NCBI GenBank assembly: GCA_040388395.1
Contig: JAZKBY010000014.1
Location: forward strand, 143,800-207,799
Reading direction: 5' to 3'
DNA length: 64,000 nt
Source of the DNA: Bacteroidota bacterium
GTDB taxonomy: Bacteria > Bacteroidota > Bacteroidia > Sphingobacteriales > Sphingobacteriaceae
The notes beneath the pieces are model-generated. The model was not told where the DNA came from. It did not search any database and saw nothing but the letters and a program-made list of their open reading frames with translations. How positions within the stretch are numbered: position 1 is the stretch's first letter; every line of letters starts with the position of its first letter. A program made the translations under genes and the position numbers. Below are positions 1 through 64,000 of this stretch, piece after piece.

Positions 1-1215
1 TCATCGGGGTATAAATTTGCTATTGCACACTGTAATTTTCAATTGCGGGGGGCCGAAGCCGATGCCGACCAGGCATTTTGCAAACAACTGGCACAACAAT
101 GCGGCGTGCCCTTTCACACTATAAACTTTGATACCCAAAACTATGCCACAACCAACAAAATATCTATCCAGATGGCAGCGCGCGACCTTAGGTATCAATG
201 GTTTGAGCAGATAAGGCAGCAACATAACTACACCGCCATTGCCCTTGCGCACCACCAAAACGACGCAATTGAAACAATATTGTTAAACCTGGTGCGCGGC
301 ACAGGTATTGCCGGCTTGCATGGTATTTTGCCAAAGAGCGGCTGGTTGGTGCGGCCAATGCTGTTCTTATCCCGCCAGGAAATAGAAAAATGGGTGGCTG
401 ATAATAAGTATCCATATGTTGAAGACAGCTCCAATGCTTCGGTAAAATATGCGCGTAATAAGTTAAGGCATGAGGTTATACCGATACTACGGGAGCTTAA
501 TCCGAGCCTTGAAAAAACGTTCGAGAATAACCTGCAACACTTCCGCGATCTTGAAAGTTTGCTGGATCTGCGCATCGCCGAATTAAAGACGCAATTATTT
601 ACCTATCGGGATGAGGATGTACTTATCTCAATTGATGTCGTGAAAGCGCTAAACCCGCAAAGGCTCTTGTTGTTTAAATTGCTGCAGGACTTCGGTTTTA
701 ATGAGACAGCTATTGATGATGTGATATCTGCATTAAATAAACATGCGGGTAGGGTATTTGAATCTGGGAATTTTAAGCTGATACTGGACAGGGATAATTT
801 AATCGTAGCGCCAAAAAACAGAGATGAACCGCAAGAGGTAAGTATTGCTATAGATGACCATACCATTAATTATGGCGATTATAAATTAACGGTTTTGCAT
901 GATGATACGCCATTGATTATAAAAGATAACCCATTAGCGGTTTCTGTTGATGCTGATAAACTGAGCTATCCCCTAAGCATTCGTGCATGGCAGCAAAGTG
1001 ATAGTTTCCGCCCATTGGGGATGAAAACAAAAAAGAAGCTCAGCGATTTTTTTATCAGCCTGAAAATACCACTGCACCAAAAAAGCCGGGTGCCGATATT
1101 AATAAACGGCAACGGCGAAATTATATGGGTGGGCGGTGCCCGGCTTGATGACAGATATAAAGTAACTAAAAACACCAAAAAAGTAACTATCTTCGAATTG
1201 TATAAAGTAAAATGA
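1..1215 (+). CDS. tilS: tRNA(Ile)-lysidine synthetase, 5' end outside the window
   Basis: Frame is open from base 1 (SSGYKFAIAHCNFQLRGAE), so the ORF-track start at 43 is not the true start. Motifs AHH.ND..ET...NL.RGTG..GL, RP.L and DSSN..Y.RN..R, plus C-terminal TilS_C (FRPLGM..KKKLSDFF). Confidence 0.95.
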   Translation, partial: SSGYKFAIAHCNFQLRGAEADADQAFCKQLAQQCGVPFHTINFDTQNYATTNKISIQMAARDLRYQWFEQIRQQHNYTAIALAHHQNDAIETILLNLVRGTGIAGLHGILPKSGWLVRPMLFLSRQEIEKWVADNKYPYVEDSSNASVKYARNKLRHEVIPILRELNPSLEKTFENNLQHFRDLESLLDLRIAELKTQLFTYRDEDVLISIDVVKALNPQRLLLFKLLQDFGFNETAIDDVISALNKHAGRVFESGNFKLILDRDNLIVAPKNRDEPQEVSIAIDDHTINYGDYKLTVLHDDTPLIIKDNPLAVSVDADKLSYPLSIRAWQQSDSFRPLGMKTKKKLSDFFISLKIPLHQKSRVPILINGNGEIIWVGGARLDDRYKVTKNTKKVTIFELYKVK

Positions 1216-1700
1216 GCCAGAAAGTAATTTTTACAGAGAAACAATACCTGGGGCGCGAGTTTATCCCGCTGTCTATACGTTTGGTATTGGCTATATTTTG
1301 TTTTGCTGCTTATGCTTTTACAGCAGTAGGCGACTCAAACGGCGATTTGCTGGCTGTAGTAGGTTTCGCTATCTTGATCATTTCTATAATCATGGGCTTC
1401 CTGGTACACTTTAAAACCAGGGTAGAGAATAAGAGCATTATATTAAATGGCTTATGGACAAGCCGCCTGGTTAAAATAGATTTGAACAGCATCGCAAAAG
1501 CCGAAGTTGGGCCTTATAGCAAATACCTGGTTAATAACCCGGTATATAACCTGCACAGCAAAGGCACCATTCGTTTTTTTGCGGCAGGCCGGGACGCTGT
1601 ACACCTTACAGACAGGGACGGGTTGGTTTATATCATTGGCTCGCACCATCCTAATGAATTTTTAAGAGCTATAAAAGCCGAAATGGGCGGGAAATTATAG
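1212..1700 (+). CDS. Hypothetical membrane protein (2 TM plus small soluble domain)
   Basis: 162-aa ORF overlapping the tilS stop (ATGA); two N-terminal hydrophobic helices. Confidence 0.75.
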   Translation: MSQKVIFTEKQYLGREFIPLSIRLVLAIFCFAAYAFTAVGDSNGDLLAVVGFAILIISIIMGFLVHFKTRVENKSIILNGLWTSRLVKIDLNSIAKAEVGPYSKYLVNNPVYNLHSKGTIRFFAAGRDAVHLTDRDGLVYIIGSHHPNEFLRAIKAEMGGKL

Positions 1701-1751
1701 CGCATAAATATGCGTAGCAGGTAGTTGCAATAGCGCCTTATTTCTATATCC

Positions 1752-3074
1752 ATGATTATTAATAAATTTATTAAGAGAACATTTCTTACGCTTGCCTTTG
1801 GCATGGGCTGTATGTTTAATGCATTAGCTACGCAAAATCGAACAGATACTGCTGCTGTGGTTGTGCCGCTTGGCGGTAACGCCTTTGTAACCGGGCAGGC
1901 TAAAGCTGTGATAAATGAACGGGGGCTTAGCAACTGGACTAATAGCGAAGATGTCGTAACCGTTTACGTTCGGCCCGAAAAGGCAGGCAGCTTACTCATC
2001 GCTTTTAAAATGCGTGTGCCATCCGGCGAAAGCAAAATAAGCGTTAAGGCGGCTGGGCATACACTTACTAAAACAGTAGCGGCGTCTGGATATAATGTTG
2101 TATTTTTTGGTGAGATAAAAATAGACAAGCCGGGCTATTTAAAAATAGAACTACAAGGCCTGTCGAAAACCGGAGACGTTTTTGCCGACATAGACGATAT
2201 GATATTAATAGGCACAGCGCTTAAAGACGGCGCGGCTTATGTAAAAGATAACAAGGGTAATTTTTTTTACTGGGGACACCGCGGCCCGTCTGTGCACCTC
2301 AATTATACAGTGCCCGATGCCGTTAAAAACACCACCGAATGGTACTATAACGAAGTAACCGTGCCCGCTGGCAAGGATATTATTGGCTCTTATTTTATGG
2401 TTGACGGATTTACAGGCGGCTATTTTGGGATGCAGGTGAACTCGGCCGATACCCGGCATGTATTGTTTTCGGTTTGGAGCCCTTATACTACCGATGATCC
2501 GAAAACGATCCCCGAAAGCATGAAGGTAAAATTGCTTAAAAAAGGCGCTAATGTACACGGCGGCGAGTTTGGCGGCGAAGGCTCGGGCGGGCAGAGTTAT
2601 ATGAATTTCCCCTGGGTGGCCGGCAAAACCTATTGCTTTTTATTGCATGCACAAGGTGATATAGCAGCCGAAACAACCATCTACACCGCTTATTTTAAAC
2701 CTGCCGGCAAGGCCGAATGGCAACTGGTAGCCAGCTTTAAACGCCCGCAGTCAGGCTCATATTTAAAGGGTTTACATTCATTCCTTGAAAACTTCGACCC
2801 AAAAATGGGTGATAAAAACCGCCAGGTGTTTTTTGGCAACCAATGGGTAGTTGATACGGATGGCAAATGGTATCCGCTAAATGAAGCACTTTTTACCGGT
2901 GATAACACAGCCAAAGTAAATTACCGGAAAGACTATGCAGGCGGTGTGCAAGGCGACCAGTTTTACCTGCGTAATTGCGGTTTCTTTGATGATTTTACAA
3001 CGCTTAAAACACCGTTGAAGAAAGAAGCATCAGCAAAGTCACATCCGCAAATAGACTTTAATAAACTCCCCTAA
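1752..3074 (+). CDS. Secreted DUF5077/DUF3472-type protein
   Basis: Signal peptide; RGPSVHL, YFGMQVNS...VLFSVWS, FGGEGSGGQS and SFLENF motifs typical of DUF3472. Confidence 0.8.
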   Translation: MIINKFIKRTFLTLAFGMGCMFNALATQNRTDTAAVVVPLGGNAFVTGQAKAVINERGLSNWTNSEDVVTVYVRPEKAGSLLIAFKMRVPSGESKISVKAAGHTLTKTVAASGYNVVFFGEIKIDKPGYLKIELQGLSKTGDVFADIDDMILIGTALKDGAAYVKDNKGNFFYWGHRGPSVHLNYTVPDAVKNTTEWYYNEVTVPAGKDIIGSYFMVDGFTGGYFGMQVNSADTRHVLFSVWSPYTTDDPKTIPESMKVKLLKKGANVHGGEFGGEGSGGQSYMNFPWVAGKTYCFLLHAQGDIAAETTIYTAYFKPAGKAEWQLVASFKRPQSGSYLKGLHSFLENFDPKMGDKNRQVFFGNQWVVDTDGKWYPLNEALFTGDNTAKVNYRKDYAGGVQGDQFYLRNCGFFDDFTTLKTPLKKEASAKSHPQIDFNKLP

Positions 3075-3075
3075 A

Positions 3076-3109
3076 CAAAAAAAGGAAACCTGTAAGGTCT
3101 CCTTTTTTA
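3076..3109. terminator. Bidirectional intrinsic terminator between convergent genes
   Basis: aaaggaaacc-tgtaa-ggtctccttt hairpin flanked by A and T tracts. Confidence 0.6.
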
Positions 3110-3143
3110 TTAGCATTACTGCTACTAAATACTGCAACTACCA

Positions 3144-4109
3144 CTATTTTTTAAGTCCAATTTCGCGCAGGCGCTCATCTAAGTATTCGCCGGCCGTGGT
3201 ATCAGTATATAGTTTTGGATGCTCCGCGTCAACCGTTGATGGCAACGAGGTTAGATCCATATTAGATACCGGGTGTAAAAAGAACGGTACTGAGTAGCGT
3301 GAGTTTTTCATCAGTTCGCGCGGTGGGTTAACCACACGGTGCGTGGTTGATTTTAGCTTGTTATTGGTTAAGCGCTGCAACATATCGCCTACATTAACAA
3401 CCAAATCCTCGCCATGCGCTTTAACAGGGTACCAACTACCGGTACGGGTTAGTACTTCTAATCCATCTGCACTGGCGCCTATCAGTAAAGTAATCAGGTT
3501 AATATCCTCATGTGCCCCGGCGCGTACTGCGTCAGCGGGTACAGCATCCGGGTTTTCGATAGGGAAGTAATGCAGTGTACGCAATATCGAGTTGCCATTA
3601 TTTACTTTGTTATCAAAATAATGCTCATCAAGGCCAAGGTAAATTGCAATGGCTTGCAATAATTGTTTGCCAATGCTTTCCAGCTTTTTGTAGATCTCTA
3701 AAGTAGTTGGGTTAAAAGCTGGTAACTCTTTTACCACCAGGTTTTCCGGATATTCAGCTTTAAGCGCGTCGTCGCCTTCAACCGTTTGGCCAATCTGCCA
3801 AAATTCTTTCAAGTCGGGTGTTTTAAAACCTTTGGCGGTTTCTTTGCCTTTACCGGTATAACCGCGCTGGCCCGCAAGCTCTTCTATTTCGTAGCTTGAT
3901 TTTATGCTATCCGGCAATGCAAAAAGGGCTTTAACCTGTGCATATAATTCGTCAATCAGCTCTTTGCTTAAACCGTGGTTAGTAATGGTAACAAAACCGG
4001 TTTCGTTAAAAGCCTTGCCAATATCGTCCGAAAATTGTTTGCGCTCGGCTTCGGTACCGTTAGTATAGGTATTCAAGTCAAGGCGTGGAATATTTACTTC
4101 TGTGCTCAT
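3144..4109 (-). CDS. Isopenicillin N synthase-family 2OG-Fe(II) oxygenase
   Basis: GF..I.NHG, HxD (AHEDINLITLL), STTHRVV and RYS.PFF motifs. Confidence 0.9.
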   Translation of the reverse strand: MSTEVNIPRLDLNTYTNGTEAERKQFSDDIGKAFNETGFVTITNHGLSKELIDELYAQVKALFALPDSIKSSYEIEELAGQRGYTGKGKETAKGFKTPDLKEFWQIGQTVEGDDALKAEYPENLVVKELPAFNPTTLEIYKKLESIGKQLLQAIAIYLGLDEHYFDNKVNNGNSILRTLHYFPIENPDAVPADAVRAGAHEDINLITLLIGASADGLEVLTRTGSWYPVKAHGEDLVVNVGDMLQRLTNNKLKSTTHRVVNPPRELMKNSRYSVPFFLHPVSNMDLTSLPSTVDAEHPKLYTDTTAGEYLDERLREIGLKK

Positions 4110-4276
4110 AGTATATCAAATAATAAAGGGTAAAATTATTAATTATAAATAGAAAACCAGCTATGGTAAACTTAGCTAACTAAAGATATTAAAACAATTA
4201 ACGGGCTAAACGTTTTATAGTTTGTTATGTCAATATATAAAACAGCCTGAAAAATTGCTGTTTAAACTATAAAGCT

Positions 4277-6055
4277 ATGAAAATCTTAAATAAAATATGG
4301 GGTGTTAGCCTTTTGGCGTTGTTGCTGATAGTAGCCGCCCCGCATAAAAGCATTGCGCAGAACGAATATATTTCTGAACAGGATTTTTATGATGAACTGG
4401 CACCTTACGGTACCTGGATTAGCGACCCGCAATATGGCGATGTTTGGATCCCGGATGTTGCCGAAGATTTTAGGCCCTACCAAACCCGGGGCCACTGGGT
4501 ATTAACAGAATATGGCAATACCTGGGTGTCAGGATATCCATGGGGATGGGCAACTTTCCACTACGGACGCTGGCGCTATGACGATTTTTACGGATGGGAA
4601 TGGATCCCGGGTTATGAATGGGCACCTGCATGGGTTAGCTGGCGCCATGGCGGCGGTTATTACGGCTGGGCACCCTTAACGCCGGGTATAAGTATCAGCC
4701 TGTCATTTGGCAGCAGTTACCGCGTGCCTGACGCTTACTGGGCATTTGCTCCCGAGGCATATATCAATCGCCCTAATATTTATAATTATTACGTGCCGCA
4801 TACCAGGGTAGTTAATATTATCCGCAATACAACGGTAATAAATAATACTTATAGCAATGGCGGGCGCCGGTATATTGCCGGCCCCCGGGCTGCAGATATC
4901 CAGCGTTATACGCACCAGCGTCCACGGGTTTATGCTATAAACAATGCCGCAAGGCCGGGCGCTATGAATGTGCAAAATAATACTGTTAACATATTTAGGC
5001 CGGCAGTTAAACGCACGGGGGATGCACGCCCGCAAAGAGTGGTTGACGCTAACGCATATAAACAACAAAACCCCAACCAGGGTATTGCGCGTCGCGGACC
5101 GGGTGGTGCTGCAGGGTTTAACCATGACAATGCAGCAAAACTGGCCAATGTAGCCCGTAACGCCAATGATAATAACAATGTAGTGCGTGTAAACAACAGG
5201 CCAAATAATGATCAGCAAGGACGCAGGCCCGATCAACAAGGAGATCGTCGCCCGGATCACCAGGGCAATAGAAGGCCTGATCAACAGGTTAACAGGCCTA
5301 ATCAACCCCAGCCTAACCAGACACCGCCTGTGCAAACACAACCTGCTCAGCAGCCTGTATTTAATCGTGGTGGCGGGCGTAATGGTAATGATAATCGCCC
5401 TACTCCAACGCAACAAAATAACGACTTGCAGAACAAGCAACAGCAGATAAATAATGAGCAGCGTACTTTGCGCGAGCAGAGACGCCAGCAATATCAGCGC
5501 GAGCAGCAGTTGCAAAGTGTGGGGCAAACTCAACAAGCGCCTGCAATTAATGGCCAGACACCCATACAGCAACAACAAATGGCTATAAGGGATCAGCAGC
5601 GCCAATTACGCGAACAGCAAAGGCAACAGGCGCAGCAGCAACAAACGCAGCGCGACCAGCAACGTGCCCAACAACAGCAGCAGGCTCAACAAGTTCAGCA
5701 ACAACAGGCGCAAAAAGAACAGCAAAGACAGGCTCAGCAGCAAGCGCAACAACAAGCGCAGCAGCGCGGGCAGGCCCAACAGCAGCAGCAGGAGCAACAA
5801 CGTGCGCAACGCGACCAGCAAAGGCAACAAGCCCAACAGCAAGCGCAACAGGCCCAACAGCAACAGGCACAGCAGCGCGAGCAACAAAGGCAGGCGCAAC
5901 AGGCCGCTCAGCAACAACAGCAGGCCCAGCGCCAGCAGCAACAAGCTGCGCAACAGGCTCAGCAACAACAGCGTGGCCAACAACAGCAGCCGCAACAACA
6001 ACAAAGGCAGGAGCAACGCAGGCCGCCACAGCGGGTGAAGCCTGTTAATCAATAA
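4277..6055 (+). CDS. DUF6600-like secreted protein with W/Y-rich N-domain and Gln-rich low-complexity tail
   Basis: Signal peptide; FYDELAPYGTW, PWGWATFHYGRW and WAPAWVSW motifs; C-terminal ~200 aa of Q/R/A repeats. Confidence 0.8.
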   Translation: MKILNKIWGVSLLALLLIVAAPHKSIAQNEYISEQDFYDELAPYGTWISDPQYGDVWIPDVAEDFRPYQTRGHWVLTEYGNTWVSGYPWGWATFHYGRWRYDDFYGWEWIPGYEWAPAWVSWRHGGGYYGWAPLTPGISISLSFGSSYRVPDAYWAFAPEAYINRPNIYNYYVPHTRVVNIIRNTTVINNTYSNGGRRYIAGPRAADIQRYTHQRPRVYAINNAARPGAMNVQNNTVNIFRPAVKRTGDARPQRVVDANAYKQQNPNQGIARRGPGGAAGFNHDNAAKLANVARNANDNNNVVRVNNRPNNDQQGRRPDQQGDRRPDHQGNRRPDQQVNRPNQPQPNQTPPVQTQPAQQPVFNRGGGRNGNDNRPTPTQQNNDLQNKQQQINNEQRTLREQRRQQYQREQQLQSVGQTQQAPAINGQTPIQQQQMAIRDQQRQLREQQRQQAQQQQTQRDQQRAQQQQQAQQVQQQQAQKEQQRQAQQQAQQQAQQRGQAQQQQQEQQRAQRDQQRQQAQQQAQQAQQQQAQQREQQRQAQQAAQQQQQAQRQQQQAAQQAQQQQRGQQQQPQQQQRQEQRRPPQRVKPVNQ

Positions 6056-6072
6056 CCTGATTTAATTGCGCA

Positions 6073-6110
6073 ACAAAAGCCGTCCCGATATTTATCGGGA
6101 CGGCTTTTGT
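6073..6110 (+). terminator. Intrinsic terminator of the DUF6600 gene
   Basis: acaaaagccgtcccgata-tt-tatcgggacggcttttgt perfect stem. Confidence 0.8.
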
Positions 6111-6683
6111 TTTAGATAGAATAATTAAAATCGAAATAAGTGGCCATTAATTTCACAAAAAAGCCTGCCCCTGGTAACAGGATGCAGGCCCTCACATTTA
6201 ACCGATCAACAACAAACGATTAAAGATCTTTATTGTAATGTATTACCTCTGATAATTATCATTAAGGGTTATACTACAAGTGAAATATAATTTTATTTTT
6301 ATACCTGTTTTACCGGTACGGCGCTGTTTAAGTTTAAATAAAGGCCGATCCCCCAAGGACCAGCCTTTTCCTACTATTGTAAAAGTCTTTATTAACCGCT
6401 GGTTTGATTCAGCAGGGGTAAAGGGTCAGCACTTACAAATAATGCACGTATGTTAGTGTTGTTGTAGCAATCAATCAAATCTAATAATGTGTGCTTGTAA
6501 GGCTGGCCCAATAAAGACTGCATGAGGCTTAATTAAATTATTGAGTGCCATACTGCTTATAAAAAGCAATAGTAAAATTGAGGTAAGTATCCGTAGGCGT
6601 AACTATAGCTACATGCATTAAGCAGGCAGTTATTATCAATATTATTGACGGGTTTTAGCTAAGCTACAGATACCTTATTGGTA

Positions 6684-7049
6684 CTACCAAAAGGCATGGA
6701 AAGGAAACAGAAAGTCTGCGTTTCGAAGCGTATATCTGTGGTCGTTATATCCGGAGAAAAAATTAAAACACTTTACACAAGTGGTTATGGTTTGCGGCAA
6801 TAAATAGGCCGAAAAAACAGGATTGCTGGTTTTATGAACCTGGCGGATAGCCTCCTGGTTGCCTGCTAAAAGATTAAACTTTATAAGCGGGCTAACTGGT
6901 GCACTGTCGTTCCTGAAAGCTTTTGATACAGTAGAGTTTTTATTGTCTTTATAGGCAGGCGCATTTGATTTGCCCTGGCTGGCAAAAAACACGCAGCACA
7001 AAAGCAGTAATACAAATGATCTTAAAAAATGGCTTGCCTTAAACTCCAT
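6684..7049 (-). CDS. Hypothetical protein with N-terminal hydrophobic segment
   Basis: 121-aa ORF; no recognisable family. Confidence 0.55.
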   Translation of the reverse strand: MEFKASHFLRSFVLLLLCCVFFASQGKSNAPAYKDNKNSTVSKAFRNDSAPVSPLIKFNLLAGNQEAIRQVHKTSNPVFSAYLLPQTITTCVKCFNFFSGYNDHRYTLRNADFLFPFHAFW

Positions 7050-7094
7050 TAAAACTATATTCTATATATAAATGTAGGAAAATTATTATTTAAA

Positions 7095-7289
7095 TCATGA
7101 AAAATCTTCTTTTTTTCCTTGTTTATTAGCAATTTCCTCAATTTCGCCGTCCTCATTAATACCGTAGCTGGTACTGATGGTGGCTTTGTCGGGGCGCTTA
7201 TATTTTGGCTTTTTCTTTCTTAACGGAACTGCCACCGACAGTATCAAAAAACAAAACAGCGCAACTATTTCAAGTATTGTTATTGCCAT
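7095..7289 (-). CDS. Small single-pass membrane protein
   Basis: 64 aa; N-terminal TM, basic patch, acidic tail ending YGINEDG.IEEI. Confidence 0.6.
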   Translation of the reverse strand: MAITILEIVALFCFLILSVAVPLRKKKPKYKRPDKATISTSYGINEDGEIEEIANKQGKKEDFS

Positions 7290-7369
7290 GAGCCCTCCTT
7301 TTTATCAATGAAACAAATTAGGAACAATAGTTCTGTAAAAGGGGTAGCTGCTATAGCAATATATTAAAT

Positions 7370-7401
7370 ATGGCCGGCTACCAAACAGTAACCGGCCATA
7401 A
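7370..7401 (-). terminator. Terminator downstream of amt
   Basis: tatggccgg-...-ccggccata inverted repeat in AT-rich context. Confidence 0.55.
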
Positions 7402-7415
7402 ATATTAATATGCTA

Positions 7416-8723
7416 TTAAAGCTCTTCGTCGTGCTGGCTAACGTCTAAGCCTGCAAGCTCTTCTTCTGGCGTTACACGTAGCGGGCTAATTAAGTCTGTA
7501 ATTTTTAACAGTAAAAATGCACCAAAAAATGCAAATGCCGATACAGCAACCAATGCTACCAGGTGTTTAACAAATAAGCTGGTTTCGCCGTAGAATAAAC
7601 CTTCGCCACCTGCGCCGTTAACGGCCTTTGTAGCAAATATACCGGTCATTAACATACCAACCATACCGCCTACACCATGGCAAGGGAATACGTCAAGTGT
7701 ATCATCGATATTGGTTTTGCTTCTCCAGATAACTACAAGGTTACTTACCACTGCGGCAACTATGCCTATAATTAATGAGCTTGATACAGTTACGTAGCCG
7801 GCAGCAGGAGTGATAGCCACCAAACCTACAACCGCGCCGATACAAGCACCTAACGCAGATGGTTTTTTACCACGTAAGATATCAAAGAAGATCCATGACA
7901 TTGCGGCAGCAGCCGAAGCTGTAGTTGTTGTAGCTAATGCTGTAGCAGCAAGTTCGCCTGAAGCTAATGCAGAACCTGCGTTAAAGCCGAACCAGCCAAA
8001 CCATAGTAAACCTGTACCTAATATTACGTAGCTGATACGGGCCGGAGTGTGTGCTTCTTCGGCACCGGTACGTTTTTTAAGATATAAGGCTGATGCCAAA
8101 GCTGCCCAACCTGCAGACATGTGTACCACAGTACCGCCTGCAAAATCTAATACACCATATTTAAAGAAGATACCTTCGGGATGCCAGGTTGCGTGTGCAA
8201 GAGGGATGTAGATAACAATGATAAACAGGGTAATGAAAATTAGGTAAGAGTTGAAGCGGATACGCTCTGCAAATGCACCGGTAATTAACGCCGGTGTAAT
8301 AACCGCGAATTTTAACTGGAACATAGCGAACAATATTACCGGGATGGTACCACCTAACCAGGCAACGCCTAATGTGTTTTGCATCATAAAGAATGAGCCG
8401 GGGTTACCGATGATACCGTAGCCGCCAACATCTGTACCGAAAGCCATGCTAAAGCCAAATACTACCCAGATGATAGTGATCAAACCCATACAAACAAAGC
8501 TTTGCAGCATGGTAGAGATAACGTTTTTCTTCCTAACCATACCGCCGTAGAAGAAGGCAAGGCCCGGGGTCATTAATAATACAAGGGCTGTAGAGATTAG
8601 CATCCAGGCAATGTCTGCGCCGTTGTAAGTAGCTGCAGCAGGCGTCGCAGCTTTGTTACCCGGGAACGCGAACGCCAGGATAACAACAATAATTAAAATG
8701 CCAAATGGTACAAATTTTTTCAT
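7416..8723 (-). CDS. amt: Ammonium transporter (Amt/AmtB)
   Basis: LVLLMTPGLAFFYGG, FQ..FA.ITPAL..GA.AER, DFAGG.VVH, LLWFGWFGFNAGS and DD.LDVF..HG motifs. Confidence 0.97.
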   Translation of the reverse strand: MKKFVPFGILIIVVILAFAFPGNKAATPAAATYNGADIAWMLISTALVLLMTPGLAFFYGGMVRKKNVISTMLQSFVCMGLITIIWVVFGFSMAFGTDVGGYGIIGNPGSFFMMQNTLGVAWLGGTIPVILFAMFQLKFAVITPALITGAFAERIRFNSYLIFITLFIIVIYIPLAHATWHPEGIFFKYGVLDFAGGTVVHMSAGWAALASALYLKKRTGAEEAHTPARISYVILGTGLLWFGWFGFNAGSALASGELAATALATTTTASAAAAMSWIFFDILRGKKPSALGACIGAVVGLVAITPAAGYVTVSSSLIIGIVAAVVSNLVVIWRSKTNIDDTLDVFPCHGVGGMVGMLMTGIFATKAVNGAGGEGLFYGETSLFVKHLVALVAVSAFAFFGAFLLLKITDLISPLRVTPEEELAGLDVSQHDEEL

Positions 8724-8744
8724 GTTGAAAATTGTTAAAAGTGA

Positions 8745-8924
8745 TTAATAATATAGTGTAGGGAATGAAATGCGATTTGGGATAAGCACATAGGAATCCC
8801 TGCGGCTGTTGCCGGCATTAAATGCTAAAGCAGAAAATTGTGCAAATAAAGTTGCAAGCACTGTAAGTGCTGCAAAGGGCAACAGGCCCGATAACGGGTG
8901 TTGAAGAATGTTTGTAAAAATCAT
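8745..8924 (-). CDS. Small 59-aa ORF upstream of amt (below the ORF-track cutoff)
   Basis: Manual translation MIFTNILQHPLSGLLPFAALTVLATLFAQFSALAFNAGNSRRDSYVLIPNRISFPTLYY*; A-rich upstream (aacctaaaaact-ATG); stop 21 nt before the amt ATG. Confidence 0.5.
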   Translation of the reverse strand: MIFTNILQHPLSGLLPFAALTVLATLFAQFSALAFNAGNSRRDSYVLIPNRISFPTLYY

Positions 8925-9272
8925 AGTTTTTAGGTTAAGTAATAAATTCTATAATTCTATGTAGGGTTTACATGAATTATTTAACAGAATATTAAAAAAT
9001 CTATAAAGAACGCTACGATTTGATTGATTGCTTTTGCTAAATTAATAATACATTTTAATTTTCCTATACAATTTAACAAAAAAATAGCAAAAAAACTTAA
9101 AATGTTATTTTTTTAAGCTGATTTATCATAAAATATCATAAAAACTAAAAAATTATATCATTTTTATTTCAATTGTTTAGACAATATCAACTGTTTTCCT
9201 AAATAATGAGGTATCAATGATATTATATAACTACAATAATGCTTGGTATGCTAAAAGTTAACCGGCGGAAAC

Positions 9273-9298
9273 AAAAAAAGCCGCAATTCGCGGCTTTT
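9273..9298 (-). terminator. Terminator after lspA
   Basis: aaaaaagccgc-aattc-gcggctttt. Confidence 0.65.
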
Positions 9299-9322
9299 AA
9301 TATATTTATGCAGAAAAATAGA

Positions 9323-9928
9323 CTAATCCTCTACCATTTCGCTGTTTGGAGCGCTTTCTTCTACGGTTTCTTGTTTAAAATAGTGTTTTTGGAAAATCAG
9401 GATCAAAATAACGCCTACAGAGATAGAGGCGTCGGCCAGGTTAAACACCGGGCGGAAAAATATATAATCCTGCCCACCCCACAGCGGTACCCAGTTAGGG
9501 AACACACCTGATATCAGCGGGAAATAAAACATATCAACCACACGGCCATGAAATAACGGAGCATAGTGATATATCACACCATAAAAAGTAGAGTCGATAA
9601 TATTACCAACGGCGCCGGCTAATATTAGCGCGCCGTTCATTATTAAACCGCGATGGTATTTATGTTTAATTAAATAAACAATACCCCAGGCAATAACAAT
9701 CACCGCCACAATGCGGAACAAGGTTAAAGCCAGTTTACCCCAGTCGCCACCCAGCTCCATGCCAAAGGCCATGCCGTTGTTTTCGGTATAGTGCAGCATG
9801 CCGCGGTCGCCCAGGAATTTAATTTCCTCGCCCTGGTACATATGGGTATGCACCCAGATTTTAATAAACTGGTCGGCAATAATTATTAATAAAGCAGTTA
9901 AAAAGGGTTTGATATAAACAGCCTTCAT
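9323..9928 (-). CDS. lspA: Lipoprotein signal peptidase II
   Basis: DQ..K, EN.GMAFG, GA.GN.IDS, G.VVDM and PVFN.AD motifs. Confidence 0.95.
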   Translation of the reverse strand: MKAVYIKPFLTALLIIIADQFIKIWVHTHMYQGEEIKFLGDRGMLHYTENNGMAFGMELGGDWGKLALTLFRIVAVIVIAWGIVYLIKHKYHRGLIMNGALILAGAVGNIIDSTFYGVIYHYAPLFHGRVVDMFYFPLISGVFPNWVPLWGGQDYIFFRPVFNLADASISVGVILILIFQKHYFKQETVEESAPNSEMVED

Positions 9929-10312
9929 TTATTGCTTTAATTTAGCTTCCATTGTAAGCGTGGTATGCGGTACAGCACGTAAACGCTCTTTAGGTATCAG
10001 TTTACCGGTTTCGCGGCAAATACCGTAAGTTTTATTTTCAATACGCACCAAAGCGGCTTCTAATTGCTCAATAAATTTTTTCTGGCGTGCGGCTAACTGA
10101 TTGATCTGCTCTTTCTCTAAAGTTGCCGATCCGTCTTCCAGCGTTTTATAGGTACCGGCAGTGTCATCCGTACCGTTAGCATTTGGCGAGCTTAAAGAAG
10201 TTGCCAGTGCATTTAATTCTTCTTTAGCGCTTGCTAATTTATCTAATAACAGGTCTTTAAATTCCTTCAACTCGGTATCGCTGTACCTGGTTTTTTCGTT
10301 TTCTACTTTCAT
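9929..10312 (-). CDS. dksA: DksA/TraR-family transcription factor
   Basis: Coiled coil followed by AL.RI...TYGIC..TG..I..ERL.A.P; sits in the ileS-dksA-lspA cluster. Confidence 0.8.
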   Translation of the reverse strand: MKVENEKTRYSDTELKEFKDLLLDKLASAKEELNALATSLSSPNANGTDDTAGTYKTLEDGSATLEKEQINQLAARQKKFIEQLEAALVRIENKTYGICRETGKLIPKERLRAVPHTTLTMEAKLKQ

Positions 10313-13300
10313 TTATACTTTATTAATAGCAATAATTAATTCGTGTTCACCAATGGTGTGTTTTTCGCCCTCAGTTAGCTGATTATCAAAGGTTATGCTA
10401 TCAGCTAAAATTTCGGCGCAAATATATAATAAATTCTTATTTACCGCTTCTTCAATAATTCCGGGTGCATTTACAGTGACTGTTATCCTGTCAGTAACCT
10501 CAAAACCTGCGTTTTTACGCATGTTTTGTACCCTGTTAATAAATTCGCGTGATATCCCCTCCTCTTTTAATTCGTCGGTAAGGGTAACATCTAAAGCTAC
10601 GGTTAGTTTGCCTAAATTCGCTACCAGCCATCCCGGAACGTCTTCGGCAATAATTTCTACGTCAGTATTAACTATTAAGTACTTAGCATCCAGTATGTTG
10701 ATGCTGCCTTCTGCTTCTAGTTGGCTAATGTCTTCCTGCGTAAAATTATTAATAACATCGGCAACAACCTTCATGTCCTTGCCCACTTTAGCGCCAAGAG
10801 CCTTAAAGTTTGGCTTGATCTTCTTTTTAATAAAGCCAGCGGTATCGGTTATATACTCTATATCCTTGATGTTGGTTTCCGACAGGATCAGGTTTTTAAC
10901 CTGGTCGACCTGCGCTTTAAAACCTTTGTCCAGTATCGGCAGTAATATTTTGCTTAATGGCTGCCTAACCGGCAACTCAACCTTTTTACGCAATGATAAT
11001 ACCAATGAGGATATATCCTGCGCCATTTGCATGCGTTCTTCCAACCTGGTATTTACCAGATCAGCATTATACTCAGGGAAATAAGATAAGTGAACTGATT
11101 CAAATGCCTCTTTCTTAGTAACGCTGTTCAGATCAGTATATAAACGCTCGGCAAAGAATGGCGCTATCGGCGACATCAGCTTCGCTACCGAAATTAAGCA
11201 GGTATATAACGTTTGGTAAGCAGAAAGCTTATCGGCCGAGTTGTCTGACTTCCAGAAACGGCGGCGGCTTAAACGCACAAACCAGTTACTTAGGTTGATA
11301 TCCACAAAATCCTGGATAGCACGGGCAGCTTTGGTAGGCTCAAAATCAGCATAAAAAGCATCAACCTCTTTGCTAAGGGTGTTTAATAAAGATACGATCC
11401 ACTGGTCAATTTCAGGGCGGTCATTAATTGCAATCTCCGGCTCGGCATAGGTAAACTTATCAATGTTGGCATACATCACAAAGAATGTATAGGTATTATA
11501 AAGCGTACCAAAAAACTTACGTCGAACCTCATCAATACCATCAACATTAAACTTCAGGTTATCCCAAGGCGCGGCATTGCTAATCATGTACCAGCGCGGA
11601 GCATCGGCGCCAAACTGCTCAATAGTAGCAAACGGATCAACTCCATTACCCAGACGTTTTGACATTTTGTTGCCGTTTTTATCCAGCACCAAACCGTTTG
11701 ATATAACGTTTTTAAACGCTACACCTTTATTGCCAACGGCGGCATTAACTTCTTTTATCTCGTCGCTGGCTTCGCTTAGCATTACCGCTATGGCATGCAG
11801 GGTAAAGAACCAGCCACGCGTTTGATCCACACCTTCGGCAATAAAATCGGCCGGGTAAGAGTTTTTAAACTCTTCTTTATTCTCGAATGGGAAATGCCAT
11901 TGTGCATACGGCATGGCACCGCTATCAAACCAAACGTCGATCAGGTCGGGCTCGCGGAACATCTTGTTACCAGTTGATGATACCAATATCACATCGTCAA
12001 CATATGGGCGGTGCAAATCAAATTCTGAATTATTGAGTGATTGAATTATTGATTTGTTTTTCTCCAATTGTTCGGCAGATAAAGCGCCGCTTTCAACTGC
12101 TACTGCCAGTGCATCTTTTAACTCTTTTATAGAGCCAATACAAAGCTCCTCGCCGCCATCTTCTTCGCGCCAGATCGGCAACGGAGTACCCCAGTAACGT
12201 GAACGCGACAGGTTCCAGTCCACCAAATTTTCCAGCCAGTTACCAAAGCGGCCTGTACCGGTCGACTCCGGTTTCCAGTTGATAGTTTTGTTAAGCTCCA
12301 CCATTTTATCCTTAACAGCAGTGGTTTTAATAAACCAGCTGTCTAACGGATAATATAAAATTGGCTCATCGCTGCGCCACGAGTGTGGGTAGCTGTGTTC
12401 GTATTTCTTGACGTCGAACGCTTTATTCTCAGTCTTTAATTTTATGGAGATGAGTACGTCGGTAGGTTTAAAGCCTTCAACCGCGCGCTCTTCTGTGCTG
12501 TAATAATCTTCTTTAACGTAGTAACCTGCATAATCGGTAACCTCATCAACAAACTTACCTTGCTTGTTAACCAGTGGTACGTCTTTACCTGCTTCGTCTT
12601 TTACCATAACGGCAGGTACGCCGTTTTCTTTTGCTACCCTAAAGTCATCGCTGCCAAAGGTTGGGGCAATGTGTACTATGCCGGTACCATCTTCGGTAGT
12701 AACAAAATCGCCTGCAATAACGCGGAAACCATTTTGCTCCAAATCGGCATTGGTCACATACGGCATTAATTGCTCGTAGTGTAGGCCAACTAATTCAGAT
12801 CCTTTATAAGTTCCCTTTATTGCCCAGGGGATGATCTTATCGCCGGCTTTATAATCAGCAAACGAAGCATTTTCGCCGTCGGCCTTAAATAGCTTGCTCA
12901 CCAAATCTTTTGCCAATACAACGGCAATAGGCTCGAAAGTATAAGGGTTAAAGGTTGCTACTTTAACGTAGCTTATCTTTTCGCCAACGGCTAAAGCGCT
13001 GTTTGATGGAAGTGTCCACGGTGTGGTGGTCCATGCTAAAATAAACAGGTCGGTATTGATGTCGCTATATAAAAACTCCGAATCCTTATCACGCTTAACC
13101 TTAAACTGAGCTGTAATAGTGGTATCCTTCACCATTTTATAAGTACCCGGCTGGTTCAGCTCGTGCGAGCTTAAGCCGGTACCCGATTTTGGCGAATAAG
13201 GCTGGATAGTATACCCTTTATATAAAAATCCTTTATCGTGCAATTGCTTCAATATCCACCAAAGCGATTCGATATAGTTGTTCTCGTAAGTTACATAAGG

Positions 13301-13735
13301 GTTTTCCAGGTCGACCCAGTAGCCCATCTTTTCGGTAAGGTCGTTCCAGATGTCTGTGTAACGCATTACCTCCTTGCGGCAGGCATCATTATATTCTTTA
13401 ACGGTAATTTTTTTACCTATGTCTTCTTTGGTAATGCCCAAAGCTTTCTCGACAGCCAATTCAATAGGCAGGCCGTGGGTATCCCAACCGCCTTTGCGCT
13501 TTACCTGGTAGCCCTTTAAAGTTTTGTAACGGCAAAAAATATCCTTTATGGCGCGGGCCATAACGTGGTGAATGCCCGGCATGCCGTTAGCACTTGGCGG
13601 GCCTTCGTAAAATGTATATGGGTTATCGGCAGGGCGGCTACTGATGCTTTTTTCGAAGATGTTATGCTTCTTCCAAAACTCCAGCACATCTTTGCCTGTT
13701 TCCGATAAATTTAACTGCTTATATTCCTTGTACAT
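10313..13735 (-). CDS. ileS: Isoleucyl-tRNA synthetase (type 2, eukaryote-like)
   Basis: FYEGPPSANG.PG.HH, GWDTHGLP, WTTTPWTLP, LSRSRYWGTPLP, AEGVDQTRGWF and KMSKR motifs. Likely start MYKEY at 13735; the ORF track extends to 13753. Confidence 0.97.
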   Translation of the reverse strand: MYKEYKQLNLSETGKDVLEFWKKHNIFEKSISSRPADNPYTFYEGPPSANGMPGIHHVMARAIKDIFCRYKTLKGYQVKRKGGWDTHGLPIELAVEKALGITKEDIGKKITVKEYNDACRKEVMRYTDIWNDLTEKMGYWVDLENPYVTYENNYIESLWWILKQLHDKGFLYKGYTIQPYSPKSGTGLSSHELNQPGTYKMVKDTTITAQFKVKRDKDSEFLYSDINTDLFILAWTTTPWTLPSNSALAVGEKISYVKVATFNPYTFEPIAVVLAKDLVSKLFKADGENASFADYKAGDKIIPWAIKGTYKGSELVGLHYEQLMPYVTNADLEQNGFRVIAGDFVTTEDGTGIVHIAPTFGSDDFRVAKENGVPAVMVKDEAGKDVPLVNKQGKFVDEVTDYAGYYVKEDYYSTEERAVEGFKPTDVLISIKLKTENKAFDVKKYEHSYPHSWRSDEPILYYPLDSWFIKTTAVKDKMVELNKTINWKPESTGTGRFGNWLENLVDWNLSRSRYWGTPLPIWREEDGGEELCIGSIKELKDALAVAVESGALSAEQLEKNKSIIQSLNNSEFDLHRPYVDDVILVSSTGNKMFREPDLIDVWFDSGAMPYAQWHFPFENKEEFKNSYPADFIAEGVDQTRGWFFTLHAIAVMLSEASDEIKEVNAAVGNKGVAFKNVISNGLVLDKNGNKMSKRLGNGVDPFATIEQFGADAPRWYMISNAAPWDNLKFNVDGIDEVRRKFFGTLYNTYTFFVMYANIDKFTYAEPEIAINDRPEIDQWIVSLLNTLSKEVDAFYADFEPTKAARAIQDFVDINLSNWFVRLSRRRFWKSDNSADKLSAYQTLYTCLISVAKLMSPIAPFFAERLYTDLNSVTKKEAFESVHLSYFPEYNADLVNTRLEERMQMAQDISSLVLSLRKKVELPVRQPLSKILLPILDKGFKAQVDQVKNLILSETNIKDIEYITDTAGFIKKKIKPNFKALGAKVGKDMKVVADVINNFTQEDISQLEAEGSINILDAKYLIVNTDVEIIAEDVPGWLVANLGKLTVALDVTLTDELKEEGISREFINRVQNMRKNAGFEVTDRITVTVNAPGIIEEAVNKNLLYICAEILADSITFDNQLTEGEKHTIGEHELIIAINKV

Positions 13736-13766
13736 TATGCTACTACACCTCAAATTTTAGAGGTTG

Positions 13767-13774
13767 CAAAAGTA
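13767..13774 (-). promoter_or_regulatory. Bacteroidota sigma-A -7 element for ileS-dksA-lspA
   Basis: TACTTTTG on the minus strand matches TAnnTTTG, about 30 nt upstream of the ATG. Confidence 0.6.
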
Positions 13775-13921
13775 CGGATTTACAATGAAAAAATGTATAT
13801 ATAGAATGGGAAAATGTGTTGACGGTGATGAGATTAGGAGTAAGTTATGATATTGGTGATATAAGTAATATTAAATGGGTCATGTATTGAAAACATTTAT
13901 CAAAGTTTTTTTATCATTTTG

Positions 13922-14013
13922 GCGTTTCCCCGATTAAAATCGGGGCCAGGCTTTCCGCTCATACGCCTTCAGGCCTTAGGCGCAGGGCCGGTATCCGCTG
14001 CAATCCTTAACGC
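13922..14013. repeat. Putative short interspersed structured element
   Basis: gcgtt...aacgc ends, ccccgat-taaa-atcgggg hairpin and internal repeat TCCGCT x2. GC-rich island in an AT-rich spacer; single copy in this window. Confidence 0.4.
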
Positions 14014-14098
14014 GCAACGTCCTACATCCTGCAAATGATACTCATCGCTGTCTATTTTTCGTTAAATTTACCCTAACCATAATCAATCTTGAACCAGC

Positions 14099-15985
14099 AT
14101 GATCAGATATAAATTAACGCAGTACATAATTGTTTTGATAGCCCTGCCCTTTGGCACCTATGCCCAAAGCAGTAACAACTTTAAAGCTACCGACAGGTTT
14201 TTCGGCGTACATTTTGATTTTCATGCCAATCCGGATACTAAAGGCATAGGCAAAACATTAAAGAACGAGGACGTAGCCTACATGCTGAATAATGTTCAGC
14301 CCGACTACATCCAGGTAGATACAAAAGGCCACCCGGGGATCTCAAGTTATCCCACAAAGGTTGGCGTTGCCGCCCCCGAAATAGCAAAAGACCCGCTGCT
14401 GATCTTTCGCGAAGAAACGGCTAAGAAAAGTGTTGCCCTGTTTTCGCATTTCTCGGGCGTGCTGGACGCGCAGGCTGTTAAAGATCACCCGGATTGGGCA
14501 CGGATCAACGCTAACGGGCAGCCCGACAAAGGCGCGACCTCTATTTTTAGTAAGTATGCCGATGATTATTTTATCCCGCAGTTGAAAGAGCTAAGCGATA
14601 AATACAACATTAATGGTGTTTGGGTTGATGGCGATTGTTGGGCACTGCAGCCCGATTATTCGCCCGAGGCATTGGCTGCGTACAAAAAATATAGTGGTAA
14701 AGATACTGCACCGCATTCAAGGAAAGATGCAGACTGGCCCGATTATGTGCAGTTTACCCGGTACGCTTTCAGGCAATATTTAAACCATTACTTTAAAGCG
14801 GTGCATAAAAATAACCCTAAGTTTTTAATCACCAGTAACTGGTCGTTCTCTTCATTTATGCCGGGGATGGTTGACGAGTCGGTTGATTATCTATCAGGCG
14901 ATTTTACCAGTGATGCCGTACCAGATGTAAACTTTGAAGCGCGTGCGCTGGCTCCGCAAGGCAAGCCGTGGGACCTGATGGCATGGGGTTTTATGAGCGA
15001 TAAAAATGGCAAAGGTTTCTACTGGAAAACTGCCCGGCAATTAGAGCAGAAGGCTGCATTGGTGTTATCGCAAGGTGGTGGGTACCAGGTATATGTTCCG
15101 CAAAAGCGCGATGCATCATTGCAGTTAGAAATGGTGCCAACACTAACCGAAATATCAAAGTTTGCGCACGAGCGTAAAGCTTATTGTTATCAAACAACGC
15201 CTATCCCGCAAGTAGCACTATTGTTATCTGCCTATGGGCATTATAATGAATCGCCGGGGGTATTTGAGAACGGACAGGGCGGAAATAACAATGTTAAAGG
15301 CACGCTGGCTATGTTGCTCAACTCTCAATATAGCGTACAGTTGTTGCAGGAACATCATCTGCAAAACAGCTTAGCCAATTACCCGGTGTTAGTCATATCC
15401 GAGTGGAAAAAACTGCAGCCTGAATTTGTAATAAAGATCGAAAGTTATGTACGCGAAGGGGGGAAAGTTTTAGCTATTGGCGATAAACATATATTCACTA
15501 ACTCGCTGCCTGAAACTGTATCAACAAGCACCGATAACATAGCCAAACTGCCGGTACGGATGCAAGCCTATGGCAAAGGAATGATAGCTTGTATCGACGA
15601 TAATATATCGCTTAAATATGCCAAAACAGGTAACGATACTTTGCGCCAGGCAGTTGCGGGTGTATTAAAGAGTTTATTTCCCAATCCTAAAATTGCGGTA
15701 ACCGGGTCGACAAAGGTGCATGTTACTATCAACAAGAAAAATAGAACCACGCTGGTGCATCTTATTAATGTTGACGATCATTTTGATACTTTGCCCAATA
15801 ACCAGCTTGATTTTAAATTGCCCACTATAACATCGCCATTAAGTGTATCGGTTAAGATGGCAGCAAAACCGTTATCGGTTAAAATGCAGCCGGGTAATAT
15901 CGTGGTTCCATTTACTTATGCTAACGGTACGGTAAAGTTTAATGTGAATGGGGTTGATGTTTATTCGATAGTGGAAATAAAATAG
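14099..15985 (+). CDS. Secreted putative glycoside hydrolase (GHL6/GH29-like TIM barrel plus GH42-type trimerisation domain)
   Basis: Signal peptide; HFDFH, KGHPG.S.YPT and G.WVDG motifs, then a class-I glutamine amidotransferase-like domain. Confidence 0.7.
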   Translation: MIRYKLTQYIIVLIALPFGTYAQSSNNFKATDRFFGVHFDFHANPDTKGIGKTLKNEDVAYMLNNVQPDYIQVDTKGHPGISSYPTKVGVAAPEIAKDPLLIFREETAKKSVALFSHFSGVLDAQAVKDHPDWARINANGQPDKGATSIFSKYADDYFIPQLKELSDKYNINGVWVDGDCWALQPDYSPEALAAYKKYSGKDTAPHSRKDADWPDYVQFTRYAFRQYLNHYFKAVHKNNPKFLITSNWSFSSFMPGMVDESVDYLSGDFTSDAVPDVNFEARALAPQGKPWDLMAWGFMSDKNGKGFYWKTARQLEQKAALVLSQGGGYQVYVPQKRDASLQLEMVPTLTEISKFAHERKAYCYQTTPIPQVALLLSAYGHYNESPGVFENGQGGNNNVKGTLAMLLNSQYSVQLLQEHHLQNSLANYPVLVISEWKKLQPEFVIKIESYVREGGKVLAIGDKHIFTNSLPETVSTSTDNIAKLPVRMQAYGKGMIACIDDNISLKYAKTGNDTLRQAVAGVLKSLFPNPKIAVTGSTKVHVTINKKNRTTLVHLINVDDHFDTLPNNQLDFKLPTITSPLSVSVKMAAKPLSVKMQPGNIVVPFTYANGTVKFNVNGVDVYSIVEIK

Positions 15986-16030
15986 ATGGTTATGCGAACA
16001 AAGGTTAATAGCCGTTTTTAAAGCTATATG

Positions 16031-16852
16031 CTAATTAATTGTCTTGCTATATTTATAAAGGGTTACTTTTTTCGCTTTAAGATCGATTTTAGCATACCCG
16101 CCAATAATACCTGTATAAAGTGTGTTTTTATTGGCCATGACAAGCTCATTCGGGCCCAATCCGGTCCAAAATAAATTATCTAATTCCAATTCTTTCTTCC
16201 ACTTATTAAAAATATAAAACCTGCCAAATGTTGCTAAGTAAATTCTATCCCCTTTAATCAAAAAAGATGCTGGCGCGTTATCAATTTCCAGTACCTTTTT
16301 AATATTACATCCTTGTTCATTAACCTCGATTTTGTAGACTGCGCCGCGATTAATACCCATGTGCGCCAATCCTTCTATAAAGTAGATGCTGTCCCTGTAT
16401 TTAAAAAAGCTATCTATATTTCCTCCCATCAATTCAAACTGGCTGCTTTTTAACCTGCTTTTTTGAGTACTATCGTGCAACATGTGGGTGTAGAAATTTC
16501 GGTTATAGCTTTTTAAGTTGGTCGGTTTGCCATTTACATTAAAATATTTTAACGTTGTATCATTAGGCTGATAATATAGTGTCCCACCAAACTCGCCAAC
16601 ATTAATTGCCCAAAGAGTTCCTCCCGGCAGCTTATATTCAGCTCCACGGTTATTATTGTTAAGATCTGTAATATTCAGCTTACCCTTTACGATGCTGGTC
16701 TTATAAGATTTCCAATTTTTTCCACCCATAGTATACCACTCAGGGCTATACGGTTTGGGTGCAGGTGTTTCTATAAAATCTTTTAAATCATGAGTTTGCC
16801 CGAAACAAACGGCTGAAAAAGAAAGTATAAATAAGGTTAACAGGATCTTCAT
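16031..16852 (-). CDS. Hypothetical secreted protein
   Basis: 273-aa ORF with signal peptide; AT-rich. Confidence 0.7.
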   Translation of the reverse strand: MKILLTLFILSFSAVCFGQTHDLKDFIETPAPKPYSPEWYTMGGKNWKSYKTSIVKGKLNITDLNNNNRGAEYKLPGGTLWAINVGEFGGTLYYQPNDTTLKYFNVNGKPTNLKSYNRNFYTHMLHDSTQKSRLKSSQFELMGGNIDSFFKYRDSIYFIEGLAHMGINRGAVYKIEVNEQGCNIKKVLEIDNAPASFLIKGDRIYLATFGRFYIFNKWKKELELDNLFWTGLGPNELVMANKNTLYTGIIGGYAKIDLKAKKVTLYKYSKTIN

Positions 16853-16890
16853 AGATTAAGTTTGTTAAAGATATGAGTAAATTTGACCTA

Positions 16891-17256
16891 ATGAAAAAAC
16901 TCATCCGCAGTTTTGGGTATGCTTTTAAGGGATTGGGCCATGCGGCTAAAACGCAGCTAAATTTCAGGGTGCACCTGGTAGCATCCATACTGGCTATTTT
17001 TATGGGGTATGCTTTACATATAGCTGTAAACGAGTGGCAGTGGATCATCCTCTGCATCGCCCTGGTTTTAATGGCCGAACTGTTTAACACCGCCCTTGAG
17101 TTTTTAGTCGACTTGGTATCGCCCGAATATAATGAGACCGCCGGCCATGTCAAGGATATTAGTGCCGGTGCGGTGGTCGTTGCCGCTTTGTTTGCGTTGA
17201 TAACAGGCGCTATTATTTTCTTACCTAAATTGCTGTTGCTTATCCATGCTGCATAA
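16891..17256 (+). CDS. dgkA: Diacylglycerol/undecaprenol kinase family protein
   Basis: SF.YAF.GL, E.FNTALE..VD.VSPE and KD.SAGAV motifs. Confidence 0.9.
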   Translation: MKKLIRSFGYAFKGLGHAAKTQLNFRVHLVASILAIFMGYALHIAVNEWQWIILCIALVLMAELFNTALEFLVDLVSPEYNETAGHVKDISAGAVVVAALFALITGAIIFLPKLLLLIHAA

Positions 17257-17971
17257 AACCAGGGGCATCGTACTAAAAACCACCGACTATGGCGAAAGCA
17301 GTGTTATAGTACAGGTTTTTACGGAAAAGCTTGGGCTGCAATCGTACATCATTAATGGGGTAAAAAAGCCGAAGGCGAAAATAAGCCGCAATATGCTTCA
17401 GCCGCTGCACCTATTGGATATGGTAGTTTACCACAAAGCGGCAGGCAATGTACAACGTATAGCCGAACTTAAAACCTCGCCGGTACTGCTTAGCATCCCT
17501 TACGACGTTATAAAAAGCAGCATGGCCATGTTTTTAAACGAGGTGCTGTATAAGTCTATCCGCCAGCAAACTGCAGACGAGAACCTGTTTGATTTTGTTT
17601 TCAGCGCTATAGAATGGCTGGATCATCAAACCGTGGGCCTGGCTAATTTCCACCTGCTTTTTTTATTACAGCTTACCCGCTACCTGGGCTTTTATCCCGA
17701 CAGGTACCAGGCCAATGTAGCTGATTATTTTGACCTGAAAAATGGGGTGTTTGTAAAGTATAAGCCCGATAGTGTTTCATATTTATCGCCACCACATACT
17801 CAAAATTTTGGCAAGTTATTACAATGTAATTTTGAGAGCCTGCCTGCATTAAAACTAACTAATGATGAGCGCCGGTATTTAATAGCCAAACTGCTTGAAT
17901 ACTACGCCCTGCATATAGAGAGTTTTGGCAGTATCCATTCGCACGAGATACTGGAAGAGGTGTTGGGATAA
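17246..17971 (+). CDS. recO: DNA repair protein RecO
   Basis: KTRGIVL....YGE.S.IV..FTE..G and LQPL..LD motifs; RecO_C region. Confidence 0.93.
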   Translation: MLHKTRGIVLKTTDYGESSVIVQVFTEKLGLQSYIINGVKKPKAKISRNMLQPLHLLDMVVYHKAAGNVQRIAELKTSPVLLSIPYDVIKSSMAMFLNEVLYKSIRQQTADENLFDFVFSAIEWLDHQTVGLANFHLLFLLQLTRYLGFYPDRYQANVADYFDLKNGVFVKYKPDSVSYLSPPHTQNFGKLLQCNFESLPALKLTNDERRYLIAKLLEYYALHIESFGSIHSHEILEEVLG

Positions 17972-18056
17972 GCCCCACCCAACCCTCCCCGGAAGGGAGG
18001 GCTAAAAAAATGTCAAATTAAAAGTCTCCCCTACCGGGGGAGATTTAAAGGGGGCT
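17971..18056. repeat. REPIN-like inverted doublet (family A), non-autonomous
   Basis: agccccacccaa-ccctccc/gggaggg-ct, an 18-nt spacer, then aagtctcccc-taccg-ggggagatttaaagggggct. The right unit matches 58143-58177 (inverted) at 34/35 nt. Confidence 0.85.
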
Positions 18057-18308
18057 TTACACCTGCAATCCTAAAACCTTTTTCTTTATAAAATCTATGC
18101 TGGAGTCGGGCAGGTTTGAGCCGCCTATTTGTGTTAACGTATTGTCGCTATTGATTTTAAGTTCGGATATAATGTTATCGTCAATAATAACATGTAATAT
18201 ATCATGTTCTTTCTCTACCTGGCAATTTACCTCGCGGCCGGAGTAGTGTAGTTCAAATTGGTATTTCCCGTCTTTTTCGGCTGGTGTAGTGTCTTTTAAC
18301 TCGATCAT
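18057..18308 (-). CDS. Hypothetical protein
   Basis: 83-aa ORF with A-rich upstream region. Confidence 0.65.
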   Translation of the reverse strand: MIELKDTTPAEKDGKYQFELHYSGREVNCQVEKEHDILHVIIDDNIISELKINSDNTLTQIGGSNLPDSSIDFIKKKVLGLQV

Positions 18309-18395
18309 GGCTTGGTGTTTTATTTTTATAACACCATAAAGTGCAGGATGTTTATCTTAACTGTATTTACTTTAAGCTATAAAAAGCTTTTAACC

Positions 18396-18490
18396 AAAAA
18401 GAGAGGGCTTGCAAGCTCTCTCTCCTGTACTAACTGACTCATTAACTTACCATAAAGAACAATTGGTGTAGCTCGATAATAACAATTGTA
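18396..18490 (-). ncRNA. Candidate ~90-nt small RNA
   Basis: Exact TATATTTG promoter (18491-18498, minus strand), then an ORF-less stretch ending in agagagagct-tgca-agccctctct-TTTT terminator. Confidence 0.4.
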
Positions 18491-18610
18491 CAAATATAAA
18501 TTCTACAGAGTTAATAGGTTAATATTCCCGGTAGTTTTAACATGGATTTAACACTATACTTTTACACAAATGGCTAATAATTAACAATTAAAGGGTCGAA
18601 AACGCCTGTA

Positions 18611-21600
18611 TTATCTTATTATAGCTATATAGCCACTAACTTTTGGCCTATTATTATTAAGATCGATAACATAATAATAAGTGCCCGACGGCAGGTTACT
18701 GCCTTTGTAAACGCCGTCCCACGGTTTGGCGTAACCTTTTGATTGATACACTAATTCGCCGTTGCGGCTGTAAATATTTACCAGGCAGTTTGGATAACTT
18801 AATAAACCTGTAATGGTCCAAAGATCATTAATGCCGTCGCCGTTTGGCGTGAAGGTGTTGGATGGTAATATTTTAAGAGGTGGCTTAATAGTTAAAGTAA
18901 CCGGTGCACTGGTTGCGGGCGCCGCGCAGCCGCCAGATAAAATTGTACAGGTAACCTTATCGTTATTTAAAAAAGTGGATGAGGTGAAGGTATGGCTATT
19001 TGTGCCTGCGCTATCCCCATTTACCTGCCACTGGTAAGTTATAGCACCTATTGTATTTAAAGGTGTTGCTGTAAATGTAATCAGAGTACCCTCGTACACA
19101 TTATTGGCCGACTCGGCTATGGTAACAGTTGGCGCCGGGCTTGCCGGGGCCGTAATATTAACCGTTAAAGAAGTGGAGTTAGCTGTACTTGAAACAAGGC
19201 ACGGTGTCGAGCTATTTGTAAATGTGCAGGTAACCTTATCGCCATCATTAAAAGTGGTGCCGGTATAAGTACTACTGTTTGTTCCGGCAGCGGCTCCGTT
19301 TAAATACCACTGGTAAATATTGCCCGCGGCTGTATAATTTGGTGTAGCTGTAAAAGTTATCGCGGTGCCACTACAAACCGCGCCGTTTGCCGATGATTGG
19401 ATGGTAATGCTTAAAGCAGACATTGGGGTTATTGTGAATGCCGGAGAAGTACCAAAATCAAAGGCTGAACAGGCAGCATTATTTGTAACCGTACATTTAA
19501 CAATGTCGGCGCCTGTTATTAATGACGATGTATATGTATTGCTGTTTGTACCCACGTTGCTCCCATTTACCTGCCATTGATAAGTGGGGTTGGTGAGCAA
19601 TGCAAGATTGCTAACGGCAGCTGTAAAAGTAACTGATGCGCCTGCACAAATAGTTAAATTATTGGGTGTAGCACTATTATTGGGTGTAACACTTACTATT
19701 GGCCTTAGGCCCTCGGTAACTACTAATGTTTGCGACACAGGTGCTGCGTCGTCATAAAAACTTGCATCTCCAACCTGTGATGCGGTTATGATAGTAGTAC
19801 CCCCACGCGTAATATGTATAATCCCGCTATTATCTATAGTTGCGACTGCCGTATTGCTGCTTGTATAAGTAATAGGGTGCGTAGCAGAAGTTGCGCTGGT
19901 AGCACCGCTTGAAAAATCTGTAGAACAAAGAGTTTTTGCTGCTATAGCCGGGAAAATGATTTGCTGGCTTAGCTTAAAAGTTGCTGTGGTAGTCGCACTT
20001 CCCGCTGTAAAATGTGCCGTAGCGCCCTGCGATGCGGTGATGGTAACCGTGCCGGCGCCCACCCTATGTAAAACGCCATTGGCATCAACACTTATAACCG
20101 CCGGGTTGTCGCTGGTATAGGTAACCGGCGCTTCGTCGTTGTTAGTTGTAACAGATGGTGTAACCGTATTATCAGCATTAGTTTTTAAAGCAGGCGTATT
20201 AAATGTTATGGTAGTTGCTGATGTGTTTGCTACTTCAAGGTTTAACCTAAAAGTACTGCTGCCGCCACCATTGTAAGCGGTAATGGTATACGTTTGCATT
20301 GACGATGGCGCAACCGGTTTGCCGCTAATTATGCCGGTTTTTTGGTCAAAAGACAATCCCAGGGGTAATACTTTATCTATCTGATAACCGGATACAACTA
20401 CCTTCATCACTTTAGTAGCGTTATCGCCGATGTAGAGATTGCCAAGCCCATCAAGCACCGCACCGACAATAGTTGTTGTAAACGTAGCTAACGTAGTTGC
20501 TATATTGGCAGGCGTTATTCTTACTACTCTTTGGTTAAGCTGATCTGTTACATAAATATTACCACTGCCATCAACCTTTACGTCACGCGGAGATTTTAAG
20601 GTGCCTGCGGGGATCGGAATAGTTGTTAGATCGCCATTGCCAGTTACTTTTTGTATACGGTTATTGTCCGCGTCGGCGATATATAAATTACCAGAGGCAT
20701 CTATGCCGACTCCACTTGGTGATTTAAGCGTTCCGGCGTCAAAAACGGTGGAAACGAGGGCTGTTTTGGTATCTATTTTTCGTATTAAATTATTCCCGAA
20801 ATCGGCCACATAAATATTGTCAGATGCATCTATTGCTAATCCCCGGGGCGCACTAAAAGTTGCAGCATTGCCTATGCCATCAAACTTTCCGGCAGTTGAC
20901 GTAACACTGCCGGCAAAAGTTGATACGGTGCCTCCGGGTGTTATTTTTCTTATGGCATTATTGGTCTGGTCTGACACATATATATTGCCAAAAGAATCAA
21001 AAACAATACCTATAGGATTCGCGAAATTGGATATGGCGGCAGGCCCGTTAGTATTGCCTGAGGAGGTGTTCCCCGCCACTATTGTAACAGTACCCGTTAT
21101 AGCATCTATTTTTTGGATTTGGTTTGAACCGGTGGTTGTTACATATATATTGCCCAATGGGTCCGTAGCCACAGCTGTACTGCGGTTAAACCCGCTTGCT
21201 ACTTCTGTGGTTTCTCCATATATCGTAGCAGGCACTGCACCGCCGGTGTTAGTTGGTGCTAAAGGTGTAATTGTTACGCCTGGGCTATAAGTTTGTGGTG
21301 ACGCATAACTGATTTGCGGCGCCAGGATTTTAGGCGGTGCTGGTAAACCGTTAACCTGGATCTGTAAAGTGGTAGAACTGCTCCCGCTTATATTGTATGC
21401 AGTTATAGTATAATTTGTAGCCACAGAAGGAGCTGTAGGCGTACCACTTATAATTCCTGTGGTAGCATCAAACGTTAGGCCAGGGGGTAAGGTTTGATCG
21501 ATGCTGTAACCTGTTAGGTTTAGTTTTCTTAACCGGTTATTGGCTTTGTCGGCTATATACATGTTGCCTGTATTATCAAATACTATGTCAGCAGGGGTGC

Positions 21601-23902
21601 TAAAACTGGCAGCAGGGCCAATACCGTTGGCGGTTCCGGCTGCCCCGCCGGGATTACCGGCCAGGCTGATAAGGCTGCCGTTGGGAGTTAACTTAAAGAT
21701 CTGATGTTTAACACCAGCGGCAAAATATAGGTTACCGGTAGCATCGGTCCTCATCCCATTAGGAATGCCATTATAGTTTATGTTTGATCCACTAAGCGTA
21801 GTTACTTGTCCGCCCGAAATAATCCTTATCATGTTATTAATGCCCTGATCGGCTACATATACAGTGCCTGATGTATTTACGGCAACATACGTTGGGCCCC
21901 TAAATGTGGCTGTTGCAGCGGGGCCGTTTGTTATGCCAAGGGCACCGGTTCCGGCAAGTGTTGTAACAACCCCGGTCTTGGTTATCATCCTGATGGCATT
22001 ATTGCCCTGGTCGGCCACATAAATATTATCATTGGCATCAATAGCTAAACCATAAGGTTGTTTAAATTGCGCCGCAGTGCCTGTTCCATCTAACAAACCT
22101 GCCGAGCCGCTGCCCGCAAATGTGCTGACGATACCTGTGGAAATGGTAATTTTACGAATTGTATTATATAAATTATCAGCTACAAACATATTACCCTGGC
22201 TGTCAAAAACTATCCCGCTTGGCGCACCAAAAGTTTCTGTTCCCAAAGGGCCGTCAATATTGCTGGATACATTAGCCTTTCCCGCAAATGTTGTTACTAT
22301 ACCGGCTGGCGTTATTTTGCTTATAACCCTCTTACCAAACTCGGCTACATAAAGGTTGCCCGCGGCATCAAAAGCTAATGACGTTGGTGTATTAAAACCT
22401 ACCGGGGTGACAGGAAAATTGGTTACCTGCCCATAAACATTTGCAGGTACTGTGCCGCCGTTATTGGTTGGCTGTAATGGTGTTATAGCCGTGGTTGCGG
22501 TATAAACTTGCGGGGTAACATAGCTAATATCCGGTGGATTACCTGCCGGTGGAGTAACATTAGTTGCGTTTACGGTAATGTTAACGGTGGTAGTACTGCT
22601 GCCACCTATATTATAACCGGTAACTGTGTAATTGGTTGATGGCCACGCTGCGGTTGGCGTACCGCTAAAAGCACCACTGGCAACATCAAATTGAATCCCG
22701 GGAGGCAGTGATTGTGGCGAGATGGAATAGCCGGTTGCGTTAACTTTCCTTATCATGTTATTGTCCTGATCGGCAATAAACAGGTTGCCTTCTGCATCTA
22801 TTTCAACATCCTGTGGTCTTTTAAAAGTAGCAGCAACGCCATTTGCCGAACCGCTAGTGCCATCGCCGGCCATAAGTATTAATGAGCCCGATGATGTGAT
22901 CTCGAAAATTTTATTCTTGCTCAGGCTAACAAAATATAAGTTTCCGCCAGGGGTAATTTTTAGCCCGCCGGGAACACCGATATCAGCGAGTGCAGGCGGA
23001 ACACCCGGCAAATTGCCGGCAATGGTAGTAACCACTCCGCCGGGTGTTATTTTTCGGATAGCATTGTTACCACCGTCTGACACATACACATTCCCTGCGG
23101 CATCGGTAGTAAGATAACCGGGTAACGTAAATCGTGCCGCTGGACCGGTGCCGTTAGCCTGGCCAAAAGTGCCGTTGCCTGCCAAAGTTGTTACTTGCCC
23201 TAAATTGTCTATTTTACGTATCGCATGATTCTGAAGGTCTGCAACGTAAATATTGTCGTTAGCATCAATAGCTAAACCATAAGGTTCATTAAAAGTTGCC
23301 GTAGCAACCGGGCCATTTGTAAACCCGGATGTTCCGGTACCTGCAAAGGTGGTAACTATACCGTTAGCTGTAATTTTTCGGATGGTGTGGCCGGTGTAAT
23401 CGGCTACAAACATATTTCCGCCACTATCAAATGCCACCGACGTGGGCCCCATGAAGGTAGCCGTGAAAACCGAGCCGTTTGTATTGCCCGGCGTATTTAA
23501 TATCCCGGCAAAAGTGCTAACTACACCATTAGCCGTAATTTTGCGAATTATTTTATTGTTATATTCAGGAACATAAAAGTTGCCGGCCGCATCTTTTGTA
23601 ATAGATTGGGGCGCGTTAAACTTTGCTACCGTGCTTGCACCATCAGTGCTTCCGGCAGTACCGCTACCTGCAAACCTACTTGTGGCCTGGTAAATATATG
23701 CGGGCACAATCCCACCTGTATTGGTTGGAAACAGTGTAGTTAACGGGATATTTACTGTATAAACTTGTGGGTTAGGGTAACTAATATTCGGAGCCTGTCC
23801 GCAAACACTATTAGCAATCAATAAAAATAAACCCCATACCAATCCCTTCCGGCAAAAATTGCCGCTTAAAAACCTATGTGTCGCTTTTCTTATCAGGCTC
23901 AT
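18611..23902 (-). CDS. Large T9SS type-B (gliding motility-associated CTD) surface protein with three NHL beta-propellers and Ig-like domains
   Basis: Signal peptide; many P.G.A.D..GN.YVAD..N..IRKI NHL repeats; LP.GL.FD..TG.ISGTPT putative Ig motifs; C-terminal NTFTPNGDGIND.W...GTYYYVI...GY..IIR. Confidence 0.92.
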   Translation of the reverse strand: MSLIRKATHRFLSGNFCRKGLVWGLFLLIANSVCGQAPNISYPNPQVYTVNIPLTTLFPTNTGGIVPAYIYQATSRFAGSGTAGSTDGASTVAKFNAPQSITKDAAGNFYVPEYNNKIIRKITANGVVSTFAGILNTPGNTNGSVFTATFMGPTSVAFDSGGNMFVADYTGHTIRKITANGIVTTFAGTGTSGFTNGPVATATFNEPYGLAIDANDNIYVADLQNHAIRKIDNLGQVTTLAGNGTFGQANGTGPAARFTLPGYLTTDAAGNVYVSDGGNNAIRKITPGGVVTTIAGNLPGVPPALADIGVPGGLKITPGGNLYFVSLSKNKIFEITSSGSLILMAGDGTSGSANGVAATFKRPQDVEIDAEGNLFIADQDNNMIRKVNATGYSISPQSLPPGIQFDVASGAFSGTPTAAWPSTNYTVTGYNIGGSSTTTVNITVNATNVTPPAGNPPDISYVTPQVYTATTAITPLQPTNNGGTVPANVYGQVTNFPVTPVGFNTPTSLAFDAAGNLYVAEFGKRVISKITPAGIVTTFAGKANVSSNIDGPLGTETFGAPSGIVFDSQGNMFVADNLYNTIRKITISTGIVSTFAGSGSAGLLDGTGTAAQFKQPYGLAIDANDNIYVADQGNNAIRMITKTGVVTTLAGTGALGITNGPAATATFRGPTYVAVNTSGTVYVADQGINNMIRIISGGQVTTLSGSNINYNGIPNGMRTDATGNLYFAAGVKHQIFKLTPNGSLISLAGNPGGAAGTANGIGPAASFSTPADIVFDNTGNMYIADKANNRLRKLNLTGYSIDQTLPPGLTFDATTGIISGTPTAPSVATNYTITAYNISGSSSTTLQIQVNGLPAPPKILAPQISYASPQTYSPGVTITPLAPTNTGGAVPATIYGETTEVASGFNRSTAVATDPLGNIYVTTTGSNQIQKIDAITGTVTIVAGNTSSGNTNGPAAISNFANPIGIVFDSFGNIYVSDQTNNAIRKITPGGTVSTFAGSVTSTAGKFDGIGNAATFSAPRGLAIDASDNIYVADFGNNLIRKIDTKTALVSTVFDAGTLKSPSGVGIDASGNLYIADADNNRIQKVTGNGDLTTIPIPAGTLKSPRDVKVDGSGNIYVTDQLNQRVVRITPANIATTLATFTTTIVGAVLDGLGNLYIGDNATKVMKVVVSGYQIDKVLPLGLSFDQKTGIISGKPVAPSSMQTYTITAYNGGGSSTFRLNLEVANTSATTITFNTPALKTNADNTVTPSVTTNNDEAPVTYTSDNPAVISVDANGVLHRVGAGTVTITASQGATAHFTAGSATTTATFKLSQQIIFPAIAAKTLCSTDFSSGATSATSATHPITYTSSNTAVATIDNSGIIHITRGGTTIITASQVGDASFYDDAAPVSQTLVVTEGLRPIVSVTPNNSATPNNLTICAGASVTFTAAVSNLALLTNPTYQWQVNGSNVGTNSNTYTSSLITGADIVKCTVTNNAACSAFDFGTSPAFTITPMSALSITIQSSANGAVCSGTAITFTATPNYTAAGNIYQWYLNGAAAGTNSSTYTGTTFNDGDKVTCTFTNSSTPCLVSSTANSTSLTVNITAPASPAPTVTIAESANNVYEGTLITFTATPLNTIGAITYQWQVNGDSAGTNSHTFTSSTFLNNDKVTCTILSGGCAAPATSAPVTLTIKPPLKILPSNTFTPNGDGINDLWTITGLLSYPNCLVNIYSRNGELVYQSKGYAKPWDGVYKGSNLPSGTYYYVIDLNNNRPKVSGYIAIIR

Positions 23903-23973
23903 AAGGCAGGGGCTATCAAAAATAAAAAAAATCCCCTGAAAGCCAACAGCTTAACAGTATAAAAATGGATGGC

Positions 23974-23997
23974 AAATGTTATGCATGCATAACATTT
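23974..23997. promoter_or_regulatory. Perfect 24-bp palindrome, candidate operator upstream of icmF
   Basis: aaatgttatgca|tgcataacattt, just upstream of the TAATTTTG -7 element at 24014-24021. Confidence 0.5.
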
Positions 23998-24039
23998 TTA
24001 ACGTAAATTTTATTAATTTTGTTTTATACCAACTATACT

Positions 24040-27000
24040 ATGGATAGCGTCGCTTATCAGTCTGCCAATAAAATACGTTTTGTTACCGCTGCTTCATTGT
24101 TTGACGGGCACGATGCTACCATAAACATTATGCGCCGCATACTGCAGGCCAGCGGCGCCGAGGTTATTCACCTGGGCCATAACCGCAGCGTTGACGAAGT
24201 AGTAAACTGCGCCATACAGGAAGATGTACAAGGCATAGCGCTAACCAGCTACCAGGGCGGGCACGTAGAGTATTTTAAGTATATGCACGACCTGCTTGCC
24301 GAACGCGGCGCGGGTCATATCAAAATATTTGGCGGCGGTGGCGGGGTATTCCTCCCGCACGAGATAAAAGAATTGCAGGATTACGGTATCAGTAAAATCT
24401 ACTCTCCCGACGATGGCCGTACGATGGGTCTGCAAGGCATGATAAATGACATGCTGAAACAGTGCGATTTTAAAACTGTAACCCACTTAAACGGTCAATT
24501 AAAACAAATAGGCGATAAAGACGCGCATGCGATAGCAAGCCTGATAACGCTGGCTGAGGCCGGCACTACAATACCTGCTACTGCACCTGCTACCAAAACT
24601 ATCCCCGTTATCGGCATAACCGGTACAGGAGGCTCTGGCAAATCATCATTGGTTGATGAACTGGTGCGCCGCTTTTTGATGGAGACGGATATTACGCTGG
24701 CTATTATTTCTGTCGACCCAAGCAAACGCAAAACAGGCGGTGCTTTATTGGGCGACAGGATAAGGATGAATGCTATTAATAGTCCGCGGGTTTATATGCG
24801 CAGCTTGGCTACGCGGCAGGCTAATCTGGCTTTGAGTAAACATGTGCAAGAGTCGGTTGATATTTGTAAGGCGGCGGGGTATGACCTGATCATCGTTGAA
24901 ACATCGGGCATTGGGCAGAGCGATACCATGATAACCGATTATTGCGACCTGTCGCTCTACGTAATGACCCCCGAATTTGGCGCGGCATCGCAATTAGAAA
25001 AAATTGATATGCTGGACTTCGCCGACATGGTGGCCCTTAACAAGTTTGATAAACGCGGCGCGTTAGATGCTATCCGCGATGTGCGCAAGCAATACAAACG
25101 CAACCATAAATTATTTGAGGCAAAGGATGCTGATCTGCCAATTTACGGTACCATGGCATCGCAGTTTAACGACCCTGGAATGAACGCCTTGTTTGCTGCG
25201 TTGGTGGATAAAGTGACGGTTAAAACTGGTGTGACAATAAAGTTAAATGATATTATCAGTTTAGGTGATAGCGAAGCGGAGAAAATTTACATCATCCCGC
25301 CCGAACGTACCCGTTACCTGGCAGAAATTGCCGAAAGCAGCGATGCTTATACCAAATGGGTAAATGAGCAATGTAAAATTGCGCAGCAGTTGTGGCAAGT
25401 TAAAGGGGTAATGGAAATTGTAGAGACGCAAAATGTTGCGTCTCTACGTGACATTGAAAAACACCTGGAGGAACAATTACATCCCGATTGTAAACGCCTG
25501 CTGGCTGATTGGCCCGCCACGGTTGAAAAATATAAGGCGCCTGATTTTATTTATAAAGTGCGCGATAAAGAGATCAAACAGCCGTTGTTTTATACCTCGT
25601 TATCGCAATTGCAGATCCCTAAAATATCCCTGCCTAAATATGAGGCATGGGGTGATATTTTACGCTGGCTGTTAACCGAGAATGTACCCGGAGAATTTCC
25701 ATATGCTGCGGGCGTGTTCCCGTTAAAACGTGAAGGCGAGGACCCAACCCGGATGTTTGCCGGCGAGGGCGGCCCGGAGCGGACAAACAAGCGTTTTCAT
25801 TATGTCTCGTTAGGCCAGCCGGCGCATAGGTTAAGTACCGCGTTTGATTCTGTTACGCTTTATGGCGAGGACCCTCATGTACGCCCTGATATCTATGGTA
25901 AAATAGGCAATGCCGGAGTAAGCATAGCCACGCTTGACGATGCCAAGAAACTCTATTCAGGTTTTGATCTATGCGACCCGTCAACATCGGTATCTATGAC
26001 CATAAACGGCCCCGCACCTATGCTACTTGGGTTTTTTATGAACGCGGCTATCGATCAGCAATGCGAAAAATATATCATTGAAAATAAGCTGGAACATTTG
26101 GTTGAGGCTAAGTTTAAGGAAGTTTATGATGATCGGGGGTTGGTGCGTCCGAAGTACGGCGTTGGCAACAAGCCTGGTAGCCTCACCCTAAATCCCTCTC
26201 CAAAGGAGAGGGACTTCGATGCAGGGAGAAAAAGATTTGGGTATGAAACGGCTAATTTGAAGCTATGGGAGACCTTAAAAGGAAATGCACGCGATAACAG
26301 GCAATACCCTACCGAAGCAGAAAATATTTTATGGCAGTTCCTTAGAAATAATCAAACTGGATTTAAGATCAGAAGGCAACATGCTATTGATGGTTATATT
26401 GCTGATTTCGTTTGCTTGCCAAAAGGATTGGTAATTGAAGTAGATGGAGGGTATCATAATATTACTACAGAACAGGATCAAGTAAGAACTACGGTTTTAA
26501 ATGGCGAAGGATTCTCGGTAATCCGCTTTACTAATGAGGAGGTGATAAGAGATCCTAAATCGGTAGTAAAAGAAATTACTAAAGCGCTTATTAATCAATC
26601 AGACAGGCAAGTCCTCTCCTTTGGAGAGGATTTAGGTGAGGCTAACGAAGCGGCTAATGAGACAAGTTTACCAACCGGAAATGATGGCTTAGGGCTAATG
26701 CTTCTTGGCCTAACCGGCGACCAGGTTTTACCAGCCGACATCTATCAAAAAATAAAAGCCTACGCTATTGCCACGGTACGCGGTACCGTGCAGGCTGATA
26801 TTTTGAAAGAAGACCAGGCGCAAAATACCTGCATCTTTAGCACCGAATTTGCCCTGCGCATGATGGGCGATATGCAACAATATTTTATCGACGAAAAGGT
26901 GCGTAATTTTTATTCGGTATCCATATCCGGCTACCATATTGCCGAGGCGGGAGCAAATCCGGTTACGCAGCTGGCGTTCACCTTATCAAACGGGTTTACT

Positions 27001-27879
27001 TATTTAGAGTATTACCTGAGTCGCGGGATGCATATTGATGATTTCGCGCCTAACCTGTCGTTCTTTTTCAGCAACGGGATAGATCCTGAATATTCGGTTA
27101 TCGGCCGTGTTGCACGTCGCATCTGGGCCAAAGCCATCAAGAATAAATATAAGGGTAATGACCGATCACAAAAACTGAAATATCATATCCAAACCAGCGG
27201 GAGGTCACTGCATGCGCAGGAGATTGATTTTAATGATATCCGTACCACACTGCAAGCTTTGTACGCTATTTATGATAATTGTAATTCGTTGCACACTAAC
27301 GCTTATGATGAGGCCATAACAACGCCAACCGAAGAATCGGTTCGCCGGGCAATGGCTATACAATTGATCATTAACCGCGAATTGGGATTAGCCAAAAATG
27401 AAAACCCTATCCAGGGCGCATTCATCATAGAAGAACTAACCGACCTTGTAGAGCAGGCGGTGATGACCGAGTTCAAAAACATCAATGATCGCGGCGGGGT
27501 TTTGGGCGCTATGGAAACCATGTATCAGCGAAGCAAGATCCAGGAAGAATCGTTGTATTACGAAACATTAAAACACAATGGCGAGTATCCGATAGTAGGC
27601 GTAAATACCTTCCTCAACAAAAAAGGATCGCCAACCATAACACCAGGTGAAGTGATCCGTGCTACCGAGGAAGAGAAACAATACCAGATAAGCGCATTAC
27701 ATGCCTTCCAGGAGCGTAATGCCGATATGATAGGCCAACTGTTGCAAAACCTGCAACACACCGCAATAGCCGGCGAAAACATCTTTGAAAGCCTGATGGA
27801 AGCATGTAAGTATTGCTCGCTGGGGCAAATCTCGCATGCGTTGTATGAGGTGGGCGGACAGTATAGGAGGAATATGTAA
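24040..27879 (+). CDS. icmF: Fused B12-dependent acyl-CoA mutase/MeaB GTPase (IcmF-type) carrying in-frame insertions
   Basis: N-terminal B12 domain (DGHD..IN), GTPase ([25 protein letters not shown]) and mutase domain ([47 protein letters not shown]). ATG at 24040. Confidence 0.93.
25420..25447. repeat. GTAG-type REP palindrome inserted in frame in icmF (encodes VETQNVASL)
   Basis: gtagagacgcaa-aatg-ttgcgtctctac, 12-bp perfect stem; sister copy at 30361-30385. Confidence 0.8.
26179..26643 (+). mobile_element. DUF559 endonuclease cassette with hairpin terminal inverted repeats, inserted in frame in icmF
   Basis: Left IR 26179-26216 agcctcaccctaaatccctctccaaaggagagggactt. Right IR 26609-26643 (reverse complement agcctcacctaaatcctctccaaaggagaggactt). 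Length 465 nt = 155 codons. Interior encodes T.AE..LW..LR..RRQ..YIADF..L.IEVDG.YH..D..R...L...G..V.RF.NEEV. Confidence 0.88.
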
Positions 27880-27886
27880 GAGGTTT

Positions 27887-29434
27887 CTATCTATGAAAAT
27901 CCAAATCCTGAAAATCATAACTGAAATCTGTTGCCGGGGTTAGCGGTTTCATTTTAAAGCCCGAAGGTTTATTATTCTCATCCATAGATACAATTACAAA
28001 CGCGTCGGCATTCATATCGCGAATAAGCCATTTAACAATATAAGTATTGGCTTTGTAAGGCAGCAGCTCGCCGGTTAGTTTTGGCGACCGTTTAGCCCTG
28101 AACATTATTTTGCCCTGGTCATTGCTGATGGTTACATCGCCCAGCCAAACATCATGATAGGTGCCCAAAACAGTCGCATCTACTTTTATGCCTGCCTTTT
28201 TGCTGTCGTCAACCTGTTTCCATATAGCGTTCAACGCAGCATCATTGTCCCCCTGCGATTTTTTGATGGCATCATCATAACGTTTCACCCAATCAACAGT
28301 ATTTACACCTAAGTAACTATCCTTAATTTCATTAACTATCGAACTGAATGCGGCGCCAGATTGTTGGTTGGTCAATACAATAATCCCCAGTTTAAGTTCT
28401 GGTATCAGGTTCACCTTGGTTACCATTCCATCGATGCCTCCTGTATGGTTCACTTCTTTATAACCTTTTACATCGCTCATGAACCAACCTAACCCATAGG
28501 CCGCGAAGTGCGTATTGTATACCCCGGGCGCCGCAACAGGTATAATAGTTTGCGGGCTCCACATCTGGTTATGGATCGCCTCGCTGAATAACTGTTTGCC
28601 AACACCATATTTGCCGTTATTCATTTGCATGATAACCCATTTAGCAAGGTCATTAACGCTTGAATAAATACCGCCCGCCGCATTGCCGGTTACCGACAGA
28701 TAACGGTCCACAACCTCGACCTTGCCGTCAATAGGCACGTGGGAATCAATAACATTGCTGCGGTTTTTTAACCGTTGGTAGGATGCCGAGCTATTGTTCA
28801 TGCCTAATGGCTTCATAATGCGGGTTTCTATAAATTCCTCCCAACTCATACCCGACACGCGGGCAACAACCTCGCCTGCCACTTTGTAAAGCTGGTTATC
28901 ATAATCGTACTTGGTACGGAAACTCGATACCGGCTTAAAATAGCGCAGGTTATGTATTACATCCTTCATGGTAAAATCCGTCGAATCGGGGAAGTCCATC
29001 AGGTCGCCTGCGCCCAAACCCAATCCGCTGCGGTGTGTAAGCAGGTCGCGAATAGTAAATTCGGACGTTACCCAGGGGTCATATAATTTAAACTCGGGGA
29101 TATAATCGGTTACTTTATCATCCAACTTCAATTTACCTTCGTCGCTTAATATACCAATTGCAGCCACGGTAAAGGCCTTGCTGTTTGAGGCGATGCCGAA
29201 CAGTGTATTGGCATCAACCGGCTTTTTGGTATTTAAGGATGCTATACCATAGCCATGCGCGTAAACTATCTTATCATCCTTAACAACCGCTACGGCAATG
29301 CCGGGAACGTCAAAAGTTTTAAGGGTTTTTAAAACCAACGAGTCGATTTGAGCTGGTTTAAGTTGGGCAGCAGCGTTGTTGATTTTTAATGCTGATAAGA
29401 TAACCAGCACCGATAAGGTTCTAAATTTCGACAT
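27887..29434 (-). CDS. Serine hydrolase, beta-lactamase/AmpC family with C-terminal DUF3471-like domain
   Basis: Signal peptide; F.IASNSKAF (SxxK), LLTHRSG, Y.N (YDN) and HTGG motifs. Confidence 0.9.
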   Translation of the reverse strand: MSKFRTLSVLVILSALKINNAAAQLKPAQIDSLVLKTLKTFDVPGIAVAVVKDDKIVYAHGYGIASLNTKKPVDANTLFGIASNSKAFTVAAIGILSDEGKLKLDDKVTDYIPEFKLYDPWVTSEFTIRDLLTHRSGLGLGAGDLMDFPDSTDFTMKDVIHNLRYFKPVSSFRTKYDYDNQLYKVAGEVVARVSGMSWEEFIETRIMKPLGMNNSSASYQRLKNRSNVIDSHVPIDGKVEVVDRYLSVTGNAAGGIYSSVNDLAKWVIMQMNNGKYGVGKQLFSEAIHNQMWSPQTIIPVAAPGVYNTHFAAYGLGWFMSDVKGYKEVNHTGGIDGMVTKVNLIPELKLGIIVLTNQQSGAAFSSIVNEIKDSYLGVNTVDWVKRYDDAIKKSQGDNDAALNAIWKQVDDSKKAGIKVDATVLGTYHDVWLGDVTISNDQGKIMFRAKRSPKLTGELLPYKANTYIVKWLIRDMNADAFVIVSMDENNKPSGFKMKPLTPATDFSYDFQDLDFHR

Positions 29435-29523
29435 GATGAGATCAGTTGTGTGCGTTACTAAAATACAAAATTTATGTCAACTTCATCCTGATCCGCTATC
29501 CCTAACCACGATAACCTTGTTAT

Positions 29524-30288
29524 CTATTTCAAAATCTTCGCTATAGCCTTACCCCAAAACTCACCAAGTGCAACTGCTCCTTTGGCATTGGGGTGCAGGT
29601 AAAAAATGCCTTGCTTGCCATTTTCGGCCTGAAAATCTGTGAGATAGTTTTTCTTAAAATATTTAAACGCTTTGGTATCGCCAACATATACTTGTTTAGG
29701 GTTTGTGGCTTTATAGTTTTCCGCCAATTCATCAATTACCGGGATATAAGTTTGCAGGCGATCCAGTCCCTCCTGTAAATACATTGAACCATTATAAGTG
29801 TTCGGACTGTACCAAACTGGGTGTTGAATAACTACGATACAGCTCTGGAAATCTTTTAATAACTGATCTATTATATTTTTCAGATTGGTGCGGTAATCCT
29901 CCGCGGCCACGGGTGCGCCGTGCGGGCCTTTCATGGCGCTATCGTTGGTGCCTATTTTGATAGAAAATACCAATTGCGCCTGTTGGTTAGTAAAGGCTTT
30001 GACCGCCGCCTCGGCGGTTATAAAAGCTTTGGTGCCGGGTAGCCAATCTAATGTGGTGAAACCGCTATGGCCCTGGTTTGAGATCTCGACCGAGCCGATG
30101 TTTGATTGCCCTCTTAAATAGTTAGCACAAATCACCGGCGGGGCCTGGGTGTTCCTGTCAGGCAGTCCTGCGCCATAGGTTATACTGTTACCTACGAAAA
30201 CAATATTTAGATCGCGCTTTTGGGCAAAAGCGATTATCGTACTAAACAACAAGGCGAAAGTCAATAAGTACGCTTTCTTAAAATTCAT
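29524..30288 (-). CDS. Secreted SGNH/GDSL hydrolase
   Basis: GNSITYG, N.G.SG, IGTND and HPN.KG blocks. Confidence 0.88.
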   Translation of the reverse strand: MNFKKAYLLTFALLFSTIIAFAQKRDLNIVFVGNSITYGAGLPDRNTQAPPVICANYLRGQSNIGSVEISNQGHSGFTTLDWLPGTKAFITAEAAVKAFTNQQAQLVFSIKIGTNDSAMKGPHGAPVAAEDYRTNLKNIIDQLLKDFQSCIVVIQHPVWYSPNTYNGSMYLQEGLDRLQTYIPVIDELAENYKATNPKQVYVGDTKAFKYFKKNYLTDFQAENGKQGIFYLHPNAKGAVALGEFWGKAIAKILK

Positions 30289-30323
30289 GATGCTGGCAAA
30301 ATTGGTTACGCAATTATAAGCAT

Positions 30324-30352
30324 AAAAAAAGCCCCGATAAAATCAGGGCTTT
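30324..30352 (-). terminator. Terminator downstream of pdhB
   Basis: aaaaaaagcccc-gataaaatc-agggcttt. Confidence 0.55.
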
Positions 30353-30360
30353 TGTATGAC

Positions 30361-30385
30361 GTAGAGACGCAATATTTTGCGTCTC
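30361..30385. repeat. GTAG-type REP palindrome, intergenic copy
   Basis: gtagagacgcaa-tatt-ttgcgtctc, 9 nt beyond the pdhB stop. Confidence 0.75.
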
Positions 30386-30393
30386 AGTATGTG

Positions 30394-31377
30394 CTATTTT
30401 GTAACGTACATTACTTCCTTAACTGCTTTAACAACTTTATCAGCGTTTGGCAGGTATTCCTGTATCAATGTTGGGGCATAAGGTAACGGAACGTCACCAC
30501 CCATAATGCGCAGGATAGGAGCATCTAAATAATCAAACGCGTCTTTTTGTACTTTAAAGGCAATCTCGGTAGCTATTGATCCTAACGGCCAGCTTTCTTC
30601 AACCAATACCAAACGATTAGTTTTTTTAACTGAATTGATAACGGTTTCGTAATCAATAGGGCGAACGGTGCGTAAGTCGATAACTTCGGCGCTGATGCCT
30701 TCTTTTTCCAATTCGGCCGCAGCAGCATTAACCACTTTCATGATCTTGCCGAAGCCAACTAAAGTAACATCTGTACCTTCTTTAGTTACGGCAGCTTTAC
30801 CAATTGGGATATAATACGTTTCTTCCGGAACCATTCCTTTATCGCCATACATCAACTCCGATTCCATGAAAATACAAGGATCGGGATCAATGATACATGA
30901 TTTTAATAAACCTTTAGCATCCGCAGGGTTTGATGGTACAACCACCTTTAAGCCCGGGCAATTTGCATACCAGTTTTCAAAACACTGGCTGTGTTGCGAG
31001 CTTAGCATACCCGCGTTACCGGTTGGTCCGCGGAATACAATTGGCACAGAGAACTGGCCGCCGCTCATTGACATGATCTTGGCAGCGCCGTTTATCACCT
31101 GGTCTATAGCTACCAACGAGAAGTTAAAGGTCATGAACTCTATGATTGGTTTTAAACCATTCATGGCCGAGCCAATGCCTATACCGGCAAAGCCTAATTC
31201 AGAGATTGGGGTATCAATAACCCGTTTAGCGCCAAACTCGTCTAACATACCCTGGCTAACTTTGTAGGCACCGTTATATTCGGCAACCTCTTCGCCCATC
31301 AGGTATATGCTGTCGTCATTGCGCATTTCTTCCTGCATTGCTTCGCGAAGCGCTTCTCTGAACTGTATTTCTCTCAT
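30394..31377 (-). CDS. pdhB: Pyruvate dehydrogenase E1 beta subunit
   Basis: MREIQFREA, GEEVAEYNGAYKVS, DTPISE, EFMTFNF, QHSQ and IDLRT.RP motifs. Confidence 0.95.
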   Translation of the reverse strand: MREIQFREALREAMQEEMRNDDSIYLMGEEVAEYNGAYKVSQGMLDEFGAKRVIDTPISELGFAGIGIGSAMNGLKPIIEFMTFNFSLVAIDQVINGAAKIMSMSGGQFSVPIVFRGPTGNAGMLSSQHSQCFENWYANCPGLKVVVPSNPADAKGLLKSCIIDPDPCIFMESELMYGDKGMVPEETYYIPIGKAAVTKEGTDVTLVGFGKIMKVVNAAAAELEKEGISAEVIDLRTVRPIDYETVINSVKKTNRLVLVEESWPLGSIATEIAFKVQKDAFDYLDAPILRIMGGDVPLPYAPTLIQEYLPNADKVVKAVKEVMYVTK

Positions 31378-31407
31378 CTTACTAATTAAATGATGTTTTT
31401 TGGAACG

Positions 31408-31415
31408 CAAATATA
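31408..31415 (-). promoter_or_regulatory. -7 promoter element for pdhB
   Basis: TATATTTG on the minus strand. Confidence 0.55.
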
Positions 31416-31516
31416 AGCACTAATGTGTGATTTGCAATTATGGCTGTAAGGAATGTTTTTGTTACAATTTAGCATAACAATAACAACATTCCCTTATATG
31501 ACAACGGATAATTTAT

Positions 31517-31524
31517 TATATTTG
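31517..31524 (+). promoter_or_regulatory. -7 promoter element for the redoxin gene
   Basis: TATATTTG 17 nt before the ATG at 31542. Confidence 0.6.
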
Positions 31525-31541
31525 CCCACCCAAATCTTATT

Positions 31542-32687
31542 ATGACCAGAAAAACATTTACCAATTCCATCTTAGCCTGTTGCTTATTATTTGCTTTTAC
31601 AGCTAAAGCTCAACAACAAATTCTTCAAAGTTCTATTGATAAGATAACTAATAGCCCCGGCATCAGTTATAAAGTTTCAGAAACAAACAATGACCCTTTT
31701 GGCGGAAGTGATCAGCACGCCGAAATTAAAGTAGCACTATATAACCGGCTGGGTGATAATAACTATGAAAGCTACCTGGTTGATCGTGATGCCAGTTATG
31801 GTAAATTTAAGTATGTGGGCAATAGTAAGCAGCAACTTGAGCTTTATTTGAAAGATAGCATATATGTTATGAAGCCCAGGGAGGCAAATAAGTCATATGC
31901 TGACCCGTTGAATTTTTTGGCAAACGACTTAAACAGGAAAATCAATGAGACGCGGTATACTACACAATCGCTTGCGGATACCATGATCAACAAAAGCGAT
32001 TGTTATCATTTGTTTGTTGAATGGGAAGATGGTTCGAAGAAATTGTATGACAAGATACATGTTTTTATAAAGAAAACAGACAATATGATCCTGGGTGTGA
32101 TATCAGACCAACAAGCAGAGATGTCCAAAGGAGGCCTATCGTTAGGTACTATCCGGATGACACGCAACGCTTCATTTTCGGACTATAAATTCAGTGCAAA
32201 AGCACCTGGGCCTAAAGACTTTTCTATTCCGCCGGGGTTGAGGGCCGAACAAAAAGCATTGCCTTTATTGGGCAAAGGCACAACCGCCCCGGGTTGGGAA
32301 CTGACATCAACAGACGGCAAGAAACTCTCGCTGGCAGATTTAAAAGGCAAGGTAGTGTTTGTTGAATTTTTTTCAAATGGATGTCCTGCTGCAGCACTTG
32401 CTGTTCCTTCTATGAAAAAGCTTAATGCAAAGTATGAGGGAACTGATGTGGTTGTTTTAACTATTAACACCAGGGACAGCAAAGATGAGGTATTAGAATT
32501 TATGAATAAAAAGGATATTAAGGCGCCTGTATATTTAGAGGGCAAATCGGTTGCAAAAGCCTACAACGTTCAGGGCGATCCCAACTTTTATCTTATCAAT
32601 AAACAAGGCGAAGTCCATTGGGCGTCAGAGGGGTATTTTGAAGACTTTGATAACAAGGTAACAGCCAATATCGAAGCAATTAGATAG
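31542..32687 (+). CDS. TlpA/AhpC-TSA redoxin-domain protein with a large N-terminal domain
   Basis: Signal peptide; APGWEL...DGK..SL..LKGKVV..EF and P..YLI.K.G motifs; active site CPAA. Confidence 0.85.
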   Translation: MTRKTFTNSILACCLLFAFTAKAQQQILQSSIDKITNSPGISYKVSETNNDPFGGSDQHAEIKVALYNRLGDNNYESYLVDRDASYGKFKYVGNSKQQLELYLKDSIYVMKPREANKSYADPLNFLANDLNRKINETRYTTQSLADTMINKSDCYHLFVEWEDGSKKLYDKIHVFIKKTDNMILGVISDQQAEMSKGGLSLGTIRMTRNASFSDYKFSAKAPGPKDFSIPPGLRAEQKALPLLGKGTTAPGWELTSTDGKKLSLADLKGKVVFVEFFSNGCPAAALAVPSMKKLNAKYEGTDVVVLTINTRDSKDEVLEFMNKKDIKAPVYLEGKSVAKAYNVQGDPNFYLINKQGEVHWASEGYFEDFDNKVTANIEAIR

Positions 32688-32733
32688 TAAACAAAAAAGC
32701 GAGCTTAAGCTCGCTTTTTTGTTTACTATCTAA
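32680..32733. terminator. 54-bp perfect palindrome acting as a bidirectional terminator
   Basis: ttagatagtaaacaaaaaagcgagctt|aagctcgcttttttgtttactatctaa between convergent genes. Confidence 0.75.
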
Positions 32734-32741
32734 AAGAAATA

Positions 32742-34376
32742 CTACTTCCGCTCTCCCTTTAACTTAGCCGCCAATTGTACCGCTTTATAAGCATTTACAA
32801 TACCGCCGGTTTTACTTAGCGTAGTAAAATCAACCTTATCTGTTTTGCTGCCGGGTTTTAAAACCATGGTGCCGGTTAACGGCGTGGCCGATTCAAGGAT
32901 AATTTGTTTTAGTTGTTTAGCACTTAGTGTCGGGTAGTACTCTAATACTAATGCAGCTATACCAGCGGTAATTGGCGATGCAAAACTGGTGCCGTCGGCA
33001 GTGTTAAATTCGGCATCGGTGTCTATCGATGTTACCTTTGCGCCAGGTGCAAAAACGTCGACATTCTTTTTGCCGTAGTTACTAAACGTAGCGGCCAGCG
33101 TCTCATCAACCTTAGCGCCTGATGCGCCTACAGATATTACATTATCAGCATCCGTGCCTGATCCATCTGCAAAAGTATCATTCGGGAACTCCGGTTTTTC
33201 GTCCATATCCTGGTTATCATTGCCCGATGCCTGTACCAACAGCACATCATGCGCTGCAGCATATTTAAACGCGGCGTCAACCCAGTCTTTATGCGGCGAG
33301 ATCTTTTTACCAAAGCTCATGTTGATGATCCTGGCACCGTTATCAACCGCGTAGCGAATCGCGTTAGCGATATCCTTATCATATTCGTCGCCATTAGGTA
33401 CGCCTTTAATGCTCATGATGCGCACATTATCTGCAACGCCATCAATGCCGTAACCGTTACCGCGCACAGCGCCAATTAAGCCTGCAACACCCGTACCGTG
33501 TGACGCATCAGGTGCTTTGATGACGTTATTGCCATAAGGCTTGCCGTCCTGTACATCAGGGTTATCGCCAACAATGTTTTTGCGCGCGTTTAGGTCGGGG
33601 TTGATATCGTTGTTTAGCTTGGCTAAATAATCGCTCAGCTCTTTTATCACTTTGCTGTTGTCGCCGTCTACCTGCTCAAACATCTGCGTCCAAACGCCTT
33701 TGCTTTGGTTAATGGTATCATTGGTAGTAGTCGGGATCTTATCAAGGTCCTTTTTAGTAAACGTGGCAGACGGAGTTAACTTCAGTTCTCTTTTAATGTA
33801 GCCACTGGTAACCATCAATGCGTTCATCATCGGCGATAACTGCTGCGATTCGGTGCTTGATTTTGCTACGGTTTCATCGTGCTGTGTTTTTACCTTTATC
33901 CAATAAGCATATTCTTTTTCGCTGCCTTCGGGTGCGGTTGTAGTAGCGGCATATTTAGGTTTAAGGCGATTATATTCTCTAACCTCTTCGGTAGTTTCGG
34001 TGTAATCAACCTTGCCACCGGGGCCGCCTAAAAAGTCCCAGCCGTGCACATCGTCAATTTTGCCATTGCCATCATCATCTTTACCATTATTAGGGATCTC
34101 TTTAGGGTTTACCCAAAGAATACTTTTCAGATCAGTTTGTGTAGTATCAATGCCGCTATCAATAGTAGCAACAACTACTGTTTTGCTTTTTTTACCTTTT
34201 AAAAAGTTGTAGGCATTGTTTAGGCTGATACCATAAAAGCCATCAGCTTTCAGATCCAGTTGGTGCCAGTTTTTTGGCGGGTCGGCAGCAGGTGCCATTT
34301 GCGCCGATACATTAAGGCTGAATACTAATGCCGCACATGTAGCGGAACCAAACAGGTATTTACTAAAATTAGTCAT
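32742..34376 (-). CDS. S8 (subtilisin-like) serine peptidase
   Basis: Catalytic triad motifs VATIDSG, HGTGVAG and GTSFASP; signal peptide. Confidence 0.93.
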   Translation of the reverse strand: MTNFSKYLFGSATCAALVFSLNVSAQMAPAADPPKNWHQLDLKADGFYGISLNNAYNFLKGKKSKTVVVATIDSGIDTTQTDLKSILWVNPKEIPNNGKDDDGNGKIDDVHGWDFLGGPGGKVDYTETTEEVREYNRLKPKYAATTTAPEGSEKEYAYWIKVKTQHDETVAKSSTESQQLSPMMNALMVTSGYIKRELKLTPSATFTKKDLDKIPTTTNDTINQSKGVWTQMFEQVDGDNSKVIKELSDYLAKLNNDINPDLNARKNIVGDNPDVQDGKPYGNNVIKAPDASHGTGVAGLIGAVRGNGYGIDGVADNVRIMSIKGVPNGDEYDKDIANAIRYAVDNGARIINMSFGKKISPHKDWVDAAFKYAAAHDVLLVQASGNDNQDMDEKPEFPNDTFADGSGTDADNVISVGASGAKVDETLAATFSNYGKKNVDVFAPGAKVTSIDTDAEFNTADGTSFASPITAGIAALVLEYYPTLSAKQLKQIILESATPLTGTMVLKPGSKTDKVDFTTLSKTGGIVNAYKAVQLAAKLKGERK

Positions 34377-34399
34377 GTATATAAATTTTGTGTAATATA

Positions 34400-35941
34400 T
34401 TATAAATCGAATTTAATTCCTTGTGCCAAAGGTAATTTTGTTGAATAATTAATGGTATTTGTTTGCCTGCGCATATAAACCTTCCACGCGTCCGATCCCG
34501 ACTCGCGGCCACCACCTGTTTCCTTTTCGCCGCCAAATGCGCCGCCAATTTCAGCACCCGACGTGCCAATGTTAACGTTTGCAATACCGCAGTCTGATCC
34601 GGCGCTGGATAAGAACGTCTCTGCCTCGCGTAAATTGCCCGTCATGATAGCCGACGATAAACCTTGCGGAACATCATTCTGCAACACTATGGCTTGGTCT
34701 AATGTTTTATATTTTATCAGATAAAGTAAGGGCGCAAAGGTTTCGTGCTGTACAATGCTGTAATGGTTCTCTACTTCGGCAACAGACGGCTTTACGTAAC
34801 ATTCCGAGCTATAAGCCTCGCCTTCCAGCTTACCGCCTTCTACAACAAAATTGCCGCCCTCGGCTTTGCATTTGACTATGCTATCTAAATATAAGTTAAC
34901 CGCATCCTTATCTATCAGCGGACCCATATGGTTGTTTTCATCCAGTGGATTGCCAATTTTTATCTGCCCGTATGCTTTTACCAATTTAGCCTTAAAAGCA
35001 TCATAAACACTTTCGTGGATAATTAACCTGCGCGTACTCGTGCAACGCTGACCGGCGGTACCAACTGCACCGAACACAGCGCCTATTAGCGCCATATCTA
35101 AATCGGCGTTTTCTGTTATGATAATGGCGTTGTTGCCACCCAGTTCTAACAAACTGCGGCCCAGCCTGGCGCCAACTGCAGCACCTACAGCCTTACCCAT
35201 GCGGGTTGAGCCGGTGGCTGATATTAATGGCAGGCGTTTGTCGTTAGCCATCAGCTCACCAATGTTTCTATCGCCAATAATCAGGCACGATACGCCTTCG
35301 TCAATATTATGCTTCTTAAATATTGCTTGCGCGATGTGCTGGCAGGCAATAGCCGTTAATGGTGTTTTCTCTGATGGTTTCCAAATGCAAACATCACCAC
35401 AAACCCAGGCCAGCATAGCGTTCCAGCTCCAAACCGCTACCGGGAAGTTGAACGCCGATATAATGCCAACTATCCCCAGCGGGTGATATTGTTCATACAT
35501 GCGGTGATCGGGGCGTTCGCTATGCATGGTTAGGCCATAAAGCTGGCGGCTAAGGCCAACGGCAAAGTCGGCAATGTCAATCATCTCCTGTACTTCGCCA
35601 AGGCCCTCTTGCAGGCTTTTACCCATTTCGTAAGAGACCAGTTTACCCAGGTGTGCTTTGTTTTCGCGCAAGGCTTCGCCTATCTGGCGTACAATTTCGC
35701 CCCGCTTGGGTGCGGGTAAGGTGCGCCAGTTGATAAATGCTTTGCCGGCCTGATCTACAACGATATTATATTCGTTTGCCGTCGCCATTTTAACCGAAGC
35801 GATCTTCTGCCCGTCAACCGGCGATATGATATCTTTAATAACATTATCGGCTCCGCCGGCCCAGGTGCTACCGGTGCTGTAAGCAGAATTTATGTTATCT
35901 ATATGTAAATGTTTTAGGGTATCAGTTATATCAACGCGCAT
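34400..35941 (-). CDS. Aldehyde dehydrogenase, ALDH7/piperideine-6-carboxylate dehydrogenase-like
   Basis: SAFNFP, WKPSEKTP, ATGS, LELGGNN, GQRCT, ETFAP and FGGEKETGGGRESGS motifs; likely start MRVDI. Confidence 0.92.
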   Translation of the reverse strand: MRVDITDTLKHLHIDNINSAYSTGSTWAGGADNVIKDIISPVDGQKIASVKMATANEYNIVVDQAGKAFINWRTLPAPKRGEIVRQIGEALRENKAHLGKLVSYEMGKSLQEGLGEVQEMIDIADFAVGLSRQLYGLTMHSERPDHRMYEQYHPLGIVGIISAFNFPVAVWSWNAMLAWVCGDVCIWKPSEKTPLTAIACQHIAQAIFKKHNIDEGVSCLIIGDRNIGELMANDKRLPLISATGSTRMGKAVGAAVGARLGRSLLELGGNNAIIITENADLDMALIGAVFGAVGTAGQRCTSTRRLIIHESVYDAFKAKLVKAYGQIKIGNPLDENNHMGPLIDKDAVNLYLDSIVKCKAEGGNFVVEGGKLEGEAYSSECYVKPSVAEVENHYSIVQHETFAPLLYLIKYKTLDQAIVLQNDVPQGLSSAIMTGNLREAETFLSSAGSDCGIANVNIGTSGAEIGGAFGGEKETGGGRESGSDAWKVYMRRQTNTINYSTKLPLAQGIKFDL

Positions 35942-36183
35942 AATCCGTACTTTTGTAATATCAAAGGTAAAAATCTTTAAGGCAATAATTGCCAACTCAT
36001 CCCACTGCTCCTCAAATGCTTTGTGTTAGTAATCAATACTTTGCAAATAGCGATGTTAAAAATGTGTGTATGTTGAAAACTTAATTGCTTTTTAGAATCT
36101 TTTACTGGTAATTTAAACACAGCTAAAGTTTTGCAGTCTAACAAAAAACAGATTGTTAAACCAATGTTCTTAGACACTAATTA

Positions 36184-37587
36184 ATGGAAGAAGAATTTGA
36201 ATTTGGTTTTACCGAAGATCCAAAATTTTCGGTAGAGCGGTACGAGGAAATGATCAGGAATCATGACCAGTACTTTTTTGATGCCCAGGCGTTTGAGAAC
36301 ATTATCGATTATTATATCGAAAAGAACGACCCCGCTAAGGCCCTGCAGGTAGCCGAGTATGCTATTAATCAACATCCCTTTGCCGCAGTATTTTTAATAA
36401 AACAAGCCCAGTTACTGGCTATAACCAACCATACCGGTGCCGCGTTTGCGGCGTTGGATAAGGCGGCTATGCTCGAAGCTTCGGACGCGGATATTTATAT
36501 CATCCGTGGTAATATGTATGAGAGCATGGAGCGTTATGCCGAGGCCCTGGAGAATTATGAAAAAGCGCTTGACCTTGCCGAAGAAACCGACGAGATACTA
36601 TTACATATAGCCTACGTTTACCAAAACATGGGCGATTACGAAACGTCCATCACTTACCTTAAGCTTTGCTTAAAGCAAAATATGGAAAACCAGGATGCCC
36701 TTTACGAACTGGCTTTTTGCTATGACGTTTTAGACAATCAGGAAGAAAGCGTACAGTTCTATCAGCAATACATCGATACCGAGCCATACAGCTATGCGGC
36801 ATGGTATAACCTGGGTAATGCATTTACCAAGCTAAGCTTGTTTGAAAAAGCGATTGACGCTTACGATTATGCTATCCTGATAAAAGACAGCTTTGCATCT
36901 GCCTACTTTAACAAAGGTAACGCCCTGGTTAACCTGGAGAAATATGCCGAGGCTATCGAAGTGTATCGCCATACTTTCGAGTATGAGCAGCCTAACGCTG
37001 ACACTTATTGCGCCATTGGCGAATGCTACGAGAAATTGGAGCAGATGGACGATGCACGTGCATTCTATAAAAAATCTGTTAAAATGGACCCTAAACTGGC
37101 CGACGCGTGGTTTGGAATAGGTGTTACACTTGATTTTGAAGAGCGCTATTTTGAAGCATTACATTTCTATAAAAAAGCCTTAGATATCGACCTTACCAAT
37201 GCGGATTATTGGTTTGCTATTGCTGATGCCGAGTATAAACTGGGCCATATGAAGGAAGCCGAAGACGCTTACGAGAAGGTAGTTGAGCTTAACCCGATGG
37301 ATATTGATGCCTGGTTAGATTACTCGTCTATTTTATATGAAGACAAAAGGCTGGAAGGCGCCATAGAGATCATGTCGCAGGGCATAAAAAACAACCCCGA
37401 GGCTGCCGAGCTTTACTACCGTATGGTAGCTTACCTGTTTGCCAAAGGCGAATATAATGAAGCATTGAATCAACTGGAGCTGGCCCTTGCCGCCGACCCG
37501 GAAAAACACTATATCCTGTTTGATTATTTACCACAACTGCAGGAAAATAAAGTGATACTCGATATTATTAACCGCTACTCTAAGTAG
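36184..37587 (+). CDS. Tetratricopeptide repeat protein
   Basis: Multiple TPRs (AWYNLG, AYFNKG.AL, AWFGIG). Confidence 0.9.
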   Translation: MEEEFEFGFTEDPKFSVERYEEMIRNHDQYFFDAQAFENIIDYYIEKNDPAKALQVAEYAINQHPFAAVFLIKQAQLLAITNHTGAAFAALDKAAMLEASDADIYIIRGNMYESMERYAEALENYEKALDLAEETDEILLHIAYVYQNMGDYETSITYLKLCLKQNMENQDALYELAFCYDVLDNQEESVQFYQQYIDTEPYSYAAWYNLGNAFTKLSLFEKAIDAYDYAILIKDSFASAYFNKGNALVNLEKYAEAIEVYRHTFEYEQPNADTYCAIGECYEKLEQMDDARAFYKKSVKMDPKLADAWFGIGVTLDFEERYFEALHFYKKALDIDLTNADYWFAIADAEYKLGHMKEAEDAYEKVVELNPMDIDAWLDYSSILYEDKRLEGAIEIMSQGIKNNPEAAELYYRMVAYLFAKGEYNEALNQLELALAADPEKHYILFDYLPQLQENKVILDIINRYSK

Positions 37588-37626
37588 TTGAATTACAATT
37601 TGGAGTGAATTAGGTATATTTGAAAG

Positions 37627-37944
37627 GTGGAGAACGTAAAAATATATGATACCATACGAAAGACGGTGCAGTCTAATCTGCCCGACTCTCGTATAGTGCT
37701 TTTTGGTTCTCGTGCAAGGGGTGATAATGATAGACTAAGCGATTACGATCTGTTGATAATTACACCATCGAAATTTACTCAGCAAGAAAAAATACATTGG
37801 AGCACCCGGCTTGATCGTGAAATTATAAAAGCGATAAAAGCGCCTGTTGATGTGTTACTTAGCAGCGAAGAAGAAGTAAGCTGGCAAAAGGTATTACCCG
37901 GGCACATTATTCGTACCGCACTAAGAGAAGGTATTGCCCTATGA
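37627..37944 (+). CDS. Minimal nucleotidyltransferase (MNT), putative antitoxin
   Basis: IVLFGSRARGD...SDYDLL (GSx10DxD); GTG start. Confidence 0.88.
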   Translation: MENVKIYDTIRKTVQSNLPDSRIVLFGSRARGDNDRLSDYDLLIITPSKFTQQEKIHWSTRLDREIIKAIKAPVDVLLSSEEEVSWQKVLPGHIIRTALREGIAL

Positions 37945-38333
37945 TTCCCGAATTGCGTGCTTATATTAGTTCGTGGTTAACTAAAGCAGAGCATGATCTG
38001 ATAAGCGCACAGCGTTTGCTGGAAATAGAGCCAATGATTTTGGACAATGCCTGCTTTCATTGTCAGCAAGCTATAGAAAAATGTTTAAAAGCCTTTCTAA
38101 TTTATAAAGGTGTTGATATCGAAAGGACGCATAACATAATTTTTTTGCTGGATCAATGCGCAAATTTTGATCCTGTGTTCTCTACAATTGACTCATTAAA
38201 CATAAACGCTTATGCTGTACAGGGAAGATACCCTGATACAAATCTAATGCCCGAAATAGATGAAGCCCAGAGTTATTATCAATTGGCATTACAAATAAAA
38301 CAACTGGTAACAGATCGAATTAACTTATCGTGA
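37941..38333 (+). CDS. HEPN-domain protein, putative toxin
   Basis: A..DL..A, ACFHCQQAIEK.LKA.L, RTHN and RYP motifs; ATGA overlap with the MNT gene. Confidence 0.88.
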   Translation: MIPELRAYISSWLTKAEHDLISAQRLLEIEPMILDNACFHCQQAIEKCLKAFLIYKGVDIERTHNIIFLLDQCANFDPVFSTIDSLNINAYAVQGRYPDTNLMPEIDEAQSYYQLALQIKQLVTDRINLS

Positions 38334-38343
38334 CCTTATCGTT

Positions 38344-38378
38344 AAAAAAGCTAAAACGTTTCCCGTTTTAGCTTTTTT
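38344..38378 (+). terminator. Terminator after MNT-HEPN
   Basis: aaaaaagctaaaacg-tttcc-cgttttagcttttttt. Confidence 0.75.
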
Positions 38379-38418
38379 TTTAGACTTTTACAGCCAAATA
38401 CAACCCACAATAGGTATT

Positions 38419-39180
38419 ATGAATTATACGATCAATAATCTTCCGGAGCGCACGCTTAAACCACGAGACAGCGGGATCACAATGGTAATGGATAAGGGAC
38501 TGAGCTTAAGACAAGTGGAAGATTTTTTGGAAGTATCAGGCACTTATACAGATATTGTAAAGCTTGGCTGGGCCACATCATATGTTACCCCTCATCTTGA
38601 TAAAAAAATTGCCATGTATCAGGAAGCCGGAATCCCGGTTTATTTTGGCGGGACCTTATTTGAGGCGATGATTGTGCGCGGACAGTTTGACGATTATTGC
38701 CGCATTTTAGATAAATATAAACTTGAGCATGCAGAAGTGTCTGACGGCTCGATAACTATCGACCACGAAGAAAAATGCGAGTATATCCGTAAAATGGCTA
38801 AACTGGTTACCGTTATATCAGAAGTTGGGTCAAAAGACGTACAAAAGATCTTCGCGCCTTATAAATGGATCCAACTGATGAAGGCCGAAATTGAAGCCGG
38901 GTCATGGAAAGTTATTGCCGAAGCGCGTGAGAGCGGTAATGTAGGCATCTATCGTGATTCAGGAGAGGTTAGGCAGGGATTGGTTGACGAGATACTAACC
39001 CAGATACCCGAACAAAGCATTATCTGGGAAGCACCGCAAAAAGCGCAACAGGTTTGGTTTATCAAACTAATAGGTGCTAACGTAAGCCTTGGTAACATTG
39101 CCCCGGCAGATACTATTCCATTAGAGACTTTGAGGTTAGGGATCAGGAGCGATACGTTTGATCATTTCCTGGGATTATAA
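38419..39180 (+). CDS. comA: Phosphosulfolactate synthase (ComA) family
   Basis: KPR..G.TMVMDKG, D.VKLGW.T, GGTL.E, EVSDG, SEVGSK, EARESG and WEAP.K motifs. Confidence 0.9.
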   Translation: MNYTINNLPERTLKPRDSGITMVMDKGLSLRQVEDFLEVSGTYTDIVKLGWATSYVTPHLDKKIAMYQEAGIPVYFGGTLFEAMIVRGQFDDYCRILDKYKLEHAEVSDGSITIDHEEKCEYIRKMAKLVTVISEVGSKDVQKIFAPYKWIQLMKAEIEAGSWKVIAEARESGNVGIYRDSGEVRQGLVDEILTQIPEQSIIWEAPQKAQQVWFIKLIGANVSLGNIAPADTIPLETLRLGIRSDTFDHFLGL

Positions 39181-39197
39181 TTGCCGCGTATAAAAGT

Positions 39198-39288
39198 TGT
39201 TATCCCAAGCATAGCGAAGGATCTTATACGCCTTATAAGTTGGCTACTGTTCTCTTATAGAAGATTCTTCGCTATGCTCAGAATGACA
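39198..39288. repeat. REP-like inverted doublet (GTCAT...AGCGAAG.ATCT type)
   Basis: 28-nt arms tgttatcccaagcatagcgaaggatctt / aagattcttcgctatgctcagaatgaca (23/28 complementary) between convergent genes. Confidence 0.7.
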
Positions 39289-39295
39289 AAAGAGA

Positions 39296-39742
39296 CTAAT
39301 CCTTCTTAATTTTCTTAAAAGAAACCACCTCAGGCTTTTTCCTTTTGGCAGATTTGTCAAACAGGTGGGCTACCTTGCCAAACAGGCCTTTGGCTTTATC
39401 CCAAACATTTTCTACAGAATCTTCTGAGATAAAGTGCGAAGCTTTTTGAGAAACCAAACCCACTAAAGCCTTAATTATAAAGTTTGAATTTCTGAACAGC
39501 GTTTTATTTAATGCAAATGGTATGGCAAAGCGCGATATCACGCCTAAAAAGTCCTGGTTAAATATGCCGCCGTCTTTGCTATCGTTCGGATCGCCTTTAA
39601 ATAAAGAAAATATGGTCGAAAATATTGCACCGGGGCCGCTAAAGTGGGCTCGTATTGCAGCACCTTTTTCGCGCTCCAAGCCCTTTAGCCGGTATATTTC
39701 GTTCTTCAGATCACTATGGCTTAAAATAGGCAGATCAGTCAT
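39296..39742 (-). CDS. Hypothetical protein
   Basis: 148 aa; overlaps the preceding gene's stop in an apparent operon. Confidence 0.75.
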   Translation of the reverse strand: MTDLPILSHSDLKNEIYRLKGLEREKGAAIRAHFSGPGAIFSTIFSLFKGDPNDSKDGGIFNQDFLGVISRFAIPFALNKTLFRNSNFIIKALVGLVSQKASHFISEDSVENVWDKAKGLFGKVAHLFDKSAKRKKPEVVSFKKIKKD

Positions 39743-40094
39743 TATCTCTGTTTTTAAAAATCTTTCTCACAAATGCGTTGGCAATTGGTTTTTCAATAGC
39801 TGCTTTATTTAGTTTAATTACCATAGCTATAACCAGGTAAAGTAATGCCACACAACCAAATCCTTCCCAGTACGACTGGAGCACCTCTGATAGATAGAAA
39901 GCTAATGTAAAGCTGGCAAATACAAAAGCCAATACCATACTTATAGCAACAACAACATCAGCAATGAAGCTGGCAAAAATTGCCGCCCCGCCATCAACGG
40001 CCTGGTACTTCGCCAACTTAAAGCGAATTTCGGCGTAATCTCTAAGCTGATCAAATAATGGTGGTTGTTGTTCTTTTTTGGCTTCTTCTTCCAT
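39735..40094 (-). CDS. Phage-holin-like/YqjE-type two-TM membrane protein
   Basis: L..Y.E.R..L.K motif followed by two TM helices. Confidence 0.75.
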   Translation of the reverse strand: MEEEAKKEQQPPLFDQLRDYAEIRFKLAKYQAVDGGAAIFASFIADVVVAISMVLAFVFASFTLAFYLSEVLQSYWEGFGCVALLYLVIAMVIKLNKAAIEKPIANAFVRKIFKNRDND

Positions 40095-40101
40095 GAGGTA
40101 G

Positions 40102-40178
40102 TTTTGAGTGGTGAGTTTTGAATAGTGAGTGATGAGTAAGCTATTTAACTTTTACTCAAAACTCACTACTCATCACTA
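40102..40178. repeat. Heptamer tandem-inverted micro-repeat (TNNTGAG)n
   Basis: Five direct units at 40102-40136 and three-plus inverted units at 40155-40178. Confidence 0.75.
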
Positions 40179-40181
40179 AAT

Positions 40182-40448
40182 TTATGCGTGTTCCAAATCG
40201 TCCTGGTACTCTTCTTCGGCACCTTTAATTTTTGATTTGATGTTGTCAACAACTTTGTCTTTAAAGCCAACAAGGTTATCAATTTCGGCTGCTGCGGTCT
40301 CTTTAATAGAGTCGCCCAGGTTTTTTAATGATTCGCTTAGTTTATCGCGGGTTTCTTCGCCTTTGTCCGGTGCAAATAAAATTCCTAATGCCGCTCCTGC
40401 CGCAAGTCCTGCAAGCAGGGCCACAACTACTTTTGTGTTATCATTCAT
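40182..40448 (-). CDS. YtxH-domain (gas vesicle-like/general stress) protein
   Basis: ALLAGLAAGAALGILFAPDKGEETR motif. Confidence 0.9.
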   Translation of the reverse strand: MNDNTKVVVALLAGLAAGAALGILFAPDKGEETRDKLSESLKNLGDSIKETAAAEIDNLVGFKDKVVDNIKSKIKGAEEEYQDDLEHA

Positions 40449-40605
40449 ATTAAATAAGTTTTTAAGTTGAACATTTGATTTATATAACGACTAAATATCT
40501 TGCCAAATATAGTTAATCCGATATTTTGTATTTGTTTAGCTGTAATTAATTAATTTTAAATTGCAATTGCCTTATAATTGTTCACAAAAGTGTTCAAACA
40601 CCAGG

Positions 40606-41649
40606 TCAGTTGTCCGGGCTTGATTGTATCCGGTCCAGCCTGTCGGCAGCCATTCTATTGGTTTCGTATATCTCTATCAGCAATAAAAAGTAAGATAGCA
40701 ATAATGGGCCAAAAACCAACCCGGTTATGCCAAATAAAGGCAAGCCTATAAATACACCTATAACAGATATTAACGGGTGAGTGTTTGCCACACGCTTATT
40801 AATTATCAATCGCAACGCATTATCGACATTGCCAATAAACAAAAGGCCGTAAGCCAGCAAAAGCACACCCTGTAAATTATGTCCGTCGGCAAATAGTAAA
40901 AGGCTGGCCGGGATACACAATGTTGGTGCACCTACTACCGGTAAAAACGAGATAAACGCCCCTATTACGCCCCAGAAAACCGGATCGGGAATACCAAAGA
41001 TCCAAAATCCGTTAGCTAATAAAGCGCCTTGCACAACGGCAATAATGCCCTGCCCCAACACATTCGAATAGGTAGAGTTTCGTAGCGCGACAGCAAATTT
41101 TATAGCATATTGTTCTCTGAAAGGTGCATAACGCAACATTGCCGCCTCAAACTCCTTTATCTGCACAAACATGAAGTATAAAAGGAAGTACAATACCAAC
41201 AGCGTTAATATAATATTTGCGGCACTGCCCAATAATGACGGAAAAAGATCGGTTACATATAGACCCAACTTTTGCAGTGTATTCTCCGCAAAATGAGGCT
41301 GATGAAAAGTTGAACCGGCAAAAGCATCAATTTTTATCACCAATTGCTGTACAGATGCCGGGTTGGAATTTACTTCGGCAATCTTGCCTATCACCATAAA
41401 ACTTAAAGTGATAAATGGCAGTATAATTACAGTAAGCGATAAAAAGATGATGATGAGTGCGGCAGCGGGCCTGTTCCACTCTTTTTTTTCGACCATATAC
41501 AGGTAAAAAGGCCTGAAAATGGTGAACAGCACGATAGCACCTAATATGGCACTGATAAGGCCGCTTAGCGCATATAATATAAAGCACCCCAGCACAATGA
41601 TGCTGACCAGTATAATATTATTACGCTGCTTATAGTTAAAAATTGACAT
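40606..41649 (-). CDS. AI-2E/PerM family transporter
   Basis: Multi-TM; QG....G, S..P.VG, G..DN..R and G..LFG..GLVFGP motifs. Confidence 0.88.
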   Translation of the reverse strand: MSIFNYKQRNNIILVSIIVLGCFILYALSGLISAILGAIVLFTIFRPFYLYMVEKKEWNRPAAALIIIFLSLTVIILPFITLSFMVIGKIAEVNSNPASVQQLVIKIDAFAGSTFHQPHFAENTLQKLGLYVTDLFPSLLGSAANIILTLLVLYFLLYFMFVQIKEFEAAMLRYAPFREQYAIKFAVALRNSTYSNVLGQGIIAVVQGALLANGFWIFGIPDPVFWGVIGAFISFLPVVGAPTLCIPASLLLFADGHNLQGVLLLAYGLLFIGNVDNALRLIINKRVANTHPLISVIGVFIGLPLFGITGLVFGPLLLSYFLLLIEIYETNRMAADRLDRIQSSPDN

Positions 41650-41697
41650 TTAGTGCTGTGTGTAACAACACTATAAACAAATAAGCGCCAAATAGTT

Positions 41698-41895
41698 TTA
41701 TTGGGGCTCTTTTAAAAGCTCATTTATTTTTCTGGCGCTGGTGTCAATGCTTTCGATACAGAACGTAAAATCTTCTGATGGGTTGGGTGTTTCGTACCTT
41801 AGGGTCTCTAAGGCCATATGGATATTTGAAAGCTGATTTTTAATATCATGCCTCAACCTGCTCATTGCTTCCGCATCAACCGATCCTCCGCTCAT
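41698..41895 (-). CDS. Stand-alone HisKA (DHp)-like mini-protein
   Basis: RLRHDIKNQLSNI H-box in 65 aa; directly downstream of the response regulator. Confidence 0.7.
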   Translation of the reverse strand: MSGGSVDAEAMSRLRHDIKNQLSNIHMALETLRYETPNPSEDFTFCIESIDTSARKINELLKEPQ

Positions 41896-41906
41896 ATACT
41901 GCTATT

Positions 41907-43355
41907 TTATTTCAGGTTGATAGCTTTCATCTTATTGTAAAGCGTTTTGCGGTCGATATTTAAAATTTCTGCAGCCCGGGTTTTATTAAAATTAACCTCG
42001 CGCAACACTCTTAAGATGGTTTCGTATTCGGCTTCTAAAGCAGCATTTTTAAGGTCATGACGCTGTTCTTTTACCTCGGGGCGTTGTTCTTGCTGTTGTG
42101 GTGCCTGGTAGTTGCCAGGTTGGCTATAGCCATTTTGCGGATTGCCATAATCAAACATCGGCATTTTATAGTTCGAGATCTCTAAAGGCAAGGCTTTGGT
42201 CGTTATTTCACTTCCCTCGCTAATTAAGGCCGCGCGCCTGACAATGTTCTTTAATTCGCGCACATTACCCTGCCAGCGGTAGTTCATAAAACACTCCACA
42301 ACTTCGGGCGAGAAGTGCGTTACATTGCGTTGCAGTTCCAGGTTGGCAGCTTGCAAAAAATGCTCGGCTAATAACATGATATCGCTGCCACGTTCGCGCA
42401 GTGGCGGCATGTAGATACTAAACTCGTTAAAACGGTGGTAAAGATCTTCCCTAAATTTGCCTTTGTTTATAGCATCAACCAGGTTCTCGTTGGTTGCTAC
42501 TATTATGCGCACATCAAGATCTATCTCTTTGGTGCTGCCTATTCTTTTTACTTTACGTTCCTGCACCGTTCTTAGCAAAGCAGCCTGGATCTCATATGAT
42601 AAGTTTCCAACCTCGTCTAAAAACAGGGTGCCGCCATTTGCCATTTCAAAATGGCCTATTTTGGTAGCGAACGCGCCGGTAAACGATCCTTTTTCATGCC
42701 CGAAAAACTCGCTGGCTGCTAATTCTTTTGTAAGCGATCCGCAATCCATCGCGATAAACGGCTGGCTGCTGCGATGGCTGTGCAGGTGGATACTTTTAGC
42801 AACTTCTTCCTTGCCCGATCCGCTCTCACCCAAAATAATAACGCTATAATTTGTTGGCGCAACCAACTCTATTTGCCTTGAAAGTTCTTTTGATGCACGG
42901 CTGGTACCAACTACTACGCCATCTGCCAGCGGGACTTGTTTTTTCCCCGCTTTACCAACCGGTGCAGGCTCGTTATCACCATCAATTAATGCTTGCCGCG
43001 TCTCTATAGCTTTGGTTATAGTATTTAATATTTCGTCGGGATATAAAGGCTTGCTGATATAGTCGTAAGCGCCCATTTTTATCAGCTCCACCGCCATCTT
43101 AATATCAGAGTAGCCGGTAATTATAATAACACCAGTGTTTGGATATTGGGTTTTTATTTTGCGCAGCATTTCGCGGCCATCTGTATCTTCAAGCCGGTAA
43201 TCGCATAGTACCAAGTCAAATTCTTCAGTTTTAAGCTGTTCTATCCCGCTATTGCCGCTGGAAGCGGTACGTACATCAAATCCGTTGCGTGTTAAAAATT
43301 TTGAGAGTAATAACGCAACATTTACTTCATCATCTATGATGAGGATTCTTTTCAT
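41907..43355 (-). CDS. NtrC-family sigma-54 response regulator (REC-AAA+-HTH)
   Basis: LCDYRL receiver; GESGSGKE, FGHEKGSFTGA, LFLDEV, FREDLYHR, W.GNVREL and NKT.AA.IL.I.RKTLYNK motifs. Confidence 0.95.
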   Translation of the reverse strand: MKRILIIDDEVNVALLLSKFLTRNGFDVRTASSGNSGIEQLKTEEFDLVLCDYRLEDTDGREMLRKIKTQYPNTGVIIITGYSDIKMAVELIKMGAYDYISKPLYPDEILNTITKAIETRQALIDGDNEPAPVGKAGKKQVPLADGVVVGTSRASKELSRQIELVAPTNYSVIILGESGSGKEEVAKSIHLHSHRSSQPFIAMDCGSLTKELAASEFFGHEKGSFTGAFATKIGHFEMANGGTLFLDEVGNLSYEIQAALLRTVQERKVKRIGSTKEIDLDVRIIVATNENLVDAINKGKFREDLYHRFNEFSIYMPPLRERGSDIMLLAEHFLQAANLELQRNVTHFSPEVVECFMNYRWQGNVRELKNIVRRAALISEGSEITTKALPLEISNYKMPMFDYGNPQNGYSQPGNYQAPQQQEQRPEVKEQRHDLKNAALEAEYETILRVLREVNFNKTRAAEILNIDRKTLYNKMKAINLK

Positions 43356-43485
43356 ATCAGAAATTTCGGTTAACTGGTAACGTATTAAGCCGTTAAGTTA
43401 CACAAAAATGATAACTTCAATAATTTTTTGTACAGTAATAAGGCATTAGGCCCAATTTTTTGCGATAAATTGGCGGCAGCTATTG

Positions 43486-44112
43486 CTACTTTAAATTAAA
43501 CGCGTAAGCAACATGCAATGCCCAAAACGTATTGGTGTTATTGGCATTATAAAAACTGGCAGTGTTCTCTATACGGATGCCACCATCAATATAGGTATGA
43601 CGTTTTTTAAGTGGTAATACTAAACCAAGTCCCGGCGCCCAGGTAAATGAATTGGTGTAAGTTGCATATACATCAGCTTTATTTGCTATCAGGGTTTCGC
43701 CAACTTCTCCCTGTACATAAAAACGATCTCCACCTATAAAAGCCTTCAAACCTATTTTTAAAGGGATAACATTAAAATTAGGCAAATTGATACCACTTAT
43801 GGCTTGCTGACTGTATTGCGCTTTACTGTTTGCAAAAAAGCTGGTGTAACCAGCGCTTACAGTAGCACCCAATCTGAATATTACAGGTATATCAACTCTT
43901 AATGAAACACCTGCGCCATAGGTATATGCAGCGGCAGCCGTACCGCTCGAAGGCGCAATTACACCTGTGCCAAAATTGGTAGTGGTTGTTGAGGCTATTT
44001 CTGCGCCAATACCAATACGCAAGCTATCCGGCACATTTAACTGTGCTTTAGCGGCAGTAGTAAAGCATATAAAAAGTAGAGCGTAAATAAGCGTTTTAAG
44101 AGTAATTTTCAT
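43486..44112 (-). CDS. Small outer-membrane beta-barrel-like protein
   Basis: Signal peptide, alternating beta strands, C-terminal ...VAYAFNLK; paralog of 44351-44935. Confidence 0.7.
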   Translation of the reverse strand: MKITLKTLIYALLFICFTTAAKAQLNVPDSLRIGIGAEIASTTTTNFGTGVIAPSSGTAAAAYTYGAGVSLRVDIPVIFRLGATVSAGYTSFFANSKAQYSQQAISGINLPNFNVIPLKIGLKAFIGGDRFYVQGEVGETLIANKADVYATYTNSFTWAPGLGLVLPLKKRHTYIDGGIRIENTASFYNANNTNTFWALHVAYAFNLK

Positions 44113-44291
44113 GTTATAGTTTCAATATTTAGTATGTTAAAACGCATATCGGTTTAACAATGTATAGGTTACCTAAGTTTACCGGTAACTATTATTTGTG
44201 CAAAGCTAATATCCGTTTTCAATAACCTGTTATAAATAGATGTAAAAAAATGTTAAATTTTAATAACTAAGGCCATTACCCCGATAAAATA

Positions 44292-44320
44292 AAAAAGCGC
44301 CCCGGTTAAAGGGCGCTTTT
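44292..44320 (-). terminator. Terminator after the OMP gene
   Basis: aaaaaagcgccc-ggttaaa-gggcgctttt. Confidence 0.7.
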
Positions 44321-44350
44321 CGCTTCATAGGTAATTGTAGGTATACTTTT

Positions 44351-44935
44351 TTAGAACCCGTAAGCAACGCGTAAGCCAACAAAGTTTACTTTGCTGTCGT
44401 CAACGGCGCTTTTTAATTTGGTGCTTGCTTCGTAACGCACGCCGGCATCAATATAGTTGCTGCCGCCTAATGCAAATTGGTAGCCAATTTGTGGTGCGTA
44501 GATAAATGCTGTGCTGTTATCGGCACCGATTTTTGTTTTGTTTAATACAAATGCTGCACCGGCTTCTCCCTGGATATAAAAGTTCTGAACCGGGAAGTAT
44601 TTTAAACCGGCCTTAACAGGCAGTAACTGTATATCGGTTGCTTTTACAGTGGCTGCACCAACGGTTACATCTTTACCAAAAATGTTGTTGTAACCCGCGT
44701 TAACAGTAACAAATAATTGAGATGCAACAGGGATATCAGCTTGTAACGAACCGCCAAGGTTCCAGTTGTAACTGTCAGATAATTTTCCTGTAGGGATACC
44801 GGCATCAACGCCGATGCTGTAGCGAATGCCACTTGTTGTTGTTTTGGTAGATGTAGGGTTGGTTTGTGCTTTAGCGCTTAGGGTAAAACCTGCCAATGCT
44901 AAAACAAGTGCTGTGATTTTTAATGTACTTTTCAT
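44351..44935 (-). CDS. Small outer-membrane beta-barrel protein
   Basis: Signal peptide; T.NAGY, PVKAG.KY, YIQGEAG and APQIGY motifs; terminal Phe (RVAYGF). Confidence 0.8.
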   Translation of the reverse strand: MKSTLKITALVLALAGFTLSAKAQTNPTSTKTTTSGIRYSIGVDAGIPTGKLSDSYNWNLGGSLQADIPVASQLFVTVNAGYNNIFGKDVTVGAATVKATDIQLLPVKAGLKYFPVQNFYIQGEAGAAFVLNKTKIGADNSTAFIYAPQIGYQFALGGSNYIDAGVRYEASTKLKSAVDDSKVNFVGLRVAYGF

Positions 44936-45108
44936 GGTTATGTGTTATTAAATTGTTGTGTGTGTTGTTTAACACGGCAGCAAAGTAACAGCACAAATCA
45001 GATACGTTTTTTCATCCAAATGTCATGATTATTCAATCGATTGATTAACAGTGATTTATTTTTTGACTATCCGGGTAATTTGGTCAGGCGAATGTAATAA
45101 AAGTGGGT

Positions 45109-45891
45109 TTATTTACCTTTAAAGGCAGGTTTTCGTTTTTCAAGGAAGGCTGAAACACCCTCTTTAAAGTCGGTAGTACCAAAACATTTGGCAAATTCTT
45201 CCATTTCAGTTTCAAAGCCATTGCCTTCATTTCGGGTAGCCGCATTAACTGCGGTAATAGCCCCCGCGATAGCTAACGGGGCTTTTAATAATATTTTATT
45301 AAGGATCTCCTCGGCTTTGCTTAATAAGCCATCCTGGCTAACCACATAGTTAACCAAACCCAACTGGTAAGCTTCGGCGGCGGTTATCATATCGGCGGTC
45401 ATTATCAATTCTAAAGCTTTGCCTTTGCCAACTAAACGGGTTAAGCGTTGCGTACCACCATAGCCTGGGATAAGGCCAAGTGTTACTTCGGGAAGCCCCA
45501 TTTTGGCATTGTCAGACGCTACCCGAATGTGGCAAGCCATAGCCAACTCCAGGCCACCGCCTAAGGCAAAGCCGTTTATGGCAGCTATAATGGGTTTGCC
45601 AAAATCTTCTATCAGGTTAAAAATGTTTTTTTGATTTTCATGCGCCAATTGCAGGCCGGCCTTCATGCTCAGGCCAACAAATTCGGCAATATCGGCGCCG
45701 GCAACAAAGGCTTTGGCACCTGCACCGGTTATTATTATACCGCCAACTTCGGCATTGTATAGCGCATCGCCTAAGGCAATGTGCAGCTCATATAAAGTAT
45801 CTTTATTTAACGCGTTTAATTTGCTTTCGCGATTAATGACGATATATTGAATGCGCCCTTTGTTTTCGATAAGTAGATTTTGGTAGACCAT
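45109..45891 (-). CDS. Enoyl-CoA hydratase/isomerase (crotonase)
   Basis: AFVAGADI, AAINGFALGGGLELA.ACH and GLPE..LG..PG.GGTQRL motifs. Confidence 0.93.
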   Translation of the reverse strand: MVYQNLLIENKGRIQYIVINRESKLNALNKDTLYELHIALGDALYNAEVGGIIITGAGAKAFVAGADIAEFVGLSMKAGLQLAHENQKNIFNLIEDFGKPIIAAINGFALGGGLELAMACHIRVASDNAKMGLPEVTLGLIPGYGGTQRLTRLVGKGKALELIMTADMITAAEAYQLGLVNYVVSQDGLLSKAEEILNKILLKAPLAIAGAITAVNAATRNEGNGFETEMEEFAKCFGTTDFKEGVSAFLEKRKPAFKGK

Positions 45892-45900
45892 AACGCAAAG

Positions 45901-46323
45901 TTAAAAATTACGATGCTCATGCACCCAACCGGTAATATATTTTACAATATCCTGTGTACTTGTGCCCGGCGGAAAGAGTTCGCCAACGCCCATTTGCTTC
46001 AAGGTGTTCATATCATCCTCGGGGATAATGCCGCCACCGGTAACCAGCACATCATCCATACCTTTATCTTTTATCAGCTTTAAGATCTTGGGGAAAACCG
46101 TCATATGCGCGCCTGATAGGATAGAAATGCCGATAGCGTCCACATCTTCCTGCAAAGCGGTGTTTACCACCATCTCGGGCGTTTGGCGCAGGCCGGTATA
46201 TATTACTTCCATACCCGCATCGCGTAGCGAAGTAGCAATAATGCGTGCGCCACGGTCATGCCCGTCAAGGCCAACTTTGGCAACTAAAACACGAATGGGG
46301 CGGTTAAAGGGTTTGGTAGTCAT
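45901..46323 (-). CDS. Stand-alone cobalamin-binding subunit of an acyl-CoA mutase
   Basis: [26 protein letters not shown] and GGII motifs. Confidence 0.93.
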
Positions 46324-46475
46324 TTTGCTTTTGCGTGATGCAAGATAGCAAATTACACCCAAGTGGTCAATTAACGATTGATTTGCTTAGGCGGCTATCC
46401 TTTTGTCAACAGTATTTGTAAATTTTTTAAAATGTTTTCCGCGCACAATCGTCTCCATTAATAATAACACGAAAG

Positions 46476-47618
46476 ATGAGAAACATCCAGGACAAAAAAA
46501 TAGCGATAGTAGGCGGCGGACCGGGTGGCCTAACCCTTGCCCGGCTTTTACAAATGAACGGCGCCGATGTAAATGTTTACGAGCGCGACGAACATGCCGA
46601 TGCACGCCCCAAAGGCGCAACGTTGGATCTGCATGATGAGTCAGGCTTGCGCGCGTTGCGTGAAGCCGGGTTAATGGACGAGTTTAATGCCAACTATCGC
46701 CCGGGAGCCGACAGGATGCACCTAATGGATATGTACGCCAAATCCATTTTGGAAGAAGATGTAAATGGCGAAGGCGAAAATGCCCGGCCAGAGATAGATC
46801 GCGGTCCGCTACAGCAAATCCTGCTGGAATCATTACAACCCGGTACAGTGGTTTGGGACAGCCATTTTGTAACCATGAACCAACAGAATGGTGTTTGGAA
46901 GCTGGAGTTTAACAACGGTACCGAGGCATTTGCCGATATTGTTATTGCTGCGGATGGAGCTAACTCTAAGATCCGCCCTTATCTTACAGATATTAAGCCG
47001 TTCTATTCGGGAGTTACAGCGATAGAGGGTGCGGTATATGATTCGGCAATAAACGCGCCCAATATTCACAAGCTGTTAAACGGCGGTAAGATCTTCGCCT
47101 TTGGCGATAGCAAAAGTTTAATAGTTGGTGCCAAAGGCGATGGCAGCCTGGTGTTTTATCCCAGCTTTAATATCGACGAAAAATGGGTAAAACAAAGCGG
47201 ACTTGATTTTAACGATAAAGACCAAATCACCGACTGGTTTAAGTGTACTTATGCAGGTTGGGATAATGTTTGGCTTGAACTTTTTGAAAACGCTACCGGC
47301 CAGTTTATTCCCCGCCCATTGTATTGCATGCCTTTCGACCAAACCTGGGAAGCACAACCCAATCTAACTATGCTTGGCGATGCTGCCCACCTGATGCCGC
47401 CATTTGCCGGTGAAGGCGTAAATATGGCGATGCTGGATGCAGTTGAACTGAGCCATTGTTTGTTGGAGGATAATTACGCTGATACACATGAGGCAATTGC
47501 TGCGTTTGAACAACAAATGCGTGTCAGAGCAGCAGAAACAGCGGCAGATACGATGGTGTCAACGGACGCGCTGCATTCGCCGGATGCTATTGGGTTTATG
47601 ATGAGTATTGGTGGATAA
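46476..47618 (+). CDS. FAD-dependent monooxygenase, Tet(X)-like
   Basis: IAIVGGGPGGLT.A.LLQ.NG.DV.VYERD, TLDLH..SG, PEI.R..L, AD.VI.ADG and GDAAHLMPPFAG.GVN motifs shared with the Tet(X) family. Confidence 0.85.
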   Translation: MRNIQDKKIAIVGGGPGGLTLARLLQMNGADVNVYERDEHADARPKGATLDLHDESGLRALREAGLMDEFNANYRPGADRMHLMDMYAKSILEEDVNGEGENARPEIDRGPLQQILLESLQPGTVVWDSHFVTMNQQNGVWKLEFNNGTEAFADIVIAADGANSKIRPYLTDIKPFYSGVTAIEGAVYDSAINAPNIHKLLNGGKIFAFGDSKSLIVGAKGDGSLVFYPSFNIDEKWVKQSGLDFNDKDQITDWFKCTYAGWDNVWLELFENATGQFIPRPLYCMPFDQTWEAQPNLTMLGDAAHLMPPFAGEGVNMAMLDAVELSHCLLEDNYADTHEAIAAFEQQMRVRAAETAADTMVSTDALHSPDAIGFMMSIGG

Positions 47619-47619
47619 G

Positions 47620-48996
47620 TTATTGTTTCAATATACCTTTTACTTTTATATCGTTATCTATCCATTCGCGCTCGAAATCCCTGGTGCTTAAATAATCATT
47701 AATGGTATAAGCAATAGGTACATCGGGCATTACGCCACGCCCATTTTGTTTTACTTGAGATGTTACTGTAGACTGGCAAAGCCCAAATCTAAAATACAAA
47801 TTACTGTTGGGCAGGAGGGCCTCATGATATACCCCGGCAATACAGCCGTTGCGCCCACCCCCGGTTTCTTCTCCTACTAAAACGGCGCGGTTAGTGGCTT
47901 GCAAATTAGCCGCGAGTAAAGCCGCTGCCGAAAAGGTAACGCCATTTATCATGACATAGACCTTTCCATCAAAATGGTTGCTATCGGGTAGTATCGGTGT
48001 TTTAGTGCCGTAATCCATCGATCTTGCTATTGCTTTTTGCGTAATGTTTAATACGCCCATTTTTATATTACTAAAATAAGCAGGCTTGTTTATAAGATGC
48101 CCATAAAGCTTAACCATTTGTATGTAGTCGCCGCCCATGTTATTTCGCAGATCAATTACCAGGTATTTAACACCCTGTTCTTTAATCGTTTTAAAAAGAT
48201 TAACAAATGGGTCAGATGCGTTAACAAACCCTGATACCATAATACAGGCGGTGCGCTCCCTGCTAAGTATATAGTAGGAACTTGTTATGACCCCATTAGC
48301 GTCGGATTTTGGTTTGGGCCTTGTGTGAACCGATAATTTGCAGGTTTTTATGCTGCCATGTTGCTTTACAGTAAAGGTTAGTTGCTCTTTTAACCCATAC
48401 GTGAAATAATAGCGGGAGGGAAAATCATTTAAGTTTAACCGCCCAATTTTATAAGTTTGATTATAGCCATCTGACGGCCACTCGTCCGAAAAGTTTTTAA
48501 TAAGCTCAGCGGCGGGCTTATTATCGATCGAAAGAATTTCCGCACCGGGCAATATGGTATTATCTCCCGACTTGTTTTTTAAAACGTACAGTTTGCCATT
48601 TATGATCTTATATGCCAGCTGCTGTATGGGATATGCTTTGTCACCATTAAAAAACAGCATATCAGCTGGCGGGATCTTCGGCTCATTCAATAATAAAGAT
48701 ATATGCCCATCGCCAATACTTGACAAAACGTAGAGTAGCTTAATTCTAAATTGAGGTGCAGTTAAAGGGGTGTTGATGGTGTTTTTAAGACTATCAAACT
48801 TATAATCAAGCTTGGCCCTGCTTATATACCAATATAGATTGGGCTGCTTTTTTGTAAGCGAATCGCGTACATAATCAATATCCTGCCGTAACTGCTGTGG
48901 CGTAAAGGTTTTAACAAAAATGCTGTTGCTGTTTTGTACTTTACCCTTGTGGCAGCAAGTTAACAATAACAGGATGATAAGGTAATAATGTTTCAA
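47620..48996 (-). CDS. S41-family peptidase, probable lipoprotein (copy 1)
   Basis: H/Q.PNLY.Y, DGH, IDLRNNMGG, TFSAA, GEETGG and GRGV.PD motifs; TTG start; Cys after the hydrophobic leader. Confidence 0.85.
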   Translation of the reverse strand: MKHYYLIILLLLTCCHKGKVQNSNSIFVKTFTPQQLRQDIDYVRDSLTKKQPNLYWYISRAKLDYKFDSLKNTINTPLTAPQFRIKLLYVLSSIGDGHISLLLNEPKIPPADMLFFNGDKAYPIQQLAYKIINGKLYVLKNKSGDNTILPGAEILSIDNKPAAELIKNFSDEWPSDGYNQTYKIGRLNLNDFPSRYYFTYGLKEQLTFTVKQHGSIKTCKLSVHTRPKPKSDANGVITSSYYILSRERTACIMVSGFVNASDPFVNLFKTIKEQGVKYLVIDLRNNMGGDYIQMVKLYGHLINKPAYFSNIKMGVLNITQKAIARSMDYGTKTPILPDSNHFDGKVYVMINGVTFSAAALLAANLQATNRAVLVGEETGGGRNGCIAGVYHEALLPNSNLYFRFGLCQSTVTSQVKQNGRGVMPDVPIAYTINDYLSTRDFEREWIDNDIKVKGILKQ

Positions 48997-49110
48997 AGGT
49001 TATAGTTTGGTTGCCCTAATATAGCTAATATATTACTTACAGAAATATAATTCTTGCCGAAGGCCATTGGGTTTATGATGAGTATGAGTAGGTTGTAAAT
49101 TTAGCAACAG

Positions 49111-50499
49111 CTATTTCAATATACCCTTTGCTTTTATATCATTATCAATCCATTCGCGTTCCAGATCTTTATTTTTTAAATAATCGCTAATGGTATAAGT
49201 AATAGGTATATCGGGCATTACGCCCCGCCCAATTTGCTTTACTTTTGGTAATACGGTAATCTGCACTAAGCCAAATGTAAATCTTAAGCCGCTACCGGGA
49301 AGGAGCGACTCATCATATACGCCCGCAATACAGCCATTTCGTCCTCCTCCGGTTTCTTCGCCAACTAATGTAGCCCTATTTATAATCTTTAAATTGGCAG
49401 CCAACCACGCCGCAGCCGAAAATGTTACCCCGTTAGTTATAATGTATAGTTTGCCATCATAATGGTAAGACTGGGGTTGTACTGGCCATTTACAACCATT
49501 GTCGAAATCGTGTAACATAGCTGTTTGTTCATGGCCCAATTGCCCTGATCTAAGTGCCCCCAAATATGTTGGCTTATCGATCAACATTGAAAACAAGTGG
49601 GCCATTCGCTTATAGTCTCCCCCCATATTATCCCTCAGATCAATGATAAGGCATTTTGTATCGAGTCTATTATATTCAACAAAAATTTTGTTAAGTGGGT
49701 CTAGTTCAGGAAAATACCATTCAAATTTTGATATTTTAAGATAGGCAGGTTTGTCGTTAGAAGCAGTGTCTGCATATATGTCATAAAGTTCGGAAGAAGC
49801 ATTTAGTAATTTGGGCCTGTCTTGTGCTATTAACTCAATGGTTTTTAGGCTGTCATTTTGTTTTATAACAACATTTAGCTTCTGCTTTAAACCATAGGTA
49901 TAATAATAATCATTAGGGAACTCACTTAAGTTTAATGCCCCAATTTTAAGAGTTTGGTTGTAGCCATCAGATGCCCGTTGGTCCGCGAGAGTCAAAATAA
50001 TATCCGATGCCGGTTTCCCATCAATAGAAAGGATTTCTGCACCAGGTGCGATAAGGTTATTACCCGAATCATTTTTTACAACATACAGCCTGCCTTTTAT
50101 AATTTTATAAGTTAATTGTTGTATCGGATAGATCTTATCTCCTTTAAAAAAGAGCATATCGGCTGATGGGAAATTATCTTCATTAAGCGCTAATTTTATA
50201 TGTCCATCGCCAATGCTTGATAAAACGTGCAATAGTTTATGTTGAAACTGTGGTGCAGTTAGCGGGGTATTGATGGCGTTTTTAAGGCTACTGAACTTGT
50301 AATTAAGTTTGGCCTTGCTTATATACCAATATAGATTGGGGTGTTTTTTGGTAAGCAAATCACGCACATAATCAATGTCGGTACGCAATTGTTCAGGCGT
50401 GTAGGTTTTTACAAAAATGCTGGTAAGAGAGTCTGTTTGTGCATTGCTGTTAATAGAACAGGACAATAAAATAAAAATGAAAAGGTATCGAAACGTCAT
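49111..50499 (-). CDS. S41-family peptidase (copy 2, tandem paralog)
   Basis: Same motifs, with long near-identical blocks shared with copy 1. Confidence 0.85.
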   Translation of the reverse strand: MTFRYLFIFILLSCSINSNAQTDSLTSIFVKTYTPEQLRTDIDYVRDLLTKKHPNLYWYISKAKLNYKFSSLKNAINTPLTAPQFQHKLLHVLSSIGDGHIKLALNEDNFPSADMLFFKGDKIYPIQQLTYKIIKGRLYVVKNDSGNNLIAPGAEILSIDGKPASDIILTLADQRASDGYNQTLKIGALNLSEFPNDYYYTYGLKQKLNVVIKQNDSLKTIELIAQDRPKLLNASSELYDIYADTASNDKPAYLKISKFEWYFPELDPLNKIFVEYNRLDTKCLIIDLRDNMGGDYKRMAHLFSMLIDKPTYLGALRSGQLGHEQTAMLHDFDNGCKWPVQPQSYHYDGKLYIITNGVTFSAAAWLAANLKIINRATLVGEETGGGRNGCIAGVYDESLLPGSGLRFTFGLVQITVLPKVKQIGRGVMPDIPITYTISDYLKNKDLEREWIDNDIKAKGILK

Positions 50500-50533
50500 G
50501 AGGTTATGGTTGCCCTAATGTAGCAGAAATTTT

Positions 50534-52054
50534 TTACACCACCAACTCCACCACCTTCAAAATAGCATCCACATACTCCCTGTTATTAGCTAACCGCGGC
50601 ACTTTATGCTGGCCGCCTAATTTGCCTTTTTCTTTCATCCAGTTAAAGAAAGTGCCTTCGGGTACGCGGCGTACTATGGGGCGGCGCAGAGCCATATCTT
50701 TAAAACGCTTGGCATCGTAATCGGAGTTGATACGGCGCAGGGTTTGGTCAAGTATGTCCACAAAGCGTTCAAACTCGGCGGGTTTTTTCTCAAACTCGAT
50801 CAGCCATTCGTGGGCACCGCATTCGTCGCCATTAAAGTAAACAGGGGCGGCGGTGTATTCGCGGATAATGGCACCTGTTTGGCTGCAGGCTTCTTCAAGC
50901 GCACGCTCGGCATTGTCTATAATTACTTCCTCGCCAAAGGCATTTATAAAATGCTTAGTGCGCCCGGTAACCTGGATGCGGTATGGCACCAGCGAGGTAA
51001 ACTTAATGGTATCGCCAATTAAATAGCGCCATAGGCCGGCATTAGTGCTGATGATAGGCGCGTAATTTTTATCCAGCTCAACTTCATCAAGCGTAAGGGT
51101 TACGGGGTTTTCGTTGTGCAGGTTTTCTGTCGGTAAAAACTCGTAGAAAATGCCATAGTCCAACATCAACAGCATTTCGCCCGGCTCAACTGTATCCTGG
51201 ATGCCGAAGAAGCCTTCGGACGCGTTGTAGTTCTCCAAATAATACATGTCATCGCTTGGTATCAGCTTTTTAAACTGCTCGCGGTAGGGCGTAAAATTAA
51301 CCGCGCCGTGGAAATACATTTCAAGGTTGGGCCAAACTTCTAAAAGGTTGTTCTTGCCGGTGATCTCCAGGATGCGTTTGCAAAGCAGCAGGTTCCAGGT
51401 AGGTACACCGCTAAGACTGGTTACATTAACATCCCGGGTGGCGTGGGCCATTTTCTCTATCTTCTCTTCAAAATCTTCCAGCAGGGCAATGTCCAGGTGC
51501 GGAGTACGGTGAAACTCGGCCCATAAGGGCAAGTTCTTCATGATCACTGCTGATAAGTCGCCAAAAGAAGTATCGGGGCTTAACTGGCTAATCTGGTGAC
51601 TGCCACCCAGCGTCAATATCTTACCCGTAAACATTTTAGCGTTGGGGCGATTATTGAAGTAGATGGTTAGCAGATCCTTGCCGCCTTTAAAGTGGCATTC
51701 TTCTAACGATTCCTCGCTAACCGGGATAAATTTACTCCTGTCGCTGGTAGTGCCTGATGATTTGGCGAACCATTTAATTTCTGACGGCCAAAGCACATTT
51801 TGCTCGCCTTTAAGCATCCGCTCTATGTAGGGTTTAAGCGTGTCGTAAGTTTGTATAGGGACGCGCTCTTTAAACTGCGCTAAAGTAGTAATGCTTTTGT
51901 AGCCGTATTTTTTGCCCCACTCGGTATTCTCGGCCCGCGATATCAATTGTTCAAACCATTCTTCCTGTACCTCGTTGGGGTATTTCATAAAAAGCTCTAT
52001 CTGGTGGATACGCTTTTTCATGAACCAGGTAAAAACGGAGTTAAAAATTGTCAT
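50534..52054 (-). CDS. GH3 (auxin-responsive promoter)-family acyl-adenylate enzyme
   Basis: KSSGTT, Y.ASEG and GLWRY.IGDT motifs. Confidence 0.9.
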   Translation of the reverse strand: MTIFNSVFTWFMKKRIHQIELFMKYPNEVQEEWFEQLISRAENTEWGKKYGYKSITTLAQFKERVPIQTYDTLKPYIERMLKGEQNVLWPSEIKWFAKSSGTTSDRSKFIPVSEESLEECHFKGGKDLLTIYFNNRPNAKMFTGKILTLGGSHQISQLSPDTSFGDLSAVIMKNLPLWAEFHRTPHLDIALLEDFEEKIEKMAHATRDVNVTSLSGVPTWNLLLCKRILEITGKNNLLEVWPNLEMYFHGAVNFTPYREQFKKLIPSDDMYYLENYNASEGFFGIQDTVEPGEMLLMLDYGIFYEFLPTENLHNENPVTLTLDEVELDKNYAPIISTNAGLWRYLIGDTIKFTSLVPYRIQVTGRTKHFINAFGEEVIIDNAERALEEACSQTGAIIREYTAAPVYFNGDECGAHEWLIEFEKKPAEFERFVDILDQTLRRINSDYDAKRFKDMALRRPIVRRVPEGTFFNWMKEKGKLGGQHKVPRLANNREYVDAILKVVELVV

Positions 52055-52068
52055 AGAGGCAATTTAAG

Positions 52069-52809
52069 TTATTGAGCGAATGTTTTTCTTTTAAGCACAA
52101 AGTTGGCACCCAGGTACACTTTCCGCACTAATTCATTCTCCGCCAATACCTCCGGTACACCCGATTCTAATATTTTACCCTCAAACAACAGGTAAGCGCG
52201 GTCTGTAATTGACAGCGTCTCCTGCACGTTGTGGTCTGTTATTAAGATCCCGATGTTGCGATGGCGCAGTTTAGCCACCATGCTTTGGATCTCTTCCACC
52301 GCTATTGGGTCAACCCCGGCAAACGGCTCATCTAATAATATAAAGTTAGGTTCGGCAGCCAGCGCACGGGCAATTTCCGTACGGCGGCGCTCGCCACCTG
52401 ATAGTAAATCGCCACGGTTGCGGCGTACACGGTGTAAGCTAAACTCATCAATCAAAGTTTCCAGTTTTTCTTCCTGTTGTACTTTGGTCATTTTGCCCAT
52501 TTCCAGCACCGCCTTAATATTATCCTCAACAGTAAGTTTTCTAAACACCGAAGCCTCCTGCGCCAGGTAACCAATGCCTTTTTGCGCACGGCGGTACATG
52601 GGGTCGGTAGTTATTTCTTCATCGTCCAAAAATATATGGCCCTCGTTTGGTTTTATCAAACCAACAATCATGTAAAACGAGGTTGTTTTACCCGCACCAT
52701 TTGGCCCAAGCAACCCAACGATCTCGCCTTGCGATACGTTGAACGACACATCGCTAACAACAGACCGCTGCTTATATTTTTTAACTAAATTCTCTGCCCG
52801 TAGGTTCAT
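52069..52809 (-). CDS. lptB: LPS export ABC transporter ATP-binding protein
   Basis: [45 protein letters not shown] and TDHNV motifs. Confidence 0.97.
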
Positions 52810-52818
52810 ATATTTTGT

Positions 52819-52893
52819 TTTACGTTGGACGTGGTACGTTTTACGTTTCTGTTGATTTACGTATAACGTTAAACGTACAACTTATAACGTTCT
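52819..52893. repeat. Heptamer tandem-inverted micro-repeat (NNNACGT)n
   Basis: Four units at 52819-52846 and five mirror units at 52859-52893 running into the recJ stop codon. Confidence 0.7.
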
Positions 52894-54582
52894 TATCCCT
52901 TTTACATTTAACTGTATCGTGCGCCTTTCGCGCCATACATTTTCTTCAATAGTATAACAAATATCAAAAGGTACGTCTTTTTTTATTTGCGATAGTTGTT
53001 CGCCCTGGCCAAAGGCGATGCAATCAAACAAGGCCGAACCTTCCTGCATCACCGTCATCTTTATATGATTCTGCCCCACCAAACCCGGATTACCGCTAAC
53101 GTACACATTTTTTGTAATAAACACCGGCGACATATTCTCAGGCCCGAACGGTGCAAACTGGTTCATCACCCTAAAAAATTTAGGCTCGATCTGTGTTAAA
53201 CGTAATTCGGCGTCAATTTGTATCTGTTGGATCAATTGCTCGGCAGTGATGGTTGCGCTAACTACTTCCTCAAACTTATCCATAAATGCCTCCACATTCT
53301 TGGGGTGCATAGTTAACCCTGCTGCATATTTATGCCCGCCAAACTGGATCAGCAGGTCGCTGCAACCGCATAGCGCCTCATAAAGGTCGTACCCAAATAC
53401 AGATCGTGCCGAACCGGCCACATGCCCGTTAGACTGCGTAAGCACTACTGTTGGGCGGTAATATTTCTCGGTCAATCGCGAAGCAACAATACCTATAACG
53501 CCCTTGTGCCAGTCCTTATTAAATACTACGGTCGATTTTTTGTCGATCAGGATCTGGCTGTCGCCTATCATACCTAAGGCTTCATCGGTTATTTGCAGGT
53601 CGTGCCCCTTGCGTTCGGTATTTTTTATGTTGATGAGGTCGCCTTTTATCTGGGCCTCTTCATCGTTGCAGGCTATTAATAATTCAACCGCGTGTTTGGC
53701 ATCGTCAATACGACCCGCGGCGTTGATGCGCGGGCCTAACAGGAACACGATATCAGATATTGTATAACTTATGCTTTTGCCGGCAACACCCATTAATATT
53801 TTAAGGCCGATGCATGGATCCTCATTTAACTTTTTCAAACCATAATATGCCAGCACCCGGTTCTCGCCGACTATGGGTACAATATCGCAGGATATACTTA
53901 CAGCAACAAGATCATAGTACCGGCTAACCTCTTCAAAAGGCAGGTCGTTTTTTTCGGCGTAAGCCTGGGCAAGTTTAAAGCCGATGCCACAACCTGATAA
54001 TTCTTTAAAAGGATAAGGGCAATCGGCACGTTTAGGGTCAAGCACCGCAACCGCGGCGGGTAATTCATCGCCAGGCGTATGGTGATCACAAATAATAAAA
54101 TCGATGCCTAAAGTGTTTGCATAGGCTATTTTATCTACGGATTTTATCCCGCAATCCAGCGCGATGATCAGGCCGAAGCCATTTTCGGCGGCATAGTCAA
54201 TACCTTGAGTTGAGATGCCGTAGCCCTCTTTATAACGGTCGGGGATATAATATTCTATATTGCCGTGATGCTTTTTAAAGAAGCTGTATACAACGGCAAC
54301 GGCGGTGGTGCCGTCGACATCATAATCGCCGTAAACCATTATTTTTTCACCGGTGGCGATGGCCGCTTCAATGCGTTCGATGGCTTTTTCCATGTCCTGC
54401 ATCAGGAAAGGATCGTGCAGATGGCGCTCGTCCGGGCGGAAGAAATATTTAGCTTCTTCGAAGGTTTTTATACCCCGGTGCAGCAATAAAGTACTTAAAA
54501 CGGGATCGATGTTCAGCTCGGCAGCTAAATGGTTTATATCATCAATTGCCGGTACTTCCCTTATCGCCCACCGTTTATTCAT
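52882..54582 (-). CDS. recJ: Single-stranded-DNA exonuclease RecJ
   Basis: GDYDVDG, YIPDR..EGYG, DCG, DHH, PRINAAGR, GSARS and FGGH.YAAG motifs. Confidence 0.97.
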   Translation of the reverse strand: MNKRWAIREVPAIDDINHLAAELNIDPVLSTLLLHRGIKTFEEAKYFFRPDERHLHDPFLMQDMEKAIERIEAAIATGEKIMVYGDYDVDGTTAVAVVYSFFKKHHGNIEYYIPDRYKEGYGISTQGIDYAAENGFGLIIALDCGIKSVDKIAYANTLGIDFIICDHHTPGDELPAAVAVLDPKRADCPYPFKELSGCGIGFKLAQAYAEKNDLPFEEVSRYYDLVAVSISCDIVPIVGENRVLAYYGLKKLNEDPCIGLKILMGVAGKSISYTISDIVFLLGPRINAAGRIDDAKHAVELLIACNDEEAQIKGDLINIKNTERKGHDLQITDEALGMIGDSQILIDKKSTVVFNKDWHKGVIGIVASRLTEKYYRPTVVLTQSNGHVAGSARSVFGYDLYEALCGCSDLLIQFGGHKYAAGLTMHPKNVEAFMDKFEEVVSATITAEQLIQQIQIDAELRLTQIEPKFFRVMNQFAPFGPENMSPVFITKNVYVSGNPGLVGQNHIKMTVMQEGSALFDCIAFGQGEQLSQIKKDVPFDICYTIEENVWRERRTIQLNVKGIRTL

Positions 54583-54614
54583 ATCTTTGTTGCTTAAAAC
54601 AGTAAATATAGTTA

Positions 54615-54737
54615 ATGTGCAGATATGCAGATGTGCAAATGTGCAGATTTTTGATTGTTAGAATTTTAAAATTACCTGATATAATTAATACATAGTCATT
54701 TGCATATTTGCACATCCGCAGATCTGCACATCCACAT
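54615..54737. repeat. Octamer tandem-inverted micro-repeat (ATRTGCAR)n
   Basis: Four direct units at 54615-54646 and four-plus inverted units at 54700-54737 flanking an AT-rich core in a divergent intergenic region. Confidence 0.75.
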
Positions 54738-54740
54738 ATT

Positions 54741-55511
54741 ATGAAAATTTTCCCACTTGGCGAGGGTTCTTACTCGGTAGACGCTTCAAAAAAATTTATT
54801 CCTTTTGATCCACAGGTTGATAATTTCCGCGACCGGCCGGGTTCGCTATTCATACATGTTAATCCGTTCCTGGTACAAACGTCAACAGACCTTATTTTAT
54901 TTGATTCGGGCTTAGGTTATAAAGATACCCGTGACGAGCTTTTCCTGCATCAGCATATCCGCAACGCGGGTTTTGATCCGGAGGATGTAACATTGGTTTT
55001 GATGTCTCATTTACATTACGATCATTCGGGCGGCTTAGTAGTAGAACGTAATGGTAAGCTCGAACCCAGCTTTCCTGCGGCGGAGCATGTCATACAGCGT
55101 GGCGAATGGGAAACTGCTTTCAGCGGTAAATCATCATCCTACCACCGGGAGATCTTTGATAGCCTGCAACGGTCGGTGCAGATTACTTATGTAGAAGGAT
55201 CGGGCGAGTTTAAGCCGGGAATAAGATATGAACTATCGGGCGGGCACTGCCAGTATCACCAGGTGTTTTGGATAGAAGATGGCGCCGATAAATGTTTTTT
55301 TGGTGGCGATGAGCTACCGGAGCCTGAACAGTTAATAAGGCGCTTTAAAGCCAAATATGATTTTGACGCCCAAAAGGCGATGGACCTGCGCGACGAGTAT
55401 GGAAAAAAAGCCGCCGCCGAAGGGTGGACAACACTATTTTACCATGCAAAATCTTCGCCTGTGGGTAACATCAGTTATAACGGCGATCATTTTACGATAA
55501 CGCCGGTATAA
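54741..55511 (+). CDS. Metallo-beta-lactamase-fold hydrolase
   Basis: SHLHYDHSGG (HxHxDH), GGHC..HQ and GGD motifs; likely start MKIFP at 54741. Confidence 0.9.
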   Translation: MKIFPLGEGSYSVDASKKFIPFDPQVDNFRDRPGSLFIHVNPFLVQTSTDLILFDSGLGYKDTRDELFLHQHIRNAGFDPEDVTLVLMSHLHYDHSGGLVVERNGKLEPSFPAAEHVIQRGEWETAFSGKSSSYHREIFDSLQRSVQITYVEGSGEFKPGIRYELSGGHCQYHQVFWIEDGADKCFFGGDELPEPEQLIRRFKAKYDFDAQKAMDLRDEYGKKAAAEGWTTLFYHAKSSPVGNISYNGDHFTITPV

Positions 55512-55514
55512 AAC

Positions 55515-55551
55515 AAAAAAAGCGATGGGTTTCAAACCCATCGCTTTTTTT
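55515..55551. terminator. Bidirectional terminator
   Basis: aaaaaaagcgatgggttt-c-aaacccatcgcttttttt. Confidence 0.8.
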
Positions 55552-55567
55552 ACGCGTTATGCAAATA

Positions 55568-55978
55568 TTAATTTGCAGCAAACATTTCTTTTATCTTGTC
55601 AACACTTAACGGTTTTGAAATAAAGTTTTTAACCAGCGGGTATGACCGTGCTTTATTAATATCATTACTAAATACAGATGATGATATGATATAGATCTTG
55701 CTTTTACCTTGCGGGTCGATATTTAAGCGTTTGTATTCGTCTAAAAATTCCCAGCCGTTCATTATTGGCATGTTTATGTCCAATAAAATAAAGTCGGGTA
55801 ACAGTGATGGGTCGTGTTTTTGGATCTCAACAAGCTCTTCTATTGCAAACCTTCCGTTTAAGCATGCGGATATAGCGGTGTTATCTATAGCCTTTTTTAT
55901 CAGCTTTATTGAGATGAAATTATTTATCTCGTCATCATCAACTAATAGAATACTTACAGGTTTGTTATCAGGGTTCAT
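55568..55978 (-). CDS. Single-domain response regulator
   Basis: ILLVDDD, ILLDINMP.MNGWEFL, SSS and F.SKPL motifs. Confidence 0.92.
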   Translation of the reverse strand: MNPDNKPVSILLVDDDEINNFISIKLIKKAIDNTAISACLNGRFAIEELVEIQKHDPSLLPDFILLDINMPIMNGWEFLDEYKRLNIDPQGKSKIYIISSSVFSNDINKARSYPLVKNFISKPLSVDKIKEMFAAN

Positions 55979-56184
55979 ATATAAGCGCTTATACGGACTA
56001 TCTTAAAAAAGGTTGTATTCCTATATGTTGTAACACCGTTAAAAGTAAAAGTGTTTTAATTTACATGAATATACAAGCAATATTACATAAAGATTGCATA
56101 AAATAATAACAAAATTATTACAGGCCTCAATTCTTTCCTTTGGCGAAATTTAGTGTCAGTGTAGTATAATTTTCTGAAAAATAA

Positions 56185-56215
56185 AATGCAATTAAGTTGC
56201 ATTAGTATATATTTG
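56185..56215 (+). promoter_or_regulatory. Candidate Fur/Zur-family operator plus -7 promoter for merC-fur
   Basis: aatgcaa-ttaag-ttgcatt inverted repeat (56185-56203) abutting TATATTTG (56208-56215). Confidence 0.55.
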
Positions 56216-56219
56216 TGCC

Positions 56220-56648
56220 ATGGCATCAAGAAAGTTGGGCAAACGGTTAGATAATTTAGGAATGACAGCATCAACACTATGCGCTATACATTGCGCAATA
56301 GTGCCCATATTGCTTACTTTTTTGCCATTGGCGGGCGTAGGGTTTTTAGCAAACCCATTGTTTGAATGGAGTATGATTACGCTGGCATTATTGCTGGGCG
56401 TATCGTCTATTTTTTTATCTTACTTCCGTACGCATAAACGGGCATTGCCGTTATTGTTATTGTGTAGTGGGTTTGTATTGGTAATTGCAGGGCATATTTA
56501 TTTAAGGGGTTGGGAAGAAGCCATTGTTGTACCCCTGGGCGGGTTGACAATAGCGGCAGCGCATTTTATTAATTATAAATTTGTAGGCGTTTGCAGTAAT
56601 AAAGATCATTTTTTTCATTTAGATCATAATCATCCTAAGCGGCGGTAA
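56220..56648 (+). CDS. MerC-domain membrane protein
   Basis: D.LG..AS.LC.IHC motif, four TMs, His-rich C-terminus. Confidence 0.88.
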   Translation: MASRKLGKRLDNLGMTASTLCAIHCAIVPILLTFLPLAGVGFLANPLFEWSMITLALLLGVSSIFLSYFRTHKRALPLLLLCSGFVLVIAGHIYLRGWEEAIVVPLGGLTIAAAHFINYKFVGVCSNKDHFFHLDHNHPKRR

Positions 56649-56668
56649 CGAATGATTGGGCTGCGATT

Positions 56669-56805
56669 ACTCACCCCGACATCGCTTCGCTCGTCACCCC
56701 CTCTCTTCGCCTTCGGCGGAAAGAGGGGGTGAATATTTTAAAATAAAACAACCTCTTTACCGCTTGTGGAAGAGAGGGTCGCGCACGAAGTGTCACGGGG
56801 TGAGT
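56669..56805. repeat. REPIN-like inverted doublet (family B)
   Basis: actcaccccgac...ctctcttcgcc-ttc-ggcggaaagaggg, spacer, then a divergent inverted partner ending cggggtgagt. The left unit recurs inverted at 58184-58244. Confidence 0.85.
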
Positions 56806-56870
56806 AAACGGCGCGCTTTTTATAACAAACTCACTATTTCTTAGTAGTTTTGTAAACATCATTTAATCAA

Positions 56871-57299
56871 ATGGGTATTAATCATCATTTCGAGCATTTA
56901 TTAAAGCGGCACCAGCTTAAACGCACCGAGGCGCGGTTAAGGGTGTTGAATTTATTGGTGAATAAAAAAACGGCCACATCACAACCCGACCTGGAAAGTG
57001 TTATTGGCGATGTTGACCGCGTTACGCTGTACCGTATCCTAAACGCGTTCGAAGAAAAAGGGATCATCCATAAAGTGTTTGACTTAAACGGAACGGCAAA
57101 TTATGCTATTTGCTCGTCTGACTGTGATGAGCATAATCATAATGACGAACACTTGCATTTTAATTGCACCAATTGCAAAAACGTGTATTGTTTAGATGAA
57201 CTGGATATGCCGCCTATAGTATTACCGGCGGGATTTAAATTAGAAAAATTGAGTTTTAGCGCTACAGGCCTTTGCCCAAAATGCGCTAACAAAGAATAA
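56871..57299 (+). CDS. Fur-family transcriptional regulator (Zur/Nur-like)
   Basis: LK.T..R, DRVTLYR.L..FEE.G, H.HF.C..C and G.C..C motifs. Confidence 0.9.
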   Translation: MGINHHFEHLLKRHQLKRTEARLRVLNLLVNKKTATSQPDLESVIGDVDRVTLYRILNAFEEKGIIHKVFDLNGTANYAICSSDCDEHNHNDEHLHFNCTNCKNVYCLDELDMPPIVLPAGFKLEKLSFSATGLCPKCANKE

Positions 57300-57315
57300 T
57301 ATATAGTCCTGTTAA

Positions 57316-58143
57316 ATGAATAAACCCCTTAAGAGCCTGCAGTTGCTTTCGCTAAACAGTATGCTGCTGGCCCTGATCGTATCGTTAAGCTCATTTACTG
57401 CTAAACAGGATACTTCTAAAAAAAGCACCTTCATGTTTAAAACGGTTATTATTGATGCCGGGCATGGCGGTAAAGACCCGGGCACACATGGCCTGCGCAC
57501 TAACGAAAAAACCGTTGCCTTATCTATCGCCAAAAAATTGAGAACTGCATTGCAGGAACAAATGCCTGCTATTACTACCGTGATGACGCGGAGCGATGAC
57601 ACTTTTATTCCGCTGGACAGGCGCGCGGGCATAGCCAATGACCGTAATGGCAATTTATTTATCTCTATCCATTGTAACTCATCGCCCGAAGGGACCCGGT
57701 ATAGTTCACACAAACAAAAAGGCACCATGATACTGGTTTACGGTTATAACCGGGTTAATAAACAGGTAGAAGCAATCCGCGAGAACTCGTCTATCACCTT
57801 TGAAAAAGATTATAAAACCAAATACCAGGACTATAATGCGGACGAACCGGTAAACCAGATCCTGATAAATGCTTACCTGCAAAAGTACCGCAAGCAAAGC
57901 ATCCTTTTTGGTGACCTGCTTAACCAGGAGTTTAAAAGCGAGGGCCGCCAAACTATTGGTGTTAAAGAACAGGTAATATTGGTGCTTGACCACAGCGCTA
58001 TGCCCGCCGTAATGATAGAAACAGGGTTTATTAATAACCCGGATGATGAAGATTATTTAATGTCTGATGCCGGGCAGGATGAAATAGTGCAGGTAGTAGT
58101 TAATGCGCTTAAACAATATAAAGTTAAAACAACGGTGCAGTAA
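57316..58143 (+). CDS. N-acetylmuramoyl-L-alanine amidase (Amidase_3)
   Basis: IIDAGHGGKDPG, EK..AL, FISIHCN and P.V.IETGF..N motifs. Confidence 0.92.
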   Translation: MNKPLKSLQLLSLNSMLLALIVSLSSFTAKQDTSKKSTFMFKTVIIDAGHGGKDPGTHGLRTNEKTVALSIAKKLRTALQEQMPAITTVMTRSDDTFIPLDRRAGIANDRNGNLFISIHCNSSPEGTRYSSHKQKGTMILVYGYNRVNKQVEAIRENSSITFEKDYKTKYQDYNADEPVNQILINAYLQKYRKQSILFGDLLNQEFKSEGRQTIGVKEQVILVLDHSAMPAVMIETGFINNPDDEDYLMSDAGQDEIVQVVVNALKQYKVKTTVQ

Positions 58144-58244
58144 GCCCCCTCTAAATCTCCCCCGGTAGGGGAGACTTTAAATAACCCTCTTTCCGCCGAA
58201 GGCGAAGAGAGGGGGAGACGAGCGAAGCGATGTCTGGGGTGAGT
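58143..58244. repeat. Chimeric doublet: family A unit (58143-58177) plus inverted family B unit (58184-58244)
   Basis: Direct sequence comparison with 18022-18056 and 56669-56727. Confidence 0.85.
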
Positions 58245-58284
58245 AATCGCCGCCGGGAAAATGAAAACAATTAAAACAAACAAC

Positions 58285-58488
58285 ATGGACGAATTTGATA
58301 AAGCCCTTGCCCAAATAGGTATAAATAACGCAAGCGAAATTAACGGTGACCTAAAAGATTATTTCACAGTTACCAAAAGAGAAGACGGCACCTATAAAAT
58401 AAAATGGGAGAAAAATATTTCAACCCATATACGCCATAAGGTTACCGCATTGATTAAGAAACACTATGTAGCTCCTAAAGCTAAATAG
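58285..58488 (+). CDS. Small hypothetical protein
   Basis: About 67 aa from MDEFDK; A-rich upstream; alternative start at 58261. Confidence 0.6.
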   Translation: MDEFDKALAQIGINNASEINGDLKDYFTVTKREDGTYKIKWEKNISTHIRHKVTALIKKHYVAPKAK

Positions 58489-58525
58489 CATTGTAGTGGG
58501 GGTTTTTATATTTAGTAATTATCCC

Positions 58526-58533
58526 TAACTTTG
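58526..58533 (+). promoter_or_regulatory. -7 promoter element ahead of the fluoride riboswitch
   Basis: TAACTTTG matches TAnnTTTG. Confidence 0.65.
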
Positions 58534-58543
58534 GCAACAATCA

Positions 58544-58600
58544 AACGGAAATGGTGTCTTCCGACTTAACCGCCCTAAAAAGCTGATGGCGCCTACAAAA
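58544..58600 (+). ncRNA. Fluoride (crcB) riboswitch
   Basis: cGGAAATGGTGTCTTCCg...AACCGC...GCTGATGGCGCCTAC matches the crcB consensus (P1 GGAA/TTCC, pseudoknot GGTGTC/GGCGCC); lies upstream of a CLC-F gene. Confidence 0.9.
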
Positions 58601-58611
58601 ACTAATTAACC

Positions 58612-58638
58612 CGTAGCCATAGCTACGCTTATTTTTTT
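58612..58638 (+). terminator. Putative riboswitch expression-platform terminator
   Basis: cgtagc-cata-gctacg followed by cttattttttt, before the ATG at 58652. Confidence 0.55.
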
Positions 58639-58651
58639 GTAGGATAATATC

Positions 58652-60034
58652 ATGAAAAACAGATTTTTTAACGCTCCCCAACTACTCACACTAAAGCATT
58701 TAATTAGATGGACAATTATTACTGTACCCATTGCCTTTGCAATTGGCTGTATGGTAACGTTGTTTTTGTGGCTGCTTAACCTGGCTATTGATTATAGGTT
58801 CATCCATCCCGAAATAGTATATGGTTTACCCATTGCCGGTATTGCTATTTATTTCGCCTATAAGTTTTGGGGGGAAGCATCAAATAAGGGCAATAACCTT
58901 ATTATGGACGAGATCCATAACCCCGGCGGTGGCGTTCCCAAAAGCATGGCACCGTTGATATTGATCTCAACCGTTGTTACGCAATTATTTGGTGGCTCGG
59001 TGGGCCGCGAGGGTACGGCTGTGCAAATTGGCGGCAGCCTGGCGCAAATGTTCAGCAAATGGTTTGGTTTAAATGCCGATGATACCCGGGTTATATTAAC
59101 AGCTGGTATTGCAGCCGGCTTTGGGGCTGTGTTTGGTACCCCACTTACAGGCGCCATATTTGCAATGGAGGTTTTAACTATCGGCCGTATCCAGTATACT
59201 GCCTTAATACCCTGCCTCGTAGCTGCCATAGTCGGCGATGTTACCGTTTTGGCGTGGGGGGTACACCACGAAAGTTATCATATAGCTATTGTGCCGGCAG
59301 GACATAATATATTATCGGCCTATTTACCGCTTGATGTGGTTTTATTGGGTAAAGTTATGGTAGCATCTATAGCGTTTGGTTTAACCAGCTACCTGTTTGC
59401 AGAGACCGTGCATGGTGTTAAAACTGTATTTAACAAGCTCATAAAAATTAAATGGCTCATCCCGTTCCTGGGCGGCGTAATAGTAATATTGCTGACCGTA
59501 ATATTAGGCAAGCCCGATTATTTGGGGTTAGGGGTTAAACCGCCACACCCCAATGCCATTACCATATCTTCTGCCTTTAATGCCGGCGGCGCCGATACCT
59601 GGAGCTGGTTATGGAAAACCATTTATACTACTATAACACTTGGTTCGGGCTTTAAGGGCGGCGAAGTAACACCTTTGTTTTATATTGGCGCTACCCTGGG
59701 TAACACCTTATCAGGATTAATGAATGCTCCGGTTAGCCTGTTTGCGGCTTTGGGTTTTATCGCAGTATTTGCAGGGGCAACAAATACGCCGCTCGCAAGT
59801 ACCTTTATGGGGGTAGAACTATTTGGCAGCGAATATGCCCTGTTTTTTGCAGTAGCATGTTTTACCGCCTATTTTTTTAGCGGCGAATCGGGCATTTACA
59901 GTGCACAGCGTATTGCGATACCAAAAATTTTCGATGATAATTCGCAGGCTGAGAGTATAGCCGAAGCCGAGCAGAAAAGGCAGAAATATGTGGGCCGAAG
60001 GCTGGCTAAGTATAAAATCTCTAAACGGAAATAA
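58652..60034 (+). CDS. CLC-F type fluoride/proton antiporter (EriC-F)
   Basis: CLC-F signature motifs GNNLI, GREGT and GEVTP, plus the upstream fluoride riboswitch. Confidence 0.92.
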   Translation: MKNRFFNAPQLLTLKHLIRWTIITVPIAFAIGCMVTLFLWLLNLAIDYRFIHPEIVYGLPIAGIAIYFAYKFWGEASNKGNNLIMDEIHNPGGGVPKSMAPLILISTVVTQLFGGSVGREGTAVQIGGSLAQMFSKWFGLNADDTRVILTAGIAAGFGAVFGTPLTGAIFAMEVLTIGRIQYTALIPCLVAAIVGDVTVLAWGVHHESYHIAIVPAGHNILSAYLPLDVVLLGKVMVASIAFGLTSYLFAETVHGVKTVFNKLIKIKWLIPFLGGVIVILLTVILGKPDYLGLGVKPPHPNAITISSAFNAGGADTWSWLWKTIYTTITLGSGFKGGEVTPLFYIGATLGNTLSGLMNAPVSLFAALGFIAVFAGATNTPLASTFMGVELFGSEYALFFAVACFTAYFFSGESGIYSAQRIAIPKIFDDNSQAESIAEAEQKRQKYVGRRLAKYKISKRK

Positions 60035-60111
60035 AGTGATAATCTGCATTTTACAGCCTTAAGTATCGCCAAAATTTGTTTCTTTGCTACTGTTGTCACA
60101 ATTAAACTGTA

Positions 60112-61227
60112 ATGGGGTCATCTAAACAAATTATCGGCAATATGTTTGCTGCCGGCGGTATTACTATAAACGGCGCTAACCCCTGGGACATACAGGTACA
60201 GAACGAGAAATTGTATGATCGTATTTTAAGCGGTGGCTCAATAGGGTTCGGCGAATCGTACATGGATGGATGGTGGGACTGTGAGCAGCTTGACGATCTG
60301 TTCTTCAGGATCCAATATCATCAGGTTGATAAAATGATCCCCCGCGATTTTACCACACTTATTTATTTCCTTAAATCTAAATACCTTAACCGGCAAACAA
60401 AAGACCGTGCTAAGCAAGTAGGGTATAAACATTACGATATCGGGAATGAGATGTACGGCAAAATGCTGGACAAATGGATGATGTACTCATGTGGGTACTG
60501 GGACACCGCCACAACGTTAGATGAAGCCCAGGAAGCAAAGCTTGACCTGATGTGCCGTAAATTAAAGCTTGAAAAAGGCATGCGACTGTTGGACATTGGT
60601 TGTGGCTTTGGCGGGATGGCACAATACGCTGCCCAAAATTACGGGGTATCGGTAGTAGGGATAACCATATCAGAACAACAAGCCATTATAGCCCGAAAAA
60701 TTAATGAAGGCCTGCCGGTTGAGATAAGGGTACAGGATTACCGCGAACTAAACGAGCAATTTGATCGCATTGTATCCATAGAAATGTTAGAACATGTAGG
60801 TTACCGTAATTATGCAGAATACATGCAGGTAGCTGCCAGGAACTTAACTGATGACGGCATTTTCTTAATTCAGACCATGGCCGGTAACCACGCCACTAAA
60901 ATAACCGATCCATGGATTGATAAATATATTTTCCGTAACGGGATGCTACCATCGGTAAGCCAGTTGGCCACAGCCTGGAAACGTTTATTTATTTTGGAGG
61001 ACCTGCATAACTTCGGCCCGCACTACGACCCTATATTAATGGCCTGGCGCAAAAACTTCGAGGACAGCTGGGAAAGCATTAAACATGATTACGATGAACA
61101 ATTTTACAGGATGATGCGCTATTACTTAAGCTGCAGCGCGGCATCTTTCCGCTCGCGTAAAAACCACGTATGGCATATTGTGTTGGCTAAGAAAAGTAAA
61201 TTAAATAGTTATCAGTCTGTTAGATAG
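60112..61227 (+). CDS. cfa: Cyclopropane fatty acyl phospholipid synthase-like methyltransferase (copy 1)
   Basis: GESYM.GWW, HYDIGN, M.YSCGYW, LDIGCG.GG and DPWI.KYIF motifs. Confidence 0.9.
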   Translation: MGSSKQIIGNMFAAGGITINGANPWDIQVQNEKLYDRILSGGSIGFGESYMDGWWDCEQLDDLFFRIQYHQVDKMIPRDFTTLIYFLKSKYLNRQTKDRAKQVGYKHYDIGNEMYGKMLDKWMMYSCGYWDTATTLDEAQEAKLDLMCRKLKLEKGMRLLDIGCGFGGMAQYAAQNYGVSVVGITISEQQAIIARKINEGLPVEIRVQDYRELNEQFDRIVSIEMLEHVGYRNYAEYMQVAARNLTDDGIFLIQTMAGNHATKITDPWIDKYIFRNGMLPSVSQLATAWKRLFILEDLHNFGPHYDPILMAWRKNFEDSWESIKHDYDEQFYRMMRYYLSCSAASFRSRKNHVWHIVLAKKSKLNSYQSVR

Positions 61228-61352
61228 GGGATAACACACCCGGCATATATCGCCCCCGGATACTTTCATAATTTTAGTCAAAATGTAAAAACATATAGCC
61301 CAAAAGTTTGTTTTCATACGGAATTGCTAAAACAAAAATCCGGAAGGTCTTA

Positions 61353-62468
61353 ATGGCATCATCAAAACAAATTATCACCGATATGTTTGCAGCCGGCGGT
61401 ATTGCTATAAATGGCGATAACCCCTGGGATATGCAGATTCATAATGAAAAATTTTATGACCGCGTTTTAAGCAGCGGCTCTATAGGTTTTGGCGAATCGT
61501 ATATGAGTGGCTGGTGGGATTGTGAAAATCTGGACGATTTATTTTTCAGGATCCAATATTACCGGGTTGATAAAATGATACCGCGGGATCTCAGTACACT
61601 ATTTTACTTTCTTAAATCTACATACCTTAACCGGCAGTCAAAAGCCCGGGCTAAAGAGGTTGCCTATAAACATTACGATATCGGCAATGAACTTTTCAAA
61701 AAAATGCTGGATAATCGGATGATGTACTCGTGCGGGTATTGGGAAACTGCTAAAACATTAGATGAAGCCCAGGAAGCCAAACTCGACCTGATCTGCCGCA
61801 AACTAAAGCTGGAAAAAGGTATGCGTGTGCTGGAAATAGGTTGTGGTTGGGGTGGCTTTGCCAAGTATGCTGCAGAGAACTACGGCGTATCGGTAGTAGG
61901 CATAACCATATCAGAACAACAAGCCATCATAGCCCGGGAAATTAATGAGGGCCTGCCTGTGGAGATAAGGATCCAGGATTACCGGGACGTTAATGAGCAG
62001 TTCGATCGCGTTGTATCTATAGCCATGTTAGAGGCCGTTGGGTACCGTAACTTTAGAAAATACATGGAAGTAGCTGAAAAAAACTTAACCGACGACGGCA
62101 TCTTCTTTATCCATACCATTGGCGGCAACTATCCCGCCAAAACAACCGACCCTTGGATAGATAAATATATTTTTCCTAACGGGATGCTGCCATCTGTAAG
62201 CCAGCTGGCTACCGCCTGGAAAGGCCTGTTTATTTTGGAGGACCTGCATAACTTCGGTCCGTATTATGATCCAACCCTGATGGCCTGGCGCAAAAATTTT
62301 GAGGACAGTTGGGATAGTATTAAAAAAGATTACGACGAAACGTTTTACCGAATGTGGCGCTATTATTTAAGCTGCAGTGCGGCGTCCTTCCGCTCGCGCA
62401 AAAATCATGTATGGCATATTGTGCTAACCAAACCTAAACATTTGGGGGTTTATCAGTCGGTTAGGTAA
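61353..62468 (+). CDS. cfa: Cyclopropane fatty acyl phospholipid synthase (copy 2)
   Basis: Same motifs, including LEIGCGWGG, IHTIG and YIFPNG; likely start MASSKQ at 61353. Confidence 0.92.
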   Translation: MASSKQIITDMFAAGGIAINGDNPWDMQIHNEKFYDRVLSSGSIGFGESYMSGWWDCENLDDLFFRIQYYRVDKMIPRDLSTLFYFLKSTYLNRQSKARAKEVAYKHYDIGNELFKKMLDNRMMYSCGYWETAKTLDEAQEAKLDLICRKLKLEKGMRVLEIGCGWGGFAKYAAENYGVSVVGITISEQQAIIAREINEGLPVEIRIQDYRDVNEQFDRVVSIAMLEAVGYRNFRKYMEVAEKNLTDDGIFFIHTIGGNYPAKTTDPWIDKYIFPNGMLPSVSQLATAWKGLFILEDLHNFGPYYDPTLMAWRKNFEDSWDSIKKDYDETFYRMWRYYLSCSAASFRSRKNHVWHIVLTKPKHLGVYQSVR

Positions 62469-62617
62469 CTATACCAATCGTTACCGTAATTGCTTTTTTA
62501 CACAATACTTATATTTGTTTACTGCAATTATAGAATTGAACCGTAATTTTACCATTCGTGATATTGATCATATATCGCTGATAAACCTGGTGCTATCTTT
62601 ACAAAAACTATTTAACC

Positions 62618-62992
62618 ATGATCTTTATAATTATCAACGTTATTTTCTGCTTATCGTTTTTGGTATTCGCTTATCTTAATTTAAACGATATCGACTGGTA
62701 CTTATGGGTGCCCATATATGTAGCCGTTGCCGCCTGTTGCGGACTGGCTTGTTTTGGCATGTACTACCCCAATGTATACTTAGGCTTAACAGCTTTTTAC
62801 CTGATCTACGCTGTTATCTTGTTTTTTCAGAAAGACGGCGTACGTGACTGGATAATAAAATATAACAAACCAAGCCTGGTTGAAACTATGCAGGCCGAAA
62901 AACCTTTTATTGAAAATACCCGCGAGTTTTTTGGTTTGCTCATCATATCGGCAGCGTTGATCATTGATTATTTTGTGGTGATACATATCTAA
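62618..62992 (+). CDS. Transmembrane-220-like membrane protein
   Basis: FAY.N.ND.D.YLW.P.Y and E..RE.FGL motifs. Confidence 0.75.
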   Translation: MIFIIINVIFCLSFLVFAYLNLNDIDWYLWVPIYVAVAACCGLACFGMYYPNVYLGLTAFYLIYAVILFFQKDGVRDWIIKYNKPSLVETMQAEKPFIENTREFFGLLIISAALIIDYFVVIHI

Positions 62993-62994
62993 TA

Positions 62995-63828
62995 ATGACA
63001 GCTATCAAATCCATAATAAAAGAAATACTGCAAGCTAATACTACTCCCGAAGTATTTGCCTGGCTAGAAGAGGAACGTTCATTAAACAGCACCTTTGCTA
63101 TGCTGCCACGTAAAACGGGCAAGGCTGTTATCAATATCACGCCAGAACAATCACAACAAATACAGCAGGCCGTCCCCGGTTTTTCGGTTGATGGCTGGAC
63201 GATCGACCGTTTGGGCCGCGCTTATTTACTGATGAACCTTGATTCGGCAGATCAGTCACAATATTTCAAGTCGATAGAAAACCTGTTCCTCGCCGCCGAA
63301 ATGGGGGAATTGGTAGCTTTATATTCCACCTTGCCATTATTGGCTTACCCGGAGATCTGGATAAAACGCTGTTCGGAAGGGATTCGCAGTAATATTGGTG
63401 ACGTATTGGCGGCTATTATGTACAACAATCCATACCCGGCAAAATATCTTGACCAGGCAGCCTGGAACCAGTTGATCCTGAAAGCATTTTTTACAGATAA
63501 GGATATCAATAAAATTATAGGTGTGGATGAGCGGACCAATAAGGACCTCGCTTACATCATCAGCGATTACGCGCACGAGCGCTGGGCCGCGGGCCGCGAG
63601 CTTAACCCACTGATGTGGCGCATGGTTGGTCCGTTTATAGACGATAAGCTGTTTGAAGATATTAAGCGTTTATTTGATGATGGCAAGCTTACCGACCGTA
63701 AAGCCGGCGCGCTGGCAATAGCTGCATCAAACTACCCTGCTGCAAAAGCGTTATTAAATAAATACCCCGAGCTGGAAACGGCTATCCAAAATAAGAACTT
63801 AAGCTGGGAGACATTAACCGGCCAATAA
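62995..63828 (+). CDS. eboA: EboA-domain protein
   Basis: W.ID.L.R, E..ALY..LP, EGIRSNI, N.YP..YL...AWNQ..LK.FF and DYAHERWAAGR motifs. Confidence 0.8.
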   Translation: MTAIKSIIKEILQANTTPEVFAWLEEERSLNSTFAMLPRKTGKAVINITPEQSQQIQQAVPGFSVDGWTIDRLGRAYLLMNLDSADQSQYFKSIENLFLAAEMGELVALYSTLPLLAYPEIWIKRCSEGIRSNIGDVLAAIMYNNPYPAKYLDQAAWNQLILKAFFTDKDINKIIGVDERTNKDLAYIISDYAHERWAAGRELNPLMWRMVGPFIDDKLFEDIKRLFDDGKLTDRKAGALAIAASNYPAAKALLNKYPELETAIQNKNLSWETLTGQ

Positions 63829-63841
63829 ATACAGAGAAGAT

Positions 63842-64000
63842 ATGTGTTGTACCCATTCGTTTGATGAAGTAAAGAATGAACCACTTTCGCCGCCGGTTAG
63901 TTTAGACGGTATAAAAGGCATGAAGTTTTTTGATCCGCATGTGCATATGACATCGCGCACCACGGACGATTACCAGGCTATGGCCGATGCCGGTGTTGTG
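63842..64000 (+). CDS. TatD-family hydrolase (EboB-like), 3' end outside the window
   Basis: Manual translation MCCTHSF...MKFFDPHVHMTSRTTDDYQAMADAGVV (DxHxH motif), immediately after eboA. Confidence 0.8.
   Translation, partial: MCCTHSFDEVKNEPLSPPVSLDGIKGMKFFDPHVHMTSRTTDDYQAMADAGVV

Follow-up and report, generated by a model that had tools for sequence, protein, structure and literature searches.

Three-armed repeat units of the BoxC, or "triplex motif", type formed the inverted ends of small cassettes carrying a DUF559 nuclease gene, and units of the same kind were dispersed as inward-facing doublets without a nuclease. This architecture of autonomous and non-autonomous forms was well supported, because nuclease clades matched end families, units and nuclease genes were associated across genomes, doublets and cassettes were polymorphic between relatives, some doublets corresponded to a cassette minus its ORF, and the nuclease was under purifying selection. 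With moderate confidence, we regard the triplex-type units as the ends of DUF559 cassettes, the doublets as their non-autonomous forms and the nuclease as an enzyme that probably acts on ends of its own family. Since cassette ends and nuclease-less pairs shared repeats, DUF559 is a candidate, amenable to testing, for the enzyme behind the spread or maintenance of the units, a mobiliser role suggested by the sequence comparisons.

The analysis covered a window of 64,000 nt from Bacteroidota bacterium (JAZKBY010000014.1:143800-207799), which belongs to the 5.1-Mb genome of a Mucilaginibacter (G000). Five units had been described for this window in an earlier note, and all of them read as described in position and strand (Table 1). 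The pattern AGCCYC-N3-4-YAAMYC matched the window five times, exactly at these units, compared with a chance expectation of 0.28, and none of 100 shuffled windows reached five matches. In a search of the window with a covariance model of copies collected across the genome, the only strong matches were the same five units, with scores of 36–46 bits. Each unit contained a hairpin of 7–9 bp with a DNA folding energy of −7 to −9 kcal/mol, a value for the hairpin part, which alone could be folded. The inward-facing arrangement was also as proposed, with the DUF559 gene between the units at 26179 and 26643 and only a short spacer between those at 17971 and 18056. The unit at 58143 likewise had an inward-facing partner, but the partner belonged to another, longer family (E), and a ~29-kb inversion between G000 and its closest relative, G144, has one of its breakpoints at this partner. 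A complete E-type doublet was added to the earlier list, and its spacer resembled the 3′ subterminal 22 nt of the E-type DUF559 cassettes of G000.

Table 1. Repeat units, doublets and cassette parts located in the window (positions from its first nucleotide).
Feature	Position	Strand	Description
B-type three-armed unit	17971..18003	+	Third arm CCCCACCC, stem CCCTCCC / GGGAGGG; overlaps the recO stop codon by one base
A-type unit	18022..18056	-	Third arm CCCCCTTT, stem TCTCCCC / GGGGAGA; faces the B-type unit 17971..18003
A/B doublet without nuclease	17971..18056	.	86 bp with a spacer of 18 nt; follows the recO stop codon directly
Host gene, fused isobutyryl-CoA mutase (IcmF)	24019..27879	+	1286 aa, frame open through the cassette
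Cassette left end, C/D-type unit	26179..26216	+	Translated, 13 residues
DUF559 (PF04480) Vsr-like nuclease domain	26275..26589	+	In the host reading frame
Cassette right end, C-type unit	26609..26643	-	Translated, 11 residues
E-type doublet without nuclease	56669..56807	.	Two inverted ~60-nt units, 22-nt AT-rich spacer
A-type unit	58143..58177	+	Overlaps by one base the stop codon of an N-acetylmuramoyl-L-alanine amidase gene
E-type unit	58183..58244	-	Faces the A-type unit 58143..58177, forming a hybrid A/E pair

Three arms made up the unit: one of pyrimidines, one of purines complementary to it, and a third that mirrored the stem. By the triad rule applied to the third arm, G was placed with a G–C pair, and A or T with an A–T pair. 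Among 191 pyrimidine/purine hairpins collected de novo from G000, 66 had an upstream arm that was perfect by this rule and 13 fitted with one mismatch, compared with 0 and 4, respectively, after shuffling. In a set of 80 cassettes, each from a different genome other than G000, the rule was obeyed by 115 of the 135 nuclease-proximal hairpins, representing 35 different stems, and by none after shuffling. The flank, which had been described as conserved, was instead found to covary with the stem as a mirror repeat. Because it mirrors the stem as a third arm, each unit is a three-armed intrastrand-triplex motif of the BoxC/PIT/TMECO type, and this motif replaces the hairpin plus fixed flank that the earlier note had offered as the recognition feature. 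The observation that stems vary and stay paired was borne out by compensatory changes in five of seven pairs in an alignment of 48 units (A1) and by the stem variety of the 80-genome set. The units of A1 had been picked for perfect hairpins, so the case for covariation rests on the 80-genome set. The short loops (3–6 nt for the first and ~3 nt for the second) and the G/C-rich stem of 7–9 nt in A1 fitted the published triplex-motif pattern, and a triplex-capable fold is predicted from the three-arm arrangement.

G/C-rich intrastrand triplex motifs of the BoxC, PIT and TMECO kinds were described by Holder et al. (2015, PMC4666352), where earlier triplex-motif work by Hoyne and Maher is cited. 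When compared with TMECO (PMC4666352), the present units shared the order of a C-rich arm, a 3–6-nt loop, a G-rich arm, a ~3-nt loop and a second G-rich arm. The C/D unit, read on the G-rich strand, was CCCTCTCC TTT GGAGAGGGG TT GGGGTGAGG, which is nearly equal to the E. coli sequence CCCTCTCCC TTGA GGGAGAGGG TTA GGGTGAGGG. Both sets of repeats are multi-copy, near-identical within a genome, mostly intergenic and linked to rearranged loci, and inverted pairs joining two loop types, as in TMECO, were represented here by a type-A with a type-B unit. The units are thus real copies of an old bacterial repeat. Unlike the BoxC, PIT and TMECO repeats of the literature, which are described as intergenic orphans lacking a mobility gene in their vicinity, the present units were the ends of DUF559 cassettes, co-existed in several sequence families and were also translated within genes. 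In E. coli, with ~23 TMECO units and one DUF559 gene (ycjD), a BoxC-like unit was located ~165 nt past the stop codon of ycjD and a partial one at the stop codon, and no BoxC-like unit was found on its 5′ side. A search for literature linking DUF559 to BoxC or triplex-type repeats found none.

The window's cassette was inserted in frame within the IcmF ORF and had neither a start nor a stop codon of its own. Its nuclease domain matched PF04480 at profile positions 3–108 of 109 (E 3e-31) and the solved DUF559 protein 3HRL with an E value of 7e-20. PF04480 was the only domain between the cassette ends; the Rfam scan of the window gave no intron, and the Pfam scan of the host protein gave no Hint/intein domain. 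The ADF...IEVDG..H block was kept in all ten in-frame copies. Across 10 species, dN of the nuclease domain was 0.21, compared with 0.055 in the host flanks, and dN/dS was ~0.04–0.08, a ratio that is only rough because dS was saturated between species. Purifying selection acts on the nuclease domain in its in-frame copies.

The insertion site in IcmF, the loop RPxYQ|G.LPxGN, was occupied in 10 of 19 species of the genus, and the cassette was distributed patchily on the host tree, with at least four gains or losses. Empty IcmF alleles of the genus, and those of every other family sampled, were clean and contained no doublet. In-frame copies were also present in leuS, ileS, metH and an MmeI-type gene. 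The cassettes, of ~0.45 kb with inverted ends and DUF559 (Vsr-like, PD-(D/E)XK) as the sole gene, occurred in Mucilaginibacter and numerous other Bacteroidota. They entered new sites, including loops of conserved proteins, where they were translated as an extra domain. All five DUF559 genes of G000, among them free-standing copies on contigs C21, C11 and C6, were located between inverted units; elsewhere, flanking units were found at 17 of 20 sampled DUF559 loci, and units on both sides at 69 of 80.

These sites bear on a homing explanation, which we consider unlikely, in which the doublets are independent repeats spread or kept by the host or by some other enzyme and the DUF559 ORF is a free-standing passenger, akin to a homing endonuclease, that enters the spacers of doublets of its cognate family. 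The doublets would then be vacant targets, or landing pads, for the ORF and would not derive from cassettes. The empty IcmF alleles without a doublet imply that the ends reach sites other than such landing pads together with the nuclease or ahead of it, and the same applied to the in-frame copies in the other genes. The existence of solo units and hybrid pairs is in favour of a passenger ORF, as is the occurrence of units in some genomes without DUF559. The E. coli genome is in line with it too, given the many TMECO units for a single ycjD and the restriction of the BoxC-like units found to its 3′ side. The spread of the doublets themselves is left unexplained by this alternative.

The blastn-short scan of G000 gave ~165 units at ~120 loci, in families A to G and mostly in inward-facing pairs, including 17 A/B and 12 C/D pairs; solo units occurred besides the pairs. 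The doublets were located chiefly in intergenic DNA, often right at stop codons. Hybrid pairs, namely A with E in the window and C with A in frame in the IcmF gene of another genome (G001), indicate that units are able to assort on their own, apart from any cassette. The proposal that the doublets share their ends with the window's cassette was correct as to one repeat superfamily, but the A/B doublets cited for it have no nuclease with A/B ends in G000, which counts against DUF559 as the mobiliser. The true partners of the cassette were the C/D doublets, which are located elsewhere in G000. In leuS of another genus, a nuclease belonging to the same clade was flanked by A-type ends. No DUF559 fragments were found inside the longer inverted pairs of G000. 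One of these regions, a 357-bp F...F pair on contig C1, contained sequence other than DUF559.

When G000 was compared with G144, empty sites were found in G144 for two A/B doublets, one of them the doublet after recO, and its IcmF gene lacked the cassette. The presence/absence polymorphism that had been suggested as a check was thus observed between close species for doublets and cassette alike. Two filled/empty pairs were compatible with a target-site duplication of 0–2 bp, with no consistent length. Within G144, two doublets were aligned to an adjacent E cassette with ~93–95% identity over 78 + 89 nt, and the missing part was a 364-nt ORF segment that began 5 nt ahead of the ATG and stopped 4 nt short of the ORF end. 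Because these bounds coincide with the ORF within 5 nt, the indel is essentially the ORF as a module. This difference suits the passenger alternative, and the insertion of an ORF into a doublet that already existed would explain the indel equally well. In G000, however, the E doublets kept ~20 nt resembling the 3′ subterminal region of the cassette, at a junction different from that in G144; independent deletions fit these differing junctions better than insertion at one fixed site.

On the DUF559 tree, each of six end families was monophyletic, with five changes needed, which is the minimum. Label shuffles required a mean of 13.9 changes, and none of 200 was as low as five. The protein clades match the end-repeat families one to one and are inherited together with them, a match that would be equally expected from target specificity if the ORF were a passenger of the doublets. 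Among 101 genomes of the family, 29 had both units and DUF559, 8 DUF559 only, 4 units only and 60 neither (Fisher p 6e-14, kinship ignored). In 31 genomes of the genus, unit number ranged from 1 to 111 and correlated with DUF559 (Spearman rho 0.58, p 6e-4, kinship ignored; rho 0.48 after each cassette's own two units were subtracted). In the same 31 genomes, unit number was not significantly correlated with Y1_Tnp genes (rho 0.23) or with genome size (rho 0.19). Copy number thus followed DUF559 presence, and end families followed DUF559 subtype; the absence of such an association, or of stem covariation, named beforehand as grounds for rejecting the proposal, was not what the data gave. Two members of the genus (G005 and G010) with 17–18 units and no DUF559 count against the mobiliser reading. 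So do four members with 57–79 units and one or two DUF559 genes, none of them in a large in-frame host ORF.

In the proposed mechanism, the DUF559 nuclease would recognise folded ends belonging to its own family and make a break, through which host recombination and repair would either copy the element or homogenise the copies. This mode would be homing-like rather than a transposase-type strand transfer, and the nuclease may act in trans on doublets with compatible ends. A lone PD-(D/E)XK nuclease is by itself unable to join DNA, which counts against the mobiliser reading, and we know of no DUF559 protein with a known nuclease activity, recognition or cut site. A broader proposal is put forward tentatively, as possible but short of probable: DUF559 (YcjD-type, Vsr-like) may be the missing enzyme partner of the BoxC/PIT/TM repeats. 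Together they would form a new class of transposase-less mobile element, which is recognised by its folded triplex-capable ends, persists in essential genes through translation instead of splicing, and has doublets that are mobilised or homogenised in trans.

The units might also be kept by the host as bidirectional terminators, as stabilisers of mRNA 3′ ends or as protein-binding or structural sites, at which DUF559 is merely tolerated. We consider this improbable, since near-identical 35-nt sequences at dozens of loci indicate copying and not convergence. Many A and B units, when read inward, formed a GC hairpin with a T run after it, and the two window units starting at a stop codon agree with such a function. 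The share of repeat loci between convergent genes showed a modest excess (25%, compared with 15% of intergenic regions), but the share between divergent genes equalled the background (17% for both), and some units were located inside reading frames. With this modest convergent excess and no avoidance of divergent genes, the terminator reading was rejected. The E. coli BoxC relatives had no promoter or terminator activity according to work cited in PMC4666352. Unit sequences were at least 95% alike and the doublet spacers had diverged, a pattern that could reflect host-level selection or gene conversion and not recent copying. Against selection by the host, units were missing at orthologous sites of G144 (4 units, compared with 74 in G000 in the genus comparison), and unit number varied widely within one genus.

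Spread in trans by another enzyme, either a REP-associated Y1 (RAYT) or an IS630/mariner-type transposase with DUF559 as mere cargo, is very improbable: G000 has three clear Y1_Tnp genes and TA borders at about half of its A/B doublets, but the Y1 genes carry REP hairpins of their own with no A–G unit within 1.5 kb, copy number did not follow Y1_Tnp, the genome with 111 units (G016) has no strong Y1 gene, and no transposase gene was located between any inverted pair examined. RAYT was accordingly rejected as the mobiliser.

To return to DUF559 as the enzyme partner, BoxC, PIT and triplex repeats, known since the 1990s and abundant in bacteria ranging from E. coli to cyanobacteria, have to our knowledge no assigned function and no recognised mode of spread. 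The DUF559 family is very large, and we know of no role for its proteins. If the pairing is true, it would give one answer to both the spread of BoxC/PIT repeats and the role of DUF559, and it would account for the rearrangement-prone loci that carry such repeats. Selfish nuclease genes, which can reside within essential genes in introns or inteins, would also have a third way of doing so. The pairing could be examined directly with a small protein and 35-nt oligonucleotides.

When compared with REP/RAYT and REPIN systems, the cassettes had in common one small nuclease-type gene placed between inverted hairpin repeats, the dispersal of the same repeats as nuclease-less inverted doublets, and a separate repeat family for each enzyme clade. 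They differed in that the enzyme is a Vsr-like PD-(D/E)XK protein instead of a Y1 HUH transposase, a third mirror arm is present in the repeats, the cassettes insert in frame into coding genes, and the RAYT-type genes of G000 use other repeats. As in MITEs and their autonomous transposons, terminal inverted repeats were common to gene-bearing and short gene-less copies, the short copies equalled the full element minus its gene, and presence or absence varied between relatives. In contrast to those elements, no DDE, HUH, serine or tyrosine transposase was present between the ends and no clear target-site duplication was found; unlike MITEs, the doublets had spacers that varied between copies with nearly identical ends.

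The nuclease belongs to a superfamily related to the Vsr-like homing endonucleases, which include I-Bth0305I (PMC3239194) and split-intein-associated genes (PMC2677866). As with homing endonucleases, one site in a conserved gene was occupied repeatedly but patchily, with clean empty alleles, in IcmF here and in leuS, ileS and metH elsewhere. However, the cassette was associated with neither an intron nor an intein domain and was simply translated, and it had structured inverted ends and nuclease-less derivatives, in which it differs from homing endonuclease genes. Translation in frame was also a point of likeness to another group of repeats. The Rickettsia palindromic elements are palindromic selfish DNA located in frame in protein genes and translated as an extra peptide, as were those of the present units that sit in frame, and we know of no enzyme associated with them. 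They differ from the present units in sequence and have no third arm, whereas here the same ends carried a nuclease gene.

The five units of the window (table below) read as the earlier note had described them, and each folded a hairpin of 7–9 bp. The pattern proposed in that note matched exactly these five, against 0.28 matches expected by chance, and a covariance model built from genome-wide copies gave the same five as the only strong matches in the window. The window corresponds to C14:143800–207799 of the genome (Mucilaginibacter; 5.13 Mb, 42% G+C), which contained about 165 good copies of the unit, a short GC-rich three-armed hairpin repeat, at about 120 loci. In addition to families A–D, families E (longer), F (short) and G occurred genome-wide. 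An ordinary-looking fluoride riboswitch (Rfam RF01734, 48 bits) was located upstream of a 460-aa ORF, about 300 nt past an A/E unit pair.

Positions of units, nuclease copies and neighbouring features, and sequences of families A–D (window coordinates unless a contig is named; G000, genome of the window; G144, closest relative sampled)
Feature	Position	Ends or sequence	Context
Unit pair	17971–18056		Directly 3′ of the recO stop codon
Unit	58143 (start)		Starts at an amidase gene's stop codon
Unit pair	26179/26643		Encloses the DUF559 domain
DUF559 copy	Window	C-type	
DUF559 copy	G000 C1:289680–290096	F-type	Cassette placed exactly between hisA (stop codon) and hisF
DUF559, two paralogues		E-type	
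DUF559, one copy		G-type	
Family A		AGCCCCCTCTAAATCTCCCCCGGYAGGGGAGACTT	
Family B		AGCCCCNCCCAAACCCTCCCCGGWAGGGAGGGCTT	
Family C		AGCCTCACCTAAATCCTCTCCAAAGGAGAGGACTT	
Family D		AGCCTCACCCCAACCCCTCTCCAAAGGAGAGGGGCTT	
Fluoride riboswitch	58538–58602 (+)		
460-aa ORF	58652–60034		
E doublet	56669–56807	E-type	
E-type cassette array	G144 C12:516655–517590	E-type	Syntenic to window ~13.8–14.05 kb
Doublets with empty sites in G144	G000 C14:126453; 17971		
F...F pair	G000 C1:253397–253753	F-type	
88-nt repeat, window copy	13954–14014		
88-nt repeat at E-type cassettes	G000 C11:205344–205431; C6:40398–40487		
Segment inverted against G144	G000 C14:173324–201943		
Inversion breakpoints	~27885–29524; ~58143–58710		
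RAYT-like genes	G000 C7:951089; C1:368205; C14:227908		
TMECO-type and partial units	E. coli K-12 (L036) 6203–6243; 6393–6430		ycjD region

The flank regarded as fixed in the earlier note proved variable, being the mirror image of the 5′ stem arm, as in CCCCCTCT-AAA-TCTCCCCC of family A and CCTCACCT-AAA-TCCTCTCC of family C. Across from this third arm, a stem C was faced by C, and a stem T by T or A. Read on the complementary strand, G is matched with G–C, and A or T with A–T, as in the triads of purine-motif triple helices. Among 191 pyrimidine/purine hairpins of the genome, picked blind to their flanks, 66 obeyed this rule perfectly and 13 with one mismatch (0 and 4 with shuffled flanks). 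The rule was also perfect in 115 of 135 nuclease-proximal hairpins from 80 cassettes of 80 other genomes (shuffled, 0), with 35 different stem sequences among those obeying it. The layout is that of the BoxC/PIT/TMECO motif (Holder et al., PMC4666352), and the C/D units were nearly identical in sequence to E. coli TMECO. Inverted TMECO pairs of E. coli always combine a type-A and a type-B unit (PMC4666352), and the A+B and C+D pairs seen here repeat that pairing rule. Holder et al. report that they found no mobility gene in the neighbourhood of triplex motifs (PMC4666352). In the E. coli K-12 ycjD region, a TMECO-type unit was located about 165 nt past the ycjD stop codon, which a partial unit overlapped, and a perfect non-triplex hairpin was located just upstream of the start codon.

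All five DUF559 (PF04480) nuclease genes of the genome lay between inverted units. The copy at hisF was joined in frame to the HisF N-terminus, giving a 388-aa frame, and hisF lacked its own start codon; similar DUF559 frames, 378–407 aa long, recurred in several genera of the family. The earlier note had proposed that the dispersed doublets, which are inward-facing unit pairs lacking a nuclease, share ends with the DUF559 cassette. This held for C/D, E, F and G ends, present both on cassettes and on pairs lacking a nuclease (C/D, about 12 pairs; E and F, many pairs each; and G pairs). The A/B family, which includes the dispersed doublets of the earlier note, had 17 pairs but no nuclease with A/B ends in this genome. 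A-type ends flanked a DUF559 of the same protein clade inside leuS of another genus. One inverted F...F pair, 357 bp apart, enclosed no DUF559 and held a cluster of TGGATCAC / GTGATCCA repeats resembling DnaA boxes; its interior could be origin-like, or could represent a different cargo. A further, unrelated-looking repeat unit, about 88 nt long (GCCTTCGGCCCG...CGCTCATAC...CAGGCCTTAGGCGC...GGTATCCGCT.CAATC; about 33 genome copies; no Rfam match at the gathering threshold), lay directly upstream of both E-type cassettes, and its window copy was at the site where G144 has an E cassette array.

The association extended across genomes. Units flanked 17 of 20 further DUF559 loci in nine genomes of the family, and were present on both sides, mostly inward-facing, in 69 of 80 relatives of the window's cassette, drawn from Bacteroidota at large and a few further phyla. 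In the DUF559 tree, six end families each formed one clade, with 5 changes, the minimum (shuffled labels, mean 13.9). When units were counted with the covariance model for families A–D in 101 genomes of the family, both units and DUF559 were found in 29, DUF559 only in 8, units only in 4 and neither in 60 (Fisher p = 6e-14, kinship ignored); every one of the 15 genomes having 10 or more units also had DUF559. Within the genus (1–111 units), unit number followed DUF559 number with rho 0.58 (p = 6e-4), and with rho 0.48 once two units per cassette were subtracted, kinship being ignored in both. Exceptions were two genus genomes with 17–18 units and no DUF559, and several unit-rich genomes in which DUF559 genes numbered only one or two, and none of these was in frame within a large host gene.

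The window's cassette, which has neither start nor stop codon of its own, was in frame within a 1286-aa ORF, on which the earlier note was silent. The ORF encodes IcmF, a fused isobutyryl-CoA mutase comprising B12-binding, MeaB and mutase domains, and its best solved relative (4XC6) matched in two stretches, one on each side of the insert. The insertion point in the IcmF loop lay between RPxYQ and G.LPxGN. An in-frame cassette occupied this loop in 10 of 19 genus species, a distribution for which the host tree requires no fewer than four gains or losses. Another genus genome (G001, locus L015) had an in-frame, nuclease-less hybrid C+A doublet in IcmF, an otherwise "empty" allele (L016) kept a unit fragment, and at three other Mucilaginibacter IcmF loci (L009, L012 and L017) the cassette was accompanied by additional units, nested or in tandem. 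One hairpin at the loop was translated in different frames as PSPKER, ALSKGEG and LSFGE, which indicates conservation at the DNA level. The DUF559 domain evolved four times faster than the host flanks, and its dN/dS of about 0.04–0.08 indicates that it was kept as a working protein domain rather than mere filler. An open frame of more than 300 aa surrounded about 69 of the 80 cassette relatives; of the eight host frames scanned against Pfam, four were leuS, in which the insert occupied two different positions, two were ileS-type, and metH and an MmeI-type enzyme accounted for one each.

The tandem array of G144 consisted of an E-type cassette followed by two E doublets with one common junction, which shows that tandem duplication is a further, local way for doublets to multiply. 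These doublets aligned with the adjacent cassette over 78 + 89 nt at about 93–95%, including 16 + 27 nt of non-repeat subterminal sequence, and lacked only a 364-nt segment, which starts 5 nt upstream of the ATG and stops 4 nt short of the end of the DUF559 ORF. The E doublets of G000, the one in the window among them, had spacers of 18–29 nt, most of which resembled the final ~22 nt of the cassette's interior, and their junction differed from that of G144. The gene is therefore all that separates cassette from doublet. That the junctions differ between the two genomes speaks for independent deletions; the ORF-precise indel of G144, however, is also what insertion of the ORF into an existing doublet would leave.

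G144 shares 93% amino-acid identity in recO with G000 and is syntenic with it over more than 100 kb. Presence/absence polymorphism was seen: G144 had clean empty sites at two doublets and an IcmF without the cassette. At the site of one G000 C/D doublet, G144 had units of a different family, and it contained 4 units, compared with 74 in G000. About 29 kb of G000 was inverted relative to G144, with breakpoints just past IcmF and at the A/E unit pair. At the former, a minus-strand 515-aa ORF of G000 had no counterpart in the aligned G144 segment.

We interpret cassettes and doublets as members of a single element family whose only protein is DUF559, and the autonomous/non-autonomous picture of the earlier note was the best supported. 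In the proposed mechanism, a Vsr-like nuclease would recognise its own family's three-armed ends and make a break, which host recombination would convert into copying or homogenisation. A protein survey groups DUF559 with Vsr and I-Bth0305I in the PD-(D/E)XK proteins, and Vsr-like homing endonucleases occur in introns and beside split inteins. DUF559 also figures among the gene families found enriched as predicted targets of inversion, in keeping with its inverted flanks. A full-text literature search on DUF559 gave nothing on repeats or mobility, and no published description of a DUF559–repeat link was found. Against this reading stand the orphan A/B pairs, the hybrid pairs, the drift of spacers while units stayed conserved, and the lack of a clear target duplication; a landing-pad model and a host-function model were considered beside it. 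Mobilisation by another transposase was also considered. Unit number in the genus was uncorrelated with Y1 transposases (rho 0.23) or genome size (rho 0.19), kinship again being ignored, and the RAYT-type genes of the genome bore hairpins unlike the units. Three RAYT-like Y1 transposase genes each had their own REP-type hairpins, e.g. GGCTCCTCCGGAGCC, so a second, classical repeat–nuclease system co-exists in this genome.

Follow-up and report, generated by a model that had tools for sequence, protein, structure and literature searches.

A probable mobile DUF559 nuclease cassette with hairpin-containing inverted repeats, inserted in frame within the icmF gene of a soil Mucilaginibacter

Background

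RPEs are palindromic elements of the MITE type, about 150 bp long, that lie in frame in unrelated housekeeping genes and are translated as extra peptide segments; they contain only a short conserved peptide ORF (PMC10969869). REPIN-RAYT systems combine dispersed inverted palindrome doublets with a low-copy enzyme gene that has the same repeats on its flanks, one repeat family per enzyme lineage (PMC3116915, PMC3337134). TMECO repeats have been described in print as extragenic and without an associated protein, and have been treated only as sources of instability (PMC4666352). ShiLan, found in phage DNA methylases, is presented in its abstract as an in-frame insertion without stops, distinct from both introns and inteins and tied to a homing nuclease (PMC11855218). 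Among the PD-(D/E)xK enzymes, the VSR/DUF559/DUF2726 clade constitutes one fold group (row 58: 1cw0, 3hrl and 3r3p; PMC3424549).

The window analysed here is a stretch of 64,000 nucleotides from the genome of a soil Mucilaginibacter (the source genome), and coordinates are positions within it. Its icmF gene contains an in-frame insert with a DUF559 domain between inverted repeats. DUF559 is a very common family to which, to our knowledge, no function has been assigned, and we know of no DUF559 protein with demonstrated activity. A full-text search of the literature found no paper presenting DUF559 as a mobile or in-frame element, nor any published description of an element like this one.

The icmF gene and its insert

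The icmF gene (24019..27879; it and all features below are on the + strand) encodes a fused isobutyryl-CoA mutase with B12-binding, MeaB GTPase and mutase domains. Its ORF, insert included, is 1286 aa long, and an alternative ATG start 7 codons further in would give 1279 aa. Against the IcmF of PDB 4xc6 the product matches with E = 0 in two blocks, query residues 15-690 and 906-1286, and residues 691-905 have no counterpart in this solved structure. The initial annotation had proposed that a stop-free unit of 465 nt had landed here in a tolerant loop. Positions 26179-26643 are indeed 155 uninterrupted codons beginning 2160 nt (720 codons) into the icmF ORF, and the insertion site is a lineage-specific loop that is missing from the solved structure. 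The close succession of RPxY and LPxGNxGLG that had been expected was borne out as well, the spacing between these motifs being only 3-7 residues in empty homologues. The interior of the insert is more AT-rich than its surroundings, as had been suspected, with a GC content of 0.378 against 0.46-0.47 in the flanks and a GC3 of 0.29 against 0.50; GC3 is 0.23 below that of the host gene, and it is lower in 12 of 12 filled alleles, a foreign signature. No ATG is present within the insert. Extra linkers adjoin it on both sides: GVGNKPG (26158..26178), between the invariant RPKY and the left repeat, is without counterpart in empty alleles and in the closest filled allele (P0007), and NEAANETS (26644..26667), after the right repeat, is partly common to P0007 (NEATD) and missing in empty alleles.

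The terminal inverted repeats, or arms, are both of type A. The left arm (26179..26216; 38 nt, translated as 13 residues) is the C-rich strand of a TMECO-like motif, and the right arm (26609..26643) has 35 nt, translated as 12 residues; once reverse-complemented, the right arm differs from the left only by indels of C, C and G, the three single-base indels noticed at the outset. Each arm contains the hairpin that had been described, at 26194-26212 on the left (CCCTCTCC-AAA-GGAGAGGG, which was compared with Table 1 of PMC4666352) and at 26613-26629 on the right, and the cores CCTCTCC-AAA-GGAGAGG and CCTCTCC-TTT-GGAGAGG are 100% complementary. The G-rich motif of the right arm, CCTCTCC-TTT-GGAGAGG-ATTTA-GGTGAGG, ends at 26641. 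Folding of the hairpins as single-stranded DNA gave z = -3.2, -2.4 and -3.3 (ViennaRNA, which models the hairpin only). Over 30 nt the right arm agrees perfectly with the consensus arm in 6 other species, and the arms of species with saturated synonymous sites have 0-2 mismatches to the consensus over that length. Conservation of the arms at the DNA level is far beyond what a protein linker would need.

Between the arms, the predicted DUF559 / Vsr-like PD-(D/E)xK nuclease domain (26275..26589; IcmF residues 753-857, insert residues 33-137; Pfam) was recovered by HMM scans as a match to PF04480 (E = 3e-31 and 8e-33), with 113 bits against a cut-off of 20.6 and profile positions 3-108 of 109 covered. 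The domain also matches PDB 3hrl (E = 1e-19). Its motif DGYIADF...IEVDGGYH is intact, and 50 IcmF alleles show no variation at F258, E268, D270, G271 and H274, with D257 conserved in at least 90% of them (motif pattern D-F ... E-x-D-G ... H). The dN/dS ratio of the core is 0.11-0.18, compared with 0.03 in the flanks, indicating purifying selection on the nuclease. The nuclease and the arms are both constrained. An AlphaFold2 model of the mutase half, built from a 50-row alignment, had a mean pLDDT of 47 and was left out of geometry and fold search; values of 64-89 were confined to the DUF559 part, and the linkers encoded by the arms stayed under 50.

For the enzyme, only the DUF559 and MTES_1575 profiles matched, and there was no HUH (Y1) IS200/IS605-type transposase. 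The view that the insert is without intron or intein machinery agrees with profile and Rfam searches: Hint, intein and LAGLIDADG families had no Pfam match at E <= 0.01, and Rfam intron families had no match at E <= 1 in 25900-26900, where the sole Rfam match was a sub-threshold whalefall-1 on the left hairpin. Only 50 residues of the insert lie beyond the 105-residue nuclease domain.

Filled, empty and remnant alleles

Empty icmF sites, which had been named as a check on the insertion, are present in congeners and in other families. A set of 30 congeneric icmF loci comprises 12 filled sites (152-227 aa), 3 with remnants and 15 clean empty sites, and the public IcmF proteins closest to the source allele (95-96% aa) are empty and have 'HDSK' in common. 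These comparisons show the unit at 26179-26643 to be an insertion. In all listed filled alleles the insert is in frame and stop-free despite its varying length. Filled and empty alleles compared at 85-95% DNA identity showed no target-site duplication; a short linker is replaced.

As had been claimed, the insert is not congruent with its host: its distribution is patchy and at odds with the host tree, which requires at least 8 filled/empty state changes and places the source genome as sister to an empty genome with 100% support. Monophyly of the three filled alleles in the source clade was rejected (p-AU 0.0056, for test groups picked after the first tree). The filled allele P0009 is the sister of the empty P0135 (97/99), and the two filled lineages in the source clade differ in their left arm (type A in one and type B in the other). 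Among close relatives, at least two independent insertions have taken place at this one icmF site.

A purine run (GGAGGAGA, GGGAGGGG) is frequent at empty sites and resembles the arm stems; it may be a target preference or a footprint. The same icmF site also holds nuclease-less doublets of another arm family, so its reuse could reflect selection for a place that tolerates insertions and not the specificity of the nuclease.

An assembly artefact was also considered, and was rejected because 12 independent genomes and dozens of metagenome contigs share the architecture.

A genome-wide repeat family paired with DUF559 genes

The arms are members of a genome-wide repeat family. The 17-nt core occurs 27 times in the source genome and 0 times in a reversed control, and the relaxed consensus CCTCNCC N3-8 GGNGAGG N3-7 GGNGAGG has 29 matches there and 0 in reversed controls. 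Most of the copies form A+B doublets of about 110 bp, about 10-11 of them intergenic. No near-identical copies were found within the source genome, the doublet spacers are unrelated, and its sequence gave no sign of current activity.

All five DUF559 genes of the source genome are flanked by hairpin inverted repeats, which belong to four families (27, 44, 55 and 5 copies), two sister nucleases having one family in common. Across 61 genomes, the relaxed TM consensus is present in 41; counts of TM motifs and DUF559 genes are correlated (rho 0.68), as is their presence (odds ratio 8.8, p = 0.001), kinship being ignored in these figures. The median number of TM motifs is 32.5 in filled genomes and 5.5 in empty ones. 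DUF559 is present without this arm family in 9 of the 61 genomes. In E. coli, TMECO #9 comes after ycjD, a DUF559 gene.

Cassettes in other genes

Similar DUF559 domains were found in 1804 protein clusters of 707-2250 aa, with IcmF, LeuRS, MetH, IleRS, MetRS and MiaB-like proteins as hosts. When the same arms were sought elsewhere, as the initial annotation had suggested, they were found bounding other elements in the source genome as well as DUF559 cassettes in LeuRS, at a second IcmF site (site B) and in a MiaB-like protein. In a tree of 162 cores the host site is strongly clustered (22 changes, compared with 87.5 in shuffles), and host switches out of the clade of the first IcmF site (IcmF-A) are supported for LeuRS site 1 (96*) and the MiaB-like protein (97*); IcmF site B is nested in the IcmF-A clade by branches of 87-92 only. 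Thus, the cassette lineage has moved to further genes. One helicase has two cassettes with near-identical cores. Phage records gave no match to the cassette and plasmids gave 32 distant matches (<60% identity), so that no vector was identified among these records.

Mode of spread

The explanation that we favour, and consider probable as a whole, is a mobile DUF559 cassette with TMECO-type arms that was inserted in a loop of IcmF and whose spread is promoted by its nuclease. The cassette would be a DUF559 (Vsr-fold) gene that lacks its own start and stop codons and lies between inverted TMECO-type repeats prone to forming hairpins and triplexes. It would have taken the place of a 3-4-residue linker in a lineage-specific loop on the IcmF surface, between RPxY and LPxGNxGLG. 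It would be transcribed and translated with icmF and would remain in the enzyme as an additional domain, tethered by the flexible linkers that the arms encode, the fusion being the only expression route of the nuclease and IcmF still working. The nuclease would then cut DNA, either in homing fashion at empty target sites or, like RAYT on REPINs, at its cognate arms, and repair would copy the element in, spreading both its own cassette and nuclease-less doublets with the same arms. That the cassette is mobile, in frame and unspliced we hold to be very likely, while the proposition that the nuclease drives the spread is evenly balanced. The terms autonomous and translated as a fusion, both used in the initial annotation, are what we infer from the sequence.

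The repeats could instead be the active part, through breaks or template switching of their own or through a host enzyme, and the DUF559 ORF a passenger trapped between arms, which we think unlikely. Arms outnumber DUF559 genes by about 10 to 1 and exist without DUF559 in 5 of the 61 genomes, and they are exchangeable modules: around one core the combinations A/A, B/A and B/B are seen, as are complete doublets on both sides. Nuclease-less doublets also take the cassette sites of icmF and LeuRS, and in E. coli TMECO loci show an instability that has been ascribed to no enzyme (PMC4666352). A trapped passenger would be expected to decay, yet the core is under purifying selection with a conserved catalytic motif; moreover, within one genome every nuclease lineage is paired with a distinct arm family, as enzymes are with their substrates, and motif and DUF559 counts co-vary.

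Similarly doubtful is homing in the classical sense, by an endonuclease gene that has no splicing element. Its product would cut the empty icmF site once Mucilaginibacter strains had exchanged DNA, and repair templated by a filled allele would then copy the gene in; the arms would be incidental, as linkers or recombination aids. The repeated gain at one site in an ancestrally empty clade, the patchy distribution, the clustering of cores by host site and the replacement of a short linker between highly conserved coding motifs would all suit homing, and Vsr-fold homing endonucleases exist, I-Bth0305I (3r3p) being grouped with DUF559 (PMC3424549). However, the same cassette lineage occupies unrelated sites, with no common motif evident by eye in the flanking residues; the arm DNA is conserved well past linker needs and forms nuclease-less intergenic doublets; and a sliding-window comparison gave no signal of co-conversion of the flanks, at a divergence (~80% DNA identity) too great for that comparison.

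It is very improbable that the fusion is ancient and useful to the host, with vertical inheritance and many losses. Such a history would accord with purifying selection on the DUF559 domain and with the star-like, unresolved insert tree of 12 species, on which the host clades are not rejected (p-AU 0.2-0.45); furthermore, the inserts of the source and P0007 are 85.3% alike and their flanks about 85%, and inheritance within that pair therefore looks vertical. Against it, losses would have to restore the same 'HDSK' or 'DGD' linker repeatedly; remnants at the icmF site show imprecise decay; GC3 is unameliorated in every allele, unrelated enzymes hold the same cassette, and presence of the arm family tracks the filled state, the sister genome G029 having 0 copies. 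Removal of the insert before the mature protein is made, as an intron, an intein or by ribosomal bypass, is just as improbable, for although pairing of the two arms in mRNA could bring the flanks together, no intron family or Hint/intein domain was found, the junctions (KPG/S...EA/N, with the C-junction GEA/NEA) are not intein-like, and all listed filled alleles have an open frame under amino-acid purifying selection in the icmF frame, which RNA-level removal would not require.

Implications

A mobile cassette spread by its nuclease would, if true, give DUF559 a function, and would supply an enzyme partner for TMECO/BoxC/PIT, known for more than 20 years only as unexplained, unstable repeats. 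Sitting unspliced in a reading frame would also, next to introns and inteins, give nuclease genes a third mode of existence within essential genes. Large enzymes (IcmF, LeuRS, MetH, IleRS and others) appear to tolerate a folded domain of 150-230 residues in certain loops, which may be useful for domain-insertion engineering, and a nuclease that proved specific for structured DNA or a defined site would be a small (about 105 aa) new reagent. Annotation deserves caution, since cassette-bearing proteins are now named merely 'methylmalonyl-CoA mutase family protein'. Filled, empty, remnant and doublet-only alleles all occur naturally at the icmF site of Mucilaginibacter, where these ideas can be tested.

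Comparison with known systems

The initial annotation had suggested an undescribed class of mobile palindrome elements. For the repeats this does not hold, as they match TMECO/BoxC/PIT (PMC4666352), but the link to a nuclease and the in-frame way of life are apparently unpublished. The arms have the three-block layout of those repeats with nearly the same block sequences (CCCTCTCC, loop, GGAGAGGG, loop, GGGTGAGG; PMC4666352 Table 1), and in both cases there are two types differing in loop 2, with pairs always inverted A+B (PMC4666352). The published consensus blocks are strictly 9 nt long (PMC4666352), whereas those found here have 7-8 nt and may form a triplex, and here the repeats bound a nuclease gene and are apparently translated. 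It is possible, and we offer it tentatively, that DUF559 cassettes are an unrecognised class of mobile element and that they provide the enzyme hitherto missing from the TMECO/BoxC triplex repeats. In that case a Vsr-fold nuclease would act on structured (hairpin/triplex) arms that serve as recognition site, recombination substrate and translated linkers, and would be expressed unspliced in housekeeping reading frames.

The REPIN-RAYT system is matched in its doublets and flanked enzyme genes (5/5, four families), but the enzyme here is a Vsr-like PD-(D/E)xK nuclease and not an HUH tyrosine transposase, and its gene can sit in frame inside other genes, at many sites across genomes. Like MITE/RPE-type elements, the cassette has terminal inverted repeats (38/35 nt) and 27-29 dispersed arm copies but no transposase, and the nuclease-less doublets in IcmF and LeuRS behave as RPEs do. 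In contrast to RPEs, a 105-residue nuclease domain that is itself under selection lies between the arms, the arms bear no sequence relation to RPEs, and the elements are hosted by free-living Bacteroidota.

With homing inteins and introns the cassette has in common a nuclease gene within a conserved gene, a patchy distribution and repeated gain at one site, but it is without RNA- or protein-level splicing machinery and apparently stays in the protein. I-Bth0305I is in the same fold group as DUF559 and is a proven homing endonuclease, although it is intron-encoded, free-standing and in phage; Vsr, also of this fold group, is a mismatch-repair nickase. The abstract on ShiLan likewise describes a stop-free, in-frame insertion with a nuclease that is neither intron nor intein (PMC11855218). 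That element is phage-borne, with no terminal repeats mentioned in the abstract, and its HNH nuclease is described there as lying in another frame with its own start and stop (PMC11855218), whereas the nuclease of the icmF cassette is in the frame of its host.

A nuclease cassette in frame within icmF

The single long 1286-aa reading frame at 24019-27879 (+ strand) is assigned as a fused isobutyryl-CoA mutase (IcmF), since by Pfam its product consists of B12-binding, MeaB GTPase and methylmalonyl-CoA-mutase domains, plus DUF559 at residues 753-857. The DUF559 insert (26179-26643, + strand; 465 nucleotides or 155 stop-free codons) starts exactly 720 codons into icmF with the bases AGCCTCACCCTAAATCCCTCTCCAAAGGAGAGGGACTT, ends with AAGTCCTCTCCTTTGGAGAGGATTTAGGTGAGGCT, and lacks both ATG and stop codon. 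Its two ends (arms) are inverse complements except for three one-base indels, each arm contains a 7-9-bp hairpin, and the interior has a higher AT content than icmF itself (GC3 0.29 vs 0.50); searches of Pfam and Rfam found no intein or intron signatures in the insert. The initial annotation was therefore accurate as to the hairpin repeats with three single-base indels (by arm comparison and folding), the 465-nt stop-free unit on a codon boundary, the DUF559 domain between the repeats, the AT-richer interior and the lack of intron or intein machinery. The left arm (26179-26214, - strand) also has a sub-threshold Rfam match to the whalefall-1 RNA motif (20.4 bits vs a gathering score of 37), and this metagenomic 'RNA' family may in part be made up of such repeats.

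The DUF559 core is under purifying selection (dN/dS 0.11-0.18 and pN/pS 0.29, vs 0.03 and 0.08 in the icmF flanks), and its D-F…E-x-D-G…H motif is kept across 50 alleles. In 12 of 12 species, whichever amino acid is considered, GC3 of the core is 0.23 lower than that of the surrounding icmF, which is compatible either with continuing foreign input or with release from the codon selection of the host gene.

Occupancy and history of the icmF site

The insert region was searched against 60 relatives, and 30 icmF loci were aligned. Half of these (15), including other families of the class, are empty: the invariant motifs RPxY and LPxGNxGLG are separated by just 3-7 residues, a short spacing also given in the initial annotation, which had proposed to look for empty sites. 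Twelve loci, from congeners, are filled, all at exactly the same position, by inserts of 152-227 residues that contain a DUF559 core. The other three hold remnants, namely a double hairpin of 25 residues, a collapsed repeat of 13 residues and 'GLTP'. By this alignment, icmF 26179-26643 is an insertion. Query residues 691-905 have no counterpart in the Cupriavidus IcmF structure 4xc6, so the whole neighbourhood is a lineage-specific surface loop. By the names of protein database entries, the genus is Mucilaginibacter.

IcmF of other Mucilaginibacter (e.g. proteins P0009, P0020, P0027 and P0036; loci L065/L066) has in-frame, nuclease-less inverted pairs of arms (doublets) at two additional positions, one preceding the GTPase P-loop and one following 'QVKGV'; neither is present in the window's IcmF. 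In one empty allele (P0133, from L065), GPFY replaces the otherwise invariant RPxY adjoining the insertion site, and five changes clustered in 15 nucleotides may be the scar of loss or conversion; its near-identical relative holds a doublet at that site.

On a host tree built from IcmF sequences after removal of the insert, at least eight changes are needed to explain the filled state, and the fully supported sister of the source genome is a species whose site is cleanly empty. The nearest public IcmF proteins (95-96% identical), searched with the insert deleted in silico, are all empty and have the linker 'HDSK' in common. This tight 'HDSK' clade includes three filled alleles, the grouping of which was rejected (p-AU 0.0056); filled P0009 is the sister of an empty allele (support 97/99), and its left arm is of type B vs type A in the source genome and in P0007. 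Independent deletions could not each have brought back these four codons, and the simplest reading is that the icmF site was filled at least twice, in separate gains. Once gained, the cassette was apparently inherited vertically, since the inserts of the source genome and P0007 (85.3% DNA identity) are exactly as diverged as their flanks (approximately 85%). A tree of the 12 inserts alone gave no resolution, and a scan for co-converted icmF flanks was uninformative. At the insertion spot, one of two nearly identical hosts (94.9% DNA identity) has, and the other lacks, a nuclease-less doublet from a different repeat family, so the loop has been hit repeatedly.

The arms as dispersed repeats

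The 17-nt hairpin core is present in 27 copies in the source genome and none in a reversed control. Most copies are in intergenic doublets of approximately 110 bp, each with a type A arm (…CCTCTCC-AAA-GGAGAGG-ACTT) on one side of an AT-rich spacer and an inverted type B arm on the other; the spacers are unrelated. The intrastrand-triplex (TMECO) motifs of E. coli, tabulated by Holder et al. 2015 (Table 1; PMC4666352), include type B, CCCTCTCC…GGAGAGGG-CCG-GGGTGAGGG, and type A, with TTA in the second loop, and paired copies are always A + B in inverted orientation (PMC4666352). The cassette arms share the three blocks, in nearly identical letters, and are paired in the same way. A relaxed TMECO-like consensus was found in 41 of 61 relatives (0-63 copies per genome; 0 in controls). 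One genome of another family (G059) has 61 such motifs, many in same-strand tandem arrays spaced approximately 60-220 nt apart (e.g. C38:9339-9698, C31:27339-27868 and C32:14520-15070), unlike the inverted doublets of the source genome.

The arms of the 12 filled icmF genes differ from the A or B consensus by 0-2 mismatches in 30 nt despite saturation of synonymous sites between these species, and their arrangement varies from species to species, with A/A, B/A or B/B arms or with the nuclease flanked on either side by a complete doublet. They are thus constrained or homogenised as DNA and act like exchangeable modules, beyond a role as mere linkers.

Association of DUF559 genes with repeats

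All five DUF559 genes of the source genome have hairpin inverted repeats on both sides, which belong to four sequence families (27, 44, 55 and 5 dispersed copies); one family is common to two sister nucleases. In statistics that ignore phylogeny, motif and DUF559 counts are correlated across 61 genomes (rho 0.68; odds ratio for presence 8.8), and the median number of TMECO-like motifs is 32.5 in filled-icmF genomes vs 5.5 in empty ones; the empty sister species of the source genome has 0. A second cassette, with hairpin arms of the CCCCCTAAAGGGGG type, is located between hisA and hisF outside the window (C1:289716-290864; L002 1456-2604), in frame with hisF, and contributes the sole ATG of a 382-aa DUF559-HisF fusion; DUF559 matches in 330-415-aa open frames of several congeners may have the same arrangement. 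A free-standing DUF559 gene at C11:205450-206200 is followed by more copies of its hairpin family in a small array.

The DUF559 gene ycjD of E. coli K-12 has a degenerate hairpin at its end and TMECO #9 170 nt further 3'. The gene end lies inside a degenerate CCCTCTCCC...GAGGGGG hairpin (L064 4180-4430; NC_000913 approximately 1351180-1351430), and a partial duplicate of the ycjD 3' end intervenes before TMECO #9 (Holder et al. 2015).

Cassettes in other proteins

A search limited to large proteins identified 1804 clusters with similar DUF559. The hosts are LeuRS (two sites), MetH (up to three cassettes per protein), IleRS, MetRS and a MiaB-like enzyme, housekeeping genes of the kind that the initial annotation had proposed to search, as well as IcmF (two sites) and helicases. 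Approximately one third of the DUF559 matches in relatives are within stop-free frames of at least 300 aa. The LeuRS and IcmF sites are occupied by nuclease-less doublets in other species. In a tree of 162 DUF559 cores, cassettes from the same host site group together strongly (22 changes vs 87.5 in shuffles), with supported switches to LeuRS site 1 and to the MiaB-like protein nested in the IcmF clade; IcmF site B is likewise nested there, under weaker branches only.

A 1702-aa MetH (P0005) has three separate cassettes, two of which are mutual closest relatives. A metagenomic SF1 helicase-like protein (P0076) has two (residues ~180-400 and 935-1145) with nearly identical nuclease cores and diverged arms and linkers, which suggests recent duplication or gene conversion.

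Possible mechanisms

These comparisons show that the DUF559 cassette with TMECO-like arms is mobile: as a unit, it enters loops of coding sequences and is kept in frame, with both protein and arms constrained. It is probably translated as part of IcmF, given the lack of ATG and stop codon and the amino-acid-level selection in the frame of the host gene. The segments encoded by the arms, which were predicted with low confidence in an AlphaFold model that was poor elsewhere too, may act as linkers, and the nuclease may promote copying of the cassette and of the doublets. Evidence on what the predicted nuclease would cut points both ways: site-faithful cassette lineages and repeated gain at one site favour homing, by cleavage of the empty icmF site, whereas cognate arm families for each nuclease, intergenic doublets and ectopic jumps favour cleavage of its own arms, as in a REPIN-RAYT-like system. 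The nuclease might also be a passenger of the repeats, a reading that must account for the lack of nuclease decay.

Comparison with known systems

A 2012 survey of PD-(D/E)xK enzymes goes no further than placing DUF559 in one group with I-Bth0305I, a homing enzyme, and Vsr. The initial annotation had proposed an undescribed class; in the literature searched, DUF559 was nowhere described as mobile or as an in-frame element, but the arms match published TMECO motifs (PMC4666352). DUF559 cassettes may well, though at less than even odds, be an element class of their own. The closest published ideas are RPEs, REPIN-RAYT, TMECO repeats and ShiLan, the last of which combines in-frame insertion with an out-of-frame HNH. 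DUF559 genes flanked by dispersed repeat families follow the pattern of REPINs and RAYT genes (PMC3116915), and the icmF cassette is best described as a combination of known kinds, with RPE, REPIN-RAYT, TMECO and ShiLan-like features.
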